A stretch of 40,766 bases of DNA from a virus (taxonomy: Duplodnaviria; Caudoviricetes), in the IMG/VR virus record IMGVR_UViG_3300032272_000034, positions 1 to 40,766 of that record; one strand, 5' to 3'. The notes beneath the pieces were generated by a model that saw only the letters and a list, made by a program, of their open reading frames with translations, was not told where the DNA came from and made no database searches. Position numbers and translations under genes: made by a program. Shown one piece after another: positions 1 through 40,766 of this stretch; within the stretch, counting starts at the first letter, position 1; the number at the start of each line of letters is the position of its first letter.

Positions 1-127
1 TAAGCTTCTCTTCTTCTTTCTATAAACTCATCAGGTGTCTCTCCCTCTACAAAACCACTACCAACACCAGCCGTTTTTATCTTCTCTAACCGTTGCTCCT
101 CTAGTAATAATATCTGACCTTGTTTTT
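1..127. repeat. Terminal direct repeat (identical to 40640-40766), assembly overlap of a circular contig
   Basis: Exact 127-bp identity of both ends; 127 is a common assembler k-mer; an ORF reads through the junction. Confidence 0.95.
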
Positions 128-914
128 CTTTAATAAGAGTTAACGCAGCTTCTGCTTTGGCCTGTGCTATTATAGACACGGTAAATGCATCTACAGCTTT
201 CTTTGCTTCATCGTAATTGTCAGCATTAGTAATAAGTTCTGTATTAAACTCTTTAAAATCTTTATTAAGAACTCTAACAGCTCTAGCTTGGTCTTCGTCA
301 CTAGCCTTCTTATCTAGTAGTATATCTGTTAATATCTTAAACTCTGTAACATTTTCGCCAGCTATCTTAGCACCTTCTTTCATGGTGTCGTTTAAATCCT
401 TTTGAGCTTGACCACCAGCTAACAAAGCATTAAACCAATTAGTTTGCACAACGGCTGTTAATGCTTGAAATGCAACTACAATACCCAAAGGCCCTAACAT
501 CGCCACACCCATAGCTTTAAGCGCATTTGTAAACCCTCCAGTCTTTTGAACTAAAGTACCGAACAAAGAACCTAATTGAGAGGCATTATTTGCCATCCCT
601 TGAATACCGAAAGCAGAATCCGAAGCACCTCGACCAAGTTCTTGCACAGCCGTATTTGCTAAACCACTAGAGTCATAAACCTTTTTAGTAGATTTAGCTA
701 AGTTTTCATTTGATTTCACAAGAGCTTTACCATTAATAGCTCTTTGCTTCTGAAGCGATTGCAGTTTTTGCTCCTCTAGTCTTAGTTTTTGTAATGCTTG
801 ACGATATTTAAGAGTACGACCATCTAAAGACTTTATTTGTTTTTCAAGGTCTTTAATCTTAATCTTAGATTGAGTTATTGTTAAATCAATTTTTATTACT
901 TTCTCAATAGCCAT
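1..914 (-). CDS. Tape measure protein, N-terminal part (continues across the junction into 40639-39652; ~633 aa total)
   Basis: Not in ORF track; ATG at 914 (MAIEKVIKIDL...), coiled coil then DSAFGIQGMANNASQL and hydrophobic stretch; 914+988 nt = 634 codons in frame. Confidence 0.85.
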   Translation of the reverse strand, partial: MAIEKVIKIDLTITQSKIKIKDLEKQIKSLDGRTLKYRQALQKLRLEEQKLQSLQKQRAINGKALVKSNENLAKSTKKVYDSSGLANTAVQELGRGASDSAFGIQGMANNASQLGSLFGTLVQKTGGFTNALKAMGVAMLGPLGIVVAFQALTAVVQTNWFNALLAGGQAQKDLNDTMKEGAKIAGENVTEFKILTDILLDKKASDEDQARAVRVLNKDFKEFNTELITNADNYDEAKKAVDAFTVSIIAQAKAEAALTLIKEKQGQILLLEEQRLEKIKTAGVGSGFVEGETPDEFIERRREA

Positions 915-1045
915 GCTCTCTTGATTTTTTCTTTATTTTGTTTCCAATCGGTAGTATATTCGTACTTTCCTTTGGCTATTTCCGTAGCTTCTCCAACGTT
1001 ATAATAATCGAACTTGTGAAGCATGTTTAAAACTGTCTCTAACAT
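896..1045 (-). CDS. Small hypothetical protein (49 aa, MLETVLNMLHKF...)
   Basis: Manual translation; fills the gap between neighbouring genes. Confidence 0.6.
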   Translation of the reverse strand: MLETVLNMLHKFDYYNVGEATEIAKGKYEYTTDWKQNKEKIKRAWLLRK

Positions 1046-1046
1046 A

Positions 1047-1637
1047 TTATCTTTTTATAACTTTACAATACCAACCGTTCACAACAATTGAACAGTCTTT
1101 ATCTGTAGTTATCTTAAATTGACCTCCGTTATCTAAGGTGTTTAAATCCCCCATGTATATTCCATTATATCTACTAACAGTCCTAGTTGCAACATTTTTA
1201 TAATCTCTACTAGATATGAAAGGTATAGAATAAGAACCAGCACCTGTACCTAGAAATAACTCAACGCTAATTGAGGTATTAACGGAAAGTGTTGTTAACA
1301 AAAACTCTAGTCTTATGTCAACCATATCACCCAACTTCAACTCACTCCAATCAAACATATTCGTGCTTGAATCCCATACGTCTGTAACACCTATTGGGGG
1401 AAACAACTTATTTGTAAAAGCACCAGCGGCGTCATTTGTCATTGAAACTGGACTTCCTGCTGCTGTGACTGATATAGAAGAACCGCTATCGTTGTAGTCA
1501 AAAAAACCATTCTTTTGCCCCTCAACACCTGTGTATAACTCTGTAAAATTATTATTAACCTTTATCATTCCCGTTCTTAACGGTTCACCGTCTCCAGAAC
1601 CAGCTGAAGTACCTACGTCTAAAAATTCTTGTGCCAT
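1047..1637 (-). CDS. Virion tail-tip/baseplate-associated protein
   Basis: N-terminal GDGEPLRTGMIKVNNNFTELY motif resembles T4 gp9/gp10-like N-terminus; tail module context. Confidence 0.6.
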   Translation of the reverse strand: MAQEFLDVGTSAGSGDGEPLRTGMIKVNNNFTELYTGVEGQKNGFFDYNDSGSSISVTAAGSPVSMTNDAAGAFTNKLFPPIGVTDVWDSSTNMFDWSELKLGDMVDIRLEFLLTTLSVNTSISVELFLGTGAGSYSIPFISSRDYKNVATRTVSRYNGIYMGDLNTLDNGGQFKITTDKDCSIVVNGWYCKVIKR

Positions 1638-1638
1638 A

Positions 1639-3675
1639 TTATATGTTATCTAATGTTATCGTTACGTTGTCTAATGTTATATCCTCTCTATCTAATGAAA
1701 CACTAAACAAAGGAGTTAAGTCTAAGTTTATAGCATTTATTAACTTGAATTTAACCTCTCTTGTTTTAATGTTTACATTCATGTTGTCAATCCTGTAGTA
1801 ATCATCCTTAATCTCTAACACATCGTTTAAGTTGATGCTCTGTATCACGTTATAAGGCAAATCTTTTACGGTTATGCTGTAAACTCTTCTTTTCTCGCTA
1901 AAAACACCCTCAATATAGTTTTGATGATGAGTTTTATATATCGTCTCAGTAATTAAATTACCGTTATACTCATTAAACTCTTCACCAAATACCGTAGAGA
2001 AAACAGGAGCATCGACACCTAAAGTATGCATAGGCATGTTTAATGCGTAAAAAGGTGTACCCACATTAGAATCACTTATTATTTTTATAGGTGAGTCCAT
2101 GACTGTATAATAATTGTAATGTAAATGCGCTTTTGGTTGTGTAGCTTCTATGTTTTCATCAGCTAACAAAGCATATTGTAAGTTCACTTCATCTGTAGCG
2201 TTTAAATCTATTATCCTTTCATAAACTATCTGTTCGAACGGCACATCATACTTTAACTCACTTCCATCAACTAATTGACCGTTTGCATCATATATAGACA
2301 ATTCTAAATCCCCATAAGCTATATCATTATTCCTTTTAGCAAACTCAGTATTTAATAAAGATGTCGGCTCTTTGAATGTGTATTTTATTTCGTTTAATAT
2401 TTTACCTTTCGATATTGTTATATTTCTATAGTCAACAAATTTATCTATATTATAAACCTTTCCTTTTCTGTAATAATTCACTAAAGAATCAACATAAACA
2501 GAACCGTCTTTCTGAACTATTGCAACTAATTTATATAACTTAAATAAGCCACTTAGATAATCTATAACTTTTAAGTCTGGTATATTGTCCGAAACAATAT
2601 AATCAGATTCAATTATTCTAAATGGAGAATTCGATGTGAAGAATGTTATAGGGTCAGTGTATCTCTTTATAGTCATGTCATACTCCAAAGGTTCGTTTGC
2701 CTCAATCTCAAAAGTTATCTTTTTAAAACTATTGAAATTAGATACAAATAAGTTGTCTTTAACATCACCGTTAAAACCTTTATCATATATAACAACACCA
2801 TCAGACTTTACTATAAGTTTAAAATCTACACCCTCAAACCCACTGCCTATATTCAAAGAATAATTTATGTAGTATGTTCCTGTCTCTTCATTTGCTAGTA
2901 TTACGTTTCCAACTGTTGTAGGATCATTAGTACTTACTATAGGTACCTCCTCTTTAAATATGTTCTTAATTTTACCGCTTAAAAGCATGTATAAATTAGA
3001 GAACTCATTGCCACCAAAGAAGTCTCTACTAAAAACTAAATTATATTTAGTCTCAATAGCTTCAATTATAGTTAAATTCTTTATACTTGCTTTAGGTTCG
3101 CTAAACTTTACACCACTATTAGCATCAGCGCCGTTGTAGTATATATTTGTTTGAGTATCGTTTACAGGTGTTGCATTGGAAGAGTCATAAAGATATCTTC
3201 TATTACCGAATAAAGACATTATTATATCACCTTGATTAACCAACCTACTACCCACATTGATAGAATCATGAGCAAAATCCAAAGCACTAAAATCTAAATC
3301 AGACAATTTATCATCTGTAAGTAAGTCTTTTAAAGTTACTAAGTTACCAAAGAAGTCTAAAGAGTAACTACTAGGTCTATTAGATTTCATTACTACTTTA
3401 TTCAGTCTAAACTTGCCGACTTTATAATTAATACCGTTTAGCTCAATTGTACCATCAATCTTCTTCCTAGCATCGAACCCGTTTACGACATTAGCGTTAT
3501 AGTAGTGTTTAAATATCCTATTATTAACATCACTAGCGGGAACACTAAAAGAATTAGATGTATCTGTAAACACCTTCTTTATATCTTCAATATCAGATAC
3601 TTTGTTTTTTATAACAATATCTTCATCTTCAAATAAATCAAGTCTATCAGTGCCTAAATAAAGTGCTGTTATCAT
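1639..3675 (-). CDS. Large tail tip/hub structural protein
   Basis: 678 aa, beta-rich, LDLFEDE...SFSVPAS..NN.IF N-terminus typical of Bacteroidota siphovirus tail proteins. Confidence 0.65.
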   Translation of the reverse strand: MITALYLGTDRLDLFEDEDIVIKNKVSDIEDIKKVFTDTSNSFSVPASDVNNRIFKHYYNANVVNGFDARKKIDGTIELNGINYKVGKFRLNKVVMKSNRPSSYSLDFFGNLVTLKDLLTDDKLSDLDFSALDFAHDSINVGSRLVNQGDIIMSLFGNRRYLYDSSNATPVNDTQTNIYYNGADANSGVKFSEPKASIKNLTIIEAIETKYNLVFSRDFFGGNEFSNLYMLLSGKIKNIFKEEVPIVSTNDPTTVGNVILANEETGTYYINYSLNIGSGFEGVDFKLIVKSDGVVIYDKGFNGDVKDNLFVSNFNSFKKITFEIEANEPLEYDMTIKRYTDPITFFTSNSPFRIIESDYIVSDNIPDLKVIDYLSGLFKLYKLVAIVQKDGSVYVDSLVNYYRKGKVYNIDKFVDYRNITISKGKILNEIKYTFKEPTSLLNTEFAKRNNDIAYGDLELSIYDANGQLVDGSELKYDVPFEQIVYERIIDLNATDEVNLQYALLADENIEATQPKAHLHYNYYTVMDSPIKIISDSNVGTPFYALNMPMHTLGVDAPVFSTVFGEEFNEYNGNLITETIYKTHHQNYIEGVFSEKRRVYSITVKDLPYNVIQSINLNDVLEIKDDYYRIDNMNVNIKTREVKFKLINAINLDLTPLFSVSLDREDITLDNVTITLDNI

Positions 3676-4739
3676 ATATTATTAACCTCGTTAAATGCAT
3701 AATCAAACTCAATGTTGTAGTTAATAAGCCTCTCTCTTTGCCTAGTCTTAAACTCTTGATTAGATTTAGAAACCCTTACAGGTGTAAAAACAGAACCATC
3801 GTAAATCCATGAGGTTCTCTTTATTAACAACTGCTTTATTATTTCGTTATTATCCTCTGACATAAACCCACTATTAATACTAAAACTTGATTTAGCGGAT
3901 TGATTGTAATCAATATCTTGATGCACACCATCTAAAGGTTGACCATCACCACTTTCGTAAGTCTCACTACTTGTTTTAATAGAGTCTTTTTTGTCTTTAA
4001 AGAATGTTACAGACTGTAATTGCCCCTCTTTGTTTATAAAGAATATATCTTTAGGAGAGTATCTTAATTCATTATTAATAATAAGCGTGCAAACAACCGA
4101 GCCGTTGTAACTAATTTCAATGAACTCCTCTTCAACAGCTTCAGCGACATTAACCCAAACAGATTTAACAGATTCACCTGAATTAATATTCAAGGGTTCT
4201 GTATATGATTTATTTATAGTGTTATTGGGGTATGAAACAATCAATACATCAGTAGGTACTGTCTCGCTAAGGAACACGGGTAAAGAAAAGAAACTATTGC
4301 TATTTACATTCACCTCTTCTACACTAGATAAAACCCCATTACTAGGAGTACTACCATTTACCCCATCTATTCCGTAAGTATATCCTTTTAATGCAATGTC
4401 TGTATCTATAAATTCTGGAGATTGAGCCACATCGTTTATGTAATATATAACTTGACTTTTAACCCATACTTGGCTATTAGTAGATATCAATTCAGTCGTA
4501 GCAGATTGATACAGGTTAACACTTAAAAAGTCATTTACATAAGGACTGATATTAACATTGGAATCTCCTAGCCTAGCTAAAGGGTTAACGTTCTCTATCT
4601 CATAAGATGCTGTTACTGGAACACTTGTTTTATCTCCATTCCACACGTATAATTCTAGTATATACTTATCAGGCGTTATACCACTGCTTGGACTTAACCA
4701 AGGAATAGTTTTGTAATGTGGTGATAATGTTTTTATCAT
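3672..4739 (-). CDS. Tail structural protein (distal-tail-like)
   Basis: 355 aa, overlapping start/stop in tail operon. Confidence 0.55.
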   Translation of the reverse strand: MIKTLSPHYKTIPWLSPSSGITPDKYILELYVWNGDKTSVPVTASYEIENVNPLARLGDSNVNISPYVNDFLSVNLYQSATTELISTNSQVWVKSQVIYYINDVAQSPEFIDTDIALKGYTYGIDGVNGSTPSNGVLSSVEEVNVNSNSFFSLPVFLSETVPTDVLIVSYPNNTINKSYTEPLNINSGESVKSVWVNVAEAVEEEFIEISYNGSVVCTLIINNELRYSPKDIFFINKEGQLQSVTFFKDKKDSIKTSSETYESGDGQPLDGVHQDIDYNQSAKSSFSINSGFMSEDNNEIIKQLLIKRTSWIYDGSVFTPVRVSKSNQEFKTRQRERLINYNIEFDYAFNEVNNI

Positions 4740-5275
4740 TTTAACGCTTGTTTTAATAGTTTATCCACTTCTAATGAGTAGTTGTTTACTAATTGTTCAG
4801 GTAGTCTCTCGAAAGCAGCTGTAAATGGTTTAGTAAAGAAATTAGTTGTCTTTAATCCTTTATTGTAAATACTACTAGATATCAAACTAGCTGTTTGTTT
4901 AAATGTCATAAACCTACCAGTCTTTCTATCTCTGAATTGTATTCGCTTTCTATTTACGTAAGTCTCTATACTATCACTTAAACCACCTTTCTTTCTGCCA
5001 CTTCCTGAACTTTTACCGAATCTAAAAGGACTGGTCGGAGCTTTTAAACTACTATTCTTTCCTCTTACACCCTTATCAACAAACTTTCCGTAGTCGTCCA
5101 TTAAGAACTCTAGTTGAAAGCTATTTTTACTTATCTTTAACTTATATTGAATAGAGTTATATAAACCCTTTGTATCATTCTTACTCTTCTTTGTTAAAGC
5201 TGTTTTAGACTCCTTTACGACAACTTTCCCAAACCTATTTAAACTATTTGTTAATTCTTGCTTTCCTAACCGCAT
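4736..5275 (-). CDS. Tail completion/neck protein (HK97 gp10-like)
   Basis: Basic protein, YGKFVDKG and FFTKPF motifs, context. Confidence 0.55.
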   Translation of the reverse strand: MRLGKQELTNSLNRFGKVVVKESKTALTKKSKNDTKGLYNSIQYKLKISKNSFQLEFLMDDYGKFVDKGVRGKNSSLKAPTSPFRFGKSSGSGRKKGGLSDSIETYVNRKRIQFRDRKTGRFMTFKQTASLISSSIYNKGLKTTNFFTKPFTAAFERLPEQLVNNYSLEVDKLLKQALK

Positions 5276-5739
5276 AGTGAAATAGTTGTATTTGGCATTT
5301 CAACAGTAAAACTAAGTATCCAACCGTCTAAGGTGTTTGTTCCTTCGTCTAAAGTTTGTTGAAGTGTTGGGTTTTCGGTAGTAGATATATCTGAGTCAGT
5401 AAAGCCTGTGTAAATCTTTGACCATAGTCGATTCAAAATAGCCAACATTTCGTTAAGGTTGTCAACCTCATTATCCTGAAGCCAAAACTTATCAGAAACC
5501 ACTTCTTTATTTATATCCCTAACAGCGTGAGCTCCTAGTTGTACGTTAAATGAAACTGTAGAGCCATTGCTAAATTGAGCATCACCGATAGACACATGAA
5601 CTAACGGAAATATATTCTTTTTATCTAAATCTAATCTATTAAAACTGCCTTGAGTTATAGTATTAACCAAGGGGTCAGCCTCGGCTAATGCTTTTATAAA
5701 ATATAGTAATTCCGTATAATGATTTAAACCTCCTGCCAT
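5266..5739 (-). CDS. Putative tail terminator
   Basis: 157 aa acidic, FPLVHV motif, context. Confidence 0.5.
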   Translation of the reverse strand: MAGGLNHYTELLYFIKALAEADPLVNTITQGSFNRLDLDKKNIFPLVHVSIGDAQFSNGSTVSFNVQLGAHAVRDINKEVVSDKFWLQDNEVDNLNEMLAILNRLWSKIYTGFTDSDISTTENPTLQQTLDEGTNTLDGWILSFTVEMPNTTISLCG

Positions 5740-5741
5740 TC

Positions 5742-6011
5742 TTATAATATTTGTACGTCTTTACCTTTTGTATGTATCGTGTGCTTTAACTTATTACTGT
5801 CGTTACGTATCGCCATTACTCCATGAATTGCGAAGATGTTTTCTTTACCTAGCTTTCTTATCTTAAAATAGTCACCATCCGCTAAGTCGTATATAGTGGC
5901 AAAGAATCCCCATTTATTAAAATAATCTAAAGCGACTGATCCGTCAGTTGTTCCGCCTTCATATATCTCAGGAAAGGCTTCTCTAATTCTTGATACAAGG
6001 TCAAAAAAAAA
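5742..6011 (-). CDS. -1 frameshift extension of the tail chaperone (GT-like): DLVSRIREAFPEIY...KWGFFATIYDLADGD...QIL*
   Basis: Open -1 frame from the T9 run (A9 at 6003-6011) to a stop at 5742-5744, just before the next gene. Confidence 0.7.
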   Translation of the reverse strand, partial: FFFDLVSRIREAFPEIYEGGTTDGSVALDYFNKWGFFATIYDLADGDYFKIRKLGKENIFAIHGVMAIRNDSNKLKHTIHTKGKDVQIL

Positions 6012-6493
6012 CCCATAGCTCCATTTACTACGTTCATTTTACATTGCTTCATTAATTCGGCATAGTCACCTGTACCATTGTACTCAACTATGGAGTAGTT
6101 GTTAAACTTACCGCTCTTCTTAATAGGTCTAAATAAAACAGCCATTAACTTATTTATGTTATTTGGGTCATTCGCATATCTAATAGCATCAGTGTATTCG
6201 TTAGCGGTCATCTTGTCAATATTTGGAATAAATCCAAACTCAATCCCGTCTAAAACAAATCTATTCACAAACTCAGATTGTACATCCATAGCACCTAAAC
6301 AAAGCATATATATAGTATCAATTTCTTTCTTTGAAATATCACCCATCAACGCAATATCAAGACCCGTAAATATGTTAACAACCTTTTCCTTATACAAAGG
6401 GTCATCGTCATTTTCACGCATCAATTCGTAAGCCATAGACTGCTCTAATGTTACATCTGAAATGTTTTCGGGTATGTTTATTTTAAGCTCCAA
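5927..6493 (-). CDS. Tail assembly chaperone (G-like), short product
   Basis: Ends shortly after slippery GGT TTT TTT TTG. Confidence 0.65.
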   Translation of the reverse strand: MELKINIPENISDVTLEQSMAYELMRENDDDPLYKEKVVNIFTGLDIALMGDISKKEIDTIYMLCLGAMDVQSEFVNRFVLDGIEFGFIPNIDKMTANEYTDAIRYANDPNNINKLMAVLFRPIKKSGKFNNYSIVEYNGTGDYAELMKQCKMNVVNGAMGFFLTLYQELEKPFLRYMKAEQLTDQSL

Positions 6494-6519
6494 TCAATCT
6501 ATTTTAATGTTATACTATA

Positions 6520-6546
6520 ATAACTATAAATTAAATGATTTGTTAC
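6520..6546 (-). promoter_or_regulatory. Phage late promoter GTAAC-N17-GTTAT
   Basis: One of four copies with identical spacing. Confidence 0.75.
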
Positions 6547-6548
6547 TA

Positions 6549-7922
6549 TTATCTAAAGTCTATGTAACCAGAGCCGCCACCTAAAGAATGATACACAGCG
6601 TATCTAATAGCGTCTATTAAATGATTCCATGTATCTTTATATAGTTTAGCTCCTTTGTCTGCGTACACATGGTTGTTAAACTCCTTAACAATATTAAAAC
6701 TATTCTCTTCTACTATTATTCCGTAGTCTTGTAGTATCATAATACCAGCAGATATCGAGCCTTGACCTTTTTTAACAGCTCTAATATTAACTCTCAACTT
6801 CTTTACTTCAACAATCAATCTAGGCTCAGCACTATCTGCAACTATCAAACCATTACCAGCGTGCGCCTTGTTTATCTCAGCTATCTGAGAAGTAGTTAAG
6901 TGTGGTTTATATAATAATTCTTTTACATATATCTTCTTCAGGCTCTTATCAATCGCAACAGCTACTAATGTCGTAGGATCTGAACTAAAACCGAAATCTT
7001 GACCGTATATCAACTGTAAGTTATCAGGATTGAAAGCCCCATGTTTCCAATTAGTTATGACAACTCCTTCAGCTCTAGTCTTAAACCCTCCTAATATCTT
7101 GTGTTTGTATTCTTTGTAGTCTTTAAGTACTTTATTAGGTAGTAAATCTCTTTTATCTACAGAAGTGTCTAAGTATATTTGATAGTTCTTTCTTAGAGCC
7201 TCATACTCATTCCAATTGGCTTCTGTCATATTCTCCTTACCATTATCTAAGTAAGTAGAGTGTATGTAAAGAGTATTGTGCTTAACACCATTGAATCCTT
7301 CAGGAACATCTGTATAAAATTGTTCATACAGCCAATGCTCTGTCGTTGGTGGGTTGAACACTATAATAGATAAGGTTTGTACATCTTTGGCACGCATGGA
7401 CCTTTTAGTCTTGTTCCATGACTCGTAGCTCTCTAACTCCTCCCCTTCGTCAGTCTCAAATATACTAAAGTCTTCTAATGATTTAAGTTTTGCGGTTTGA
7501 GTACCTACACTTGTCTTTTGACCTGTAATAGATATTTTACCCACCCTTTCATTACCTTGATTGTCATTCTTTAAAGAGTATATCTTATTTGCTAATACGA
7601 AATCTGATTCCATACCTAGCATTTCTATCCTATTCTCTAAGGCTTCTGTAATCGAATTATCAGTACTTGACATTGTTTGTCTAGTGTACAAAACTCTATG
7701 ACCATAGTCTCTTGCAGCAATAGGATTAAAACAACTCAAAGCAAATGACTTACCACTATCACGACCTCCAGACATTAACACTGTGGTTACTTTGGATAAG
7801 TTAATCCAATACTCTTGCTCTTCGCTATTATACAAATCAGTAAATGACCTATCATTCACAACGTTACGTGCTTCTAATAGGTCAAATAATGGCTGATATA
7901 TGTCTGAGAATGTTACTTCCAA
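6549..7922 (-). CDS. terL: Terminase large subunit (PBSX-like)
   Basis: Walker A GGRDSGKS, FNPP motif, QDFGFSSDPT, DSAEP, NHLIDAIRYA. Confidence 0.95.
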   Translation of the reverse strand: MEVTFSDIYQPLFDLLEARNVVNDRSFTDLYNSEEQEYWINLSKVTTVLMSGGRDSGKSFALSCFNPIAARDYGHRVLYTRQTMSSTDNSITEALENRIEMLGMESDFVLANKIYSLKNDNQGNERVGKISITGQKTSVGTQTAKLKSLEDFSIFETDEGEELESYESWNKTKRSMRAKDVQTLSIIVFNPPTTEHWLYEQFYTDVPEGFNGVKHNTLYIHSTYLDNGKENMTEANWNEYEALRKNYQIYLDTSVDKRDLLPNKVLKDYKEYKHKILGGFKTRAEGVVITNWKHGAFNPDNLQLIYGQDFGFSSDPTTLVAVAIDKSLKKIYVKELLYKPHLTTSQIAEINKAHAGNGLIVADSAEPRLIVEVKKLRVNIRAVKKGQGSISAGIMILQDYGIIVEENSFNIVKEFNNHVYADKGAKLYKDTWNHLIDAIRYAVYHSLGGGSGYIDFR

Positions 7923-8179
7923 ATGTCGTCTTCTATTTTTTTTAAATCACTGTCTTTCTTGTCTTTATGTACCCTATCTATCCATTTATTAGAAACAAAC
8001 ATATCATCATAATGCTTTTTATCCAATAGATATGCTAAACCTTTTTTTATAGATGGTATTTCTACAACTAAAATATCTTTATAAGTATTTAGATTATATT
8101 CCAAGTTATGTATAAAAATAAGCTCAACACCACTACCTATGTGCTTACACGAACTAATCATATCATCAAACGCTTTCAT
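7913..8179 (-). CDS. Hypothetical protein
   Basis: ORF overlapping both neighbours. Confidence 0.6.
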   Translation of the reverse strand: MKAFDDMISSCKHIGSGVELIFIHNLEYNLNTYKDILVVEIPSIKKGLAYLLDKKHYDDMFVSNKWIDRVHKDKKDSDLKKIEDDIWK

Positions 8180-8391
8180 ATTCTTTTTAATTTACCAAAA
8201 TTATCCTTAATGTTTTTAGCGCATAAGTAGGTGTCAGATATATTATTCCATTCTATCTCACTAAACTTTAAATCAATACCTATTATTGATTGAAGATACT
8301 TGAAGTTGTCATTAATTTTCTGCATACCACTGTACATTGTCTCACCATCACCAGCCCCTTGTTTACTTCCTATATTAACCTCCTTTAACAT
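8176..8391 (-). CDS. Small protein similar to the N-terminus of 1047-1637
   Basis: GAGDGETMYSGMQKINDNF vs GSGDGEPLRTGMIKVNNNF. Confidence 0.65.
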   Translation of the reverse strand: MLKEVNIGSKQGAGDGETMYSGMQKINDNFKYLQSIIGIDLKFSEIEWNNISDTYLCAKNIKDNFGKLKRI

Positions 8392-8782
8392 TTCTTTTAT
8401 TCTTAAAATTAATAGTAACCTTATCGGTTACAATATCACCTTTCTTTTGTTTATTATGCTCTTCGTATAAAGCAATCAGCTTATTCTGTTCTTGTATTGC
8501 CTTTATCTTATCCGACGCTCTTTCGTCTTTTGACTCTATGATATCATCTAATCTTTTAAGTTGCTTAGACATCGTTATACCTAGCTCATTTGCCTTGTTT
8601 GATGTCTTTGTGTTCATGTACTCTTTCATTCGAGGAATTTCGACCAACGTTCTAAATGAGGAGTCGGCACTTTCATAGCTTGAATCAGTATAGAATTTTA
8701 AGTAAGCTTGTGTACCGTTAAATCCATTAATAAACCATTCATCTATAACTAAGCAATACTTTTTAAATGTCGAGTCCTTCAT
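8375..8782 (-). CDS. terS: Terminase small subunit
   Basis: FNGTQAY HTH motif, DKIKA motif, upstream of terL. Confidence 0.8.
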   Translation of the reverse strand: MKDSTFKKYCLVIDEWFINGFNGTQAYLKFYTDSSYESADSSFRTLVEIPRMKEYMNTKTSNKANELGITMSKQLKRLDDIIESKDERASDKIKAIQEQNKLIALYEEHNKQKKGDIVTDKVTINFKNKRNVKGG

Positions 8783-9073
8783 ATTAAAACTTCTTTCTTG
8801 TTCTAAGATACTTACCTAAGCTATTCCATTTACCTATTGATTGCTTTCTCTTCTCCAACCTTGTTTCTGTTGTTGTAACCATTATTCATTGTTTAATTCT
8901 GTCATTATCTTAACCACTGTAACGAAGTCTCTATCCAACCAGTCATCTACAGTCGTTCTACCACTTGTTACTATGATCCAATCATCCATCTACCTATATT
9001 TACTAATCCTATTACGGTTGTAAAAGCACCAATAATAAACACTAAAGTAAATAGAGCTGCTAATACTAATTTT

Positions 9074-9523
9074 TTATGTTTCATTTTTCAATATCTTTAA
9101 TCTTATTGATTGTATCCTTCTAAATACATCTACTTTATAAGTTCCTTCTCTCTCTGCTATAGATTCGTAAGTGTCTCCTTCTGAGTGTAGCTTTAATATC
9201 CTCTTATCAAATTCACTAAGACTGTCTATGTATTGCAAAACTTTAATATCCTTATCTTCTAATTCAAAAGATTGTGAGGTTGATGGCTGGTCAATTAAGC
9301 TATCAATATCAATAAAGCTTATATTCTTCTTAAACTTATCTTTAAAGCTATTTAACAATATAAAATAAACATATCCGTCTGTTAACTTCTCGCTAGGTAT
9401 TTTTCTGTTATGAACTTTAACATACATGTCTTGCACTAAATCTTCTGCATCTTGTTTGTTTTTACATAGATTAAATGCTGTGCTTATCCATTTATTATGC
9501 TTTCTAGAGAGTTTATCTAACAT
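9074..9523 (-). CDS. ECF-like RNA polymerase sigma factor (late gene activator)
   Basis: DAEDLVQDMYVK region 2 motif; region 4 HTH (TYESIAE). Confidence 0.85.
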   Translation of the reverse strand: MLDKLSRKHNKWISTAFNLCKNKQDAEDLVQDMYVKVHNRKIPSEKLTDGYVYFILLNSFKDKFKKNISFIDIDSLIDQPSTSQSFELEDKDIKVLQYIDSLSEFDKRILKLHSEGDTYESIAEREGTYKVDVFRRIQSIRLKILKNET

Positions 9524-9535
9524 ATATGTATTAAT

Positions 9536-9562
9536 ATAACTTTAATTATTGTGAATTGTTAC
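9536..9562 (-). promoter_or_regulatory. Phage late promoter GTAAC-N17-GTTAT upstream of the sigma gene
   Basis: Same motif and spacing. Confidence 0.7.
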
Positions 9563-9620
9563 TTTTTGAAAACCTCCCATCAATTTTTAAATATCAAGGA
9601 GGGAAAACAAAAATTATATT

Positions 9621-9968
9621 TTAAAAAGGTAAATCGTCTGGTTCTGCGTTATTACTTACAGCTGGTTGTAATTGTTCTACTGATGGTAAGTCTTGTGCTT
9701 CTACCTTTTCAATTCTCCAACCAACAATAGAGTTAAAGTACTTGGCAACCCCCTCTGGATTAATCCACTCTTTACCACGAATATTAATAGATACTTTAAT
9801 GTCATCGCCTACCTTGTAAGAGTCTATTAAATCCACCTTGTCTTGGCGTAATTCTAATTGAATCATTTGAGGGTATTGGTCGTCTGTTGTTAATACAAAT
9901 TCTCTCTTTTGAAATGTTCCAAACGTTTGTGTTTCGTTTATTAGTTTAATCTTTCCTGTTACTTCCAT
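9621..9968 (-). CDS. DUF3127-like single-stranded DNA-binding protein
   Basis: FQKREFV, YPQ, YFNSIVGWRI and acidic DDLPF tail. Confidence 0.85.
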   Translation of the reverse strand: MEVTGKIKLINETQTFGTFQKREFVLTTDDQYPQMIQLELRQDKVDLIDSYKVGDDIKVSINIRGKEWINPEGVAKYFNSIVGWRIEKVEAQDLPSVEQLQPAVSNNAEPDDLPF

Positions 9969-10024
9969 GTTATTTATTTAATTGTTTTAATTCGTTCTCT
10001 AATATTTCATTTTTTGTAATAGTA

Positions 10025-10240
10025 TTATCGTTTATCGCCTTCTCTAACACAAGCCATAAATAAACCAATAAATAAAGATACTAAAACACAACCTATTATA
10101 GTGATTGTTACTGATATAATTGTTTTATTTACAGCATAAAGAAAAACAGAAACGAGTGCTATAAATGAAAATAATACATCTTTTGAAATTGCTTTAACGT
10201 CTTCATCTGTTATTTCTCTTTTTAATTTATTATTTTCCAT
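10025..10240 (-). CDS. Small membrane protein
   Basis: Two hydrophobic segments. Confidence 0.6.
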   Translation of the reverse strand: MENNKLKREITDEDVKAISKDVLFSFIALVSVFLYAVNKTIISVTITIIGCVLVSLFIGLFMACVREGDKR

Positions 10241-10243
10241 TAT

Positions 10244-10444
10244 TTATTTGTCTTTAGTTCTTAAATATTCTACTTGACTCTGTAACTTATGTATATAAAG
10301 CACAGCATCCATTAACTCCTCTTTTAAGTGCTGTAAGAAGTCATCTTTATTATTGTCTTGTAAAGTTGTATTATATTTATTGATACCTATACAGCTTCTA
10401 ATATCAAATTCTTTCTTTACTTCTTCTACTATTTTATCTTTCAT
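10244..10444 (-). CDS. Small all-alpha NTP pyrophosphatase-like protein
   Basis: GINKY and EELMDAVLY motifs. Confidence 0.55.
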   Translation of the reverse strand: MKDKIVEEVKKEFDIRSCIGINKYNTTLQDNNKDDFLQHLKEELMDAVLYIHKLQSQVEYLRTKDK

Positions 10445-10486
10445 GCTGCAATATACTTTGTTTATGTTTAATATCCTAGTAATTAT

Positions 10487-10669
10487 TTAATTATTTAAAA
10501 AGTTAGTTAATTTTTCTTTCCAATCTTCTGGTATTGATTCCATTAAGTCATCTATATCAAAACATTCTATTTCATCCTCAATAACAGCTTCTGTATCTCC
10601 TAGTTCGTGATGTCTTGCTAAGTAAGCAGTGTATAAACCATCTTCAAATTGTATTTGTATTTTGTACAT
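10487..10669 (-). CDS. Acidic hypothetical protein
   Basis: ORF in operon. Confidence 0.6.
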   Translation of the reverse strand: MYKIQIQFEDGLYTAYLARHHELGDTEAVIEDEIECFDIDDLMESIPEDWKEKLTNFLNN

Positions 10670-10670
10670 A

Positions 10671-11612
10671 TTATATCATTTTACGTTGTAAGAAGTCCAT
10701 GTAAGACTTGTTAGATACTTTATATTGATGTTGTGATTCCTCGCAAAATAATATTCTCTGCACTGTTCCTTGTTCTGTAAAGATTGTTTTAAGTAATCTA
10801 ATATTAACCGACCCACTAACAGGACACGCCCATTTAGGCAAACCTTGCTTAACAGCGTTATTAGTAACACTTCCAAAGTATGGCTTTAATGTCATATAAA
10901 GTTCTTCAGTTGTTACAATATCCCCCTTATTATAATCTACCATTTTTTGTAGATACTCAATCTGTTCGTCCTTAGTCCCATACTCTATCATATCCCACAT
11001 ATGTATTCCTTCGTGAGATTGTTTTAATGTTAACCCAAAATATTTAGCCATATAAGCCATTGAGTAACTAGGTAATCTAAAGTATCTTTTAGCCATTCTG
11101 TAAATATCAAAAGATTTTACATACCTATCTACAAATAAACGGTGCTTTGCAGCTCTTGTGTTTATTAACTTATTATCAAATGAATTATTGTTTTGACCTA
11201 TTACCATTGAAGCCTTGTTGTAGTGTTTTAAAAACTCCTCTAACATCTTTTTATCGCAATGATTATCATCCCATCTTAAATCATAAACTTTATCTTGACC
11301 GATATACTTCCAAGCAATAGATATAATAGTTGTCTCACTCCTTGTTTGAGAGTGGTTTATATATTGCTTCCCAGTATTCCACACGTCAACCTTTATTCTA
11401 CTTGTTTCAATGTCGTAGGTAATTATTTTATCATCTACTAATTGAGAAGCCTTAATACCTAAATTAAGTTCTTTTGCGTAGTTTCTAATGGTTCTCTTAG
11501 TTACGTTTAAAAACTCGCTCAATTCCTTTTGAACTTGCTTTCTAGGCTTATTACTAGAGTATTGGTCTATTATTAATTGTCTATTCTTTTTACTAAGTTT
11601 ATCTACACTCAT
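10671..11612 (-). CDS. RNase H-like (DEDD) 3'-5' exonuclease with N-terminal HTH
   Basis: YDIETS, NNNSFD, YNKGD motifs. Confidence 0.8.
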   Translation of the reverse strand: MSVDKLSKKNRQLIIDQYSSNKPRKQVQKELSEFLNVTKRTIRNYAKELNLGIKASQLVDDKIITYDIETSRIKVDVWNTGKQYINHSQTRSETTIISIAWKYIGQDKVYDLRWDDNHCDKKMLEEFLKHYNKASMVIGQNNNSFDNKLINTRAAKHRLFVDRYVKSFDIYRMAKRYFRLPSYSMAYMAKYFGLTLKQSHEGIHMWDMIEYGTKDEQIEYLQKMVDYNKGDIVTTEELYMTLKPYFGSVTNNAVKQGLPKWACPVSGSVNIRLLKTIFTEQGTVQRILFCEESQHQYKVSNKSYMDFLQRKMI

Positions 11613-11626
11613 AGTTTATTTATTAG

Positions 11627-11782
11627 TTAATAATTAGCTTCTTTGTCTAGTTCTTCTAAAAAGTGTCTAGGATTATCTAACTTAACAGTCCATTCACCCC
11701 TATAATCCTTAAAAGTTATTTGAACATAATCCTCTTCTGACGTTGTTTTCTGTACTTTTTTAATATTCCAAGTTGTTTTCAT
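11627..11782 (-). CDS. Small hypothetical protein (51 aa, MKTTWNIK...)
   Basis: Manual translation. Confidence 0.55.
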   Translation of the reverse strand: MKTTWNIKKVQKTTSEEDYVQITFKDYRGEWTVKLDNPRHFLEELDKEANY

Positions 11783-11917
11783 ATTCTTTATATTAGTTTA
11801 CGCAATATAGTACTTCCTTTTAACTTTTCAAATACTTTTATCATTTATTTATTGTTTTAATTGTTAATTCAAACTGTTTTCCGTGTTATACATAGGTTTG
11901 TTGTTTGGTAAAAGTGT

Positions 11918-11935
11918 TGTTATATCTAGTTGTGA
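11918..11935 (+). other. Putative attI-like entry site of cassette array A (TGTTATATCTAG^TTGTGA)
   Basis: Same 18 bp, inverted, begins array B at 29212-29229; contains the first GTT core. Confidence 0.55.
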
Positions 11936-11939
11936 AACA

Positions 11940-12242
11940 TTAAAGGGTTCTAGTATAAGTTATTTCACCATCTACATAATAATTCAATTCCTTGCCATTT
12001 CCAGCTACACTAAAAGTAGTTCCTTTTGGGTACATCTTTTTTAAGTCGCTTAAAGATTTAATTTTAATTTCATTGCCTTTTAAGTCCTTTAACGTTTCAC
12101 AACAACGTGTAACAGTAATTGCTTTTAATTTTCTTTCTAAAGACCTTACTTCTTGTCTTAGTTGGGTATTTTCATACCTCATTCGTTCGTAATCTTCTAG
12201 TTTTCTTTGGTTTTCTTCTGCTAAATATGTTAATTCGCTCAT
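11940..12242 (-). CDS. Cassette protein starting within attC-like loop
   Basis: ITVTRCC = translated hairpin arm. Confidence 0.7.
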   Translation of the reverse strand: MSELTYLAEENQRKLEDYERMRYENTQLRQEVRSLERKLKAITVTRCCETLKDLKGNEIKIKSLSDLKKMYPKGTTFSVAGNGKELNYYVDGEITYTRTL

Positions 12243-12306
12243 TGTATTTTTATTAAGTTATTTATAATTTCACGCAACAACGGTTACACAAATACGTTCT
12301 AAACAA

Positions 12307-12594
12307 TTATTGTTGGCTTGGTGGTTTTATAAATCGGTCACTAAAATACATGGTTTCTAGTCCGTAATCATCTAGCACTTTTGTATGCGTTCTGTCTTGG
12401 TATAGTTTTTTATAATACTTTCCTGCTGTTAAACCGTCTACATTACTATTTACACACAATAACTGTAGAGAACAACGGTTATAGTTAATATTTTCTAATT
12501 GCTCTTCTAAAAAGTCAATGTATTTTTCTTGGTCTGCTATTAACTGTATTTTCGTAGACTTGTTAATATAGTCTTTTCTATTAGGTCTTTTCAT
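12307..12594 (-). CDS. Cassette protein starting within attC-like loop
   Basis: INYNRCS = translated arm. Confidence 0.7.
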   Translation of the reverse strand: MKRPNRKDYINKSTKIQLIADQEKYIDFLEEQLENINYNRCSLQLLCVNSNVDGLTAGKYYKKLYQDRTHTKVLDDYGLETMYFSDRFIKPPSQQ

Positions 12595-12873
12595 TTTATC
12601 GCTTATTTATTAATTTATGTTTTAATCCACCACTACTAACCATAACCAAATACGCAGACGTTATGCCACAATTACTTTTTATTTAAGTATGTATCATATA
12701 CACAACATTTATTTAAGTTTTTTTTGCCTTTCTTAAAAATAGTACAGTATATAACACCAAATAAGATTAATGCTACATCTAGTTTTTGTTTACTATATTC
12801 AACATATTACTCAATATCGGTTAATTTGTGTATTATACTAAACATTACTGCACAAATCTTATTTGAATACGTT

Positions 12874-13173
12874 CTAAGTAATTAAATGGTTGTGATGGTA
12901 CTGTATGTATTTAAACAATACATCGTTATAACTATTTTCTATGTTCATATTTGAAACATATACATTAGGTCTAATTTCTTTAAAATACTCTTGTCTAAAC
13001 TCCTTAAATGTTAATTCATCTTCACTATTTAACTCCAGAGAACTACCTGTAAAATTAATAGCTACTTCTTCCCTTATTTCCTCAAGGGTCTGTATTGCTA
13101 TATTGCTTCCATTATAACCATCGTCTATTAACATTTGGTTAAGGTCTTTTAATTTACTTTCTAATTTACTCAT
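12874..13173 (-). CDS. Cassette protein starting within attC-like loop
   Basis: INFTGSS = translated arm. Confidence 0.7.
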   Translation of the reverse strand: MSKLESKLKDLNQMLIDDGYNGSNIAIQTLEEIREEVAINFTGSSLELNSEDELTFKEFRQEYFKEIRPNVYVSNMNIENSYNDVLFKYIQYHHNHLIT

Positions 13174-13251
13174 TGTTTCTTTATTTAGTTTATTGTTAAT
13201 TCACGCTACAAATCTTACAGTGTTTAGTTGTAAAACATATTGCTTAGTTTA

Positions 13252-13473
13252 TTATATGCTATGATGCCTATTGCAACTATCACAGTATTTACTATCTATT
13301 CTTTTTTCGCTTTTACATTCGCAAAACGATTTTACAACATCGTATAAACTTAATTGCTCTTTATGGTAATTACTTGCAAACTCTTTCATTGCATTTATTA
13401 TATGTCTATTAGCATCACCTATTTCAACATTATTTAAGTGCTTATTTAATATTCTTTGTGCTTTTATGTTCAT
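13252..13473 (-). CDS. Cassette protein with C-terminal CxC..CxxC
   Basis: QLSLYDV = translated arm. Confidence 0.7.
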   Translation of the reverse strand: MNIKAQRILNKHLNNVEIGDANRHIINAMKEFASNYHKEQLSLYDVVKSFCECKSEKRIDSKYCDSCNRHHSI

Positions 13474-13572
13474 TGTCTTTTTATTAATTTCTGTTATATT
13501 TTATCCGCAACTAAGCTTATACGTAATACGTTGTAAGTAATGCTTGTAAAAAAGGCCACCACTCTTATGTTT

Positions 13573-14097
13573 TCACTCAAACTCAATAGAATCTGAAACT
13601 TCATTACCCCAAACATCCCAATTTTCACCAGAAGTTCTTGCAAACATTTCTAATCTATCTACATTTGGAAACCAACTCTCAATCATATCTCTAACTTTCA
13701 GAGGTTTTTTACTATGTTTAGTTTTCTTTTCTTTTATAACACTACTAATTCTGTCTTTTGGTTTTGGAGGTGAAAATTTACCTTTAGTGCAAACCATTAA
13801 TATTTCGTGTTGGCCTCTAAACCAATAACCCATTCCAATAGTTTCCTTATCCCAAATGCAATGAGTTTTATATTTAAAACCCCAAGCCTTTATTAACTTA
13901 AAACTTTCTTCTAATTTTGGAGAAGTAGTCCACATATAAAGCACTGCGTTTTCTTTGGCTAAGTCTTTAACTGGTAAATCACACATTTCTTTAATTGTCA
14001 TTGTTGGGTATTGGTTTTCTATCTTTCTGCTATTGCTTTTGCTAAAGCTATATCTCCAAGCAGGGTCTGCATAAATCACATCATATTTCTTACTCAT
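13573..14097 (-). CDS. MT-A70 family adenine methyltransferase
   Basis: YDVIYADPAW, HSKKP, LEMFAR, WDVWGNE. Confidence 0.92.
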   Translation of the reverse strand: MSKKYDVIYADPAWRYSFSKSNSRKIENQYPTMTIKEMCDLPVKDLAKENAVLYMWTTSPKLEESFKLIKAWGFKYKTHCIWDKETIGMGYWFRGQHEILMVCTKGKFSPPKPKDRISSVIKEKKTKHSKKPLKVRDMIESWFPNVDRLEMFARTSGENWDVWGNEVSDSIEFE

Positions 14098-14286
14098 ACT
14101 TAATTTTATTTTTTATCAAAAATAATGGCCTTTTTCCCAATCACTACGTACAACACTGTATAAAATTAATTACTACTTTATTGTATATTTAAAAAGGCTT
14201 ATTACTTATATTAGTTATTTGTTTTACTTATTATTTTTTTGCTTGGCCACCGTAACTAATCTTATACGATTACGTTATAAACAATA

Positions 14287-14421
14287 CTATTTTTTGCCCT
14301 CTACACGTGCTAGGCTTATCAATAAGTCTTGTATGTAGTTCTTTAGGTCTTTATCTTCTTTTATGGCTAGTATCTTTAAAGGCTTAACGCAATCTTCTGG
14401 TATATCTATTAATTTTCTCAT
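14287..14421 (-). CDS. Ribbon-helix-helix-like small DNA-binding protein (44 aa)
   Basis: Manual translation MRKLIDIPEDCVKPLKILAIKEDKDLKNYIQDLL... Confidence 0.6.
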   Translation of the reverse strand: MRKLIDIPEDCVKPLKILAIKEDKDLKNYIQDLLISLARVEGKK

Positions 14422-14495
14422 TGAGCTATATTTTAGTTGTTTTTAGCTCATAACAAGAACATTCGTTAAAGTCAGTATCGTAACTTTCGTTGCAG

Positions 14496-14732
14496 TTATG
14501 GCAGTATATCAAACTCATTGTTTTCTTCTTTTTTTTTGTTGAAATTTAATAATCTTCTATTTAAATAATTAAGTCTATCCTGAGTCATCTTTCTTTTTTT
14601 TAGATAATTCCTCTCTAACTTTATTAAATCCATTTCTTTTAAATGTATTTCTTGTTCTATTTCATACCCTATAATTATAGTCCTGTATTCAATAGGTAAA
14701 TCGTTAAATTGTTTAGTGTAAGTTTTTTTCAT
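14496..14732 (-). CDS. Hypothetical coiled-coil protein
   Basis: ORF track. Confidence 0.6.
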   Translation of the reverse strand: MKKTYTKQFNDLPIEYRTIIIGYEIEQEIHLKEMDLIKLERNYLKKRKMTQDRLNYLNRRLLNFNKKKEENNEFDILP

Positions 14733-14734
14733 TA

Positions 14735-14869
14735 TTAATATAGTTTTTCGTTCAACGATTCTACTTTTTTACATAATTTACATTGTTCAATACAAGGGTT
14801 ATTATTATATGGACCATCATCTTGGTTACAATAAAAATAAAACGAAGTATCATTTTCTGCTTCACTCAT
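14735..14869 (-). CDS. Small Cys-rich protein (44 aa, C..C.EQC..C)
   Basis: Manual translation, abuts both neighbours. Confidence 0.5.
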   Translation of the reverse strand: MSEAENDTSFYFYCNQDDGPYNNNPCIEQCKLCKKVESLNEKLY

Positions 14870-14871
14870 AA

Positions 14872-15201
14872 TTAAACACTAATTGATTTTATATTTTTAA
14901 TACTATTTAAAATTTCTTTTATTTTTAATAAACTTTCATTGTTTGGGTTATTCTTTATTTTTATGTTAAAATCCATTTTATCACTAAAAGTATATCCTTT
15001 AACTTCTTTAAATAAATCTTTAAAAGCTATTTGCTCTTTAGAAAGAAAATCTTTGCAATGGTAAAAATTCAAATAACTTAATGTATCTCCATTAGTTAAT
15101 ATAATTTTAAAAGTAATCTTATCTCTTTTTTTAGTAGGAACTAAAGCTACTTTAATTTCAAATCCGTTTTGTATTTTATTGTAAATTTCTTGAGTTGTCA
15201 T
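14872..15201 (-). CDS. Hypothetical protein
   Basis: ORF track. Confidence 0.6.
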   Translation of the reverse strand: MTTQEIYNKIQNGFEIKVALVPTKKRDKITFKIILTNGDTLSYLNFYHCKDFLSKEQIAFKDLFKEVKGYTFSDKMDFNIKIKNNPNNESLLKIKEILNSIKNIKSISV

Positions 15202-15225
15202 AATATAGTTTTTAAAGGTTTGTTT

Positions 15226-15477
15226 CTAACTTCTATTCAAAGATACATTATATGTATCTACCATAAACTTATCTTCATAAAGGTAAACGTCTTTCCAATT
15301 TTCTTCTTGCCATTTCCTAAAAAGTAACAGTTCACGTTGTTGGTTAACATCGGTTAAAGTTAATTGCTTAGCTTTTGCATAATCTTCAATAGCTTTGTAT
15401 ATCTCGTTTATTTCTCTTTTACAATCTATTGTTAAACTAAAGTAGTTTTCATCTATAAATTCTTTTATTTCTTCCAT
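15226..15477 (-). CDS. Cassette protein starting within attC-like loop
   Basis: QLTLTDV = translated arm. Confidence 0.7.
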   Translation of the reverse strand: MEEIKEFIDENYFSLTIDCKREINEIYKAIEDYAKAKQLTLTDVNQQRELLLFRKWQEENWKDVYLYEDKFMVDTYNVSLNRS

Positions 15478-15541
15478 TTTTATTTATTTAATTTTGTTCA
15501 TAATTTACGCAACTAACCTTAACCACATACGTTCTAAGTAA

Positions 15542-15805
15542 TTAATTAACCTTTTTAATTAAGTCATCAGCAACTTTGTCAAATTTGCAATTATTTAAGT
15601 CAACCATATTATTGTGGTCTAGGCTTTCTAATTGGTTAATTAACAATTCCCTTTGACTGCCAACATCGGGTATAGATAATTGCTTTACATATTCCTCGTT
15701 TATTAAGGTTAGTGTGTCTACACAATTTTCTATAACATCTTTATCGTGCTGCTCTTTAGGTAAGATGTATTTTACCATTATTCTTAACTCTTCTTTTAAG
15801 TCCAT
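15542..15805 (-). CDS. Cassette protein starting within attC-like loop
   Basis: QLSIPDV = translated arm. Confidence 0.7.
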   Translation of the reverse strand: MDLKEELRIMVKYILPKEQHDKDVIENCVDTLTLINEEYVKQLSIPDVGSQRELLINQLESLDHNNMVDLNNCKFDKVADDLIKKVN

Positions 15806-15864
15806 ATTTACTATGTTTTGTTATTAATTCACACAACTAATACTATGCCTTTTCGTTCAATATT

Positions 15865-15872
15865 CAAATATA
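15865..15872 (-). promoter_or_regulatory. Possible Bacteroidota -7 box (TATATTTG) pointing into array A
   Basis: Matches TAnnTTTG; no clear -33 box. Confidence 0.4.
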
Positions 15873-15901
15873 ACAATAATACCCTTTAGAATCATTCTAA
15901 A

Positions 15902-16924
15902 TTAGAAGTCTACTTGTTTAGGAAAAGCTTCGTTTAATGTTGGTGTTGGGAGTTCTTCTCTTTCTTTAAGTTCTTTTTTTTCTCTTTTACCTAATATCTC
16001 GTATTTATCCACCAAATATCCTATAATGTCATTTTCTTTAAATTGAGGGGTTTCCATCATAAAAACATTTATCTTAGTTGGCTGCCATTCTAATATTATA
16101 GGGTTTTCAGTTGTTGTTTGATTACCTCCTGTGTGCTTATTCCTTACATGCTCTACTCTTATCTGGTTTAAACTAGAGCCACTTTCTCTATGTATAGCGC
16201 AAGTGTTGTGTGCTTTATTTAAAAACCATCCACCTTCAGCTTGGTAACTACTAACAGCTCCCTCCTGCCTTTGACCACTCATGTTAGGATGCTGTGTTAT
16301 ATGCACCGAGCAAACATCTTTAGTGAACTTTAACAATTCCAAACTAGCAGCAACCCCGTCTGCGTAACCATTTCCAGTATCTTGCCATCCATTTTTAAAT
16401 GAGTTTATCGGGTCTAATAACATACCATGCACATCAACACCGTCATTTATCAACCCTTTAGCTACTTCTGTTGCTGTTTTAATGTCATCTACTTTTATAA
16501 ATATAAAATGCTTATCAAGCCATTGCTCCGCTTTCTTAAATAATTCTGGATTAGTTTTTTTTACATTATTTGCAAAATCCCCTAATATGTAATTCATTAA
16601 ATTTAACTTCATACTCCAAGAACTGTTCTCTTGGAACGCCACAACCCAAATAAGATTATTTGATATTGTGAATATTAGTTGTAGTATTTGATAAATTGTA
16701 GTTTTACCTTGACCTTTTTTTCCCGTTACTATATAAAATTCATTTCGTTTACATAAAAAGTGATTATCAATTACTGAAATAGTGCTTTTAAAACCATGTG
16801 GTATTTTACCAGTTAGATAGTCGTCTAAGTCTTGATTTATTTCATTTTTATTAATTATGTGTTTTTTGTAATCAAATACATCTTCTAATCCGTATTTCTT
16901 GCTTTTATCTATTCTTTCTATCAT
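15902..16924 (-). CDS. DnaB/RecA-fold replicative helicase
   Basis: Walker A GKKGQGKT, LLDP, QHP, VRNK; downstream of initiator. Confidence 0.75.
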   Translation of the reverse strand: MIERIDKSKKYGLEDVFDYKKHIINKNEINQDLDDYLTGKIPHGFKSTISVIDNHFLCKRNEFYIVTGKKGQGKTTIYQILQLIFTISNNLIWVVAFQENSSWSMKLNLMNYILGDFANNVKKTNPELFKKAEQWLDKHFIFIKVDDIKTATEVAKGLINDGVDVHGMLLDPINSFKNGWQDTGNGYADGVAASLELLKFTKDVCSVHITQHPNMSGQRQEGAVSSYQAEGGWFLNKAHNTCAIHRESGSSLNQIRVEHVRNKHTGGNQTTTENPIILEWQPTKINVFMMETPQFKENDIIGYLVDKYEILGKREKKELKEREELPTPTLNEAFPKQVDF

Positions 16925-16925
16925 A

Positions 16926-17390
16926 TTAGCTAAATCTATTTAAGCATTCGTTAATCATTGTATCTAATTGCTCTGTAACAACGTCCAAAGTGTATTTTTC
17001 CTCGAACTCCTTTAAATCTATTTGCAAGCCGTCTTCTTTAAACTTGTCGGTTAATTTAATAATTTGATTACTATGTAGTTCTTTATGAAAGGCTGTGTAA
17101 AAATTAGCCAAAGGCAAGTTTAAAATACTAGACAACTCCTTTTTAGGAATGCTATCGAATACAGTAGATTCGTAGTGTCTAATTCCTTGATTCAATAAAT
17201 ATATGTATAATTTACCGAATAATTGGTTATTTTTTATAGTTTCGCTTCTTTGTCTATTAACCCAATCTATTAAGCAATTAACACTATCTATGTCGTTCTC
17301 GTTAGGTTTAAATGATTTTTCAGAAGAAAACCTCCATGCAATTCTTTGAACCGCTTTATCTAAATCGTACTTACTAACTTTGTTTTTCAT
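16926..17390 (-). CDS. Hypothetical protein in replication module
   Basis: Between initiator and helicase. Confidence 0.65.
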   Translation of the reverse strand: MKNKVSKYDLDKAVQRIAWRFSSEKSFKPNENDIDSVNCLIDWVNRQRSETIKNNQLFGKLYIYLLNQGIRHYESTVFDSIPKKELSSILNLPLANFYTAFHKELHSNQIIKLTDKFKEDGLQIDLKEFEEKYTLDVVTEQLDTMINECLNRFS

Positions 17391-18136
17391 AATATTGATT
17401 CATAAGGATTAGGGTTATTATTAACTACTTTTTTTATATCCTGCCTATTAAACCAATTTGTAAAGTGTGTTTTATAGTCTTTTAAAGTGTTCTTTTGCTC
17501 GCTAGTTCTTATCAAATGATTATCAAAGTCTGTTAAATATTTTTTAACCGTGTCTAAATTAGATTTAGTTTGCATTGCTGTTATTTCAATGTAAGAAGAG
17601 TCTTTTAATATTTGATTCTTGAATGCAGTGTTATTTATAGAACTTTCTATTTCTTTAATTGAATCTATTAAGGTTATTTGTGTAGTATTTTTTAATATAT
17701 CTTCTTCTCTTATCTTATCTTCTCTTAATAGTTGAGGTTGTGTTGAACATGAATTTAACACTTGTTGATGTTGTGTTAAATTTATGTTACTTTCTTGTTG
17801 AAGTTTTTTTAATTTCCTAGCCTTAGCGGATGCTTTACCACCTCTACTTCTTAACTCACTTCTTTGTTCTCGTTCTTCTTTTTGTTCGTTTAAAAAACTA
17901 ATAACCACACTGCCTTTTTCTATCTTAATATGATTTTCTGATACAAGCAGGTCTATTTCTGTTTTAACTGTCTTAAATCTCTTATAGAGAAGCTTAGATT
18001 CTAGAATACACTCTCTACTCCAATAATAAGAACAAACATTTATAAAAACGCCTTGTATGTTGTAATCTTCTAATGTTATATCCCCGTCGTTCCACTCTGA
18101 GCAGAAAAATTTAAAGTAAGGTAAGTCTTTAGCCAT
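17387..18136 (-). CDS. Replication initiator-like protein
   Basis: LPYFKF..EW N-terminus, RSRGGKAS linker, HFTNW C-terminus. Confidence 0.7.
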   Translation of the reverse strand: MAKDLPYFKFFCSEWNDGDITLEDYNIQGVFINVCSYYWSRECILESKLLYKRFKTVKTEIDLLVSENHIKIEKGSVVISFLNEQKEEREQRSELRSRGGKASAKARKLKKLQQESNINLTQHQQVLNSCSTQPQLLREDKIREEDILKNTTQITLIDSIKEIESSINNTAFKNQILKDSSYIEITAMQTKSNLDTVKKYLTDFDNHLIRTSEQKNTLKDYKTHFTNWFNRQDIKKVVNNNPNPYESIL

Positions 18137-18419
18137 TAGAAACCTCCTTTCTTAAAACAACCTTAGCTTCTGTTAATTCCAAAATATCTAAAGCTCTATT
18201 GTAATCACTTGTGGTTTTCGCCCATAAGCCAAATGCTTTATTGCTTGGATAGCTAACACAGTTAAATTGAGTGTTTTCTTTTCGCTCAAAAATTTCGTAG
18301 TGTTTACTAGAGCCTGTATCAACTCTATATAAATAAGCGTGTTCTGTTTTTTTTATTTGGGTAAACTTAAACCCTTTAACCTGTCCCTTTCCATCAAATA
18401 CTTCTCTTAATTCTTTCAT
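18129..18419 (-). CDS. Hypothetical protein
   Basis: ORF track. Confidence 0.65.
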   Translation of the reverse strand: MKELREVFDGKGQVKGFKFTQIKKTEHAYLYRVDTGSSKHYEIFERKENTQFNCVSYPSNKAFGLWAKTTSDYNRALDILELTEAKVVLRKEVSNG

Positions 18420-18612
18420 TTTATTTATTGTTTTATTTAAAATAACTTATGTTGGCTAATGTCAAACTCTTCCCACTTAACAACTTGTTTCTTCTTAGAG
18501 TTAATTGTTTGTGATATTTCTGTTCTTTGGCTTTTTAGTAATTCAATCTATGTATTTAGAATATTGATTTTACTTTTAATCTCTTCTTGTGTGTATTTAG
18601 TTTCATCCATAA

Positions 18613-18909
18613 TTAATAATATTTAATTTCTGTTCTTATGTTCATTGTTTTAAAGTCATCCATAGTAGGGAATGAGTCTACTCTCTTAAAAGTAATAACC
18701 CTTAACCCATCTACGCTTCCGTCGTTATAATAAATACTTTCTTGATCGTAAGAATCGTTTTGGTAGTAGAAGCTCTTGAACCTTCTTAGCTTCTCAGCTT
18801 CAAAGTCTACATCTATTTTTAACTCCTTAAGTCTATCTAGGAATATTTTCTTTCTTTTAGATTCTAAATCACTTGTAATTTTGGAGATAATCTCTTTTTG
18901 GAAATCCAT
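18613..18909 (-). CDS. Hypothetical protein
   Basis: ORF track. Confidence 0.65.
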   Translation of the reverse strand: MDFQKEIISKITSDLESKRKKIFLDRLKELKIDVDFEAEKLRRFKSFYYQNDSYDQESIYYNDGSVDGLRVITFKRVDSFPTMDDFKTMNIRTEIKYY

Positions 18910-18913
18910 ATAT

Positions 18914-18995
18914 AAAAAAACCTATTCTAAAAGAGGTTGAGGACTCTTGAAGAATAGGAATTATAAAATGTTTTTACGGTAGCCTCAACTCTACA
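18914..18995 (-). promoter_or_regulatory. Structured leader: terminator-like hairpin whose loop is complementary to an upstream segment
   Basis: CCTATTCT..AAGAG/CTCTT..AGAATAGG followed by T7; GTTGAGG/CCTCAAC pairing. Confidence 0.55.
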
Positions 18996-19013
18996 AAGTA
19001 AATATACAAAAAA

Positions 19014-19361
19014 TTATTTAATAATCTCGTATTCTACTGATAAATTATTTATTTTAAAATTATCTTTTTTAATGTTTATCAAAGTGTCTAAATTATTAAA
19101 TAGTTCTTTATATTTCTTAAAGTAGGGTTTATTTAGATGGTGTATAAATTTTTGTTGAGCATAAGTTATAGAAGAGTGGTTATTGTAACCAAACAAATCA
19201 GCTAGTGTTTCATTGGTGGTTTCTTTAAAAGGTAGATGAAATTTACATAGTGTTATTGCTGCGAACTTTGTCATTACAATATCTCTTTTATTTGACTTAA
19301 CCGATAAGTTATTTATACCAGACTCAAACTCTGTTAATTGTTTTATGTATTTTGGTGTCAT
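19014..19361 (-). CDS. DnaA C-terminal-like HTH protein
   Basis: LADLFGYNNHSSITYA. Confidence 0.55.
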   Translation of the reverse strand: MTPKYIKQLTEFESGINNLSVKSNKRDIVMTKFAAITLCKFHLPFKETTNETLADLFGYNNHSSITYAQQKFIHHLNKPYFKKYKELFNNLDTLINIKKDNFKINNLSVEYEIIK

Positions 19362-19363
19362 AT

Positions 19364-19570
19364 TTAATTTTTTCTTATAAAGTTATATACTGTTTCTTTA
19401 TTGTGTACTGTTTTTATTATTTTATTACCTAAGAATATTATAAAAACATAAGTATTGTTAAGATCAGGCTTGTTTATTTTAAATATATTGAATTTATTAC
19501 CTCTAATAGATATTATCTCAATATAAGTGTTTACCCTGTGTTTGTATTTATGATATTCAGTTAAGTACAT
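19364..19570 (-). CDS. Hypothetical protein
   Basis: ORF track. Confidence 0.45.
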   Translation of the reverse strand: MYLTEYHKYKHRVNTYIEIISIRGNKFNIFKINKPDLNNTYVFIIFLGNKIIKTVHNKETVYNFIRKN

Positions 19571-19650
19571 TTTACTATCAATATCGTTAATGCCACTATC
19601 ACTATTAATGCGTTTCTAAGTGTTTTATTTAATTTAAAGTTGTACATCAT

Positions 19651-20208
19651 TTATTTTTTTAGTTCTTTTATTAATATATCGTATTTTAGCTTAATTGCTA
19701 TTAATTCCTTTTTAGTGTATTTATAGACTCTTTTATCTATACTATCCTCTTCTAGTGTTTCTACAAACTCTTTACCAAACCTTTTAACTAATCCTAATCT
19801 GTATTGAATTTCGTTACCGCCATCATATCTGTTACACTTTCTACATTGCTTATGGCAATTTCTAGGGTCAAATATTAAACCGCTAAATAATTCAGCTTTA
19901 AAATAATGACCGCCATCCCATAAATCTTTTACATACTCATTGCAACTAATGCAAGGTAGTTCTTTATCTCTTAATCTCACCCATAATTGATAGCTTTTTT
20001 TAGCATCCATTTCATACTGACCAAGAGTTTTAACTTTTTCTTTTAGAGATTTCTTACGTTGTTTCCATTCTTTAGATTCCTTTTCTTTTAACTTTACTTG
20101 TGATATTTCAAAACCACATTTAGTAGAACACCATTGCACTAAAGAATTGTATTGTTCGAATGAGTTATTGCAATCTTTATTTTTACATTTTTTTATTTTA
20201 GGTTTCAT
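19651..20208 (-). CDS. ninG: NinG/Rap-like recombination endonuclease
   Basis: RLRD..PCISC, DGGHY, NCHKQCRKCN. Confidence 0.9.
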   Translation of the reverse strand: MKPKIKKCKNKDCNNSFEQYNSLVQWCSTKCGFEISQVKLKEKESKEWKQRKKSLKEKVKTLGQYEMDAKKSYQLWVRLRDKELPCISCNEYVKDLWDGGHYFKAELFSGLIFDPRNCHKQCRKCNRYDGGNEIQYRLGLVKRFGKEFVETLEEDSIDKRVYKYTKKELIAIKLKYDILIKELKK

Positions 20209-20269
20209 GTAAAGATTATTAAGTTTTCTTTACACATTATTATAACGTGTAAAGATTATTGAGTTTTCT
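20208..20269. repeat. Two 22-bp direct repeats (TGTAAAGATTATTRAGTTTTCT), period 40
   Basis: 20208-20229 and 20248-20269, one mismatch. Confidence 0.85.
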
Positions 20270-20274
20270 ATATA

Positions 20275-20688
20275 TTACAAGTATTGTTTGTTATTACTTA
20301 TATGTTTATCTATGCTGTAATGGTTCTCTTTATATTCTTCTGAGGTCGGGATGTAACACCCTTGTTTGCTTGAATAGTTTCTAATCCATTCGATAAACTT
20401 ACTAAGTTCATCACTTAACATTTTTCTAGTAGCTTTAAGAAACACAATACCATTCTTTTCGTATCTCATAAATTCGCAATCTCTTTTTAGTAAAGTCTTA
20501 GCTTCTTCTATTGTATAGCCAAACTCAATAGCAAATAAGGTAATGCAAACATGTAAATAAGCATTGTGCTTAACACTTCTCTTTGCTTTAATCTCTTTTA
20601 GCTCAATCTTTTTTTGCGTATCTAATAGCTTGCTAAAATAAGTTTCTGCTTTCTTCTTATCTAATGAGTTGGTTAAGTCTAGTATCAT
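20275..20688 (-). CDS. NinB-like protein
   Basis: KRS..HNAYLH and T..M...E...FIE motifs; adjacent to ninG. Confidence 0.6.
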   Translation of the reverse strand: MILDLTNSLDKKKAETYFSKLLDTQKKIELKEIKAKRSVKHNAYLHVCITLFAIEFGYTIEEAKTLLKRDCEFMRYEKNGIVFLKATRKMLSDELSKFIEWIRNYSSKQGCYIPTSEEYKENHYSIDKHISNNKQYL

Positions 20689-20948
20689 TTGTATTTATGA
20701 TTATTTTTATTTATATAATCTTCTTTAGATTTTCTTCTTAGCTTTTCGTCTTTAACCATCTTTTTAAAAGTAGCATCCTCTTTATACATATTATCCGTAT
20801 CAATAACGGTTTTGTAACTTATTAAATTTGTGTTTTCTAATAAGTGGTTCTCGATTACATTAATTGACCTTCCCTTTACTTTAAAAGTAGCGTTAATCAT
20901 GTATTCTTGCTCTCTCATATCTATAAATAATTCTGAATTAGCTCCCAT
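20685..20948 (-). CDS. Hypothetical protein
   Basis: ORF track. Confidence 0.6.
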   Translation of the reverse strand: MGANSELFIDMREQEYMINATFKVKGRSINVIENHLLENTNLISYKTVIDTDNMYKEDATFKKMVKDEKLRRKSKEDYINKNNHKYK

Positions 20949-21586
20949 TACTTTAATGTTAGTTTAAGTTTATCTTTTAAAGAAGTCATTGCAGTTTGTT
21001 CAGTTCTTGTTAAAGAAGTGTAAACAGTTTGTAATTCGGTTAATGTTTTACAAGCGTTTAATTTCTCGCTAGGTGTTATTATCTTAGGTGCAAATTCTTT
21101 CTTAACCTCCTCTAAATATCTTACGTCATCAAACTTACCTAAAAATATGTCTGCATTAAAACCTAATTTAGAAAGCGCTTTTGTTAACGCATCAGTTTCT
21201 AATTTCTTAGCGTAGTTGTCATCTATTTTAGAATGTTTATTATCTGTAAATATTTTGATTGAGTTGGTTATTTCAAACTCTCCTTTAGGAAAGAAGAACG
21301 TAGCCTTAAAACCTACTAACCCTAAAACACTATTTATAACTTCTTTTGCTTTAGTGTTCCAATCAACTAAATTTAAAGTTATTGGTGTGTTAGTTATAGA
21401 GTAATCTAATTCTATATTCTTAAACCCCCACGTCTCACCATAACAACCAAATTGTTCAGTAGCATTAAGTATTTGAAATTGAGGTGATATAGAAGTAATA
21501 TTATTGCCACCTACTTTTGCTTTCTTAGTGTAGTTTGGATTAGTCTTTTCTACCTTATTCCAAAGTTCTAGGTTATTTGTTTCCAT
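20948..21586 (-). CDS. Rad52/Sak-like single-strand annealing protein
   Basis: FG..G..WG and KKLETDALTKALSKLGF motifs. Confidence 0.7.
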   Translation of the reverse strand: METNNLELWNKVEKTNPNYTKKAKVGGNNITSISPQFQILNATEQFGCYGETWGFKNIELDYSITNTPITLNLVDWNTKAKEVINSVLGLVGFKATFFFPKGEFEITNSIKIFTDNKHSKIDDNYAKKLETDALTKALSKLGFNADIFLGKFDDVRYLEEVKKEFAPKIITPSEKLNACKTLTELQTVYTSLTRTEQTAMTSLKDKLKLTLK

Positions 21587-21587
21587 T

Positions 21588-21833
21588 TTATTTATTGTTT
21601 ATAATTTGTGATTGATATATTTTATAATTTTTGTCTTGGTAATATCCGAAATTTTTAGCACTCTCACTAATTAAACGAGCAGTAATTTTAGTTTTTTTAA
21701 TACCGTCTTTAGTTTCTTTGTCGTAGATTAAGTTTTCACGCTCTATACTTGCTAAAGAATTTTGAATATCTACTTTACCATTGTGTTCTACTATCCATTT
21801 TTTACTCATGTTAAATCTGTTATTTCTTCGCAT
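21588..21833 (-). CDS. Hypothetical protein (start may be at MSKKW)
   Basis: ORF track. Confidence 0.55.
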   Translation of the reverse strand: MRRNNRFNMSKKWIVEHNGKVDIQNSLASIERENLIYDKETKDGIKKTKITARLISESAKNFGYYQDKNYKIYQSQIINNK

Positions 21834-21935
21834 TCGTGGTAATCTCCATCATCGTATTCAGCACCACACAAAGCGCATGAAACAATACCGTAGTGGTTTG
21901 ATGGGTTTCTAGGGTCGTTGTTAAACTCGTTCATG

Positions 21936-22367
21936 TTATTTGTTTTCGTGTATGTTTCCTGTTACTTCTAATATTTCCTCGGCATCTAACCAAATATTAT
22001 TATTTTCTAAACTACTTTGTATAGCTGAAAAAGGTATAAAGCTACTTATTGTTCTCTTGCCGTCGTGTTTTAAACCTCTAAAACCAAAGCATCCTTGATT
22101 AAAGCAAATCTTCATATTTACAGAGTCTCGGTACTTCATTCCTGTGTGGAACTTTATCACATCTCCTTCGTAAATCTCTTTACCGTTCTTATCTTTTAAA
22201 CCTGTGTATTGTTCTAATAAAAAGTTTTCAGAATTACCACAAGGGTTGTTGTTATTAGTTCCAGCAATAAGTCCTGTAGAGCCATCTATATAGCAATAAA
22301 CTTCTACATAATTATTGTATTCCTTTGTCTTTAAATTCCAAGCTCTAAATTTTATTTCTCTACTCAT
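21936..22367 (-). CDS. YopX family protein
   Basis: REIKFRAW, QYTGLKDKNGKEIYEGD, EVTGNIHEN. Confidence 0.93.
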   Translation of the reverse strand: MSREIKFRAWNLKTKEYNNYVEVYCYIDGSTGLIAGTNNNNPCGNSENFLLEQYTGLKDKNGKEIYEGDVIKFHTGMKYRDSVNMKICFNQGCFGFRGLKHDGKRTISSFIPFSAIQSSLENNNIWLDAEEILEVTGNIHENK

Positions 22368-22504
22368 TTTCTTTTGTTATTAGTTTCCAATTTCTAGGGT
22401 CTGTTTTTAATCCGTCTAATATAGTTAAAGCTATAACCATGTTTTTTGCTTTAATAATTAAGTTAGAGCCTTTATCTCTGTGTTTAAAGTTGTATTCTAT
22501 CATG

Positions 22505-22690
22505 TTAAAACCATCTTGAAGTTAGTACTCTGGTAAAATTACCATCTTTATATAGTATTAATTCGCTTTTTGAAGCATCTCTTAATGATATCCTAAAGTC
22601 CGTAGTGCTTAGGTGTTTAATTTCTTTATTTAAAGAAGATTCTATTAAGTCCTCTCTTTCTAATAATATAACTTTTTCTATTCTTATCAT
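22505..22690 (-). CDS. Hypothetical protein
   Basis: ORF track. Confidence 0.55.
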   Translation of the reverse strand: MIRIEKVILLEREDLIESSLNKEIKHLSTTDFRISLRDASKSELILYKDGNFTRVLTSRWF

Positions 22691-22955
22691 GGTAGTGGTT
22701 TATTAGTTACTGCGTTATCATAAGGAGATACACAAGTATCAATGTTTTTGTTTGCTTTGTAAGTTATAACAACATCTGTTAATAACCTAGTTTCTTCTTG
22801 CTTTTTCATCTTGTAAATATTTGAATTTATCATGGTAAAAGTTCATGTACCATTTAGTTTGTTTGTGTTCTAGTTTTAAATAATAATACTTAAATCCCAT
22901 TACTAAGAAAAGTATTAATAGCACTATAATGATTATTAGTTCTGCTTTCATAATA

Positions 22956-23474
22956 TTAGTCTATAATTGTTTTACCTAATTGTTTTTCTGCTTCTTCTTT
23001 TGTAATTGTTTCTATTATCGTTGCCCATTTACCATCGACAAACAAGTAAGTTCTCCATCCTGACTCGCAAGTAAATACCAAACTGCCTCTTTCAAATCTA
23101 AATGAAGATGCAATTACTCTAGTGTGATCACTATTATAAGGGGATACTACCTTAACCCCTTTTTTAAAACCTCTTTTCTTAGCCTCTTTTATTAAAGCTT
23201 CTTTTACTTCTTTGTCGGTGGCTGGTCTTACTACATCAGATAGATACCATACGTTTTTGATTCCATCAATACGATACACTCTAGGGTCTCCAGCGTTGTC
23301 AAAATCATAAATTTTAGATAATTCCATAGTTACATCACCCATAAAAACCCAATCATTTTTTTTATACTCAGTCTCTTTAAATAACTTTGGGAACTCTTTT
23401 TCTATTTTTGCTTTCCATTCAGAACAAGCTGCTGCGTGTCCATCTTTAATAAATTGTTTTCTTGATTCTTTCAT
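22956..23474 (-). CDS. Hypothetical phage protein
   Basis: RPATDKEV..ALIKEAKKRGF motif; strong ORF. Confidence 0.7.
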   Translation of the reverse strand: MKESRKQFIKDGHAAACSEWKAKIEKEFPKLFKETEYKKNDWVFMGDVTMELSKIYDFDNAGDPRVYRIDGIKNVWYLSDVVRPATDKEVKEALIKEAKKRGFKKGVKVVSPYNSDHTRVIASSFRFERGSLVFTCESGWRTYLFVDGKWATIIETITKEEAEKQLGKTIID

Positions 23475-23607
23475 AATATTGTTTTTAATGTTAAAATTTT
23501 CCTCTTACAGCCATTCTCAGAGAAGTAAACACAATTTAATTGTGGATGAAATTGTATAACTCATAAGCTTATGTAGCCAACAAACCATTTGTTATTTTGC
23601 TACTTTA

Positions 23608-23841
23608 CTATTGTTCTTTTAATTTTATTAATAAATCTCTTTGTATAGCTGCTTCCTCGTAATTCTCTGACTCAACAGCTCTATCTAATTCTCTTTGCGC
23701 TTTTTCTATTTGCTTATCAATACTTAAAGTATCTTTTACTTTAGTGCTGTTTTTTAATTTCTCGTTAAATCTATCCATGAAACTAATATAGTCTCTATGT
23801 CTTTGCAATTCTTTTCTTTCCTCGTATCCTTCTGGTGGCAT
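23608..23841 (-). CDS. UvrB/UvrC-motif protein
   Basis: LDRAVESENYEEAAIQRD. Confidence 0.8.
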   Translation of the reverse strand: MPPEGYEERKELQRHRDYISFMDRFNEKLKNSTKVKDTLSIDKQIEKAQRELDRAVESENYEEAAIQRDLLIKLKEQ

Positions 23842-23883
23842 ATCTTTTGTTTTTAATTATACACCAAAGATGGTGTTTATTGT

Positions 23884-24063
23884 TTATATTGTTATAAATT
23901 CTCTTTCTACATCATATCCAAATACACTTACAAAAACTAAAGAAGAACAAAAAACTATATTCTCTCTAATCCCTGTTTCTTTATCTTTCTTTCCAGAAGT
24001 AAATCCTAATTCTCTACTACTTACTTTACTAGATTGTTCTTTTGTTAGTTTTACGTATCTCAT
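23884..24063 (-). CDS. Small hypothetical protein (59 aa, MRYVKLTKEQ...)
   Basis: Manual translation; directly downstream of leftward promoter. Confidence 0.6.
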   Translation of the reverse strand: MRYVKLTKEQSSKVSSRELGFTSGKKDKETGIRENIVFCSSLVFVSVFGYDVEREFITI

Positions 24064-24093
24064 GATATTTTTGTTTTAGTTATTAACTGAGTT

Positions 24094-24101
24094 CAAATCT
24101 A
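24094..24101 (-). promoter_or_regulatory. Leftward Bacteroidota -7 box TAGATTTG
   Basis: TAnnTTTG consensus at the strand switch. Confidence 0.55.
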
Positions 24102-24187
24102 CAAATACTTTTTAGATAATTAACTATAAAATGTAAAAAAAGTGCGTTTTTGTGTTTATTTATAATGATTATAAATATCGTAAATAG

Positions 24188-24218
24188 TTTGTTTATTGGT
24201 TAAATTGTGGTAGATTTG
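24188..24218 (+). promoter_or_regulatory. Rightward Bacteroidota primary-sigma promoter
   Basis: TTTG-N19-TAGATTTG, full consensus. Confidence 0.8.
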
Positions 24219-24245
24219 CTTAACTAACAATTAAAAACATATAAA

Positions 24246-24574
24246 ATGGGGCAGATAGATAAAATAACGAATTATAACATGGTTATTGAAAAAAACATAC
24301 ATATAAGTTTACAAAAAACTAAAAAAGTATACATATAGGTACAAACCGAACAAAGCATTCAAACATTGAGAATCCAGAATCAACTCCTTACGATGAGTCT
24401 TTTAGAGAAGTATATGATGCTGATATTCAGAATTGGAAAGAAGGTATTAAAAGGGGTAACTCTAATTTATTACACGACTTTTTCAATTCAAATAGTGATG
24501 CAAATAAATATCTTGACGCCTCTCAACAAGAGGATTTGGAGTTTAAATTCTCTAGATTCGTTATGAATAGGTAA
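24246..24574 (+). pseudogene. Frame-disrupted first rightward gene
   Basis: ATG frame stops after 30 codons; the -1 frame is open to 24574; imperfect ~31-bp tandem duplication at the break. Confidence 0.45.
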
Positions 24575-24591
24575 TATTTTAATAAAAACAG

Positions 24592-24612
24592 AAAGCCCCC
24601 TTTCAGGGCTTT
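24592..24612. terminator. Small hairpin AAAGCCC-CCTTTCA-GGGCTTT
   Basis: Inverted repeat between genes; short T tail. Confidence 0.4.
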
Positions 24613-24626
24613 CATAAAATAATAAA

Positions 24627-24869
24627 ATGGGGAATTATTTAGATGGTTACGAAAAAGAAGTTTGTGGACACTGCAATCTAAAAAGAACATCAGAAGGACA
24701 CGATGGTTGTATTGGTGCTTTGCTAAATGTAAAGAATGCTTGTTGTGGTCACGGGGAGGATAACATAGCTTATGTACAGTTAGATCATGATGATTATGAG
24801 AACGAGCCAAACAAGTTTAATATCAAAGGAAAAGATGCAATTAAGTATATAAAGGAAAATAAACTATAA
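24627..24869 (+). CDS. Cys/His-rich hypothetical protein
   Basis: CxxC, GHDGCIG, NACCGHG. Confidence 0.75.
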   Translation: MGNYLDGYEKEVCGHCNLKRTSEGHDGCIGALLNVKNACCGHGEDNIAYVQLDHDDYENEPNKFNIKGKDAIKYIKENKL

Positions 24870-25165
24870 TTAACATTTTTTCAACAGCACGAGCAAGAAC
24901 CCGTAGATATAGAATTTACTGAGATAAAAAACTTTAAAATAAAGGATATATTAGACAAGCGTATTGTATAAACTTTTATTACGCTCTAACGACGTATTGT
25001 ATAAGGTTAGTTGCGATAATAGAAGCAGAAACTTAGTAAATAAAACAGATAATTAATAATAGAAAATAACCCTTTAGAAAAACGGAAATTAGCAATTAAC
25101 TTTATACGTTGTTGTGCGCTGTTATTTTAAAAAGCCCGTTATTTTTGCAAAAAATAAAACCCGAT

Positions 25166-25912
25166 ATGATTGACATAAGATTAAGCGATAATTTAGAATT
25201 AATGGCAGAAATGCAAGATAACACAGTTGATTTAATTTACTGCGATATACTTTACGGAACAGGCAGGAAGTTTGATGATTACCAAGATTTAAAACCTAAA
25301 AGAGAATTGATTGAAGAGCATTACATACCAAGAGTTAAGGAAATGCACCGTATTTTAAAAGATACTGGAAGTATTTATTTACAAATGGACACTAAAATAA
25401 ATCATTGGATGAGATGTGTTTTAGATGATATTTTTGGATATAATAGATTTTTAAATGAAGTTGTTTGGTGTTATAGATGGGGGAGTAGACATAAAAATAA
25501 GTGGAACTCTAAGCACGATATTATATTATTGTACTCTAAAAGTAAAAAGTGGACTTTTAATGCGGATGAAGTTAGAGAAGAGTATGCTAAAAATAGTGCA
25601 ATGACTAAAAATAAAAAATACAACAAATCTTATAATGAAAAAGGAGCATTACCAAGAGATATTATAAATTTAGAAATTATAAACTCTATGAGTACAGAAA
25701 AAACGGGTTACAATACACAAAAACCTAAAAAATTAATTGAAAAACTAATAAAAGCAAGTAGCAACGAAGGAGATTTAGTTGCAGACTTTTACGCTGGTAG
25801 TTTTACAACTGCGGAAGTTTGCAAAGATTTAAACCGTAATTTTATAGGGTGTGATATTTCCGAAAAAGCTGTAAAGATTGGACGTGCAAGAGTTAATTCC
25901 CACGTAATATGA
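25166..25912 (+). CDS. N4-cytosine/N6-adenine DNA methyltransferase (beta-type)
   Basis: DLIYCDILY, TQKP, VADFYAGS; start revised to ATG 25166. Confidence 0.88.
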   Translation: MIDIRLSDNLELMAEMQDNTVDLIYCDILYGTGRKFDDYQDLKPKRELIEEHYIPRVKEMHRILKDTGSIYLQMDTKINHWMRCVLDDIFGYNRFLNEVVWCYRWGSRHKNKWNSKHDIILLYSKSKKWTFNADEVREEYAKNSAMTKNKKYNKSYNEKGALPRDIINLEIINSMSTEKTGYNTQKPKKLIEKLIKASSNEGDLVADFYAGSFTTAEVCKDLNRNFIGCDISEKAVKIGRARVNSHVI

Positions 25913-25996
25913 CCACAATAATGGCGGGCTTTTTACAATAATGGCGCACAACGTTAAAGCTATGCTTAGTGCGATTAACTTAAAACAAATATTATT

Positions 25997-26296
25997 ATGA
26001 AAACAGAAGAAATAGCACAATGGGTAATAGATAACAGATACTCTAAAAGTGAAAACAACAAAGTAAGTGATAGTGAAATGTACTACACTTTAATTGATAA
26101 GATAAATGAAGCATTAAGTATAGGTAGTGTTACCCCTCGTTATTTTTATGTAGTAGAAAAAAACTATGGAGAAGATTTAGAACAACTAAGTATAGGTTTA
26201 GAAACACTTGAACAAGCTAAAACTTTTAAGGATAGCGATTACCACAAAAAGAGAAACCCAAATGCTTTTATAGTGTGTACTATTAATGAGGGGTAA
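25997..26296 (+). CDS. Cassette protein starting within attC-like loop
   Basis: ALSIGSV = arm; stop TAA lies in the next TAAC core. Confidence 0.7.
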   Translation: MKTEEIAQWVIDNRYSKSENNKVSDSEMYYTLIDKINEALSIGSVTPRYFYVVEKNYGEDLEQLSIGLETLEQAKTFKDSDYHKKRNPNAFIVCTINEG

Positions 26297-26344
26297 CGTA
26301 TTGTGTAACCGAAGTATTGAATAAATTAAAACAAATAGATAAAA

Positions 26345-26638
26345 ATGAATAAAAAAGAAAAAGAGATAACTCTTGTTAATATGTTAAATTGTTATATTAA
26401 TGCGACAAATTTAACAAATAAACAAATAGAAGAAAGCGAAAAGTTTGTAGGTGAACTATTAGAAAATATTTCTGTTACACGTTGTTGTACGGAGTTAAAA
26501 GATAAAAAAGCACCTACTTTTGAGCAATGGAAAAAAGATAATTTTACATCTGAAATAAATATACATAAGTGTTTAAAGAATGGTAGAACTTGGGGAAGTA
26601 CTGAAATTTATAGTTTATACAATTGGCTGTACAAATAA
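26345..26638 (+). CDS. Cassette protein starting within attC-like loop
   Basis: ISVTRCC = arm. Confidence 0.7.
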   Translation: MNKKEKEITLVNMLNCYINATNLTNKQIEESEKFVGELLENISVTRCCTELKDKKAPTFEQWKKDNFTSEINIHKCLKNGRTWGSTEIYSLYNWLYK

Positions 26639-26709
26639 CTTTTAATTACTTACAACGTATTTGTGTAAGCGTTTTTGCGTGAATAATAACAAAACTAAAT
26701 AGATAAGAA

Positions 26710-27042
26710 ATGAAAAAAATTGAACAATATATTAAAGAAGAAATGAAAGATTGCCCTTTTACACAAGAGCAAGAAGATAAACTATTAATTGGTTTAACTA
26801 AGTTTTTAGATGACTTAGAAACCGAGCAATTACGTTTAAACGGAGTTGGGCGAAGTTTTATTCACGAACTTATCCAAAAAGAAAACGTACTAAAAACTAA
26901 ATTAAGTGAGAATTTAGACCTTTATAAAGAACGAAATAATATGGTTGAATACGATAAAACATTTAGCCAATGGAATAAGTGTAATTTAGTTTTATGGGAC
27001 TTAAAAGACATACTTTGTAGAATGGGCGAAGACATTGATTAA
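26710..27042 (+). CDS. Cassette protein starting within attC-like loop
   Basis: QLRLNGV = arm. Confidence 0.7.
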   Translation: MKKIEQYIKEEMKDCPFTQEQEDKLLIGLTKFLDDLETEQLRLNGVGRSFIHELIQKENVLKTKLSENLDLYKERNNMVEYDKTFSQWNKCNLVLWDLKDILCRMGEDID

Positions 27043-27103
27043 AATTACGCCCAACGTATTGCGGGTATGATTTGATTTTTAACGAGTAAATAAAATATAA
27101 ACA

Positions 27104-27430
27104 ATGAAAGAAGTAGAAAGAATTTTTAGAGCTGTATTTGGTGTTACAGTAGAAGATACACCAGAATTAAATAATGAGCAAAAGGGTATCATAGAGTATA
27201 TGGAGAACTATAAAGAGAATGAAGTTAAAAAATTAATTATACCCGATGTTAGCAAATGGCAATGGTTAGCTAATACTAAACCTAAGTTAGAAAATAAAAT
27301 ATACAACGTTTTAGATAAACACGGAAAAGAAGGTAAACTTATATTTGGATGTAGTGGATTTATGAATGAACCTTATTCTTTTTTTGATAGTGACTTTATA
27401 AAAGGTAGTGATGTAATTGCTTTTTGCTAA
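27104..27430 (+). CDS. Cassette protein starting within attC-like loop
   Basis: KLIIPDV = arm; stop lies in TAAC core. Confidence 0.7.
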   Translation: MKEVERIFRAVFGVTVEDTPELNNEQKGIIEYMENYKENEVKKLIIPDVSKWQWLANTKPKLENKIYNVLDKHGKEGKLIFGCSGFMNEPYSFFDSDFIKGSDVIAFC

Positions 27431-27520
27431 CGAATAGTATATGAAGCGTTTTGAGGAACGAAAAATGATTTTATATACCGTGTTATATACTGGCACGGTT
27501 TAATTAGTAAAAACTTAATT

Positions 27521-27979
27521 ATGAAATACGATAGCAAAGCAGATACTCTACTGCACATTAAAAGAGTAAATCAATTAATGACAGAAGCAGCAAGTGAATT
27601 GATTAGACGTGCCAATGTTCACGATAATTCAAAACTTGAAAGCCCCGAAAAGGAATTGTTTGACGAGTACACACCAAAGTTAAAAGATTGTACTTACGGA
27701 AGTGATGAATACAAAGAGTTTTTGAAGGGATTGAAAGTAGCCCTTGACCATCATTACGAAAATAACAGCCACCACCCTGAACATTACGAAAATGGCGTAA
27801 ATGGGTTTGACTTATTTGACTTAATAGAAATGTTCTTTGATTGGAAGGCGGCAACAGAACGACACGCTGACGGCAACATAATGAAGTCTATTGAGATAAA
27901 TAAAGGGCGGTTTGAATTATCTGAACAGATTTGCGATATTATGAGAAATACTGCTGTTCGTTTAGGATACGATAAGTAG
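27521..27979 (+). CDS. DUF5662-like HD-related protein
   Basis: HDNSK, HHYENNSHHPEH, EMFFDW. Confidence 0.8.
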   Translation: MKYDSKADTLLHIKRVNQLMTEAASELIRRANVHDNSKLESPEKELFDEYTPKLKDCTYGSDEYKEFLKGLKVALDHHYENNSHHPEHYENGVNGFDLFDLIEMFFDWKAATERHADGNIMKSIEINKGRFELSEQICDIMRNTAVRLGYDK

Positions 27980-28046
27980 TGCTTGTATATAACGTATTTG
28001 GTTAAGGTTAGTTGCGTGAATAATAGAAATAATTAAATAAATACAA

Positions 28047-28280
28047 ATGAAAGCAAATTTAAAGCAGTTAGAGGAAATGCAAAAAGAATTGTTTAAACAG
28101 CAATGTGATTTAGATATACAGAAAGCAATGTTAAAACACTTTATAAAAAAGAAAGAAGACGAGTTATTAACTTTAACCGATGTTAGTGTGCCGTTGTGCC
28201 GATACATTCTTTGCGATAAAGAAGCTGATGGAGATGGTGAATTATGGTGTAAAGACCATGACCTTCAAGTAAATAGTTAG
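28047..28280 (+). CDS. Cassette protein with C-terminal Cys/His cluster
   Basis: LLTLTDV = arm. Confidence 0.7.
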   Translation: MKANLKQLEEMQKELFKQQCDLDIQKAMLKHFIKKKEDELLTLTDVSVPLCRYILCDKEADGDGELWCKDHDLQVNS

Positions 28281-28474
28281 GCATTATGCACTCTAACTTA
28301 TTTGTGTATGGTTTGGTGCGATTTAAGGAAATAACTTAATAAATAAAACAAGTAATAAGAATGATAGAAATAATTGGTTAAAAAAGTAAATAGTAGCACT
28401 GAACTATACACGTTGTTGTGCGCTGTTATTTTAAAAAGCCCGTTATTTTTGCAAAAAATAAAATACGTACAGAT

Positions 28475-29176
28475 ATGAAGTATATGGGAAGTAAAAACAG
28501 AATAGCAAAACATATTTTACCAATAATGTTAGAGTATAAAACAGATGATATGGTTTGGGTTGAGCCTTTTGTCGGTGGTGCAAATATGATTGATAAGGTA
28601 AAAGGAAAAAGAATTGGAGCAGACCTTAACGAGTATTTAATTGAAGCATTAAAACTTATTAGGGATGAACCAAATAAAATACCTGACTTAATTACAGAAG
28701 ATGATTACCAAAAAGTTAAAAATGAAAAACAATTAAATGGATTAACTGGATTTATAGGTTTTGCAATGAGTTTTGGTGGTAAATGGTTTGGCGGCTATAG
28801 AAGAGATGTTGCAGGAACTAAAGGTTGTATTGACAATATGAAAACCCAAACAAGAAGAAGTAAACAAAATGCAATAAAACAAAGTGTAAATTTACAAGGT
28901 GTTGATTTTGTAAACTGTAGTTATGAAGATTTAGAAATACCTGAAAATAGCATTGTTTATTGCGACCCACCATACAAAGGAACAACAGGTTACAAAGATG
29001 GATTTAACCACGATGATTTTTGGGCTTGGGTTATAAAAATTAATAATATAGCCCATAAAGTATTTATAAGCGAATATAATGCGCCTAAAGAGTTTAAATG
29101 TGTTTGGAGTAAAGAAGTGAATACTACAATAAACACAAGTAAGAAAGATGTCGAAAAACTTTTCACACTCGAGTAA
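28475..29176 (+). CDS. Dam-like (D12 class) adenine methyltransferase
   Basis: YMGSK, VEPFVGG, YCDPPY; start revised to ATG 28475. Confidence 0.92.
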   Translation: MKYMGSKNRIAKHILPIMLEYKTDDMVWVEPFVGGANMIDKVKGKRIGADLNEYLIEALKLIRDEPNKIPDLITEDDYQKVKNEKQLNGLTGFIGFAMSFGGKWFGGYRRDVAGTKGCIDNMKTQTRRSKQNAIKQSVNLQGVDFVNCSYEDLEIPENSIVYCDPPYKGTTGYKDGFNHDDFWAWVIKINNIAHKVFISEYNAPKEFKCVWSKEVNTTINTSKKDVEKLFTLE

Positions 29177-29211
29177 GAACGTATGAGTGGCGGGCTTTTT
29201 ACAATAATTGC

Positions 29212-29229
29212 TCACAACTAGATATAACA
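29212..29229 (-). other. Putative attI-like entry site of array B
   Basis: Exact reverse complement of 11918-11935. Confidence 0.55.
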
Positions 29230-29347
29230 GGAAAAAATGTATTACAATTCTCATGAAGCTAACTAAAATAAAGACTATAACTACTTGATTCCTAAAGAAA
29301 ATAAAACAGTAAACGTTTCTAATGATTTGAGCAACTTACTTAAAGAT

Positions 29348-29884
29348 TTAGAAGCGTATAGCTAAACCAACACTATAAAATGTACTATTGTTTATGAAAC
29401 TATAACCTATTCCAGCGTTTAATATAAATTTATCTTTATTTTGGTAGTATAACTTAATACTTTGAGACTCTATCCCTTTACTAAAATTTGTATTCGTACC
29501 GATCCATAAATTAGATTTAACAATGTAGTTGGTTGTAGTTTTTTCGGTTTCTTTATCAAAAGTAGTTAGCTTTATATCTCTTTTGTATATCTTATCCGCT
29601 AAAATAACGCTATTTAACACACCGTTCTTTAAAGTATCTACATAAGTATATTTATTTACTTTTATGTCCTTAAAAACCACCTTTTCAATAGTGTCGTTTA
29701 ACCTTACGGTATCAGTAACTTTATAAAAAACCTTTTCTATTTTAGTTGGTTTAGTATTGTCAATTACTTTTGTTATAGTGTTGTATTTTATTTTGGTTTC
29801 TGTTTTGGTTTTCACTATCTCAGGTTTATTAAAATAAAGTAATATTAGTATAACTATTATTACGTATGGGATATATTTTTTCAT
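29348..29884 (-). CDS. Membrane-anchored lysis accessory (spanin-like) protein
   Basis: N-terminal TM, C-terminal beta strands ending in F, after endolysin. Confidence 0.55.
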   Translation of the reverse strand: MKKYIPYVIIVILILLYFNKPEIVKTKTETKIKYNTITKVIDNTKPTKIEKVFYKVTDTVRLNDTIEKVVFKDIKVNKYTYVDTLKNGVLNSVILADKIYKRDIKLTTFDKETEKTTTNYIVKSNLWIGTNTNFSKGIESQSIKLYYQNKDKFILNAGIGYSFINNSTFYSVGLAIRF

Positions 29885-29901
29885 GATTATCTACAATAAT
29901 G

Positions 29902-29932
29902 TTTGTGTAATTGAAATAAAGTGTTATCTTTG
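29902..29932 (+). promoter_or_regulatory. Bacteroidota primary-sigma promoter, antisense to the lysis operon
   Basis: TTTG-N19-TATCTTTG. Confidence 0.7.
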
Positions 29933-29936
29933 GTGT

Positions 29937-30011
29937 CCGATGATAGGTGTCTTTAATTAACTCGATAACCCGAAATTCTATCAAACCACTCTTTAATTAG
30001 GGTGGTTTTTT
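29937..30011 (+). ncRNA. Candidate ~75-nt small RNA
   Basis: Between consensus promoter and hairpin AAACCACTCT/AGGGTGGTTT + T tract; no ORF. Confidence 0.5.
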
Positions 30012-30336
30012 AATACGTCCAAATTACGTTTTGTGACTTACTACCATCTAAGTCTACGTGGATAAATGTATCAGCTATACCAATACGATTAAATCCAACG
30101 CTGATTAAAGCTTGTAATACTAAAAAACGTGTTCTACTATCAATTGCTTTTATATCTACTGCTAAACCTATTAAATGACTTGAGTTAGGTTTGCCGCCAA
30201 TCTTTTTATTATGTTCTTTAGTTCTGTAAGCTGAATTAATTATAAAAGGTATTTCTGCAATCTCCCTAGCTTCGTCTAATTTAGCTAAAAAATTAACATT
30301 CATATTGTCTTCAATCTCTTTAAAGTACTTACTCAT
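30010..30336 (-). CDS. Endolysin, peptidase M15 family
   Basis: NSAYR..HN, SSHLIGLAVDI, FIHVD. Confidence 0.9.
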   Translation of the reverse strand: MSKYFKEIEDNMNVNFLAKLDEAREIAEIPFIINSAYRTKEHNKKIGGKPNSSHLIGLAVDIKAIDSRTRFLVLQALISVGFNRIGIADTFIHVDLDGSKSQNVIWTY

Positions 30337-30643
30337 CTTTATACCCTATTTCTCTTTTATGTAAATCTAAATCAAACTTGTTATACTTTTCTTTTAATTC
30401 AAGCTCTTTAGTCTGTATTTCTAATTGTTTTTCCCTTTGCTTGTATTTTTGCATCTTTAACTTGTGAGGTATCGCTAATATGTAAAACACTAAACCTAGA
30501 ACTATAAATATAGTTTTTATGGTGCTATCAATATCGGATAAAAAACCAATATCAAATACAGCTATAAAATCTATAATAGTTAAGCCTAGTATTCCAGCAA
30601 ACAACCTATCAAGCATTGATAAAACTAACCTTATACTAGACAT
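30329..30643 (-). CDS. Holin-like membrane protein
   Basis: Two TMs plus charged tail, beside endolysin. Confidence 0.6.
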   Translation of the reverse strand: MSSIRLVLSMLDRLFAGILGLTIIDFIAVFDIGFLSDIDSTIKTIFIVLGLVFYILAIPHKLKMQKYKQREKQLEIQTKELELKEKYNKFDLDLHKREIGYKDE

Positions 30644-31025
30644 ATTTTTTTAAAAATCTTATTACATAATAAATAATTATAGCTAAAAATATTTTAACTA
30701 TTCCAAATCTTAATCTTGACAGTAATATTAAATGCAACATATCTAAACTTGTTACTATTAATATAAACTGTGATACTTCTTTTTTAACACCTTTAGGGAA
30801 GTGTAAGCAATAAGCTAGTATTAGAAAATTAATAGCTGTTGTAGTGTACATTACAGCGTAATCTATTCGCCTAGTGTAATCTATTAACAAATACCAATCA
30901 ACACGGTATTTAGAACCTCTAAATATGGTGTGTAACTGGCTTAACACAAACGTAGAAAGCAGAAAGTAATTCTTTATATTAAGCGTCTGCTTCTTCATCG
31001 TCATCGTCTGGATCTTCACCACCAA
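30636..31025 (-). CDS. Multi-TM membrane protein (start probably downstream, near MKKQ)
   Basis: Several hydrophobic segments. Confidence 0.55.
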   Translation of the reverse strand: MVVKIQTMTMKKQTLNIKNYFLLSTFVLSQLHTIFRGSKYRVDWYLLIDYTRRIDYAVMYTTTAINFLILAYCLHFPKGVKKEVSQFILIVTSLDMLHLILLSRLRFGIVKIFLAIIIYYVIRFLKKYV

Positions 31026-31236
31026 CTCCAGGCGATAATTTATCTGTTTTTTTACCTACAATCCCCTTTAATAAATCAACTAAAGAAGAGTTTTTAAATA
31101 GAAATAGAATAGAACCTATAACCAGCAAGCCAACAATGTATTTAATCTCTTTATCTAAAAAGAAAGAATATACACTTAATCCGTAAAACACTAATCCTAA
31201 TAAATTTGTTACTATATTTTTACTTTTATCACTCAT
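30979..31236 (-). CDS. Small two-TM protein with acidic tail
   Basis: Hydropathy; lysis region. Confidence 0.6.
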   Translation of the reverse strand: MSDKSKNIVTNLLGLVFYGLSVYSFFLDKEIKYIVGLLVIGSILFLFKNSSLVDLLKGIVGKKTDKLSPGVGGEDPDDDDEEADA

Positions 31237-31257
31237 TTTATTATTTATTTAATTTTA

Positions 31258-33744
31258 TTATCCCATGAAAGTAATAGTAAAAGTTCTTGAACTCCCTATT
31301 CTGTTTTTAATATTTAATTGTTGTGAGGCATCCATCCATAAATTAAGTTTTCCGTCAGTATCATAATTTACACCTGTTACAGATGGTTCAAGTATGTTTC
31401 CAGCGTCCGCAGCTATAGTAATTATATCACTTGCGCCAATAAGTAAAACACCACTCGCAACATAGCTAAAATCAGAAGAAACAACTATAATACAGTTATT
31501 ACCGAACCCCCTGTTCTCAAAAGTATGTACCCCGTCATCTGGCAGGTTTACACTCTGAACACTTACAGAGCCGCCTCTATTATTGTTTTTATCCGATAAA
31601 GCTCCCGTGAGCATAGGTGTGTAATTATTACTACTTCCGTTTCTTAAGTCCTCAATAAAACCTCTATTATTAGACCCGTTAAGCTTACCCCCAAAAGACC
31701 TCGCTAAACCAGAAGTGTCCGAGTAGAATAAAATGTTATTTACAGGGTTGGTTATAGCATATAAATGCCTTATATTGTTTGCTGTTATTTCTACATTTGC
31801 GTTGGAATCGCTTGAAGTTATCGCTGCGTAAAGCAGCTTATCAACAACTATATTATCCATCATTATCATTGACCTACCAGTTGAGAAATTTAATGTAATT
31901 ATAGATTCAACAATACCTCTATTTACAGCGATATTGGATAAACTAACTAAAGGTCTATCTTGTGTAACGGTAGAACCTGAGCCAGTAATATTCAGTATCT
32001 TTACATAACTGCCTACACCTGTCTTAATTCCATTTATAACATTTAAGTTACTAATCATGAGTGAAGTATTTTCCTCTCCATAATACGCTCCTCTATAAGC
32101 ACCTATCAAGGTTACTATGTTATTCAATGGTGATGTAGTAACCCCTTCAACTGAGTAATCGTTATAGAAAAAGTTAATATTATTAACCATACCTACTCCC
32201 CACTGCAAATCTATCTCAGACGAACCACCGTATTTAGTATATCCCGAATCCCTTATTATAGTTTCATTGTATATGCTTGATATACCTTTTATCTTCATAG
32301 AGCGCCCCCTGCAATTTTTATACGTGTTTTCATAAGATTTTAATGTAGACTCAGCGTACCTGTTAACAGAAGAGTCTGTGTTCGGGTAATTGGTTGGGTC
32401 ATTTGTAAAAAAAATAAAACCATCATAATCAACATTATCTAATGAGTCAAAAGCGTCTCCGCCAGATATATTGTCATAAGTATTTTTTTTATGCACGCAA
32501 CTCTTTGTATATGTATTGTTCCCTATAGGAGTAACTGCAATACCAGAAGTTCCTTGTGCTCCAGAAACCCCAGTACCAGCAAGTCTCGTAATGTTTTGAA
32601 CTAAATTACCCTCAATTGTTGTAACCTCAAACAAACCACGCACAAAAGCGCCTTGATTCCATGAGTTAGCTACCAACATTTTAAAATCTAAGAATTTGTT
32701 ATCTAGTAATGTACAATTAGGTATAATACCGTTTTGAGAACTTGAATTCTCGATTTTAATACCTCCTGAAGCTAATTCCCCACCTCTAAAAACCACCCCT
32801 TCTACAGTTATTGAATAACCGTTGCAATTAAAGTAAACTAAATTTTCACTCAATACTGCGCCGCTATACACTAAACTCCCTCCGTTAGATTTAAAGACAG
32901 TATCTTGTGTTAGAGTTATTATAATTTGAGAGGTTACTTTATAGGTAAAATTTAATAAATCAATAGTGTCTGAAAGAGAAAAGCATTTTTTTACAGCTAA
33001 TGTATCATCAGCAACTCCATCACCTACTGCTCCAAACCATTGGGGGTAAGACTCTGTCACAGACCATGTACCACCTAAAATAATATCTGTACCTAATATT
33101 TTAACTAAACCAGATTCTATTTTAGTATTATCACCTGTCAATGTCCCGTTCAAAAACCCACCACCACTAAACTTTAAAGTGACATTAGAAGGTATAGATA
33201 TATTACCCCCTCCTAAATCAAAAGAATGTATAATCTCTAAAGTACAGTCAGCGTATCCAGCTGGTATTGATGCCCAATCAAACCCATTTCTAATCCTGTA
33301 GTATCCTGACTCATTAGATGGTGATTTAGCTCTATCGCTTATTAGTAAGCTATTACCATAGGTCTTTATATCCTCTGAATCTATTATTTGAGAAACAATA
33401 GAGTCATTTTGAATCCAAGCCCCAGAAGATACAGACCAATTCCCGTTTAATAAAGGGTTAGGGTCATTTGCTATTTTTGAAGGTGTGTTGTTGTCGGGTA
33501 TAGGCAAGTCCGCATCTTGTTCTGCTTTTGTTTGATAGGTTTTACCACCTCCAAAGACAGCTGTGTCTAACTCATCTTTCAAGTCCTTAGTACTTCCGAC
33601 ATATCCTCCTTTATCTGTTTTTAAATCATCATTTTGATTTACAACCAATACAATTTCATTAATATCATTAGCAACTATTTTGTTTTCAATAGGTACGTTT
33701 TTTATATTTGCATCGATTTTTGGTACTACACCTGTTACTTTCAT
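31258..33744 (-). CDS. Tailspike/depolymerase with beta-helix (pectate lyase 3-like)
   Basis: PQWFGAVGDGVADDT motif, N/G/I-rich repeats, 828 aa. Confidence 0.8.
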   Translation of the reverse strand: MKVTGVVPKIDANIKNVPIENKIVANDINEIVLVVNQNDDLKTDKGGYVGSTKDLKDELDTAVFGGGKTYQTKAEQDADLPIPDNNTPSKIANDPNPLLNGNWSVSSGAWIQNDSIVSQIIDSEDIKTYGNSLLISDRAKSPSNESGYYRIRNGFDWASIPAGYADCTLEIIHSFDLGGGNISIPSNVTLKFSGGGFLNGTLTGDNTKIESGLVKILGTDIILGGTWSVTESYPQWFGAVGDGVADDTLAVKKCFSLSDTIDLLNFTYKVTSQIIITLTQDTVFKSNGGSLVYSGAVLSENLVYFNCNGYSITVEGVVFRGGELASGGIKIENSSSQNGIIPNCTLLDNKFLDFKMLVANSWNQGAFVRGLFEVTTIEGNLVQNITRLAGTGVSGAQGTSGIAVTPIGNNTYTKSCVHKKNTYDNISGGDAFDSLDNVDYDGFIFFTNDPTNYPNTDSSVNRYAESTLKSYENTYKNCRGRSMKIKGISSIYNETIIRDSGYTKYGGSSEIDLQWGVGMVNNINFFYNDYSVEGVTTSPLNNIVTLIGAYRGAYYGEENTSLMISNLNVINGIKTGVGSYVKILNITGSGSTVTQDRPLVSLSNIAVNRGIVESIITLNFSTGRSMIMMDNIVVDKLLYAAITSSDSNANVEITANNIRHLYAITNPVNNILFYSDTSGLARSFGGKLNGSNNRGFIEDLRNGSSNNYTPMLTGALSDKNNNRGGSVSVQSVNLPDDGVHTFENRGFGNNCIIVVSSDFSYVASGVLLIGASDIITIAADAGNILEPSVTGVNYDTDGKLNLWMDASQQLNIKNRIGSSRTFTITFMG

Positions 33745-33747
33745 ATC

Positions 33748-34260
33748 TTATAGTTCGTATTGTAATAATTCCTGTATCATATCTTTAAACTCAAAGCTAT
33801 CTAAATTAGATAAAAATGGCGCTGTATTTAATTCTTTCGTGGAATAACTGAAGTCAAAACCATTAAAGTCGGCTCTATTAGACCCAGTATCTTTATTGTA
33901 TTTAATAACTAAGCCAGTATTTAAACCTAATAGTCTTAATTGATTATTATTATCCTTAACTATGATTCTAAAATCCATTTGAGCCAAGCTTTTAAAATCG
34001 TCTTCTGAAAACATCTTAGAAACTTTAAAACCTCCTGATATAGAGAATGAGACACCACCATCTTCTTCTTCAACATCTTCTTTAAAAGATGATATACTGA
34101 TAGGTTTCATATCATATATATATGTGAAAGGAAACTCGGTTAGTACATTATCAACCACGGTAATCTGACTCCTAGTGTATTTAACAAAAGGCATTATATA
34201 CAGTAACGATAAACCACCATTACTATCTTTACATTGTTTAGCTCTGTTGTAATCAATCAT
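33748..34260 (-). CDS. Tail-tube-like paralog
   Basis: Shares CK..NGG and ADFNG(F/Y) with 36875-37402. Confidence 0.6.
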   Translation of the reverse strand: MIDYNRAKQCKDSNGGLSLLYIMPFVKYTRSQITVVDNVLTEFPFTYIYDMKPISISSFKEDVEEEDGGVSFSISGGFKVSKMFSEDDFKSLAQMDFRIIVKDNNNQLRLLGLNTGLVIKYNKDTGSNRADFNGFDFSYSTKELNTAPFLSNLDSFEFKDMIQELLQYEL

Positions 34261-34759
34261 TAAAGTACCATCCTGAGTTTAAATTCTGTTTGCTGCTAGC
34301 ATCCACTTCGTCTTGTATATTCTTGTATTCTGGTATATTAACCTTATTTAATTCAATCCATTTAATAAACCTATCTACATACATCATTGCTTGTGAGTGA
34401 TGCCATTCGCTTAATGTTGTTTTTTCTTCTCTCTCTACTTGAACAGCTTTATCTGGATTATTCTTAAATAAACCCCCGTTATTTAGAACGTATGGAGATA
34501 GTGTTATAAATTCCGCACAGGTTTCATACTTTGTTACAGGCTTTACGAAATCGGTATATATTTTTAAATAGTCACCTGTTAAAGTATCAGCTATTTTATC
34601 CGCTATAATTTTATCGTACAACTCAGTACCTAGCATTTCCTGTATAACCTTATCTTGAACGCCTAACATAATAGGTTCGTATTTATCAGGGTCAACATTA
34701 CCACCTACTAAAGTGCCTTGTGTTAGTTCTAACGGTGCTATAAATAGTAATTCTGCCAT
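34253..34759 (-). CDS. Head-tail adaptor-like protein
   Basis: GNVD.DK, LGTELY motifs; downstream of portal. Confidence 0.6.
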   Translation of the reverse strand: MAELLFIAPLELTQGTLVGGNVDPDKYEPIMLGVQDKVIQEMLGTELYDKIIADKIADTLTGDYLKIYTDFVKPVTKYETCAEFITLSPYVLNNGGLFKNNPDKAVQVEREEKTTLSEWHHSQAMMYVDRFIKWIELNKVNIPEYKNIQDEVDASSKQNLNSGWYFND

Positions 34760-34761
34760 GT

Positions 34762-36480
34762 TTATTTATTTAAAAATCCTTGATTAGGCATATTAATTGG
34801 AGCTACAGACACTAATGTATCGTTAGTTTGTATCTTTAACCCTCTTCTTCTTGCCTCACTCGTACTTATAATAGTAGCTAAAGGGCTGTTTACATCAATC
34901 TTTTTACCTTTCTTTAAGTATATTACCCTATTCCATTTATGATAGCAATTACCACCTCCTTTATATAGCCATATTGAATAAGTATCTGCTCCATTTGCAC
35001 CCCAACCAGCATTAACAACCTTATCATCTAATTGCAAGATATCCTCTTTTCTATACCTTTTGTTAGCACTCATCATCTTTTGACAAAACTCACGCTCTGG
35101 AGCTGCATTTCCTACGTATTTGTATCTAACTATAAAATCCTCGCCATCTTGTAAACTCTTAGCGTTTGGTCTTGCGATACCCGTACTAGCTAACTGTAGC
35201 TCTACCTCTTCATTATAATCAACCTCTATTTCATGTATTAAATCAAAGGTTTCTAAATCCTCTTCATCTCCTTTATCAATGAACTCGTCTAAATTAATGT
35301 TTTTTTTTTCGCATCCACAAGACGCTGATAGCTTAACCTCCTTATCTAAATCAGCTTCTTCTTTTTCTTTTTCAGTAGCTTCTTCAGGAGCTTCTGTTAG
35401 TGGTACGAAATAAAAATCATAATCAATATCGAAGAATCCGAATATCTCTTCAAACGCCTCAGTTAAAAAGTTTTGTTTAGGTGAAATAACACGCTTCATT
35501 AACTGAAGTTCTGCGGTGTCCATTTCGTCAGCTGTATTACTAAATCCGCTACTAGATATAACCCCAACAATTGATGGACTTGTACATTTATGACTTGTTA
35601 ATATTTGTTGTCTTGCTTCTGCTCCTAAAAAATCCCATTGCTTATGAGCTGTGTTATTTTCTATATTCTCAACAGTAACCTTATCGTCACCATCAAGGAA
35701 ATTAAATACTGTTCTTCCAGCATTAGAACTACCTGTTGTGTTACCAGAAACTCTATCTATATAGTCATCTTTTCTCTGACTCGTCCAAGAAGCTCCAAAA
35801 GGAACATTTACGATGCTGCCAAATGATAGACCATTCATTATGTGTGAATAATAGTAGTTAGATAACTCCTCTTCTATCCTAGCGTACTGTAAAGCTGGTG
35901 CAAAATCAGGTTGAGAAAAATACTTCTCACCAACAACGTAAGGCTGACCAACATAAATTTCTATCGGTTCATTTGAAGTCCCAAAAGCAGGGTATTCAAC
36001 AGGTGGATATTTCCATTTATTTTTCCAGTCTTTAGAAAACCAATAACTTGTAATATTTCCGTTTTCATCTTCTGGAGAAGGTATCACTAAATGTTTAGAT
36101 ATATGCTCTAATTTAGCTAACTTACCTCTATCCCCTTTCTGTCTATGAACTTGAAAAGAAAAAGCACCTAAAATCTGATAATCACTAATAACCTTCTGTT
36201 GATCTCTCTTAGAGAATAATTTCAAAAAGTCTTTCCACTCTTTAGAATCTTGTTCAATATCCTGAGCAGCTAATCCTTTTCCGTATATTAAGTTCGCGTA
36301 AGAATCACAAACAGAAGCGTGAGTTGTGCTTCCTGTGTATCTCTCTATTAAATAATCGTAATACTCATTATTTCTACCATTAGTTACCCATCTTTGACCA
36401 GTAACCTCTTTTATCTTCGGTTTATCATATTTATTAAAACCAATGATTCTAACGTCATTGTTTGAGTTTTCTTTCGACAT
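34762..36480 (-). CDS. Portal protein with extra C-terminal Cys/His domain
   Basis: GSSNAGR, ILTSH, ISPKQ motifs; start revised to MSKE at 36480. Confidence 0.8.
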   Translation of the reverse strand: MSKENSNNDVRIIGFNKYDKPKIKEVTGQRWVTNGRNNEYYDYLIERYTGSTTHASVCDSYANLIYGKGLAAQDIEQDSKEWKDFLKLFSKRDQQKVISDYQILGAFSFQVHRQKGDRGKLAKLEHISKHLVIPSPEDENGNITSYWFSKDWKNKWKYPPVEYPAFGTSNEPIEIYVGQPYVVGEKYFSQPDFAPALQYARIEEELSNYYYSHIMNGLSFGSIVNVPFGASWTSQRKDDYIDRVSGNTTGSSNAGRTVFNFLDGDDKVTVENIENNTAHKQWDFLGAEARQQILTSHKCTSPSIVGVISSSGFSNTADEMDTAELQLMKRVISPKQNFLTEAFEEIFGFFDIDYDFYFVPLTEAPEEATEKEKEEADLDKEVKLSASCGCEKKNINLDEFIDKGDEEDLETFDLIHEIEVDYNEEVELQLASTGIARPNAKSLQDGEDFIVRYKYVGNAAPEREFCQKMMSANKRYRKEDILQLDDKVVNAGWGANGADTYSIWLYKGGGNCYHKWNRVIYLKKGKKIDVNSPLATIISTSEARRRGLKIQTNDTLVSVAPINMPNQGFLNK

Positions 36481-36481
36481 A

Positions 36482-36784
36482 TTAATATATATATAATCCG
36501 TTAGACAATTTGTAATGTTGTGGTACTTGGTCTGTAGCAAAAGCTTTACCTCTATAAACAACCTCAGCGCCTTCTAAAATCTTTACTTGATAACTATCAC
36601 CTTCATTAGTGTCTAAATCAAATAAAACAGTCATTACACCATCTAAAACTAAATAAGAATTAACTATAGTTAATGTTTCTTTGGTAGCTTCGTTATACAA
36701 CTCTAAAACTATACCAGAACTAGGGTAAAACCTAGGCTCTATTATCATAATTTGTGATGTATTTGATGGAATAAGTACCTTCAT
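36482..36784 (-). CDS. Head closure-like small structural protein
   Basis: 100 aa beta-rich, VYRGK motif, context. Confidence 0.5.
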   Translation of the reverse strand: MKVLIPSNTSQIMIIEPRFYPSSGIVLELYNEATKETLTIVNSYLVLDGVMTVLFDLDTNEGDSYQVKILEGAEVVYRGKAFATDQVPQHYKLSNGLYIY

Positions 36785-36790
36785 ACTATT

Positions 36791-36817
36791 ATAACTACAA
36801 ATATTTAATTTTGTTAC
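36791..36817 (-). promoter_or_regulatory. Phage late promoter GTAAC-N17-GTTAT
   Basis: Followed by AATAGT-ATG. Confidence 0.8.
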
Positions 36818-36820
36818 TAC

Positions 36821-36854
36821 AAAAACCCCTTACTAAATAAATAACAAGGGGTTT
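36821..36854 (-). terminator. Intrinsic terminator after tail tube gene
   Basis: AAACCCCTT...AAGGGGTTT with T tract on the minus strand. Confidence 0.6.
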
Positions 36855-36874
36855 ATAACTACTTAAATAAATTA

Positions 36875-37402
36875 TTACGGTGTTGGTACGTATAAAGCGA
36901 TTAAAGCAGCTAATGTAGCTGAATCTAACTTAGGAGGTAAATCCGTAGTTTCTGACACAGTTGTTACATTGTAGCCGTTAAAATCAGCTTTAGCTCCACC
37001 ACTTACCTCTTCTGCCGTAAACGTCTTAAATCCTTCTTCATGACCTAGAGCGGTTGCTACTCCATTTCTACTTACCAAAACAGCCATAGTATTACCCTGT
37101 GCCGCTTTAGTTAATTCGAAACTCGTAGAAGCGTCTGCACTCCATAATTGAGCAACCATTGTAGAAGTACACACTGAAGTACCTGTTACTTGGTCGGTAA
37201 CTAATGGAGTTGATAAAGTATTACCGTCTCCACCTTTAATATCATATTTATAAACAACAGTAACTCCTGCATCAATAGCGGTTGCTACGCCGTCAACAAT
37301 AGTCCACGGATTAGACGATGCATTAAATAAATAAAGTTCAGAGTTACCCCCGTTTGTTGTTTTACAGGGTTTATCCCTGTTTGCGCTTAATAAATCACAC
37401 AT
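36875..37402 (-). CDS. Major tail tube protein (putative)
   Basis: 175 aa A/T/G-rich, follows capsid gene. Confidence 0.65.
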   Translation of the reverse strand: MCDLLSANRDKPCKTTNGGNSELYLFNASSNPWTIVDGVATAIDAGVTVVYKYDIKGGDGNTLSTPLVTDQVTGTSVCTSTMVAQLWSADASTSFELTKAAQGNTMAVLVSRNGVATALGHEEGFKTFTAEEVSGGAKADFNGYNVTTVSETTDLPPKLDSATLAALIALYVPTP

Positions 37403-37425
37403 GTCTATTATATTGTTTTATAATA

Positions 37426-37446
37426 AAGGGGTGAATTAACACCCCT
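37426..37446 (-). terminator. Hairpin after capsid gene
   Basis: AGGGGTG-AATTAA-CACCCCT. Confidence 0.6.
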
Positions 37447-37461
37447 CTAAAGATTATTATT

Positions 37462-38484
37462 CTATCCTACGTAAAGAACGTTAAACTTTTGATTAGCAAC
37501 ATGTGCTCCAATAGACATAGCAGACTTCAAGAAGTAATCCTCTCTGTTTTCTGCAATCTTATCCATTTTCATAGTATTAACATCAGACATTAAATCAGTT
37601 ACCCAAAATAAATGCTCTTTCTTTGCACACAATACAACGTTTTCTGGAAACGGTACGAATTCGATTTTTAATCCGTTAAACATATAAGAATCCCCACTAA
37701 CAGCGAATGCATCTTTATAGTTAGCAACATTGTTGTTAAAAATTGTAATTAACTGCTTATGAGAATAAGGAGCGTAAATTGTTGGTAATTGACCATTCTC
37801 TAAAACCTCTGCAGGAATAGCAGAATACACTTTATCATACTCAGCTTTAATGTTACTTGCATCAATAGTAGCACCCACTACTTTAAGCCTTTCACCTACA
37901 GCCGCAGCACCACCATCCCTAGATGTGTTGTAAAGTAATTTTGTTAGTAATCCGTCAAATTGACCATCTTCACCCAATGAAGCAGCCACCATAGCTTGTT
38001 CTTCTGCTCCGATAGACGTGTTTGGTACACCTGCTGTTAATCCAGCGATTGTTGCTTTTGTAGCGGCTTTAGCACCTAACCAAAAGTTACGCTCAGCGCT
38101 TAAAGAAATTCTTTTAGCATAAATACCACCAATTACTACTCTTTCAAATTCAGTAGAAAAGTTATTCCAAGCACCAGCTAACATACTTCTTTTATACCTA
38201 GAAAATCTCAATGTCTCAGGGTCAAACTCCTGATAAAACATCACTTTCTCTGGTGTAATCTCAGCATCCCAAGAATTTAAAGAACCCTGAGTTGTTGGCG
38301 CTCCACTAATCCATGCCTGCATTGTTGCAGTAGCATCCGCTTCACTAAAAATTGTTTGTGCCTTTACATCATCTTCAAAAGTTACTAAACCTTTATTTAA
38401 TGTATTATTGCTAAATAGAATTTCTTCGATGATAGGCTCTGCAGCCACACCTTTAATTGCTATTCTGTTTCCTGTTATTGCCAT
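37462..38484 (-). CDS. Major capsid protein
   Basis: 340 aa, follows protease/scaffold, FWLG and FDGLL motifs. Confidence 0.8.
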   Translation of the reverse strand: MAITGNRIAIKGVAAEPIIEEILFSNNTLNKGLVTFEDDVKAQTIFSEADATATMQAWISGAPTTQGSLNSWDAEITPEKVMFYQEFDPETLRFSRYKRSMLAGAWNNFSTEFERVVIGGIYAKRISLSAERNFWLGAKAATKATIAGLTAGVPNTSIGAEEQAMVAASLGEDGQFDGLLTKLLYNTSRDGGAAAVGERLKVVGATIDASNIKAEYDKVYSAIPAEVLENGQLPTIYAPYSHKQLITIFNNNVANYKDAFAVSGDSYMFNGLKIEFVPFPENVVLCAKKEHLFWVTDLMSDVNTMKMDKIAENREDYFLKSAMSIGAHVANQKFNVLYVG

Positions 38485-38485
38485 T

Positions 38486-38656
38486 TTATTTACTTTTTTT
38501 TATTTGTTTATGTTGTATAAAGTCGCTTAAATCCGCTCTACCTTTTTTTATCATTAATTCAGCTATTGAATCGGTTAGATTGGAATTATCAAGTAAGCTG
38601 TTAACCCCGTAAGGTCTTAATACAACACCTTTCTTTAATACGTACTTTTTCTTAAC
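38486..38656 (-). CDS. Small basic protein
   Basis: Between scaffold and capsid; start near MVKKK uncertain. Confidence 0.5.
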   Translation of the reverse strand, partial: VKKKYVLKKGVVLRPYGVNSLLDNSNLTDSIAELMIKKGRADLSDFIQHKQIKKSK

Positions 38657-39590
38657 CATTAGACTTATGGTATTGTCTAATCTGATACTCATTCATTTTG
38701 CTAAAGTCAACTTGAACAGGTGCAGAGCTAATAGAATTAGCAGCTGGCTGTTCAGATAACTTTACAAAGTCTTCTTGAAGTTTAGATAACTTAACAGTCA
38801 ATTCTTCGTTTTCTTTCTTTAAAGGCTCTAAAGAATCTTTAATTGTTTTAGATAATGATAAAACCACACCCTCTAAATCCTCCTTTGATAGTGCAACTTC
38901 AACCTCTTCAGTTTCAGCCACTACTTCAACCGTTTCTTCAACAGTTAATTCAACCACCTCTTCAGTAACTTCGGCAACCTCTTTTTCAGGTTTTAGAGCC
39001 AACGCTATTTTATTAGGTAGTTCTTTTAAAAACTCTAATACTTGGTTACTTTCCATATTTACTTGCTTATTTAATTTTACTTCCTCGAATTTCATTAGCG
39101 CATCAATGCTAAATCCATTAACCTTTCCACTCTTAACATAGTTATTCCATACTTCGTCATTATCAACCTTCATCATAGCCATCCAACTACCTTTAGGATA
39201 ATTGAATCCAAAATTAGTAGACTTATCTACCTCAGGATTTTCTATCGTCCATGTCTCAACAAACGTTACACCTTCAATACGTTCGTTAGAATGCTCTATT
39301 GTAGAGTTTGTTTGTGAAGATTGCTTTTGGAAATTGTACGCAACATCTTCAATATCTTGTTCAGAAAAGAACACATTAAACTCTTCACCACCTTGATTTC
39401 TATATATTAATTTGTTTGGCTCTAATACCAATCCCATTAAAATACGCTTTTCCTTGTCCACCTCTGCGAACTTAACCTCTTCTTGTTTTTTAAACGTCAA
39501 GAAGTCGCCCTCCATTGCTGGCTGTGAAACTAAACTAATGCCATAAACCCCTTTTAACTCAGGGTTAAATGTCGCTCTATAAGTCTTCAT
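38652..39590 (-). CDS. XkdF-like prohead protease with acidic scaffold tail
   Basis: ISLVSQPAME, TIEH, VETW, GFSID. Confidence 0.85.
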   Translation of the reverse strand: MKTYRATFNPELKGVYGISLVSQPAMEGDFLTFKKQEEVKFAEVDKEKRILMGLVLEPNKLIYRNQGGEEFNVFFSEQDIEDVAYNFQKQSSQTNSTIEHSNERIEGVTFVETWTIENPEVDKSTNFGFNYPKGSWMAMMKVDNDEVWNNYVKSGKVNGFSIDALMKFEEVKLNKQVNMESNQVLEFLKELPNKIALALKPEKEVAEVTEEVVELTVEETVEVVAETEEVEVALSKEDLEGVVLSLSKTIKDSLEPLKKENEELTVKLSKLQEDFVKLSEQPAANSISSAPVQVDFSKMNEYQIRQYHKSNG

Positions 39591-39596
39591 ACTATT

Positions 39597-39623
39597 ATAA
39601 CTACTTTTTTTTTATTTTGTTAC
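39597..39623 (-). promoter_or_regulatory. Phage late promoter GTAAC-N17-GTTAT
   Basis: Followed by AATAGT-ATG. Confidence 0.8.
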
Positions 39624-39651
39624 TATTTACTTGTATATGTAAATAAAATCA

Positions 39652-40639
39652 CTATATACTTGATTCTGTTATTTTATTACGCTCTAATTGTTGTGCTGTT
39701 GTAACTGTTGATCCAACCACAAAAGCTTGAACTGGTGGCTGCGTAGATATACTATTTGCAATCTGATTACTGCCTGTTCCTTCAACTAAGCTAAAACTAG
39801 GAGCATTAAAACTTGGTTCAGCTCCTCTACCAGAAACACCTCCACTACCAGAGGTTCCGTTCCCTGTTGCTAATATCCTAGCTAACTGTGTAGCACTAAA
39901 TAGACCAGCACTAATGGCTTGTGTAATTGGATAAGAAGGGTTTAATGCTGTTATAGGTGAAGCTTGTGCTGTTTTATACGCATTTTGAACAGACTCAATA
40001 CCTCCACGAACCACACTTGCTACAGCTATTGCTTTACCTACTTTTGCAGCAGTACCGCCTAGAGCTATTAATAGATTTGATGTTCTAGTAAGCATCTTAC
40101 GCTTAGAATCTTCTGCAATCTCTGTATATTCAGCATTCTTTAATATAGCGTCCAACCTTTCATTCTCTCTAATAGTATCTAAATCAGATTCCGCTTGTAA
40201 ATTAGCTTCGTATTCATCGAATAATTCAGCTCTTGCGTCTCTTATTAATCCATTATAATAAGTTCTTATTTCTAACTTTTGCTCCTCAGTAGCTCCTAGC
40301 GCTTCAAGTTCTAGTAAGTCACGCTCTAGTTGACGTTCTACCTTATCAATCTGTAATGTATCCTCTAAATCTTCTTGCTTACGTCTAAACTGTTCTTGTA
40401 TTGCTAGTATTCTTTCTTGACGCTTTTTCTCCTTCTCTTTAGGGTCTTTTTCGTCACCACCACTAAGTATCAAGTCTTTAATAGCGCCTAAATTAGATAA
40501 AACCTCTATTGATTTTTCAAACTCCTCTATTTCTTTTCTATTGAAATTCTTTAAAGCATCAAACCTGTCGTTTATCCTCTTCTCTCTTTTTTTATAAGCC
40601 TCAGACTCCCTGTCTAATTGCTTAGGTATTCTGTTTATA
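39652..40639 (-). CDS. Tape measure protein, C-terminal part
   Basis: In frame with ATG 914 across the junction; coiled coil, Ala/Gly-rich, VQAFVV end. Confidence 0.85.
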
Positions 40640-40766
40640 TAAGCTTCTCTTCTTCTTTCTATAAACTCATCAGGTGTCTCTCCCTCTACAAAACCACTAC
40701 CAACACCAGCCGTTTTTATCTTCTCTAACCGTTGCTCCTCTAGTAATAATATCTGACCTTGTTTTT
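40640..40766. repeat. Terminal direct repeat copy
   Basis: Identical to 1-127. Confidence 0.95.

Follow-up and report, generated by a model that had tools for sequence, protein, structure and literature searches.

Our analyses support the presence, in the complete genome of a flavobacterial-type phage, of two arrays of Bacteroidota-type hairpin cassettes that end in attI-like sites, carry their genes opposite to the host strand and are probably cut and rejoined by a borrowed Xer-like recombinase without the I2 insertion, a reading that we consider probable as a whole. The window analysed is the whole stretch of 40,766 nt (IMG/VR record IMGVR_UViG_3300032272_000034, with direct terminal repeats). 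Sequence comparison among relatives supports mobile cassettes exchanged at a GTT/AAC core, from which activity in this phage is predicted.

Sixteen hairpin sites were found, eight in array 1 (12101-15857) and eight in array 2 (24988-28417), each reading on the gene strand as AAC, a spacer of 5-8 (in one case 12) nt, a 16 bp stem enclosing a loop, three nucleotides and GTT (Table 1). A detector trained on 15 of these sites recovered 14/16 and matched nothing in the rest of the genome; the same detector gave one match on 10 block shuffles which, the training being circular, only bound the false positives. Stem positions were paired at 146 of 150 in 15 sites, compared with 54-65 when the arms were slid, and two-sided changes occurred in 13 of the 16 stem pairs across 36 related sites of ~122 nt (four from this genome), chosen by a detector that itself scores pairing. 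The original prediction of 16 attC-like units in two arrays of eight was thereby borne out, and the arms covary as it required. A generic scan for AAC..GTT palindromes did not distinguish the sites from noise, and an Rfam search gave no match; MFE folding of entire sites failed in most cases to recover the long-range stems in AT-rich loops, and the arms were therefore scored instead. The stems contain 13 G.T and no A.C oppositions, and the gene strand is the more stable fold in 14/16 sites. The two or three extrahelical bases that classical attC sites have beside L'' are absent, the 16-bp stems being ungapped; a bulge on that arm was found in 12/377 viral and 23/399 host sites.

The bodies between sites tend to begin and end with complementary bases, a signature to which the prediction had pointed with four quoted examples, all of them right. 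Over the 16 bodies, 74 of 96 end positions are complementary (permutation mean 33.8, maximum 60 in 100,000; p<1e-5), and ten bodies match at 5-6 of 6 positions. The pattern is clean in array 2 (43/48) and does not extend to four bodies of array 1 (starts 15664, 15348, 13043 and 12755), with only 2-3 of 6. Array 1 is partly decayed, end complementarity being lost in 4/8 of its bodies; it also includes a unit of 1257 nt (14277-15533) with several ORFs.

Table 1. Features of the two arrays. "Body" gives the complementary end positions of the adjoining cassette body.
Feature	Position	Strand	Remarks
attI-like terminal site, array 1	11918..11934	+	bare core GTT 11929-11931; 17 nt identical to array 2 end
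Hairpin site, 198 nt	12101..12298	-	ATG of ORF 11940-12242, 46 codons before second core; body 6/6
Hairpin site, 192 nt, 12-nt spacer	12471..12662	-	ATG of ORF 12307-12594; body 4/6
Hairpin site, 121 nt	12753..12873	-	followed by 96-nt body without called ORF; body 2/6
Hairpin site, 189 nt	13041..13229	-	ATG of ORF 12874-13173; body 3/6
Hairpin site, 197 nt	13336..13532	-	ATG of ORF 13252-13473; body 6/6
MT-A70 family DNA adenine methyltransferase, cassette cargo	13573..14097	-	PF05063 E 2e-25; phrog_359
Hairpin site, 125 nt	14152..14276	-	leads MT-A70 methyltransferase cassette; body 5/6
Hairpin site, 188 nt	15346..15533	-	ATG and 43-codon head of ORF 15226-15477; 42 tail families; unit to 14277; body 2/6
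Degenerate first site, array 1	15662..15857	-	ATG of ORF 15542-15805; body 3/6
Hairpin site, 126 nt	24988..25113	+	leads N6/N4 methyltransferase cassette; body 6/6
N6/N4 DNA methyltransferase, cassette cargo	25187..25912	+	PF01555 E 3e-47
Hairpin site, 182 nt	25950..26131	+	ATG of ORF 25997-26296; body 6/6
Hairpin site, 192 nt	26295..26486	+	ATG of ORF 26345-26638; body 4/6
Hairpin site, 194 nt	26654..26847	+	ATG of ORF 26710-27042, tail common with P12002L/S behind unrelated head; body 5/6
Hairpin site, 198 nt	27053..27250	+	ATG of ORF 27104-27430; body 6/6
Minimal hairpin site, 56 nt	27429..27484	+	leads DUF5662 cassette (ORF 27521-27979); body 6/6
Hairpin site, 194 nt	27991..28184	+	ATG and 45-codon head of ORF 28047-28280; 68 tail families; body 5/6
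Hairpin site, 123 nt	28295..28417	+	leads D12 methyltransferase cassette; body 5/6
D12-class adenine methyltransferase, cassette cargo	28475..29176	+	PF02086 E 2e-17
attI-like terminal site, array 2	29213..29229	-	bare core, AAC 29216-29218 on +

In phages the cassettes have the reverse orientation of those in hosts, with their genes on the opposite strand. The hairpin precedes the gene in 149/182 viral units (3 opposite), while the gene precedes the hairpin in 139/153 host units (7 opposite); every ORF-bearing unit of this genome has the hairpin first, the reverse of the classical top-strand gene upstream of attC. As a result of this inversion many genes start within the hairpin, and each of the 11 long sites of this genome holds the start codon and 40-48 codons of its gene. 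This antisense orientation, the 11 internal starts and the second-core exchange leading to chimeric proteins (see below) were absent from the original prediction.

At loci with an integrase, a docking core matching the end of the first cassette lies 26-135 bp past the stop codon in 21/36 cases, and 17 of these 21 docking sites share the consensus AAC-N4/5-KATAW. Both array ends of this phage fit that consensus, among the top 31 of its 1820 AACs, with a spacer of 4 nt instead of the 5 found in most host sites. In a relative ~97% identical over the terminal site, another cassette starts exactly at 11931. Both arrays end in the same attI-like site, which presumably serves for docking, and with such an end on each they are more than orphan clusters. 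An exact search with the 17-nt terminal motif retrieved six viral loci, where no hairpin sites were detected, and a search with a 22-nt flank gave no matches.

A tyrosine recombinase, which the original prediction had also found to be missing, is absent from the genome according to PHROGs and Pfam searches of 72 ORFs, a PF00589 search of the genome and a sensitive six-frame profile search, which revealed neither enzyme nor stump (best domain E 0.35). No intI gene lies in or beside either array, in agreement with one half of the CALIN definition of IntegronFinder, the other being two or more sites that pass its attC covariance model. Since the genome is complete, the enzyme would necessarily act in trans. 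The same site type occurs in Bacteroidota chromosomes (68 of the 74 loci listed), in one of which an array of ~70 sites begins directly after a 376-aa tyrosine recombinase. Homologues of this enzyme were found in 34 of 61 genomes of the family, the other 27 sampled being without a match; host enzymes measure 376-405 aa. The array-adjacent host enzyme has 18 residues where VchIntIA has 59 (the I2 insertion) and scores below the cut-off of TIGR02249 (187-195 vs 265 bits; 139-153 for phage-borne versions), which none of five array-bearing hosts exceeded. A version of ~270 aa lies just past the terminal site in 6/202 viral loci, and Danklef has only a 152-aa stump. The sites are of the type that forms large chromosomal arrays in Bacteroidota beside a co-oriented Xer-like recombinase without the IntI insertion. 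This recombinase, presumably cognate given its adjacency, is an I2-less Xer-like enzyme and not IntI proper; lacking extrahelical bases and being associated with such an enzyme, the sites are not classical integron parts. The phage probably borrows its recombinase from its host or from another phage infecting the same cell.

Cassette exchange was assessed in the array regions of Polaribacter phages (P12002L/S and Danklef). Between Danklef_1 and Danklef_2, isolates more than 99% identical, a 781-bp methyltransferase cassette has been gained or lost at TAAC. Between P12002L and P12002S, equally similar, 6/7 junctions fall at the core and the remaining one ~11 nt inside an arm; no enzyme is present in the P12002 array regions, and the isolates still differ by whole cassettes. 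The sequence common at the Danklef, P12002 and terminal-site junctions amounts to only 3-4 nt. In pair counts, which are not independent events, the hairpin moved together with the downstream body (13:0 in viral, 41:3 in host pairs), and an identical body start followed a different hairpin in 16/27 viral versus 4/36 host pairs. The reciprocal second-core product, an upstream body with the same hairpin and a new downstream body, was rare in DNA (0 and 1 cases in two comparisons). Neither alternative junctions of this phage itself nor excised circles, which contigs cannot reveal, were found among assembled contigs, in a comparison from which most joints were excluded as arm repeats of other phages; the best-matching DNA run, of which ~67% was covered, yielded no long piece; relatives retrieved through primase/helicase or exonuclease were too distant for array comparison, few having sites nearby. 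Breakage of relatives at the GTT core had been foreseen and was found in the Danklef indel, the P12002 junctions and the swap at 11931. The proposal of accessory genes moving as cassettes through a recombinase in trans (host IntI/Xer-like) held as regards mobility and the trans enzyme; the latter is I2-less and Xer-like instead of IntI, and some related phages carry their own copy.

The system might be genuine and yet largely a relic in this lineage, its arrays dating from an ancestor that carried or encountered the enzyme and being now in decay. The lack of even a stump in the genome, the four non-complementary bodies and degenerate site of array 1, the shortened terminal spacer and the reduction of the Danklef enzyme are all compatible with this scenario. 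We nevertheless regard it as rather unlikely, because array 2 is intact, the ~97% identical relative has another cassette docked, and enzyme-less P12002 and stump-only Danklef isolates differ by whole cassettes in the array regions compared despite their near identity.

Two hairpin-encoded heads are joined to 42 and 68 tail families at one valine codon, and tails common to both heads were found. The two heads have a near-identical right arm and the same right-arm peptide, so that the tails they share could stem from homology; nine proteins have one tail in common, their heads being unrelated and their right arms different. The one pair compared shows a head under purifying selection (pS 0.37, pN 0.06), and a viral scan for head-1 DNA retrieved two loci, both truncated. 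Assembly chimerism is an unlikely source of the fusions, given the tail-sharers with different arms and the isolate comparison.

Stem-loops ahead of small genes invite a different explanation. PeSL regulatory cassettes of T4-type phages are stem-loop modules 5' of small genes that mark points of modular shuffling, and the hairpins could similarly be regulatory 5' leaders, the genes being shuffled at repeated arms through homologous or relaxed-homology recombination of the phage itself, without a site-specific enzyme. This would accord with the NinB, NinG and exonuclease/annealing-type protein that the phage also encodes, with the P12002 junction within an arm, with the right-arm peptide shared by heads 1 and 2, and with a stronger fold on the gene strand, which is the mRNA strand. 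Junctions with just 3-4 nt in common and the nine proteins make it improbable, as do a body-end complementarity that has no RNA rationale and the host arrays starting at a recombinase, where the same sites lie 3' of genes. As PeSL modules are generally described, the present system also differs from them in junctions at recombinase-type cores and in sites that build host arrays beside a recombinase.

Under recombinase-mediated exchange, the 5' AAC core of the gene strand, which has the best fold and the G.T wobbles, would be the likely point of cleavage; a hairpin and the gene following it would then usually move as one unit, with the terminal site as the entry point for new units. Given that extrahelical bases are missing from the hairpins and I2 from the enzyme, the other strand is probably recombined at times too, at the second core (GTT), which would detach a hairpin from its body. 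As the ~190-nt hairpins carry a start codon and ~45 codons reading through the core, heads would thereby become freely combinable with in-frame tails, and homologues display such combinations. A model with the crossover solely at the GTT of the gene strand, under which all genes would be chimeras, was rejected as the main route, the 13:0 and 41:3 counts and the Danklef indel favouring the other core, and was retained as a second route. Three cassettes carry DNA methyltransferases, which probably counter host restriction. We propose more tentatively, at slightly less than an even chance, that the whole constitutes a combinatorial protein generator, in which an I2-less recombinase cuts hairpins free of extrahelical bases (EHB) at either core, moving genes or fusing heads to a common tail pool and yielding an open-ended library of small chimeras in Bacteroidota phages; this might illustrate the origin of cassettes and IntI-type integrons from an Xer-like ancestor.

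If this is correct, the accessory genome of lytic phages is managed by a site-specific cassette system that their hosts also possess, and this system diversifies proteins as well as gene order. A large integron-like family in Bacteroidota is indicated, for which the IntegronFinder 2.0 survey lists no complete integrons other than in Salinibacter. Between Xer and IntI, the system provides a natural intermediate that lacks both I2 and EHB, bearing on integron origin and cassette genesis, and the isolated phages P12002L/S and Danklef, with non-pathogenic hosts, make it directly testable. This enzyme, the inversion and the head-tail shuffling were not found in the literature searched.

Phage-borne attC clusters (CALINs) have been published, including that of Polaribacter phage P12002L (Qi 2023, PMC9892861), and resemble the present arrays as attC-like clusters with methyltransferase cargo in a lytic flavobacterial phage without integrase. 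Our detector recognises the published P12002L_attC1 as a site of this hairpin type; in P12002L, for which that paper gives 2 sites, 11-12 were detected here in two arrays, and the published attC2 corresponds in our analysis to a 68-bp terminal attI-like repeat ending both. Its main text and part of its supplement contain no inversion, terminal site, Xer-like enzyme or head-tail fusions. That the phage merely captured host integron cassettes, recombined by classical IntI as in an ordinary CALIN, is suggested by AAC/GTT cores and a strand bias that obey integron rules, and by the recombination of 5/6 phage-borne sites by IntI1 in the same study (PMC9892861). We give this very little credence, since the sole tested site of the present type, P12002L_attC1, failed with IntI1 there, genes in the phage arrays run opposite to those of host cassettes, most sites have no bulge on the extrahelical-base side, and none of five array-bearing hosts matched TIGR02249 above the cut-off.

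Sedentary chromosomal integrons, as described in Nivina 2016 (PMC5027507) and Escudero 2016 (PMC4792948), comprise an IntI with the I2 insertion, attI, and attC sites with EHB, UCS and VTS. They share with the present system the AAC/GTT cores, single-strand folding with a G.T bias, cassettes whose ends are complementary and a docking site beside a tyrosine recombinase. In contrast, our sites lack an extrahelical base, their spacer is asymmetric (5-7:3) and their length reaches 198 nt (classical 57-141), the enzyme falls ~41 residues short of VchIntIA at the insertion, and the genes are antisense and start inside the site, with exchange at both cores. CTXphi, according to portions of PMC4792948, likewise uses a single-stranded site that folds without extrahelical bases and borrows an I2-less host enzyme (XerCD); it integrates its whole genome at dif, whereas the present phage has many internal cassettes and a phage-borne docking site, and the enzyme concerned is a dedicated recombinase adjacent to arrays.

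The window carries two arrays of eight hairpin sites each (table), bearing out the original prediction of 16 units; the sites are 56-198 nt long and read, on the gene strand, AAC (first core), 5-8 nt (12 once), a 16-bp stem arm, a loop, the other arm, 3 nt and GTT (second core), the stretches between them being termed bodies. In 15 of these sites the stems pair at 146/150 positions, vs. 54-65 when the arms are slid, and their gene strands hold 13 G.T and no A.C pairs; the gene strand provides the more stable arms in 14 of all 16. Covariation of the arms, proposed earlier as a check, was recovered as two-sided changes in 13 of 16 stem pairs, with 96.8% of cells pairing, among 36 sites of ~122 nt selected by a detector whose score rises with pairing. 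The claimed complementarity of the cores at the body ends stood overall (74/96 positions; permutation mean 33.8) and in array 2 (43/48), but array 1 reached 31/48, with four of its bodies matching at 2-3 of 6 positions. One 1257-nt unit of the window holds three to four ORFs without internal arms, and its 3' part has homologues in two viral loci (L011 and L064).

Features of the arrays and related loci
Feature	Location	Strand
Matched by run X3 contig	window 11856-11931	
Break-off of two X5 contig matches	window 11931-11932	
Array 1	window 12101-15857	-
Methyltransferase body	window 13530-14154	
1257-nt unit	window 14277-15533	
Head 1 ORF	window 15226-15477	
TAGATTTG motif	window 24101	-
TAGATTTG motif	window 24211	+
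Array 2	window 24988-28417	+
Methyltransferase body	window 25111-25952	
N6/N4 methyltransferase	window 25149-25872	
ORF sharing its tail with P12002L	window 26710-27042	
Head 2 ORF	window 28047-28280	
Methyltransferase body	window 28415-29218	
Array-closing 68-bp repeats, P12002L	L001 3173-3240, 11199-11266	
Methyltransferase, muminviruses	L002 3333-4052	
'Integrase' gene, Danklef_1	L373 6534-6989	
Host array, ~70 sites	G001 C14 467422-540000	
Host array, >45 sites	G003 C1 1272000-1315000	

The window covers an entire virus record, which has direct repeats at its termini (end overlap 127 nt) and a GC content of 31%, and whose genes include terminase, portal, tail, primase/helicase, NinB and NinG. 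The predicted lack of a tyrosine recombinase was confirmed among its 72 ORFs, in a PF00589 search of the genome and when all six frames were searched with a profile made from related recombinases of phages, the best domain reaching only E 0.35. The host is probably a flavobacterium, since the arrays match the DNA of Polaribacter, Flavobacterium and Cellulophaga phages best. Array 2 opposes the direction of the rest of the genome, and divergent TAGATTTG motifs lie between it and the leftward early genes.

Of 57 viral loci retrieved with two proteins of the window, 29 contain detected sites; the isolates P12002L and P12002S have two arrays each, and Danklef has one. The retrained detector gave no hits in 512 kb of shuffled loci. 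A structural pattern yielded an estimate of ~480 viral and ~8100 genome stretches; among the matches listed, 68/74 genome loci bear Bacteroidota names. Very large chromosomal arrays with many duplicated cassettes occur in two Flavobacteriaceae genomes, one of them (~70 sites on a single contig) beginning directly behind a 376-aa tyrosine recombinase; homologues of this recombinase were found in 34 of 61 genomes sampled from the same family. This enzyme scores under the integron-integrase cut-off and, with 18 residues in place of the 59 found in VchIntIA, lacks the I2 insertion, which accommodates extrahelical bases (Escudero 2016, PMC4792948, accessible text). Correspondingly, a stem bulge on the extrahelical-base arm is rare (12/377 viral and 23/399 host sites). 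A ~270-aa version lies just outside the array in 6/202 viral loci. Directly behind the Danklef_1 array, a gene labelled 'integrase' belongs to a C-terminal stump (152 aa) of the cassette recombinase; the published suggestion of a temperate lifestyle, based on a single integrase, may rest on this gene.

The cassette genes of hosts occupy one site strand in 139/153 bodies (7 opposite, 7 without clear strand), and viral ones the opposite strand in 149/182 (3 the reverse, 30 without clear strand). Where similar sites occur in different contexts, mostly with neither flank in common, the body behind the site on the gene strand is the one retained (viral 13:0, host 41:3), putting the usual point of crossover at the 5' AAC; the mobile unit of the phages is thus a hairpin followed by its gene. 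In 21 of 36 host loci a docking GTT, matching the end of the first cassette, lies 26-135 bp behind the recombinase stop; no site was found within the other 15. The consensus AAC-N4/5-KATAW fits 17 of these 21 docking sites and also both window array ends, which rank in the top 31 of 1820 AACs and are closed, downstream in gene direction, by an identical 17 nt. A 68-bp repeat, the same in each and published as P12002L_attC2, likewise closes both P12002L arrays. One contig of sequencing run X3 matches window positions 11856-11931 with two differences and, exactly behind the GTT, passes into another cassette; two X5 contig matches break off there.

The expectation that related phages would differ by indels at the cores held in the array regions of two isolate pairs. 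Danklef_1 and Danklef_2, with flanks 99.7-99.8% identical, differ by a 781-bp hairpin-plus-methyltransferase unit ending within a shared TAAC; P12002L and P12002S share a backbone >99% identical and differ in cassettes, with 6/7 junctions at a core and the remaining one within an arm, ~11 nt in. In viral loci such as L075, L105 and L142, hairpin and leader stay nearly identical and the gene changes from its ATG on, which suggests gene replacement at the start codon.

All 11 window sites of 182-198 nt encode an ATG and 40-48 codons (the head) reading via the second core into the body (the tail), and long sites of other viruses and of hosts show this read-through arrangement in 34/37 and 1/32 cases, respectively. 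Only the head of the head 1 ORF is common to 50 of 60 homologues, and these together with the query, 51 proteins in all, fall into 42 tail families, the joining residue being valine (encoded by GTT) in 48 of them; head 2 is shared by all 119 homologues listed of 152, with 68 tail families. For one pair of heads compared, purifying selection is evident (pS 0.37, pN 0.06). Tails move as well: those of 13/51 head-1 proteins also occur behind the unrelated head 2, the window's own tail follows unrelated heads in nine proteins (right-arm peptide different in eight), and another window ORF shares its tail, not its head, with P12002L. At the DNA level, the same body start follows different hairpins in 16/27 viral vs. 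4/36 host pairs, which are non-independent and, in hosts, often recent duplicates. These chimeras may reflect exchange at the second core, because deletion of extrahelical bases favours top-strand recombination (Nivina 2016, PMC5027507, accessible text); the rarity of the reciprocal DNA product (0 in one comparison, 1 in another) counts against such exchange, and homology could contribute to tail sharing between heads 1 and 2, since their right arm is common. CxxC or CxxxC motifs occur in 57/147 tails (median 35 aa; proteins P0001-P0181), possibly small metal-binding modules.

All three methyltransferase bodies of the window have imperfect terminal inverted repeats of ~27-37 nt, found in 8/139 viral and 0/199 host bodies, which may record a gene dropped into an empty cassette. 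Their leaders share a TAnnTTTG motif, which we take to be the Bacteroidota -7 promoter box. The N6/N4 methyltransferase is 89% identical in DNA to one of Flavobacterium muminviruses, in which no cassette sites were detected after retraining, indicating that genes move into or out of cassettes. The three methyltransferases probably guard against restriction; such protection is established for orphan methyltransferases of phages, as Qi 2023 (PMC9892861) argues.

We propose that the I2-less enzyme, coming either from the host or from another phage in the same cell, would cut the folded gene strand at AAC and sometimes the other strand at the second core, and that new cassettes would be inserted at the terminal site. 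More speculatively, gene inversion might make the foldable strand the lagging-strand template or the non-template strand with genes still following transcription, given the lagging-strand effect (PMC8946536, accessible text). Phage CALINs have been reported, including two sites in P12002L, of which P12002L_attC1, a hairpin site of the window type, gave no recombination with IntI1 (Qi 2023, PMC9892861), and complete integrons in Bacteroidetes were confined to Salinibacter (Neron 2022), both as far as the accessible texts go. No description of an I2-less Bacteroidota system, of the inversion or of head-tail shuffling was found in the openly accessible literature, the comparison spanning parts of PMC8618304, PMC13492144, PMC13323075, PMC8138268, bioRxiv 2022.02.06.479319, PMC8776804 and PMC4615864. 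The window system is real and non-trivial and probably works in the manner of an integron cassette array. It is nevertheless outside the classical integron family, because its arrays, in contrast to those of a classical integron, have neither intI nor extrahelical bases, its genes are reversed and the associated enzyme is devoid of I2.

Follow-up and report, generated by a model that had tools for sequence, protein, structure and literature searches.

Why should eleven small phage genes begin inside DNA hairpins that resemble the attC sites of integrons, and then run on through one arm of the same hairpin? The window considered here is the whole 40,766-nt stretch of marine phage DNA. An earlier note placed the starts and the first 40-48 codons of 11 ORFs within hairpin loops and took the sites themselves to be coding. 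All 11 ORFs are present. Each has its ATG between a left arm starting AAC and a complementary right arm ending GTT, in a hairpin 182-198 nt long. The ORF crosses the right arm after 40-48 codons and the last seven or so of these belong to the arm, so that the starts lie in the loop as described while the final codons do not. The arm is indeed read as a peptide motif, with GTT forming a Val codon in seven ORFs (LTLTDV type) and falling one base into a codon in four (TRCC type).

The number of sites exceeds chance. A stem scanner found 12 in two array regions, picked by eye, compared with a mean of 0.12 (maximum 1) in 100 dinucleotide shuffles, and none in the remaining 32,166 bases of the window. 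The mapped total is 16, in two arrays of eight sites, and within each array all members point one way (Table 1). Five of the 16 are non-coding, at 56-126 nt. Two coding sites are irregular; that at 15662-15857 pairs poorly, with an arm energy of 0.0 kcal/mol, and the left spacer of that at 12471-12662 is lengthened. All 16 are imperfect inverted repeats bounded by AAC and GTT, as attC sites are, and a search of the window against Rfam gave no match. In 133 coding sites chosen by the scanner the stem comprises 16 ungapped paired columns with no extrahelical bases near L''. Their arms pair at 15.3 of 16 positions when set beside their own partner and at 12.2 when set beside an arm from another site. 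Body starts pair best with their own body ends in 12 of 13 window units, with one tie. The two arrays also hold three methyltransferases.

Table 1. Features of arrays A and B. Site coordinates are given where they differ from those of the feature.
Coordinates	Strand	Feature	Length (aa)	Head (codons before GTT)	Frame at GTT	Site
11919..11931	+	Array A terminus, 13-mer identical to array B terminus (2 exact copies)
11940..12242	-	Coding cassette ORF	100	46	+1	12101-12298
12307..12594	-	Coding cassette ORF	95	40	+1	12471-12662
12753..12873	-	Non-coding 121-nt site, then empty 93-nt body
12874..13173	-	Coding cassette ORF	99	43	+1	13041-13229
13252..13473	-	Coding cassette ORF	73	45	Val	13336-13532
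13573..14097	-	MT-A70 methyltransferase, whole-gene body; non-coding site before it				14152-14276
15226..15477	-	Coding cassette ORF	83	43	Val	15346-15533
15542..15805	-	Coding cassette ORF, degenerate site	87	47	Val	15662-15857
24988..25113	+	Non-coding 126-nt site, first of array B
25166..25912	+	N6/N4 methyltransferase, whole-gene body, 37-nt complementary ends
25997..26296	+	Coding cassette ORF	99	44	Val	25950-26131
26345..26638	+	Coding cassette ORF	97	46	+1	26295-26486
26710..27042	+	Coding cassette ORF	110	45	Val	26654-26847
27104..27430	+	Coding cassette ORF	108	48	Val	27053-27250
27429..27979	+	56-nt site and DUF5662 gene (27521-27979)				27429-27484
28047..28280	+	Coding cassette ORF	77	45	Val	27991-28184
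28295..29176	+	Non-coding 123-nt site and D12-class adenine methyltransferase (28475-29176)				28295-28417
29216..29228	-	Array B terminus, the 13-mer of 11919..11931 again

The 13-mer that ends both arrays is a candidate attI-like target half-site, on the strength of a likeness, judged by eye, to the sites that follow the recombinase in hosts. On our reading the attC2 shown in the accessible part of PMC9892861 matches the array terminus. Within the arrays, the stop of ORF 25997 is the TAA preceding the C of the next site, and matches to other contigs start at the AAC of the 56-nt site. The body ends of ORF 15542 are mismatched (8/20) and, reading by eye, no matching body end was seen for ORF 15226. 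A search with a long left-arm pattern gave no matches, and a whole-protein search of viral contigs found no relative of ORF 26345.

Which way do the sites face? The same site family forms integron-like arrays behind a tyrosine recombinase in chromosomes of Flavobacteriaceae, where 256 of 294 sites are 120-129 nt long, 17 are 185-199 nt, and the asymmetry is a spacer of 6 versus 3 nt in 219. The integron layout, a top-strand gene upstream of a non-coding attC, holds for 103 of 104 host genes and is reversed in 38 of 40 viral loci, where genes occupy the bottom strand. The reversal proposed earlier therefore stands, although one argument advanced for it does not; complementary ends are symmetric and say nothing about direction. 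What settles the direction is the host arrays, together with wobble pairs and naturally occurring junctions. On the coding strand G-T outnumber A-C pairs by 23:0 in the window, 635:4 in hosts and 821:28 in viral loci, and by calculated energies this strand has the better-folding arms at 15 of the 16 sites in the window. Of the viral or metagenomic sites of 176-215 nt, 187 out of 209 have an ATG in the loop and an ORF that crosses GTT, as opposed to 0 of 17 host sites. Outside the search seeds the frames are used 55/26/0 times, a distribution to be read with care since the arm patterns used to retrieve loci raise the counts of the Val frame as well as arm identity.

The tie between recombinase and sites is positional. 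A site lies at most 1.5 kb downstream, in host orientation, at 25 of 35 recombinase loci and none lies upstream; six of the ten loci without a downstream site have under 240 nt of flank. Most of the 35, by eye, present the recombinase, a short inverted repeat and then G|TT. The motif occurs in 73 of 121 Flavobacteriaceae genomes searched, and in 65 of 94 with the recombinase against 8 of 27 without, a hand count in which kinship is not controlled. The ends of host cassettes are complementary (8.3 versus 3.7 of 10). Where IntI4 (2A3V) has 62 residues the host recombinase has 19, so the IntI-specific insertion is missing, and its scores against TIGR02249 (175-215 bits) fall below the cut-off of 265. 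PF00589 has no match in the complete phage, indicating that the phage carries no integrase or recombinase of this kind.

Do these units move? The sister Polaribacter phages P12002L and P12002S are near-identical yet differ by whole units at AAC. By eye, six of seven junctions between them fall at the left-arm AAC (AA|C), in keeping with attC-like sites that are mobile; the seventh falls inside a left arm, some 12 nt in, and P12002L has one hybrid left arm. Taken with the wobble pairs and arm energies, these junctions suggest that the better-folding strand is the one recombined, at AA|C. Gene tables covering part of each Danklef_1/5 record and the first 50 kb of Nekkels_1/2 revealed no new junctions; within either isolate pair the gene lists around the sites agree.

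A second kind of exchange is apparent within the genes. We call the portion of a protein up to GTT the head, encoded by the hairpin, and the portion encoded by the cassette body the tail. Homologous pairs among relatives share the tail only (68), the head only (56) or both (6), so 124 of 130 share one half only, with the caveats that exact duplicates were dropped before counting, which lowers the last class, and that phages are not independent samples. At the DNA level 51 of 64 same-body pairs carry different hairpins. The host comparison, with different hairpins in two of three same-body pairs, is too small to weigh. In 46 same-head pairs identity drops to background directly after GTT, and nine same-tail pairs are informative, all of them with arm mismatches that continue to within 5 nt of GTT. 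Tails 94% identical are found on unrelated heads, and the head of ORF 28047 is joined elsewhere to 55 tail families. Within the window, the head and tail of ORF 12307 each occur with other partners in relatives, the tail of ORF 26710 is 79% like that of P12002L gp60 on an unrelated head, and ORF 12874 shares its tail with P12002S gp51. These comparisons indicate that head and tail are also exchanged at G|TT. The idea that otherwise unrelated proteins share a motif imposed by DNA structure thus holds for the motif, given the preference of arms for their own partners, and only in part for the unrelatedness, the proteins being head-tail chimeras.

Both halves are under purifying selection. The dN/dS value is 0.21 in heads (28 clusters) and in tails (20 clusters), and in DNA-selected pairs differences by codon position number 57/28/105 and 65/39/106. 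Three window heads have relatives in ordinary genes that lack the hairpin or the motif. Hairpin-free relatives are phi19:1 gp005, 75% like the head of ORF 12874, and an ORF of Tenacibaculum phage JQ; five others (P0139-P0143) are motif-free. Locus L488 is a counter-example, with the head and right-arm motif but no detectable left arm. Purifying selection together with hairpin-free relatives argues for assembly of chimeric genes rather than birth de novo, and leaves the suggested route to de novo genes unsupported as it was put.

We consider it probable that these are two-part proteins, and that the tyrosine recombinase of the Flavobacteriaceae host cuts the hairpins at either end, moving whole genes and re-pairing their halves in frame. 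Loop and right arm together encode the head and the cassette body the tail, and the attC-like hairpin would fold from single-stranded phage DNA during infection. The usual cut, AA|C on the better-folding coding strand, would excise or insert hairpin plus body, that is a whole gene. A rarer cut at G|TT on the other strand would take out a body and the hairpin that follows it. Head k would then sit on tail k+1, and the circle released could re-enter as the reciprocal chimera. The loop would retain the host size class of about 190 nt and so hold heads to 40-48 codons, and its A-rich 5' part would provide a start of Bacteroidota type. Translation of the 11 ORFs and the identity of the recombining enzyme are what we infer from sequence. 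The fuller proposition, that phages hijack a host non-IntI recombinase and use both hairpin ends to splice helical heads in frame onto tails, minting proteins that can be released as ordinary genes, we would put at even chances.

Could the chimeras arise by other means? Whole cassettes might move site-specifically at AA|C while chimeras come mainly from phage homologous recombination at similar right arms of about 20 nt or at shared body starts. The phage encodes NinB, NinG and an SSB, mismatched and concertedly replaced arm pairs occur, P12002L has its hybrid left arm, and in P0082, a relative of ORF 28047, the arm type changes mid-arm. On the other hand, mismatches in the informative same-tail pairs reach 2-5 nt before GTT just as in random pairs, the first mismatch after GTT in same-head pairs is likewise spread as in random pairs, the first base already differing in 20 of 42, and little homology spans the joint. 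We regard this as an unlikely main source. That one loop can be found between different pairs of arms does, with the mismatched arms and the junction away from AAC, point to homologous recombination as a second route, and recombination between similar arms likely contributes to the mixing.

Much less probable is that the ORFs are neutral or de novo frames, arising from A-rich, stop-poor loops and carried by selfish cassettes. They belong to no known families, the tails are highly diverse and short, at a median of 40 aa, and a few chimeras end within 4-9 residues of the joint; against this stand the dN/dS of both halves, the hairpin-free relatives of heads, the lack of any such ORF in host loops of the same size, and alternative sense frames that are open in only 1 of 189 and 0 of 189 loops. 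Least probable of all, the hairpins could be relics of old host cassettes that no longer recombine and are kept as RNA structures controlling translation. The two degenerate window sites and the like gene lists of the Danklef and Nekkels pairs would suit relics, but the whole-unit differences between P12002L and P12002S and the near-identical tails on unrelated heads would not, and 16-bp arms separated by 150 nt, invariant AAC/GTT ends and sizes like those in hosts are what one expects of a DNA site.

How does recombination at both hairpin ends, the reading we prefer, compare with known systems? Shufflons and tail-fibre inversion (R64 Rci/PilV, Mu Gin) also use in-frame site-specific recombination to join an N-terminal part to alternative C-termini, by inverting stretches of duplex DNA next to a single invariant head and a recombinase of their own. 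In the present case there are many heads and many tails, hairpin sites in direct, one-way arrays, and no phage recombinase. Integrons share the imperfect AAC...GTT inverted repeat, the complementary cassette ends, the host arrays behind a tyrosine recombinase and a putative attI-like site, and a crossover that falls at AA|C on whichever strand is purine-rich and folds better. Differences are a recombinase without about 43 residues of the IntI insertion region and co-oriented with the array, the 6-versus-3-nt spacer and fully paired 16-bp stem in place of extrahelical bases, size classes of about 50, 87, 124 and 190 nt, and bottom-strand phage genes that start in the loop and have re-paired halves. 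Strand choice is as described by Nivina et al. 2016 (PMC5027507), and top-strand recombination is a known minor reaction of integrons.

Integrase-free attC clusters, CALINs, have been described in virulent phages including Polaribacter phage P12002L (Qi et al. 2023, PMC9892861). Both our arrays are of this kind, each packing two or more attC-like sites into 3 kb in a phage that lacks an integrase, and like those clusters they carry orphan methyltransferases; attC1, as presented in the accessible text, is a short member of the present family and, as the sole member tried there, was not recombined by IntI1. That text reports two sites with 'divergent directions' in P12002L, where the stem scanner gives 11 candidates, and describes no coding sites or shuffling. 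A literature search, subscription papers lying outside it, found no earlier account of sites that code, of halves being shuffled or of the system in hosts. The synthetic protein-coding attC sites of Nivina et al. 2020 (PMC7439510) also encode a peptide and were proposed for in-vivo module shuffling; from the portion available they are engineered, short-looped and driven by IntI1, whereas the present sites are natural with a whole head in the loop. If correct, our reading supplies a natural counterpart of that design, a recombination site that is recognised by structure, encodes protein and serves to shuffle protein modules. Such a site would be a possible source of many small orphan genes in marine Bacteroidota phages, and a widespread host recombinase without the IntI insertion bears on the evolution of single-strand recombination. 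Cultured pairs such as P12002L/S on Polaribacter make the steps testable.

The orphan methyltransferases and the small helical-head proteins likely serve the phage as accessory tools, in adapting to hosts and countering their defences. None of the 11 ORFs has a Pfam family at the cut-off or a named PHROGs family, ORF 26710 matching one unnamed PHROG. A sigma-70 promoter scan gave 23 hits against 30.4 by chance and is uninformative for this host group. The head of ORF 28047 is predicted to be one helix, AlphaFold2 placing residues 2-44 in a helix, with the tail at low confidence and a pTM of 0.41. More generally, the small proteins would combine a helical head with a variable, often cysteine-rich tail.

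The window phage is a complete circular genome of 40.6 kb (127-nt terminal repeat; direct terminal repeats, rated 100% complete), and no match to a tyrosine recombinase was found anywhere in it. Among cultured phages, those of Polaribacter, Cellulophaga and Tenacibaculum match the array regions best, which points to a marine member of the Flavobacteriaceae as the likely host. Two arrays hold 16 attC-like hairpin sites bounded by AAC (left) and GTT (right). Eleven are coding (182-198 nt), and all 11 ORFs described in the earlier note as beginning inside the hairpin loop are present. Five are non-coding (56-126 nt), followed by three methyltransferases, one DUF5662 gene and one empty body. The coding strand of a unit reads AAC, 5-7-nt spacer, 16-bp left arm, A-rich stretch and ATG, then approximately 35-40 loop codons, right arm, 2-5-nt spacer, GTT, body and the next AAC; we call the part of the protein encoded by loop and right arm the head, and that encoded by the body the tail. 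A stem scanner gave 12 sites in the array regions against 0.12 expected (100 shuffles) and none in the remainder of the window. In 12/13 window units the body start was a better pairing partner for its own end than for the upstream one.

Array features in the window
Feature	Positions	Strand	Remarks
Array A	11919-15857	minus	
ORF 12594	12307..12594	minus	
ORF 13173	12874..13173	minus	
Interruption of array A	14280-15225		non-cassette; two ordinary ORFs (14496-15201) and a short ORF
Short ORF of the interruption	~14293-14422	minus	resembles a small DNA-binding protein (judged by eye)
ORF of array A	15226-15477		without matching body end
Array B	24988-29228	plus	
ORF 28047	28047..28280	plus	
Terminal 13-mer	11919-11931; 29216-29228		same 13-mer terminates both arrays
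Two methyltransferase bodies	25109-25950; 28415-29218		near-identical 37-nt complementary ends; enzymes from different families
Region of reversed GC skew	24000-29200	plus	array B and the ORF upstream of it; rest of genome on opposite strand

Are the ORFs genes? Among viral and metagenomic loci, retrieved by arm patterns, 187 of 209 sites of 176-215 nt carry an ATG-started frame crossing the GTT, compared with 0/17 host sites of that size and 4/257 of 110-135 nt. With one pair taken per cluster, dN/dS comes to 0.21 both in heads (28 clusters, without the arm) and in tails (20 clusters). These sequence comparisons support the proposal that the site itself is coding. The third-position excess persists in pairs selected by DNA identity. 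The three frames at the GTT are used 55/26/0 times among 81 unseeded coding sites, and stop codons concentrate 1-25 nt ahead of the next AAC. Of the starts, 93% have A at position -12 and 79% have it at -3 (11/11 and 9/11 in the window); in Flavobacterium, initiation is enhanced by an A at -3 (PMC6847099). The 11 ORFs are predicted genes, whose translation we infer. Among viral sites of 110-135 nt, 59/154 also have a crossing ORF with a shorter head (approximately 14-26 codons in examples), some fused to whole methyltransferases.

The left-arm pattern matches an estimated 3,400 stretches in prokaryotic genomes, nearly all Flavobacteriaceae among the matches listed, and is present in 73/121 Flavobacteriaceae genomes, with no control matches. 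Host sites are non-coding, mostly 120-129 nt (256/294) with a minor class of 185-199 nt, and separate single genes, which lie on the opposite strand in 103/104 cases. The arrays come after a co-oriented tyrosine recombinase of 370-376 aa, with a site downstream of it in 25/35 loci and upstream in none. The recombinase scores under the IntI cut-off and lacks approximately 43 residues at the position of the IntI4 insertion; the host system is therefore integron-like in its working, yet fails the IntI test. That insertion is not fully conserved within the integron-like subgroup of Smyshlyaev et al. (PMC8138268). Approximately 100 extra N-terminal residues (L027 8258-9385; L452-L486) have no Pfam match at cut-off and are a candidate substitute for the insertion in single-strand recognition. 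Half-sites like the terminal 13-mer close arrays in other phages (L216, L270, L192, L196, L207) and resemble the host site immediately after the recombinase. Such 13-mers may serve phages as attI-like targets, placed at the end that is downstream in the reading direction.

Measured against the layout in hosts, the strand that codes in the phage is the bottom one. Viral whole-gene bodies lie on it in 38/40 cases, against the opposite placement in hosts, which bears out the reversed orientation claimed earlier. A recombining attC strand is expected to carry wobble pairs and fold better (PMC5027507). The coding strand fits this role, with G-T to A-C pairs at 23:0 (12 window sites) and better folding at 15/16 sites. 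The sister Polaribacter phages P12002L and P12002S are ~98-99% identical overall and differ in their arrays; of seven junctions read by eye, six lie at the AAC of the left arm and the other ~12 nt within the arm. The default mobile unit is therefore a hairpin together with the body that follows it, which makes up a whole gene. In contigs of other runs, matching starts at the AAC of 27429 and stops at the GTT of 28184.

The larger finding is that heads and tails are themselves shuffled. Among 252 distinct coding-site proteins, exact duplicates removed, homologous pairs share the tail only in 68 cases, the head only in 56 and both in six. Pairs with the same body by DNA have a different hairpin in 51/64; where both neighbours are known, the upstream hairpin alone is kept in six and the downstream alone in one. 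ORF 28047 has 153 relatives, and in the 120 examined Val stands at the joint in 114 and 112 tails form 55 clusters. The 22 relatives of ORF 12594 comprise seven sharing the tail only, 10 with the head and other tails, one of which begins alike, and five motif-free proteins with the head. In same-head pairs identity begins at the left AAC and falls immediately after GTT, and in same-tail pairs arm mismatches reach to within 5 nt of GTT (9/9 informative pairs). Both hairpin ends thus appear to be joints. The same loop is also seen between different arms that still match as pairs, and hybrid arms occur, which counts against a single mechanism and makes a contribution from homologous recombination likely.

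We propose that the host recombinase would work in trans, with phage DNA folded in its single-stranded form as the substrate. A coding-strand cut between AA and C would move whole genes, while a cut on the other strand, between G and TT on the coding-strand reading, would re-pair heads and tails. Re-pairing would be in frame if both halves use the same one of two frames, as a single frame in 27/30 multi-head tail clusters suggests, and head length would be set by the conserved loop size. The ORF 28047 head is predicted to be a single long helix; tails are rich in cysteine (4.1% vs 1.1%), with CxxC in 47/189. The three orphan methyltransferases would make host adaptation or counter-defence the likeliest use of array genes.

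The earlier interpretation holds in part and is extended by this re-pairing. De novo origin, as then suggested, is not borne out, since heads have relatives in hairpin-free genes. A 48-aa gene of Cellulophaga phage phi19:1 that lacks a hairpin shares 75% identity with the ORF 13173 head over 36 residues, and Tenacibaculum phage JQ has a hairpin-free ORF of 42 aa that matches the head of ORF 28047. Ordinary genes may have supplied the heads, or chimeras may escape to become ordinary genes; the phi19:1 gene looks like a head joined to a tail start minus the arm, which fits escape. The hairpin-free or motif-free genes in which window heads occur are P0139-P0143 (relatives of the ORF 12594 head), L494 1102-1248 and L003 35480-35608.

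How does this relate to integrons? In hosts the gene lies opposite to the site, whereas the window phage has the reverse layout and a coding site. We consider it an integron-type variant that could realistically prove to be a protein-shuffling system in its own right. The layout of loop-started coding sites is not described in the literature searched. Co-oriented integrases are described by Cury et al. (PMC4889954), in whose main text the word 'Bacteroid' is absent, and The Natural History of Integrons (PMC8618304) lists Bacteroidota among integron-bearing phyla. Coding attC sites have been engineered for module shuffling (Nivina et al. 2020, PMC7439510). In P12002L, two sites with 'divergent directions' were described by Qi et al. 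2023 (PMC9892861), in whose hands attC1 was not recombined by IntI1; we find attC1 to be a member of the window's site family. Site lengths fall into classes near 45-55, 84-91, 120-127 and 184-200 nt, in hosts and phages, regardless of loop sequence.
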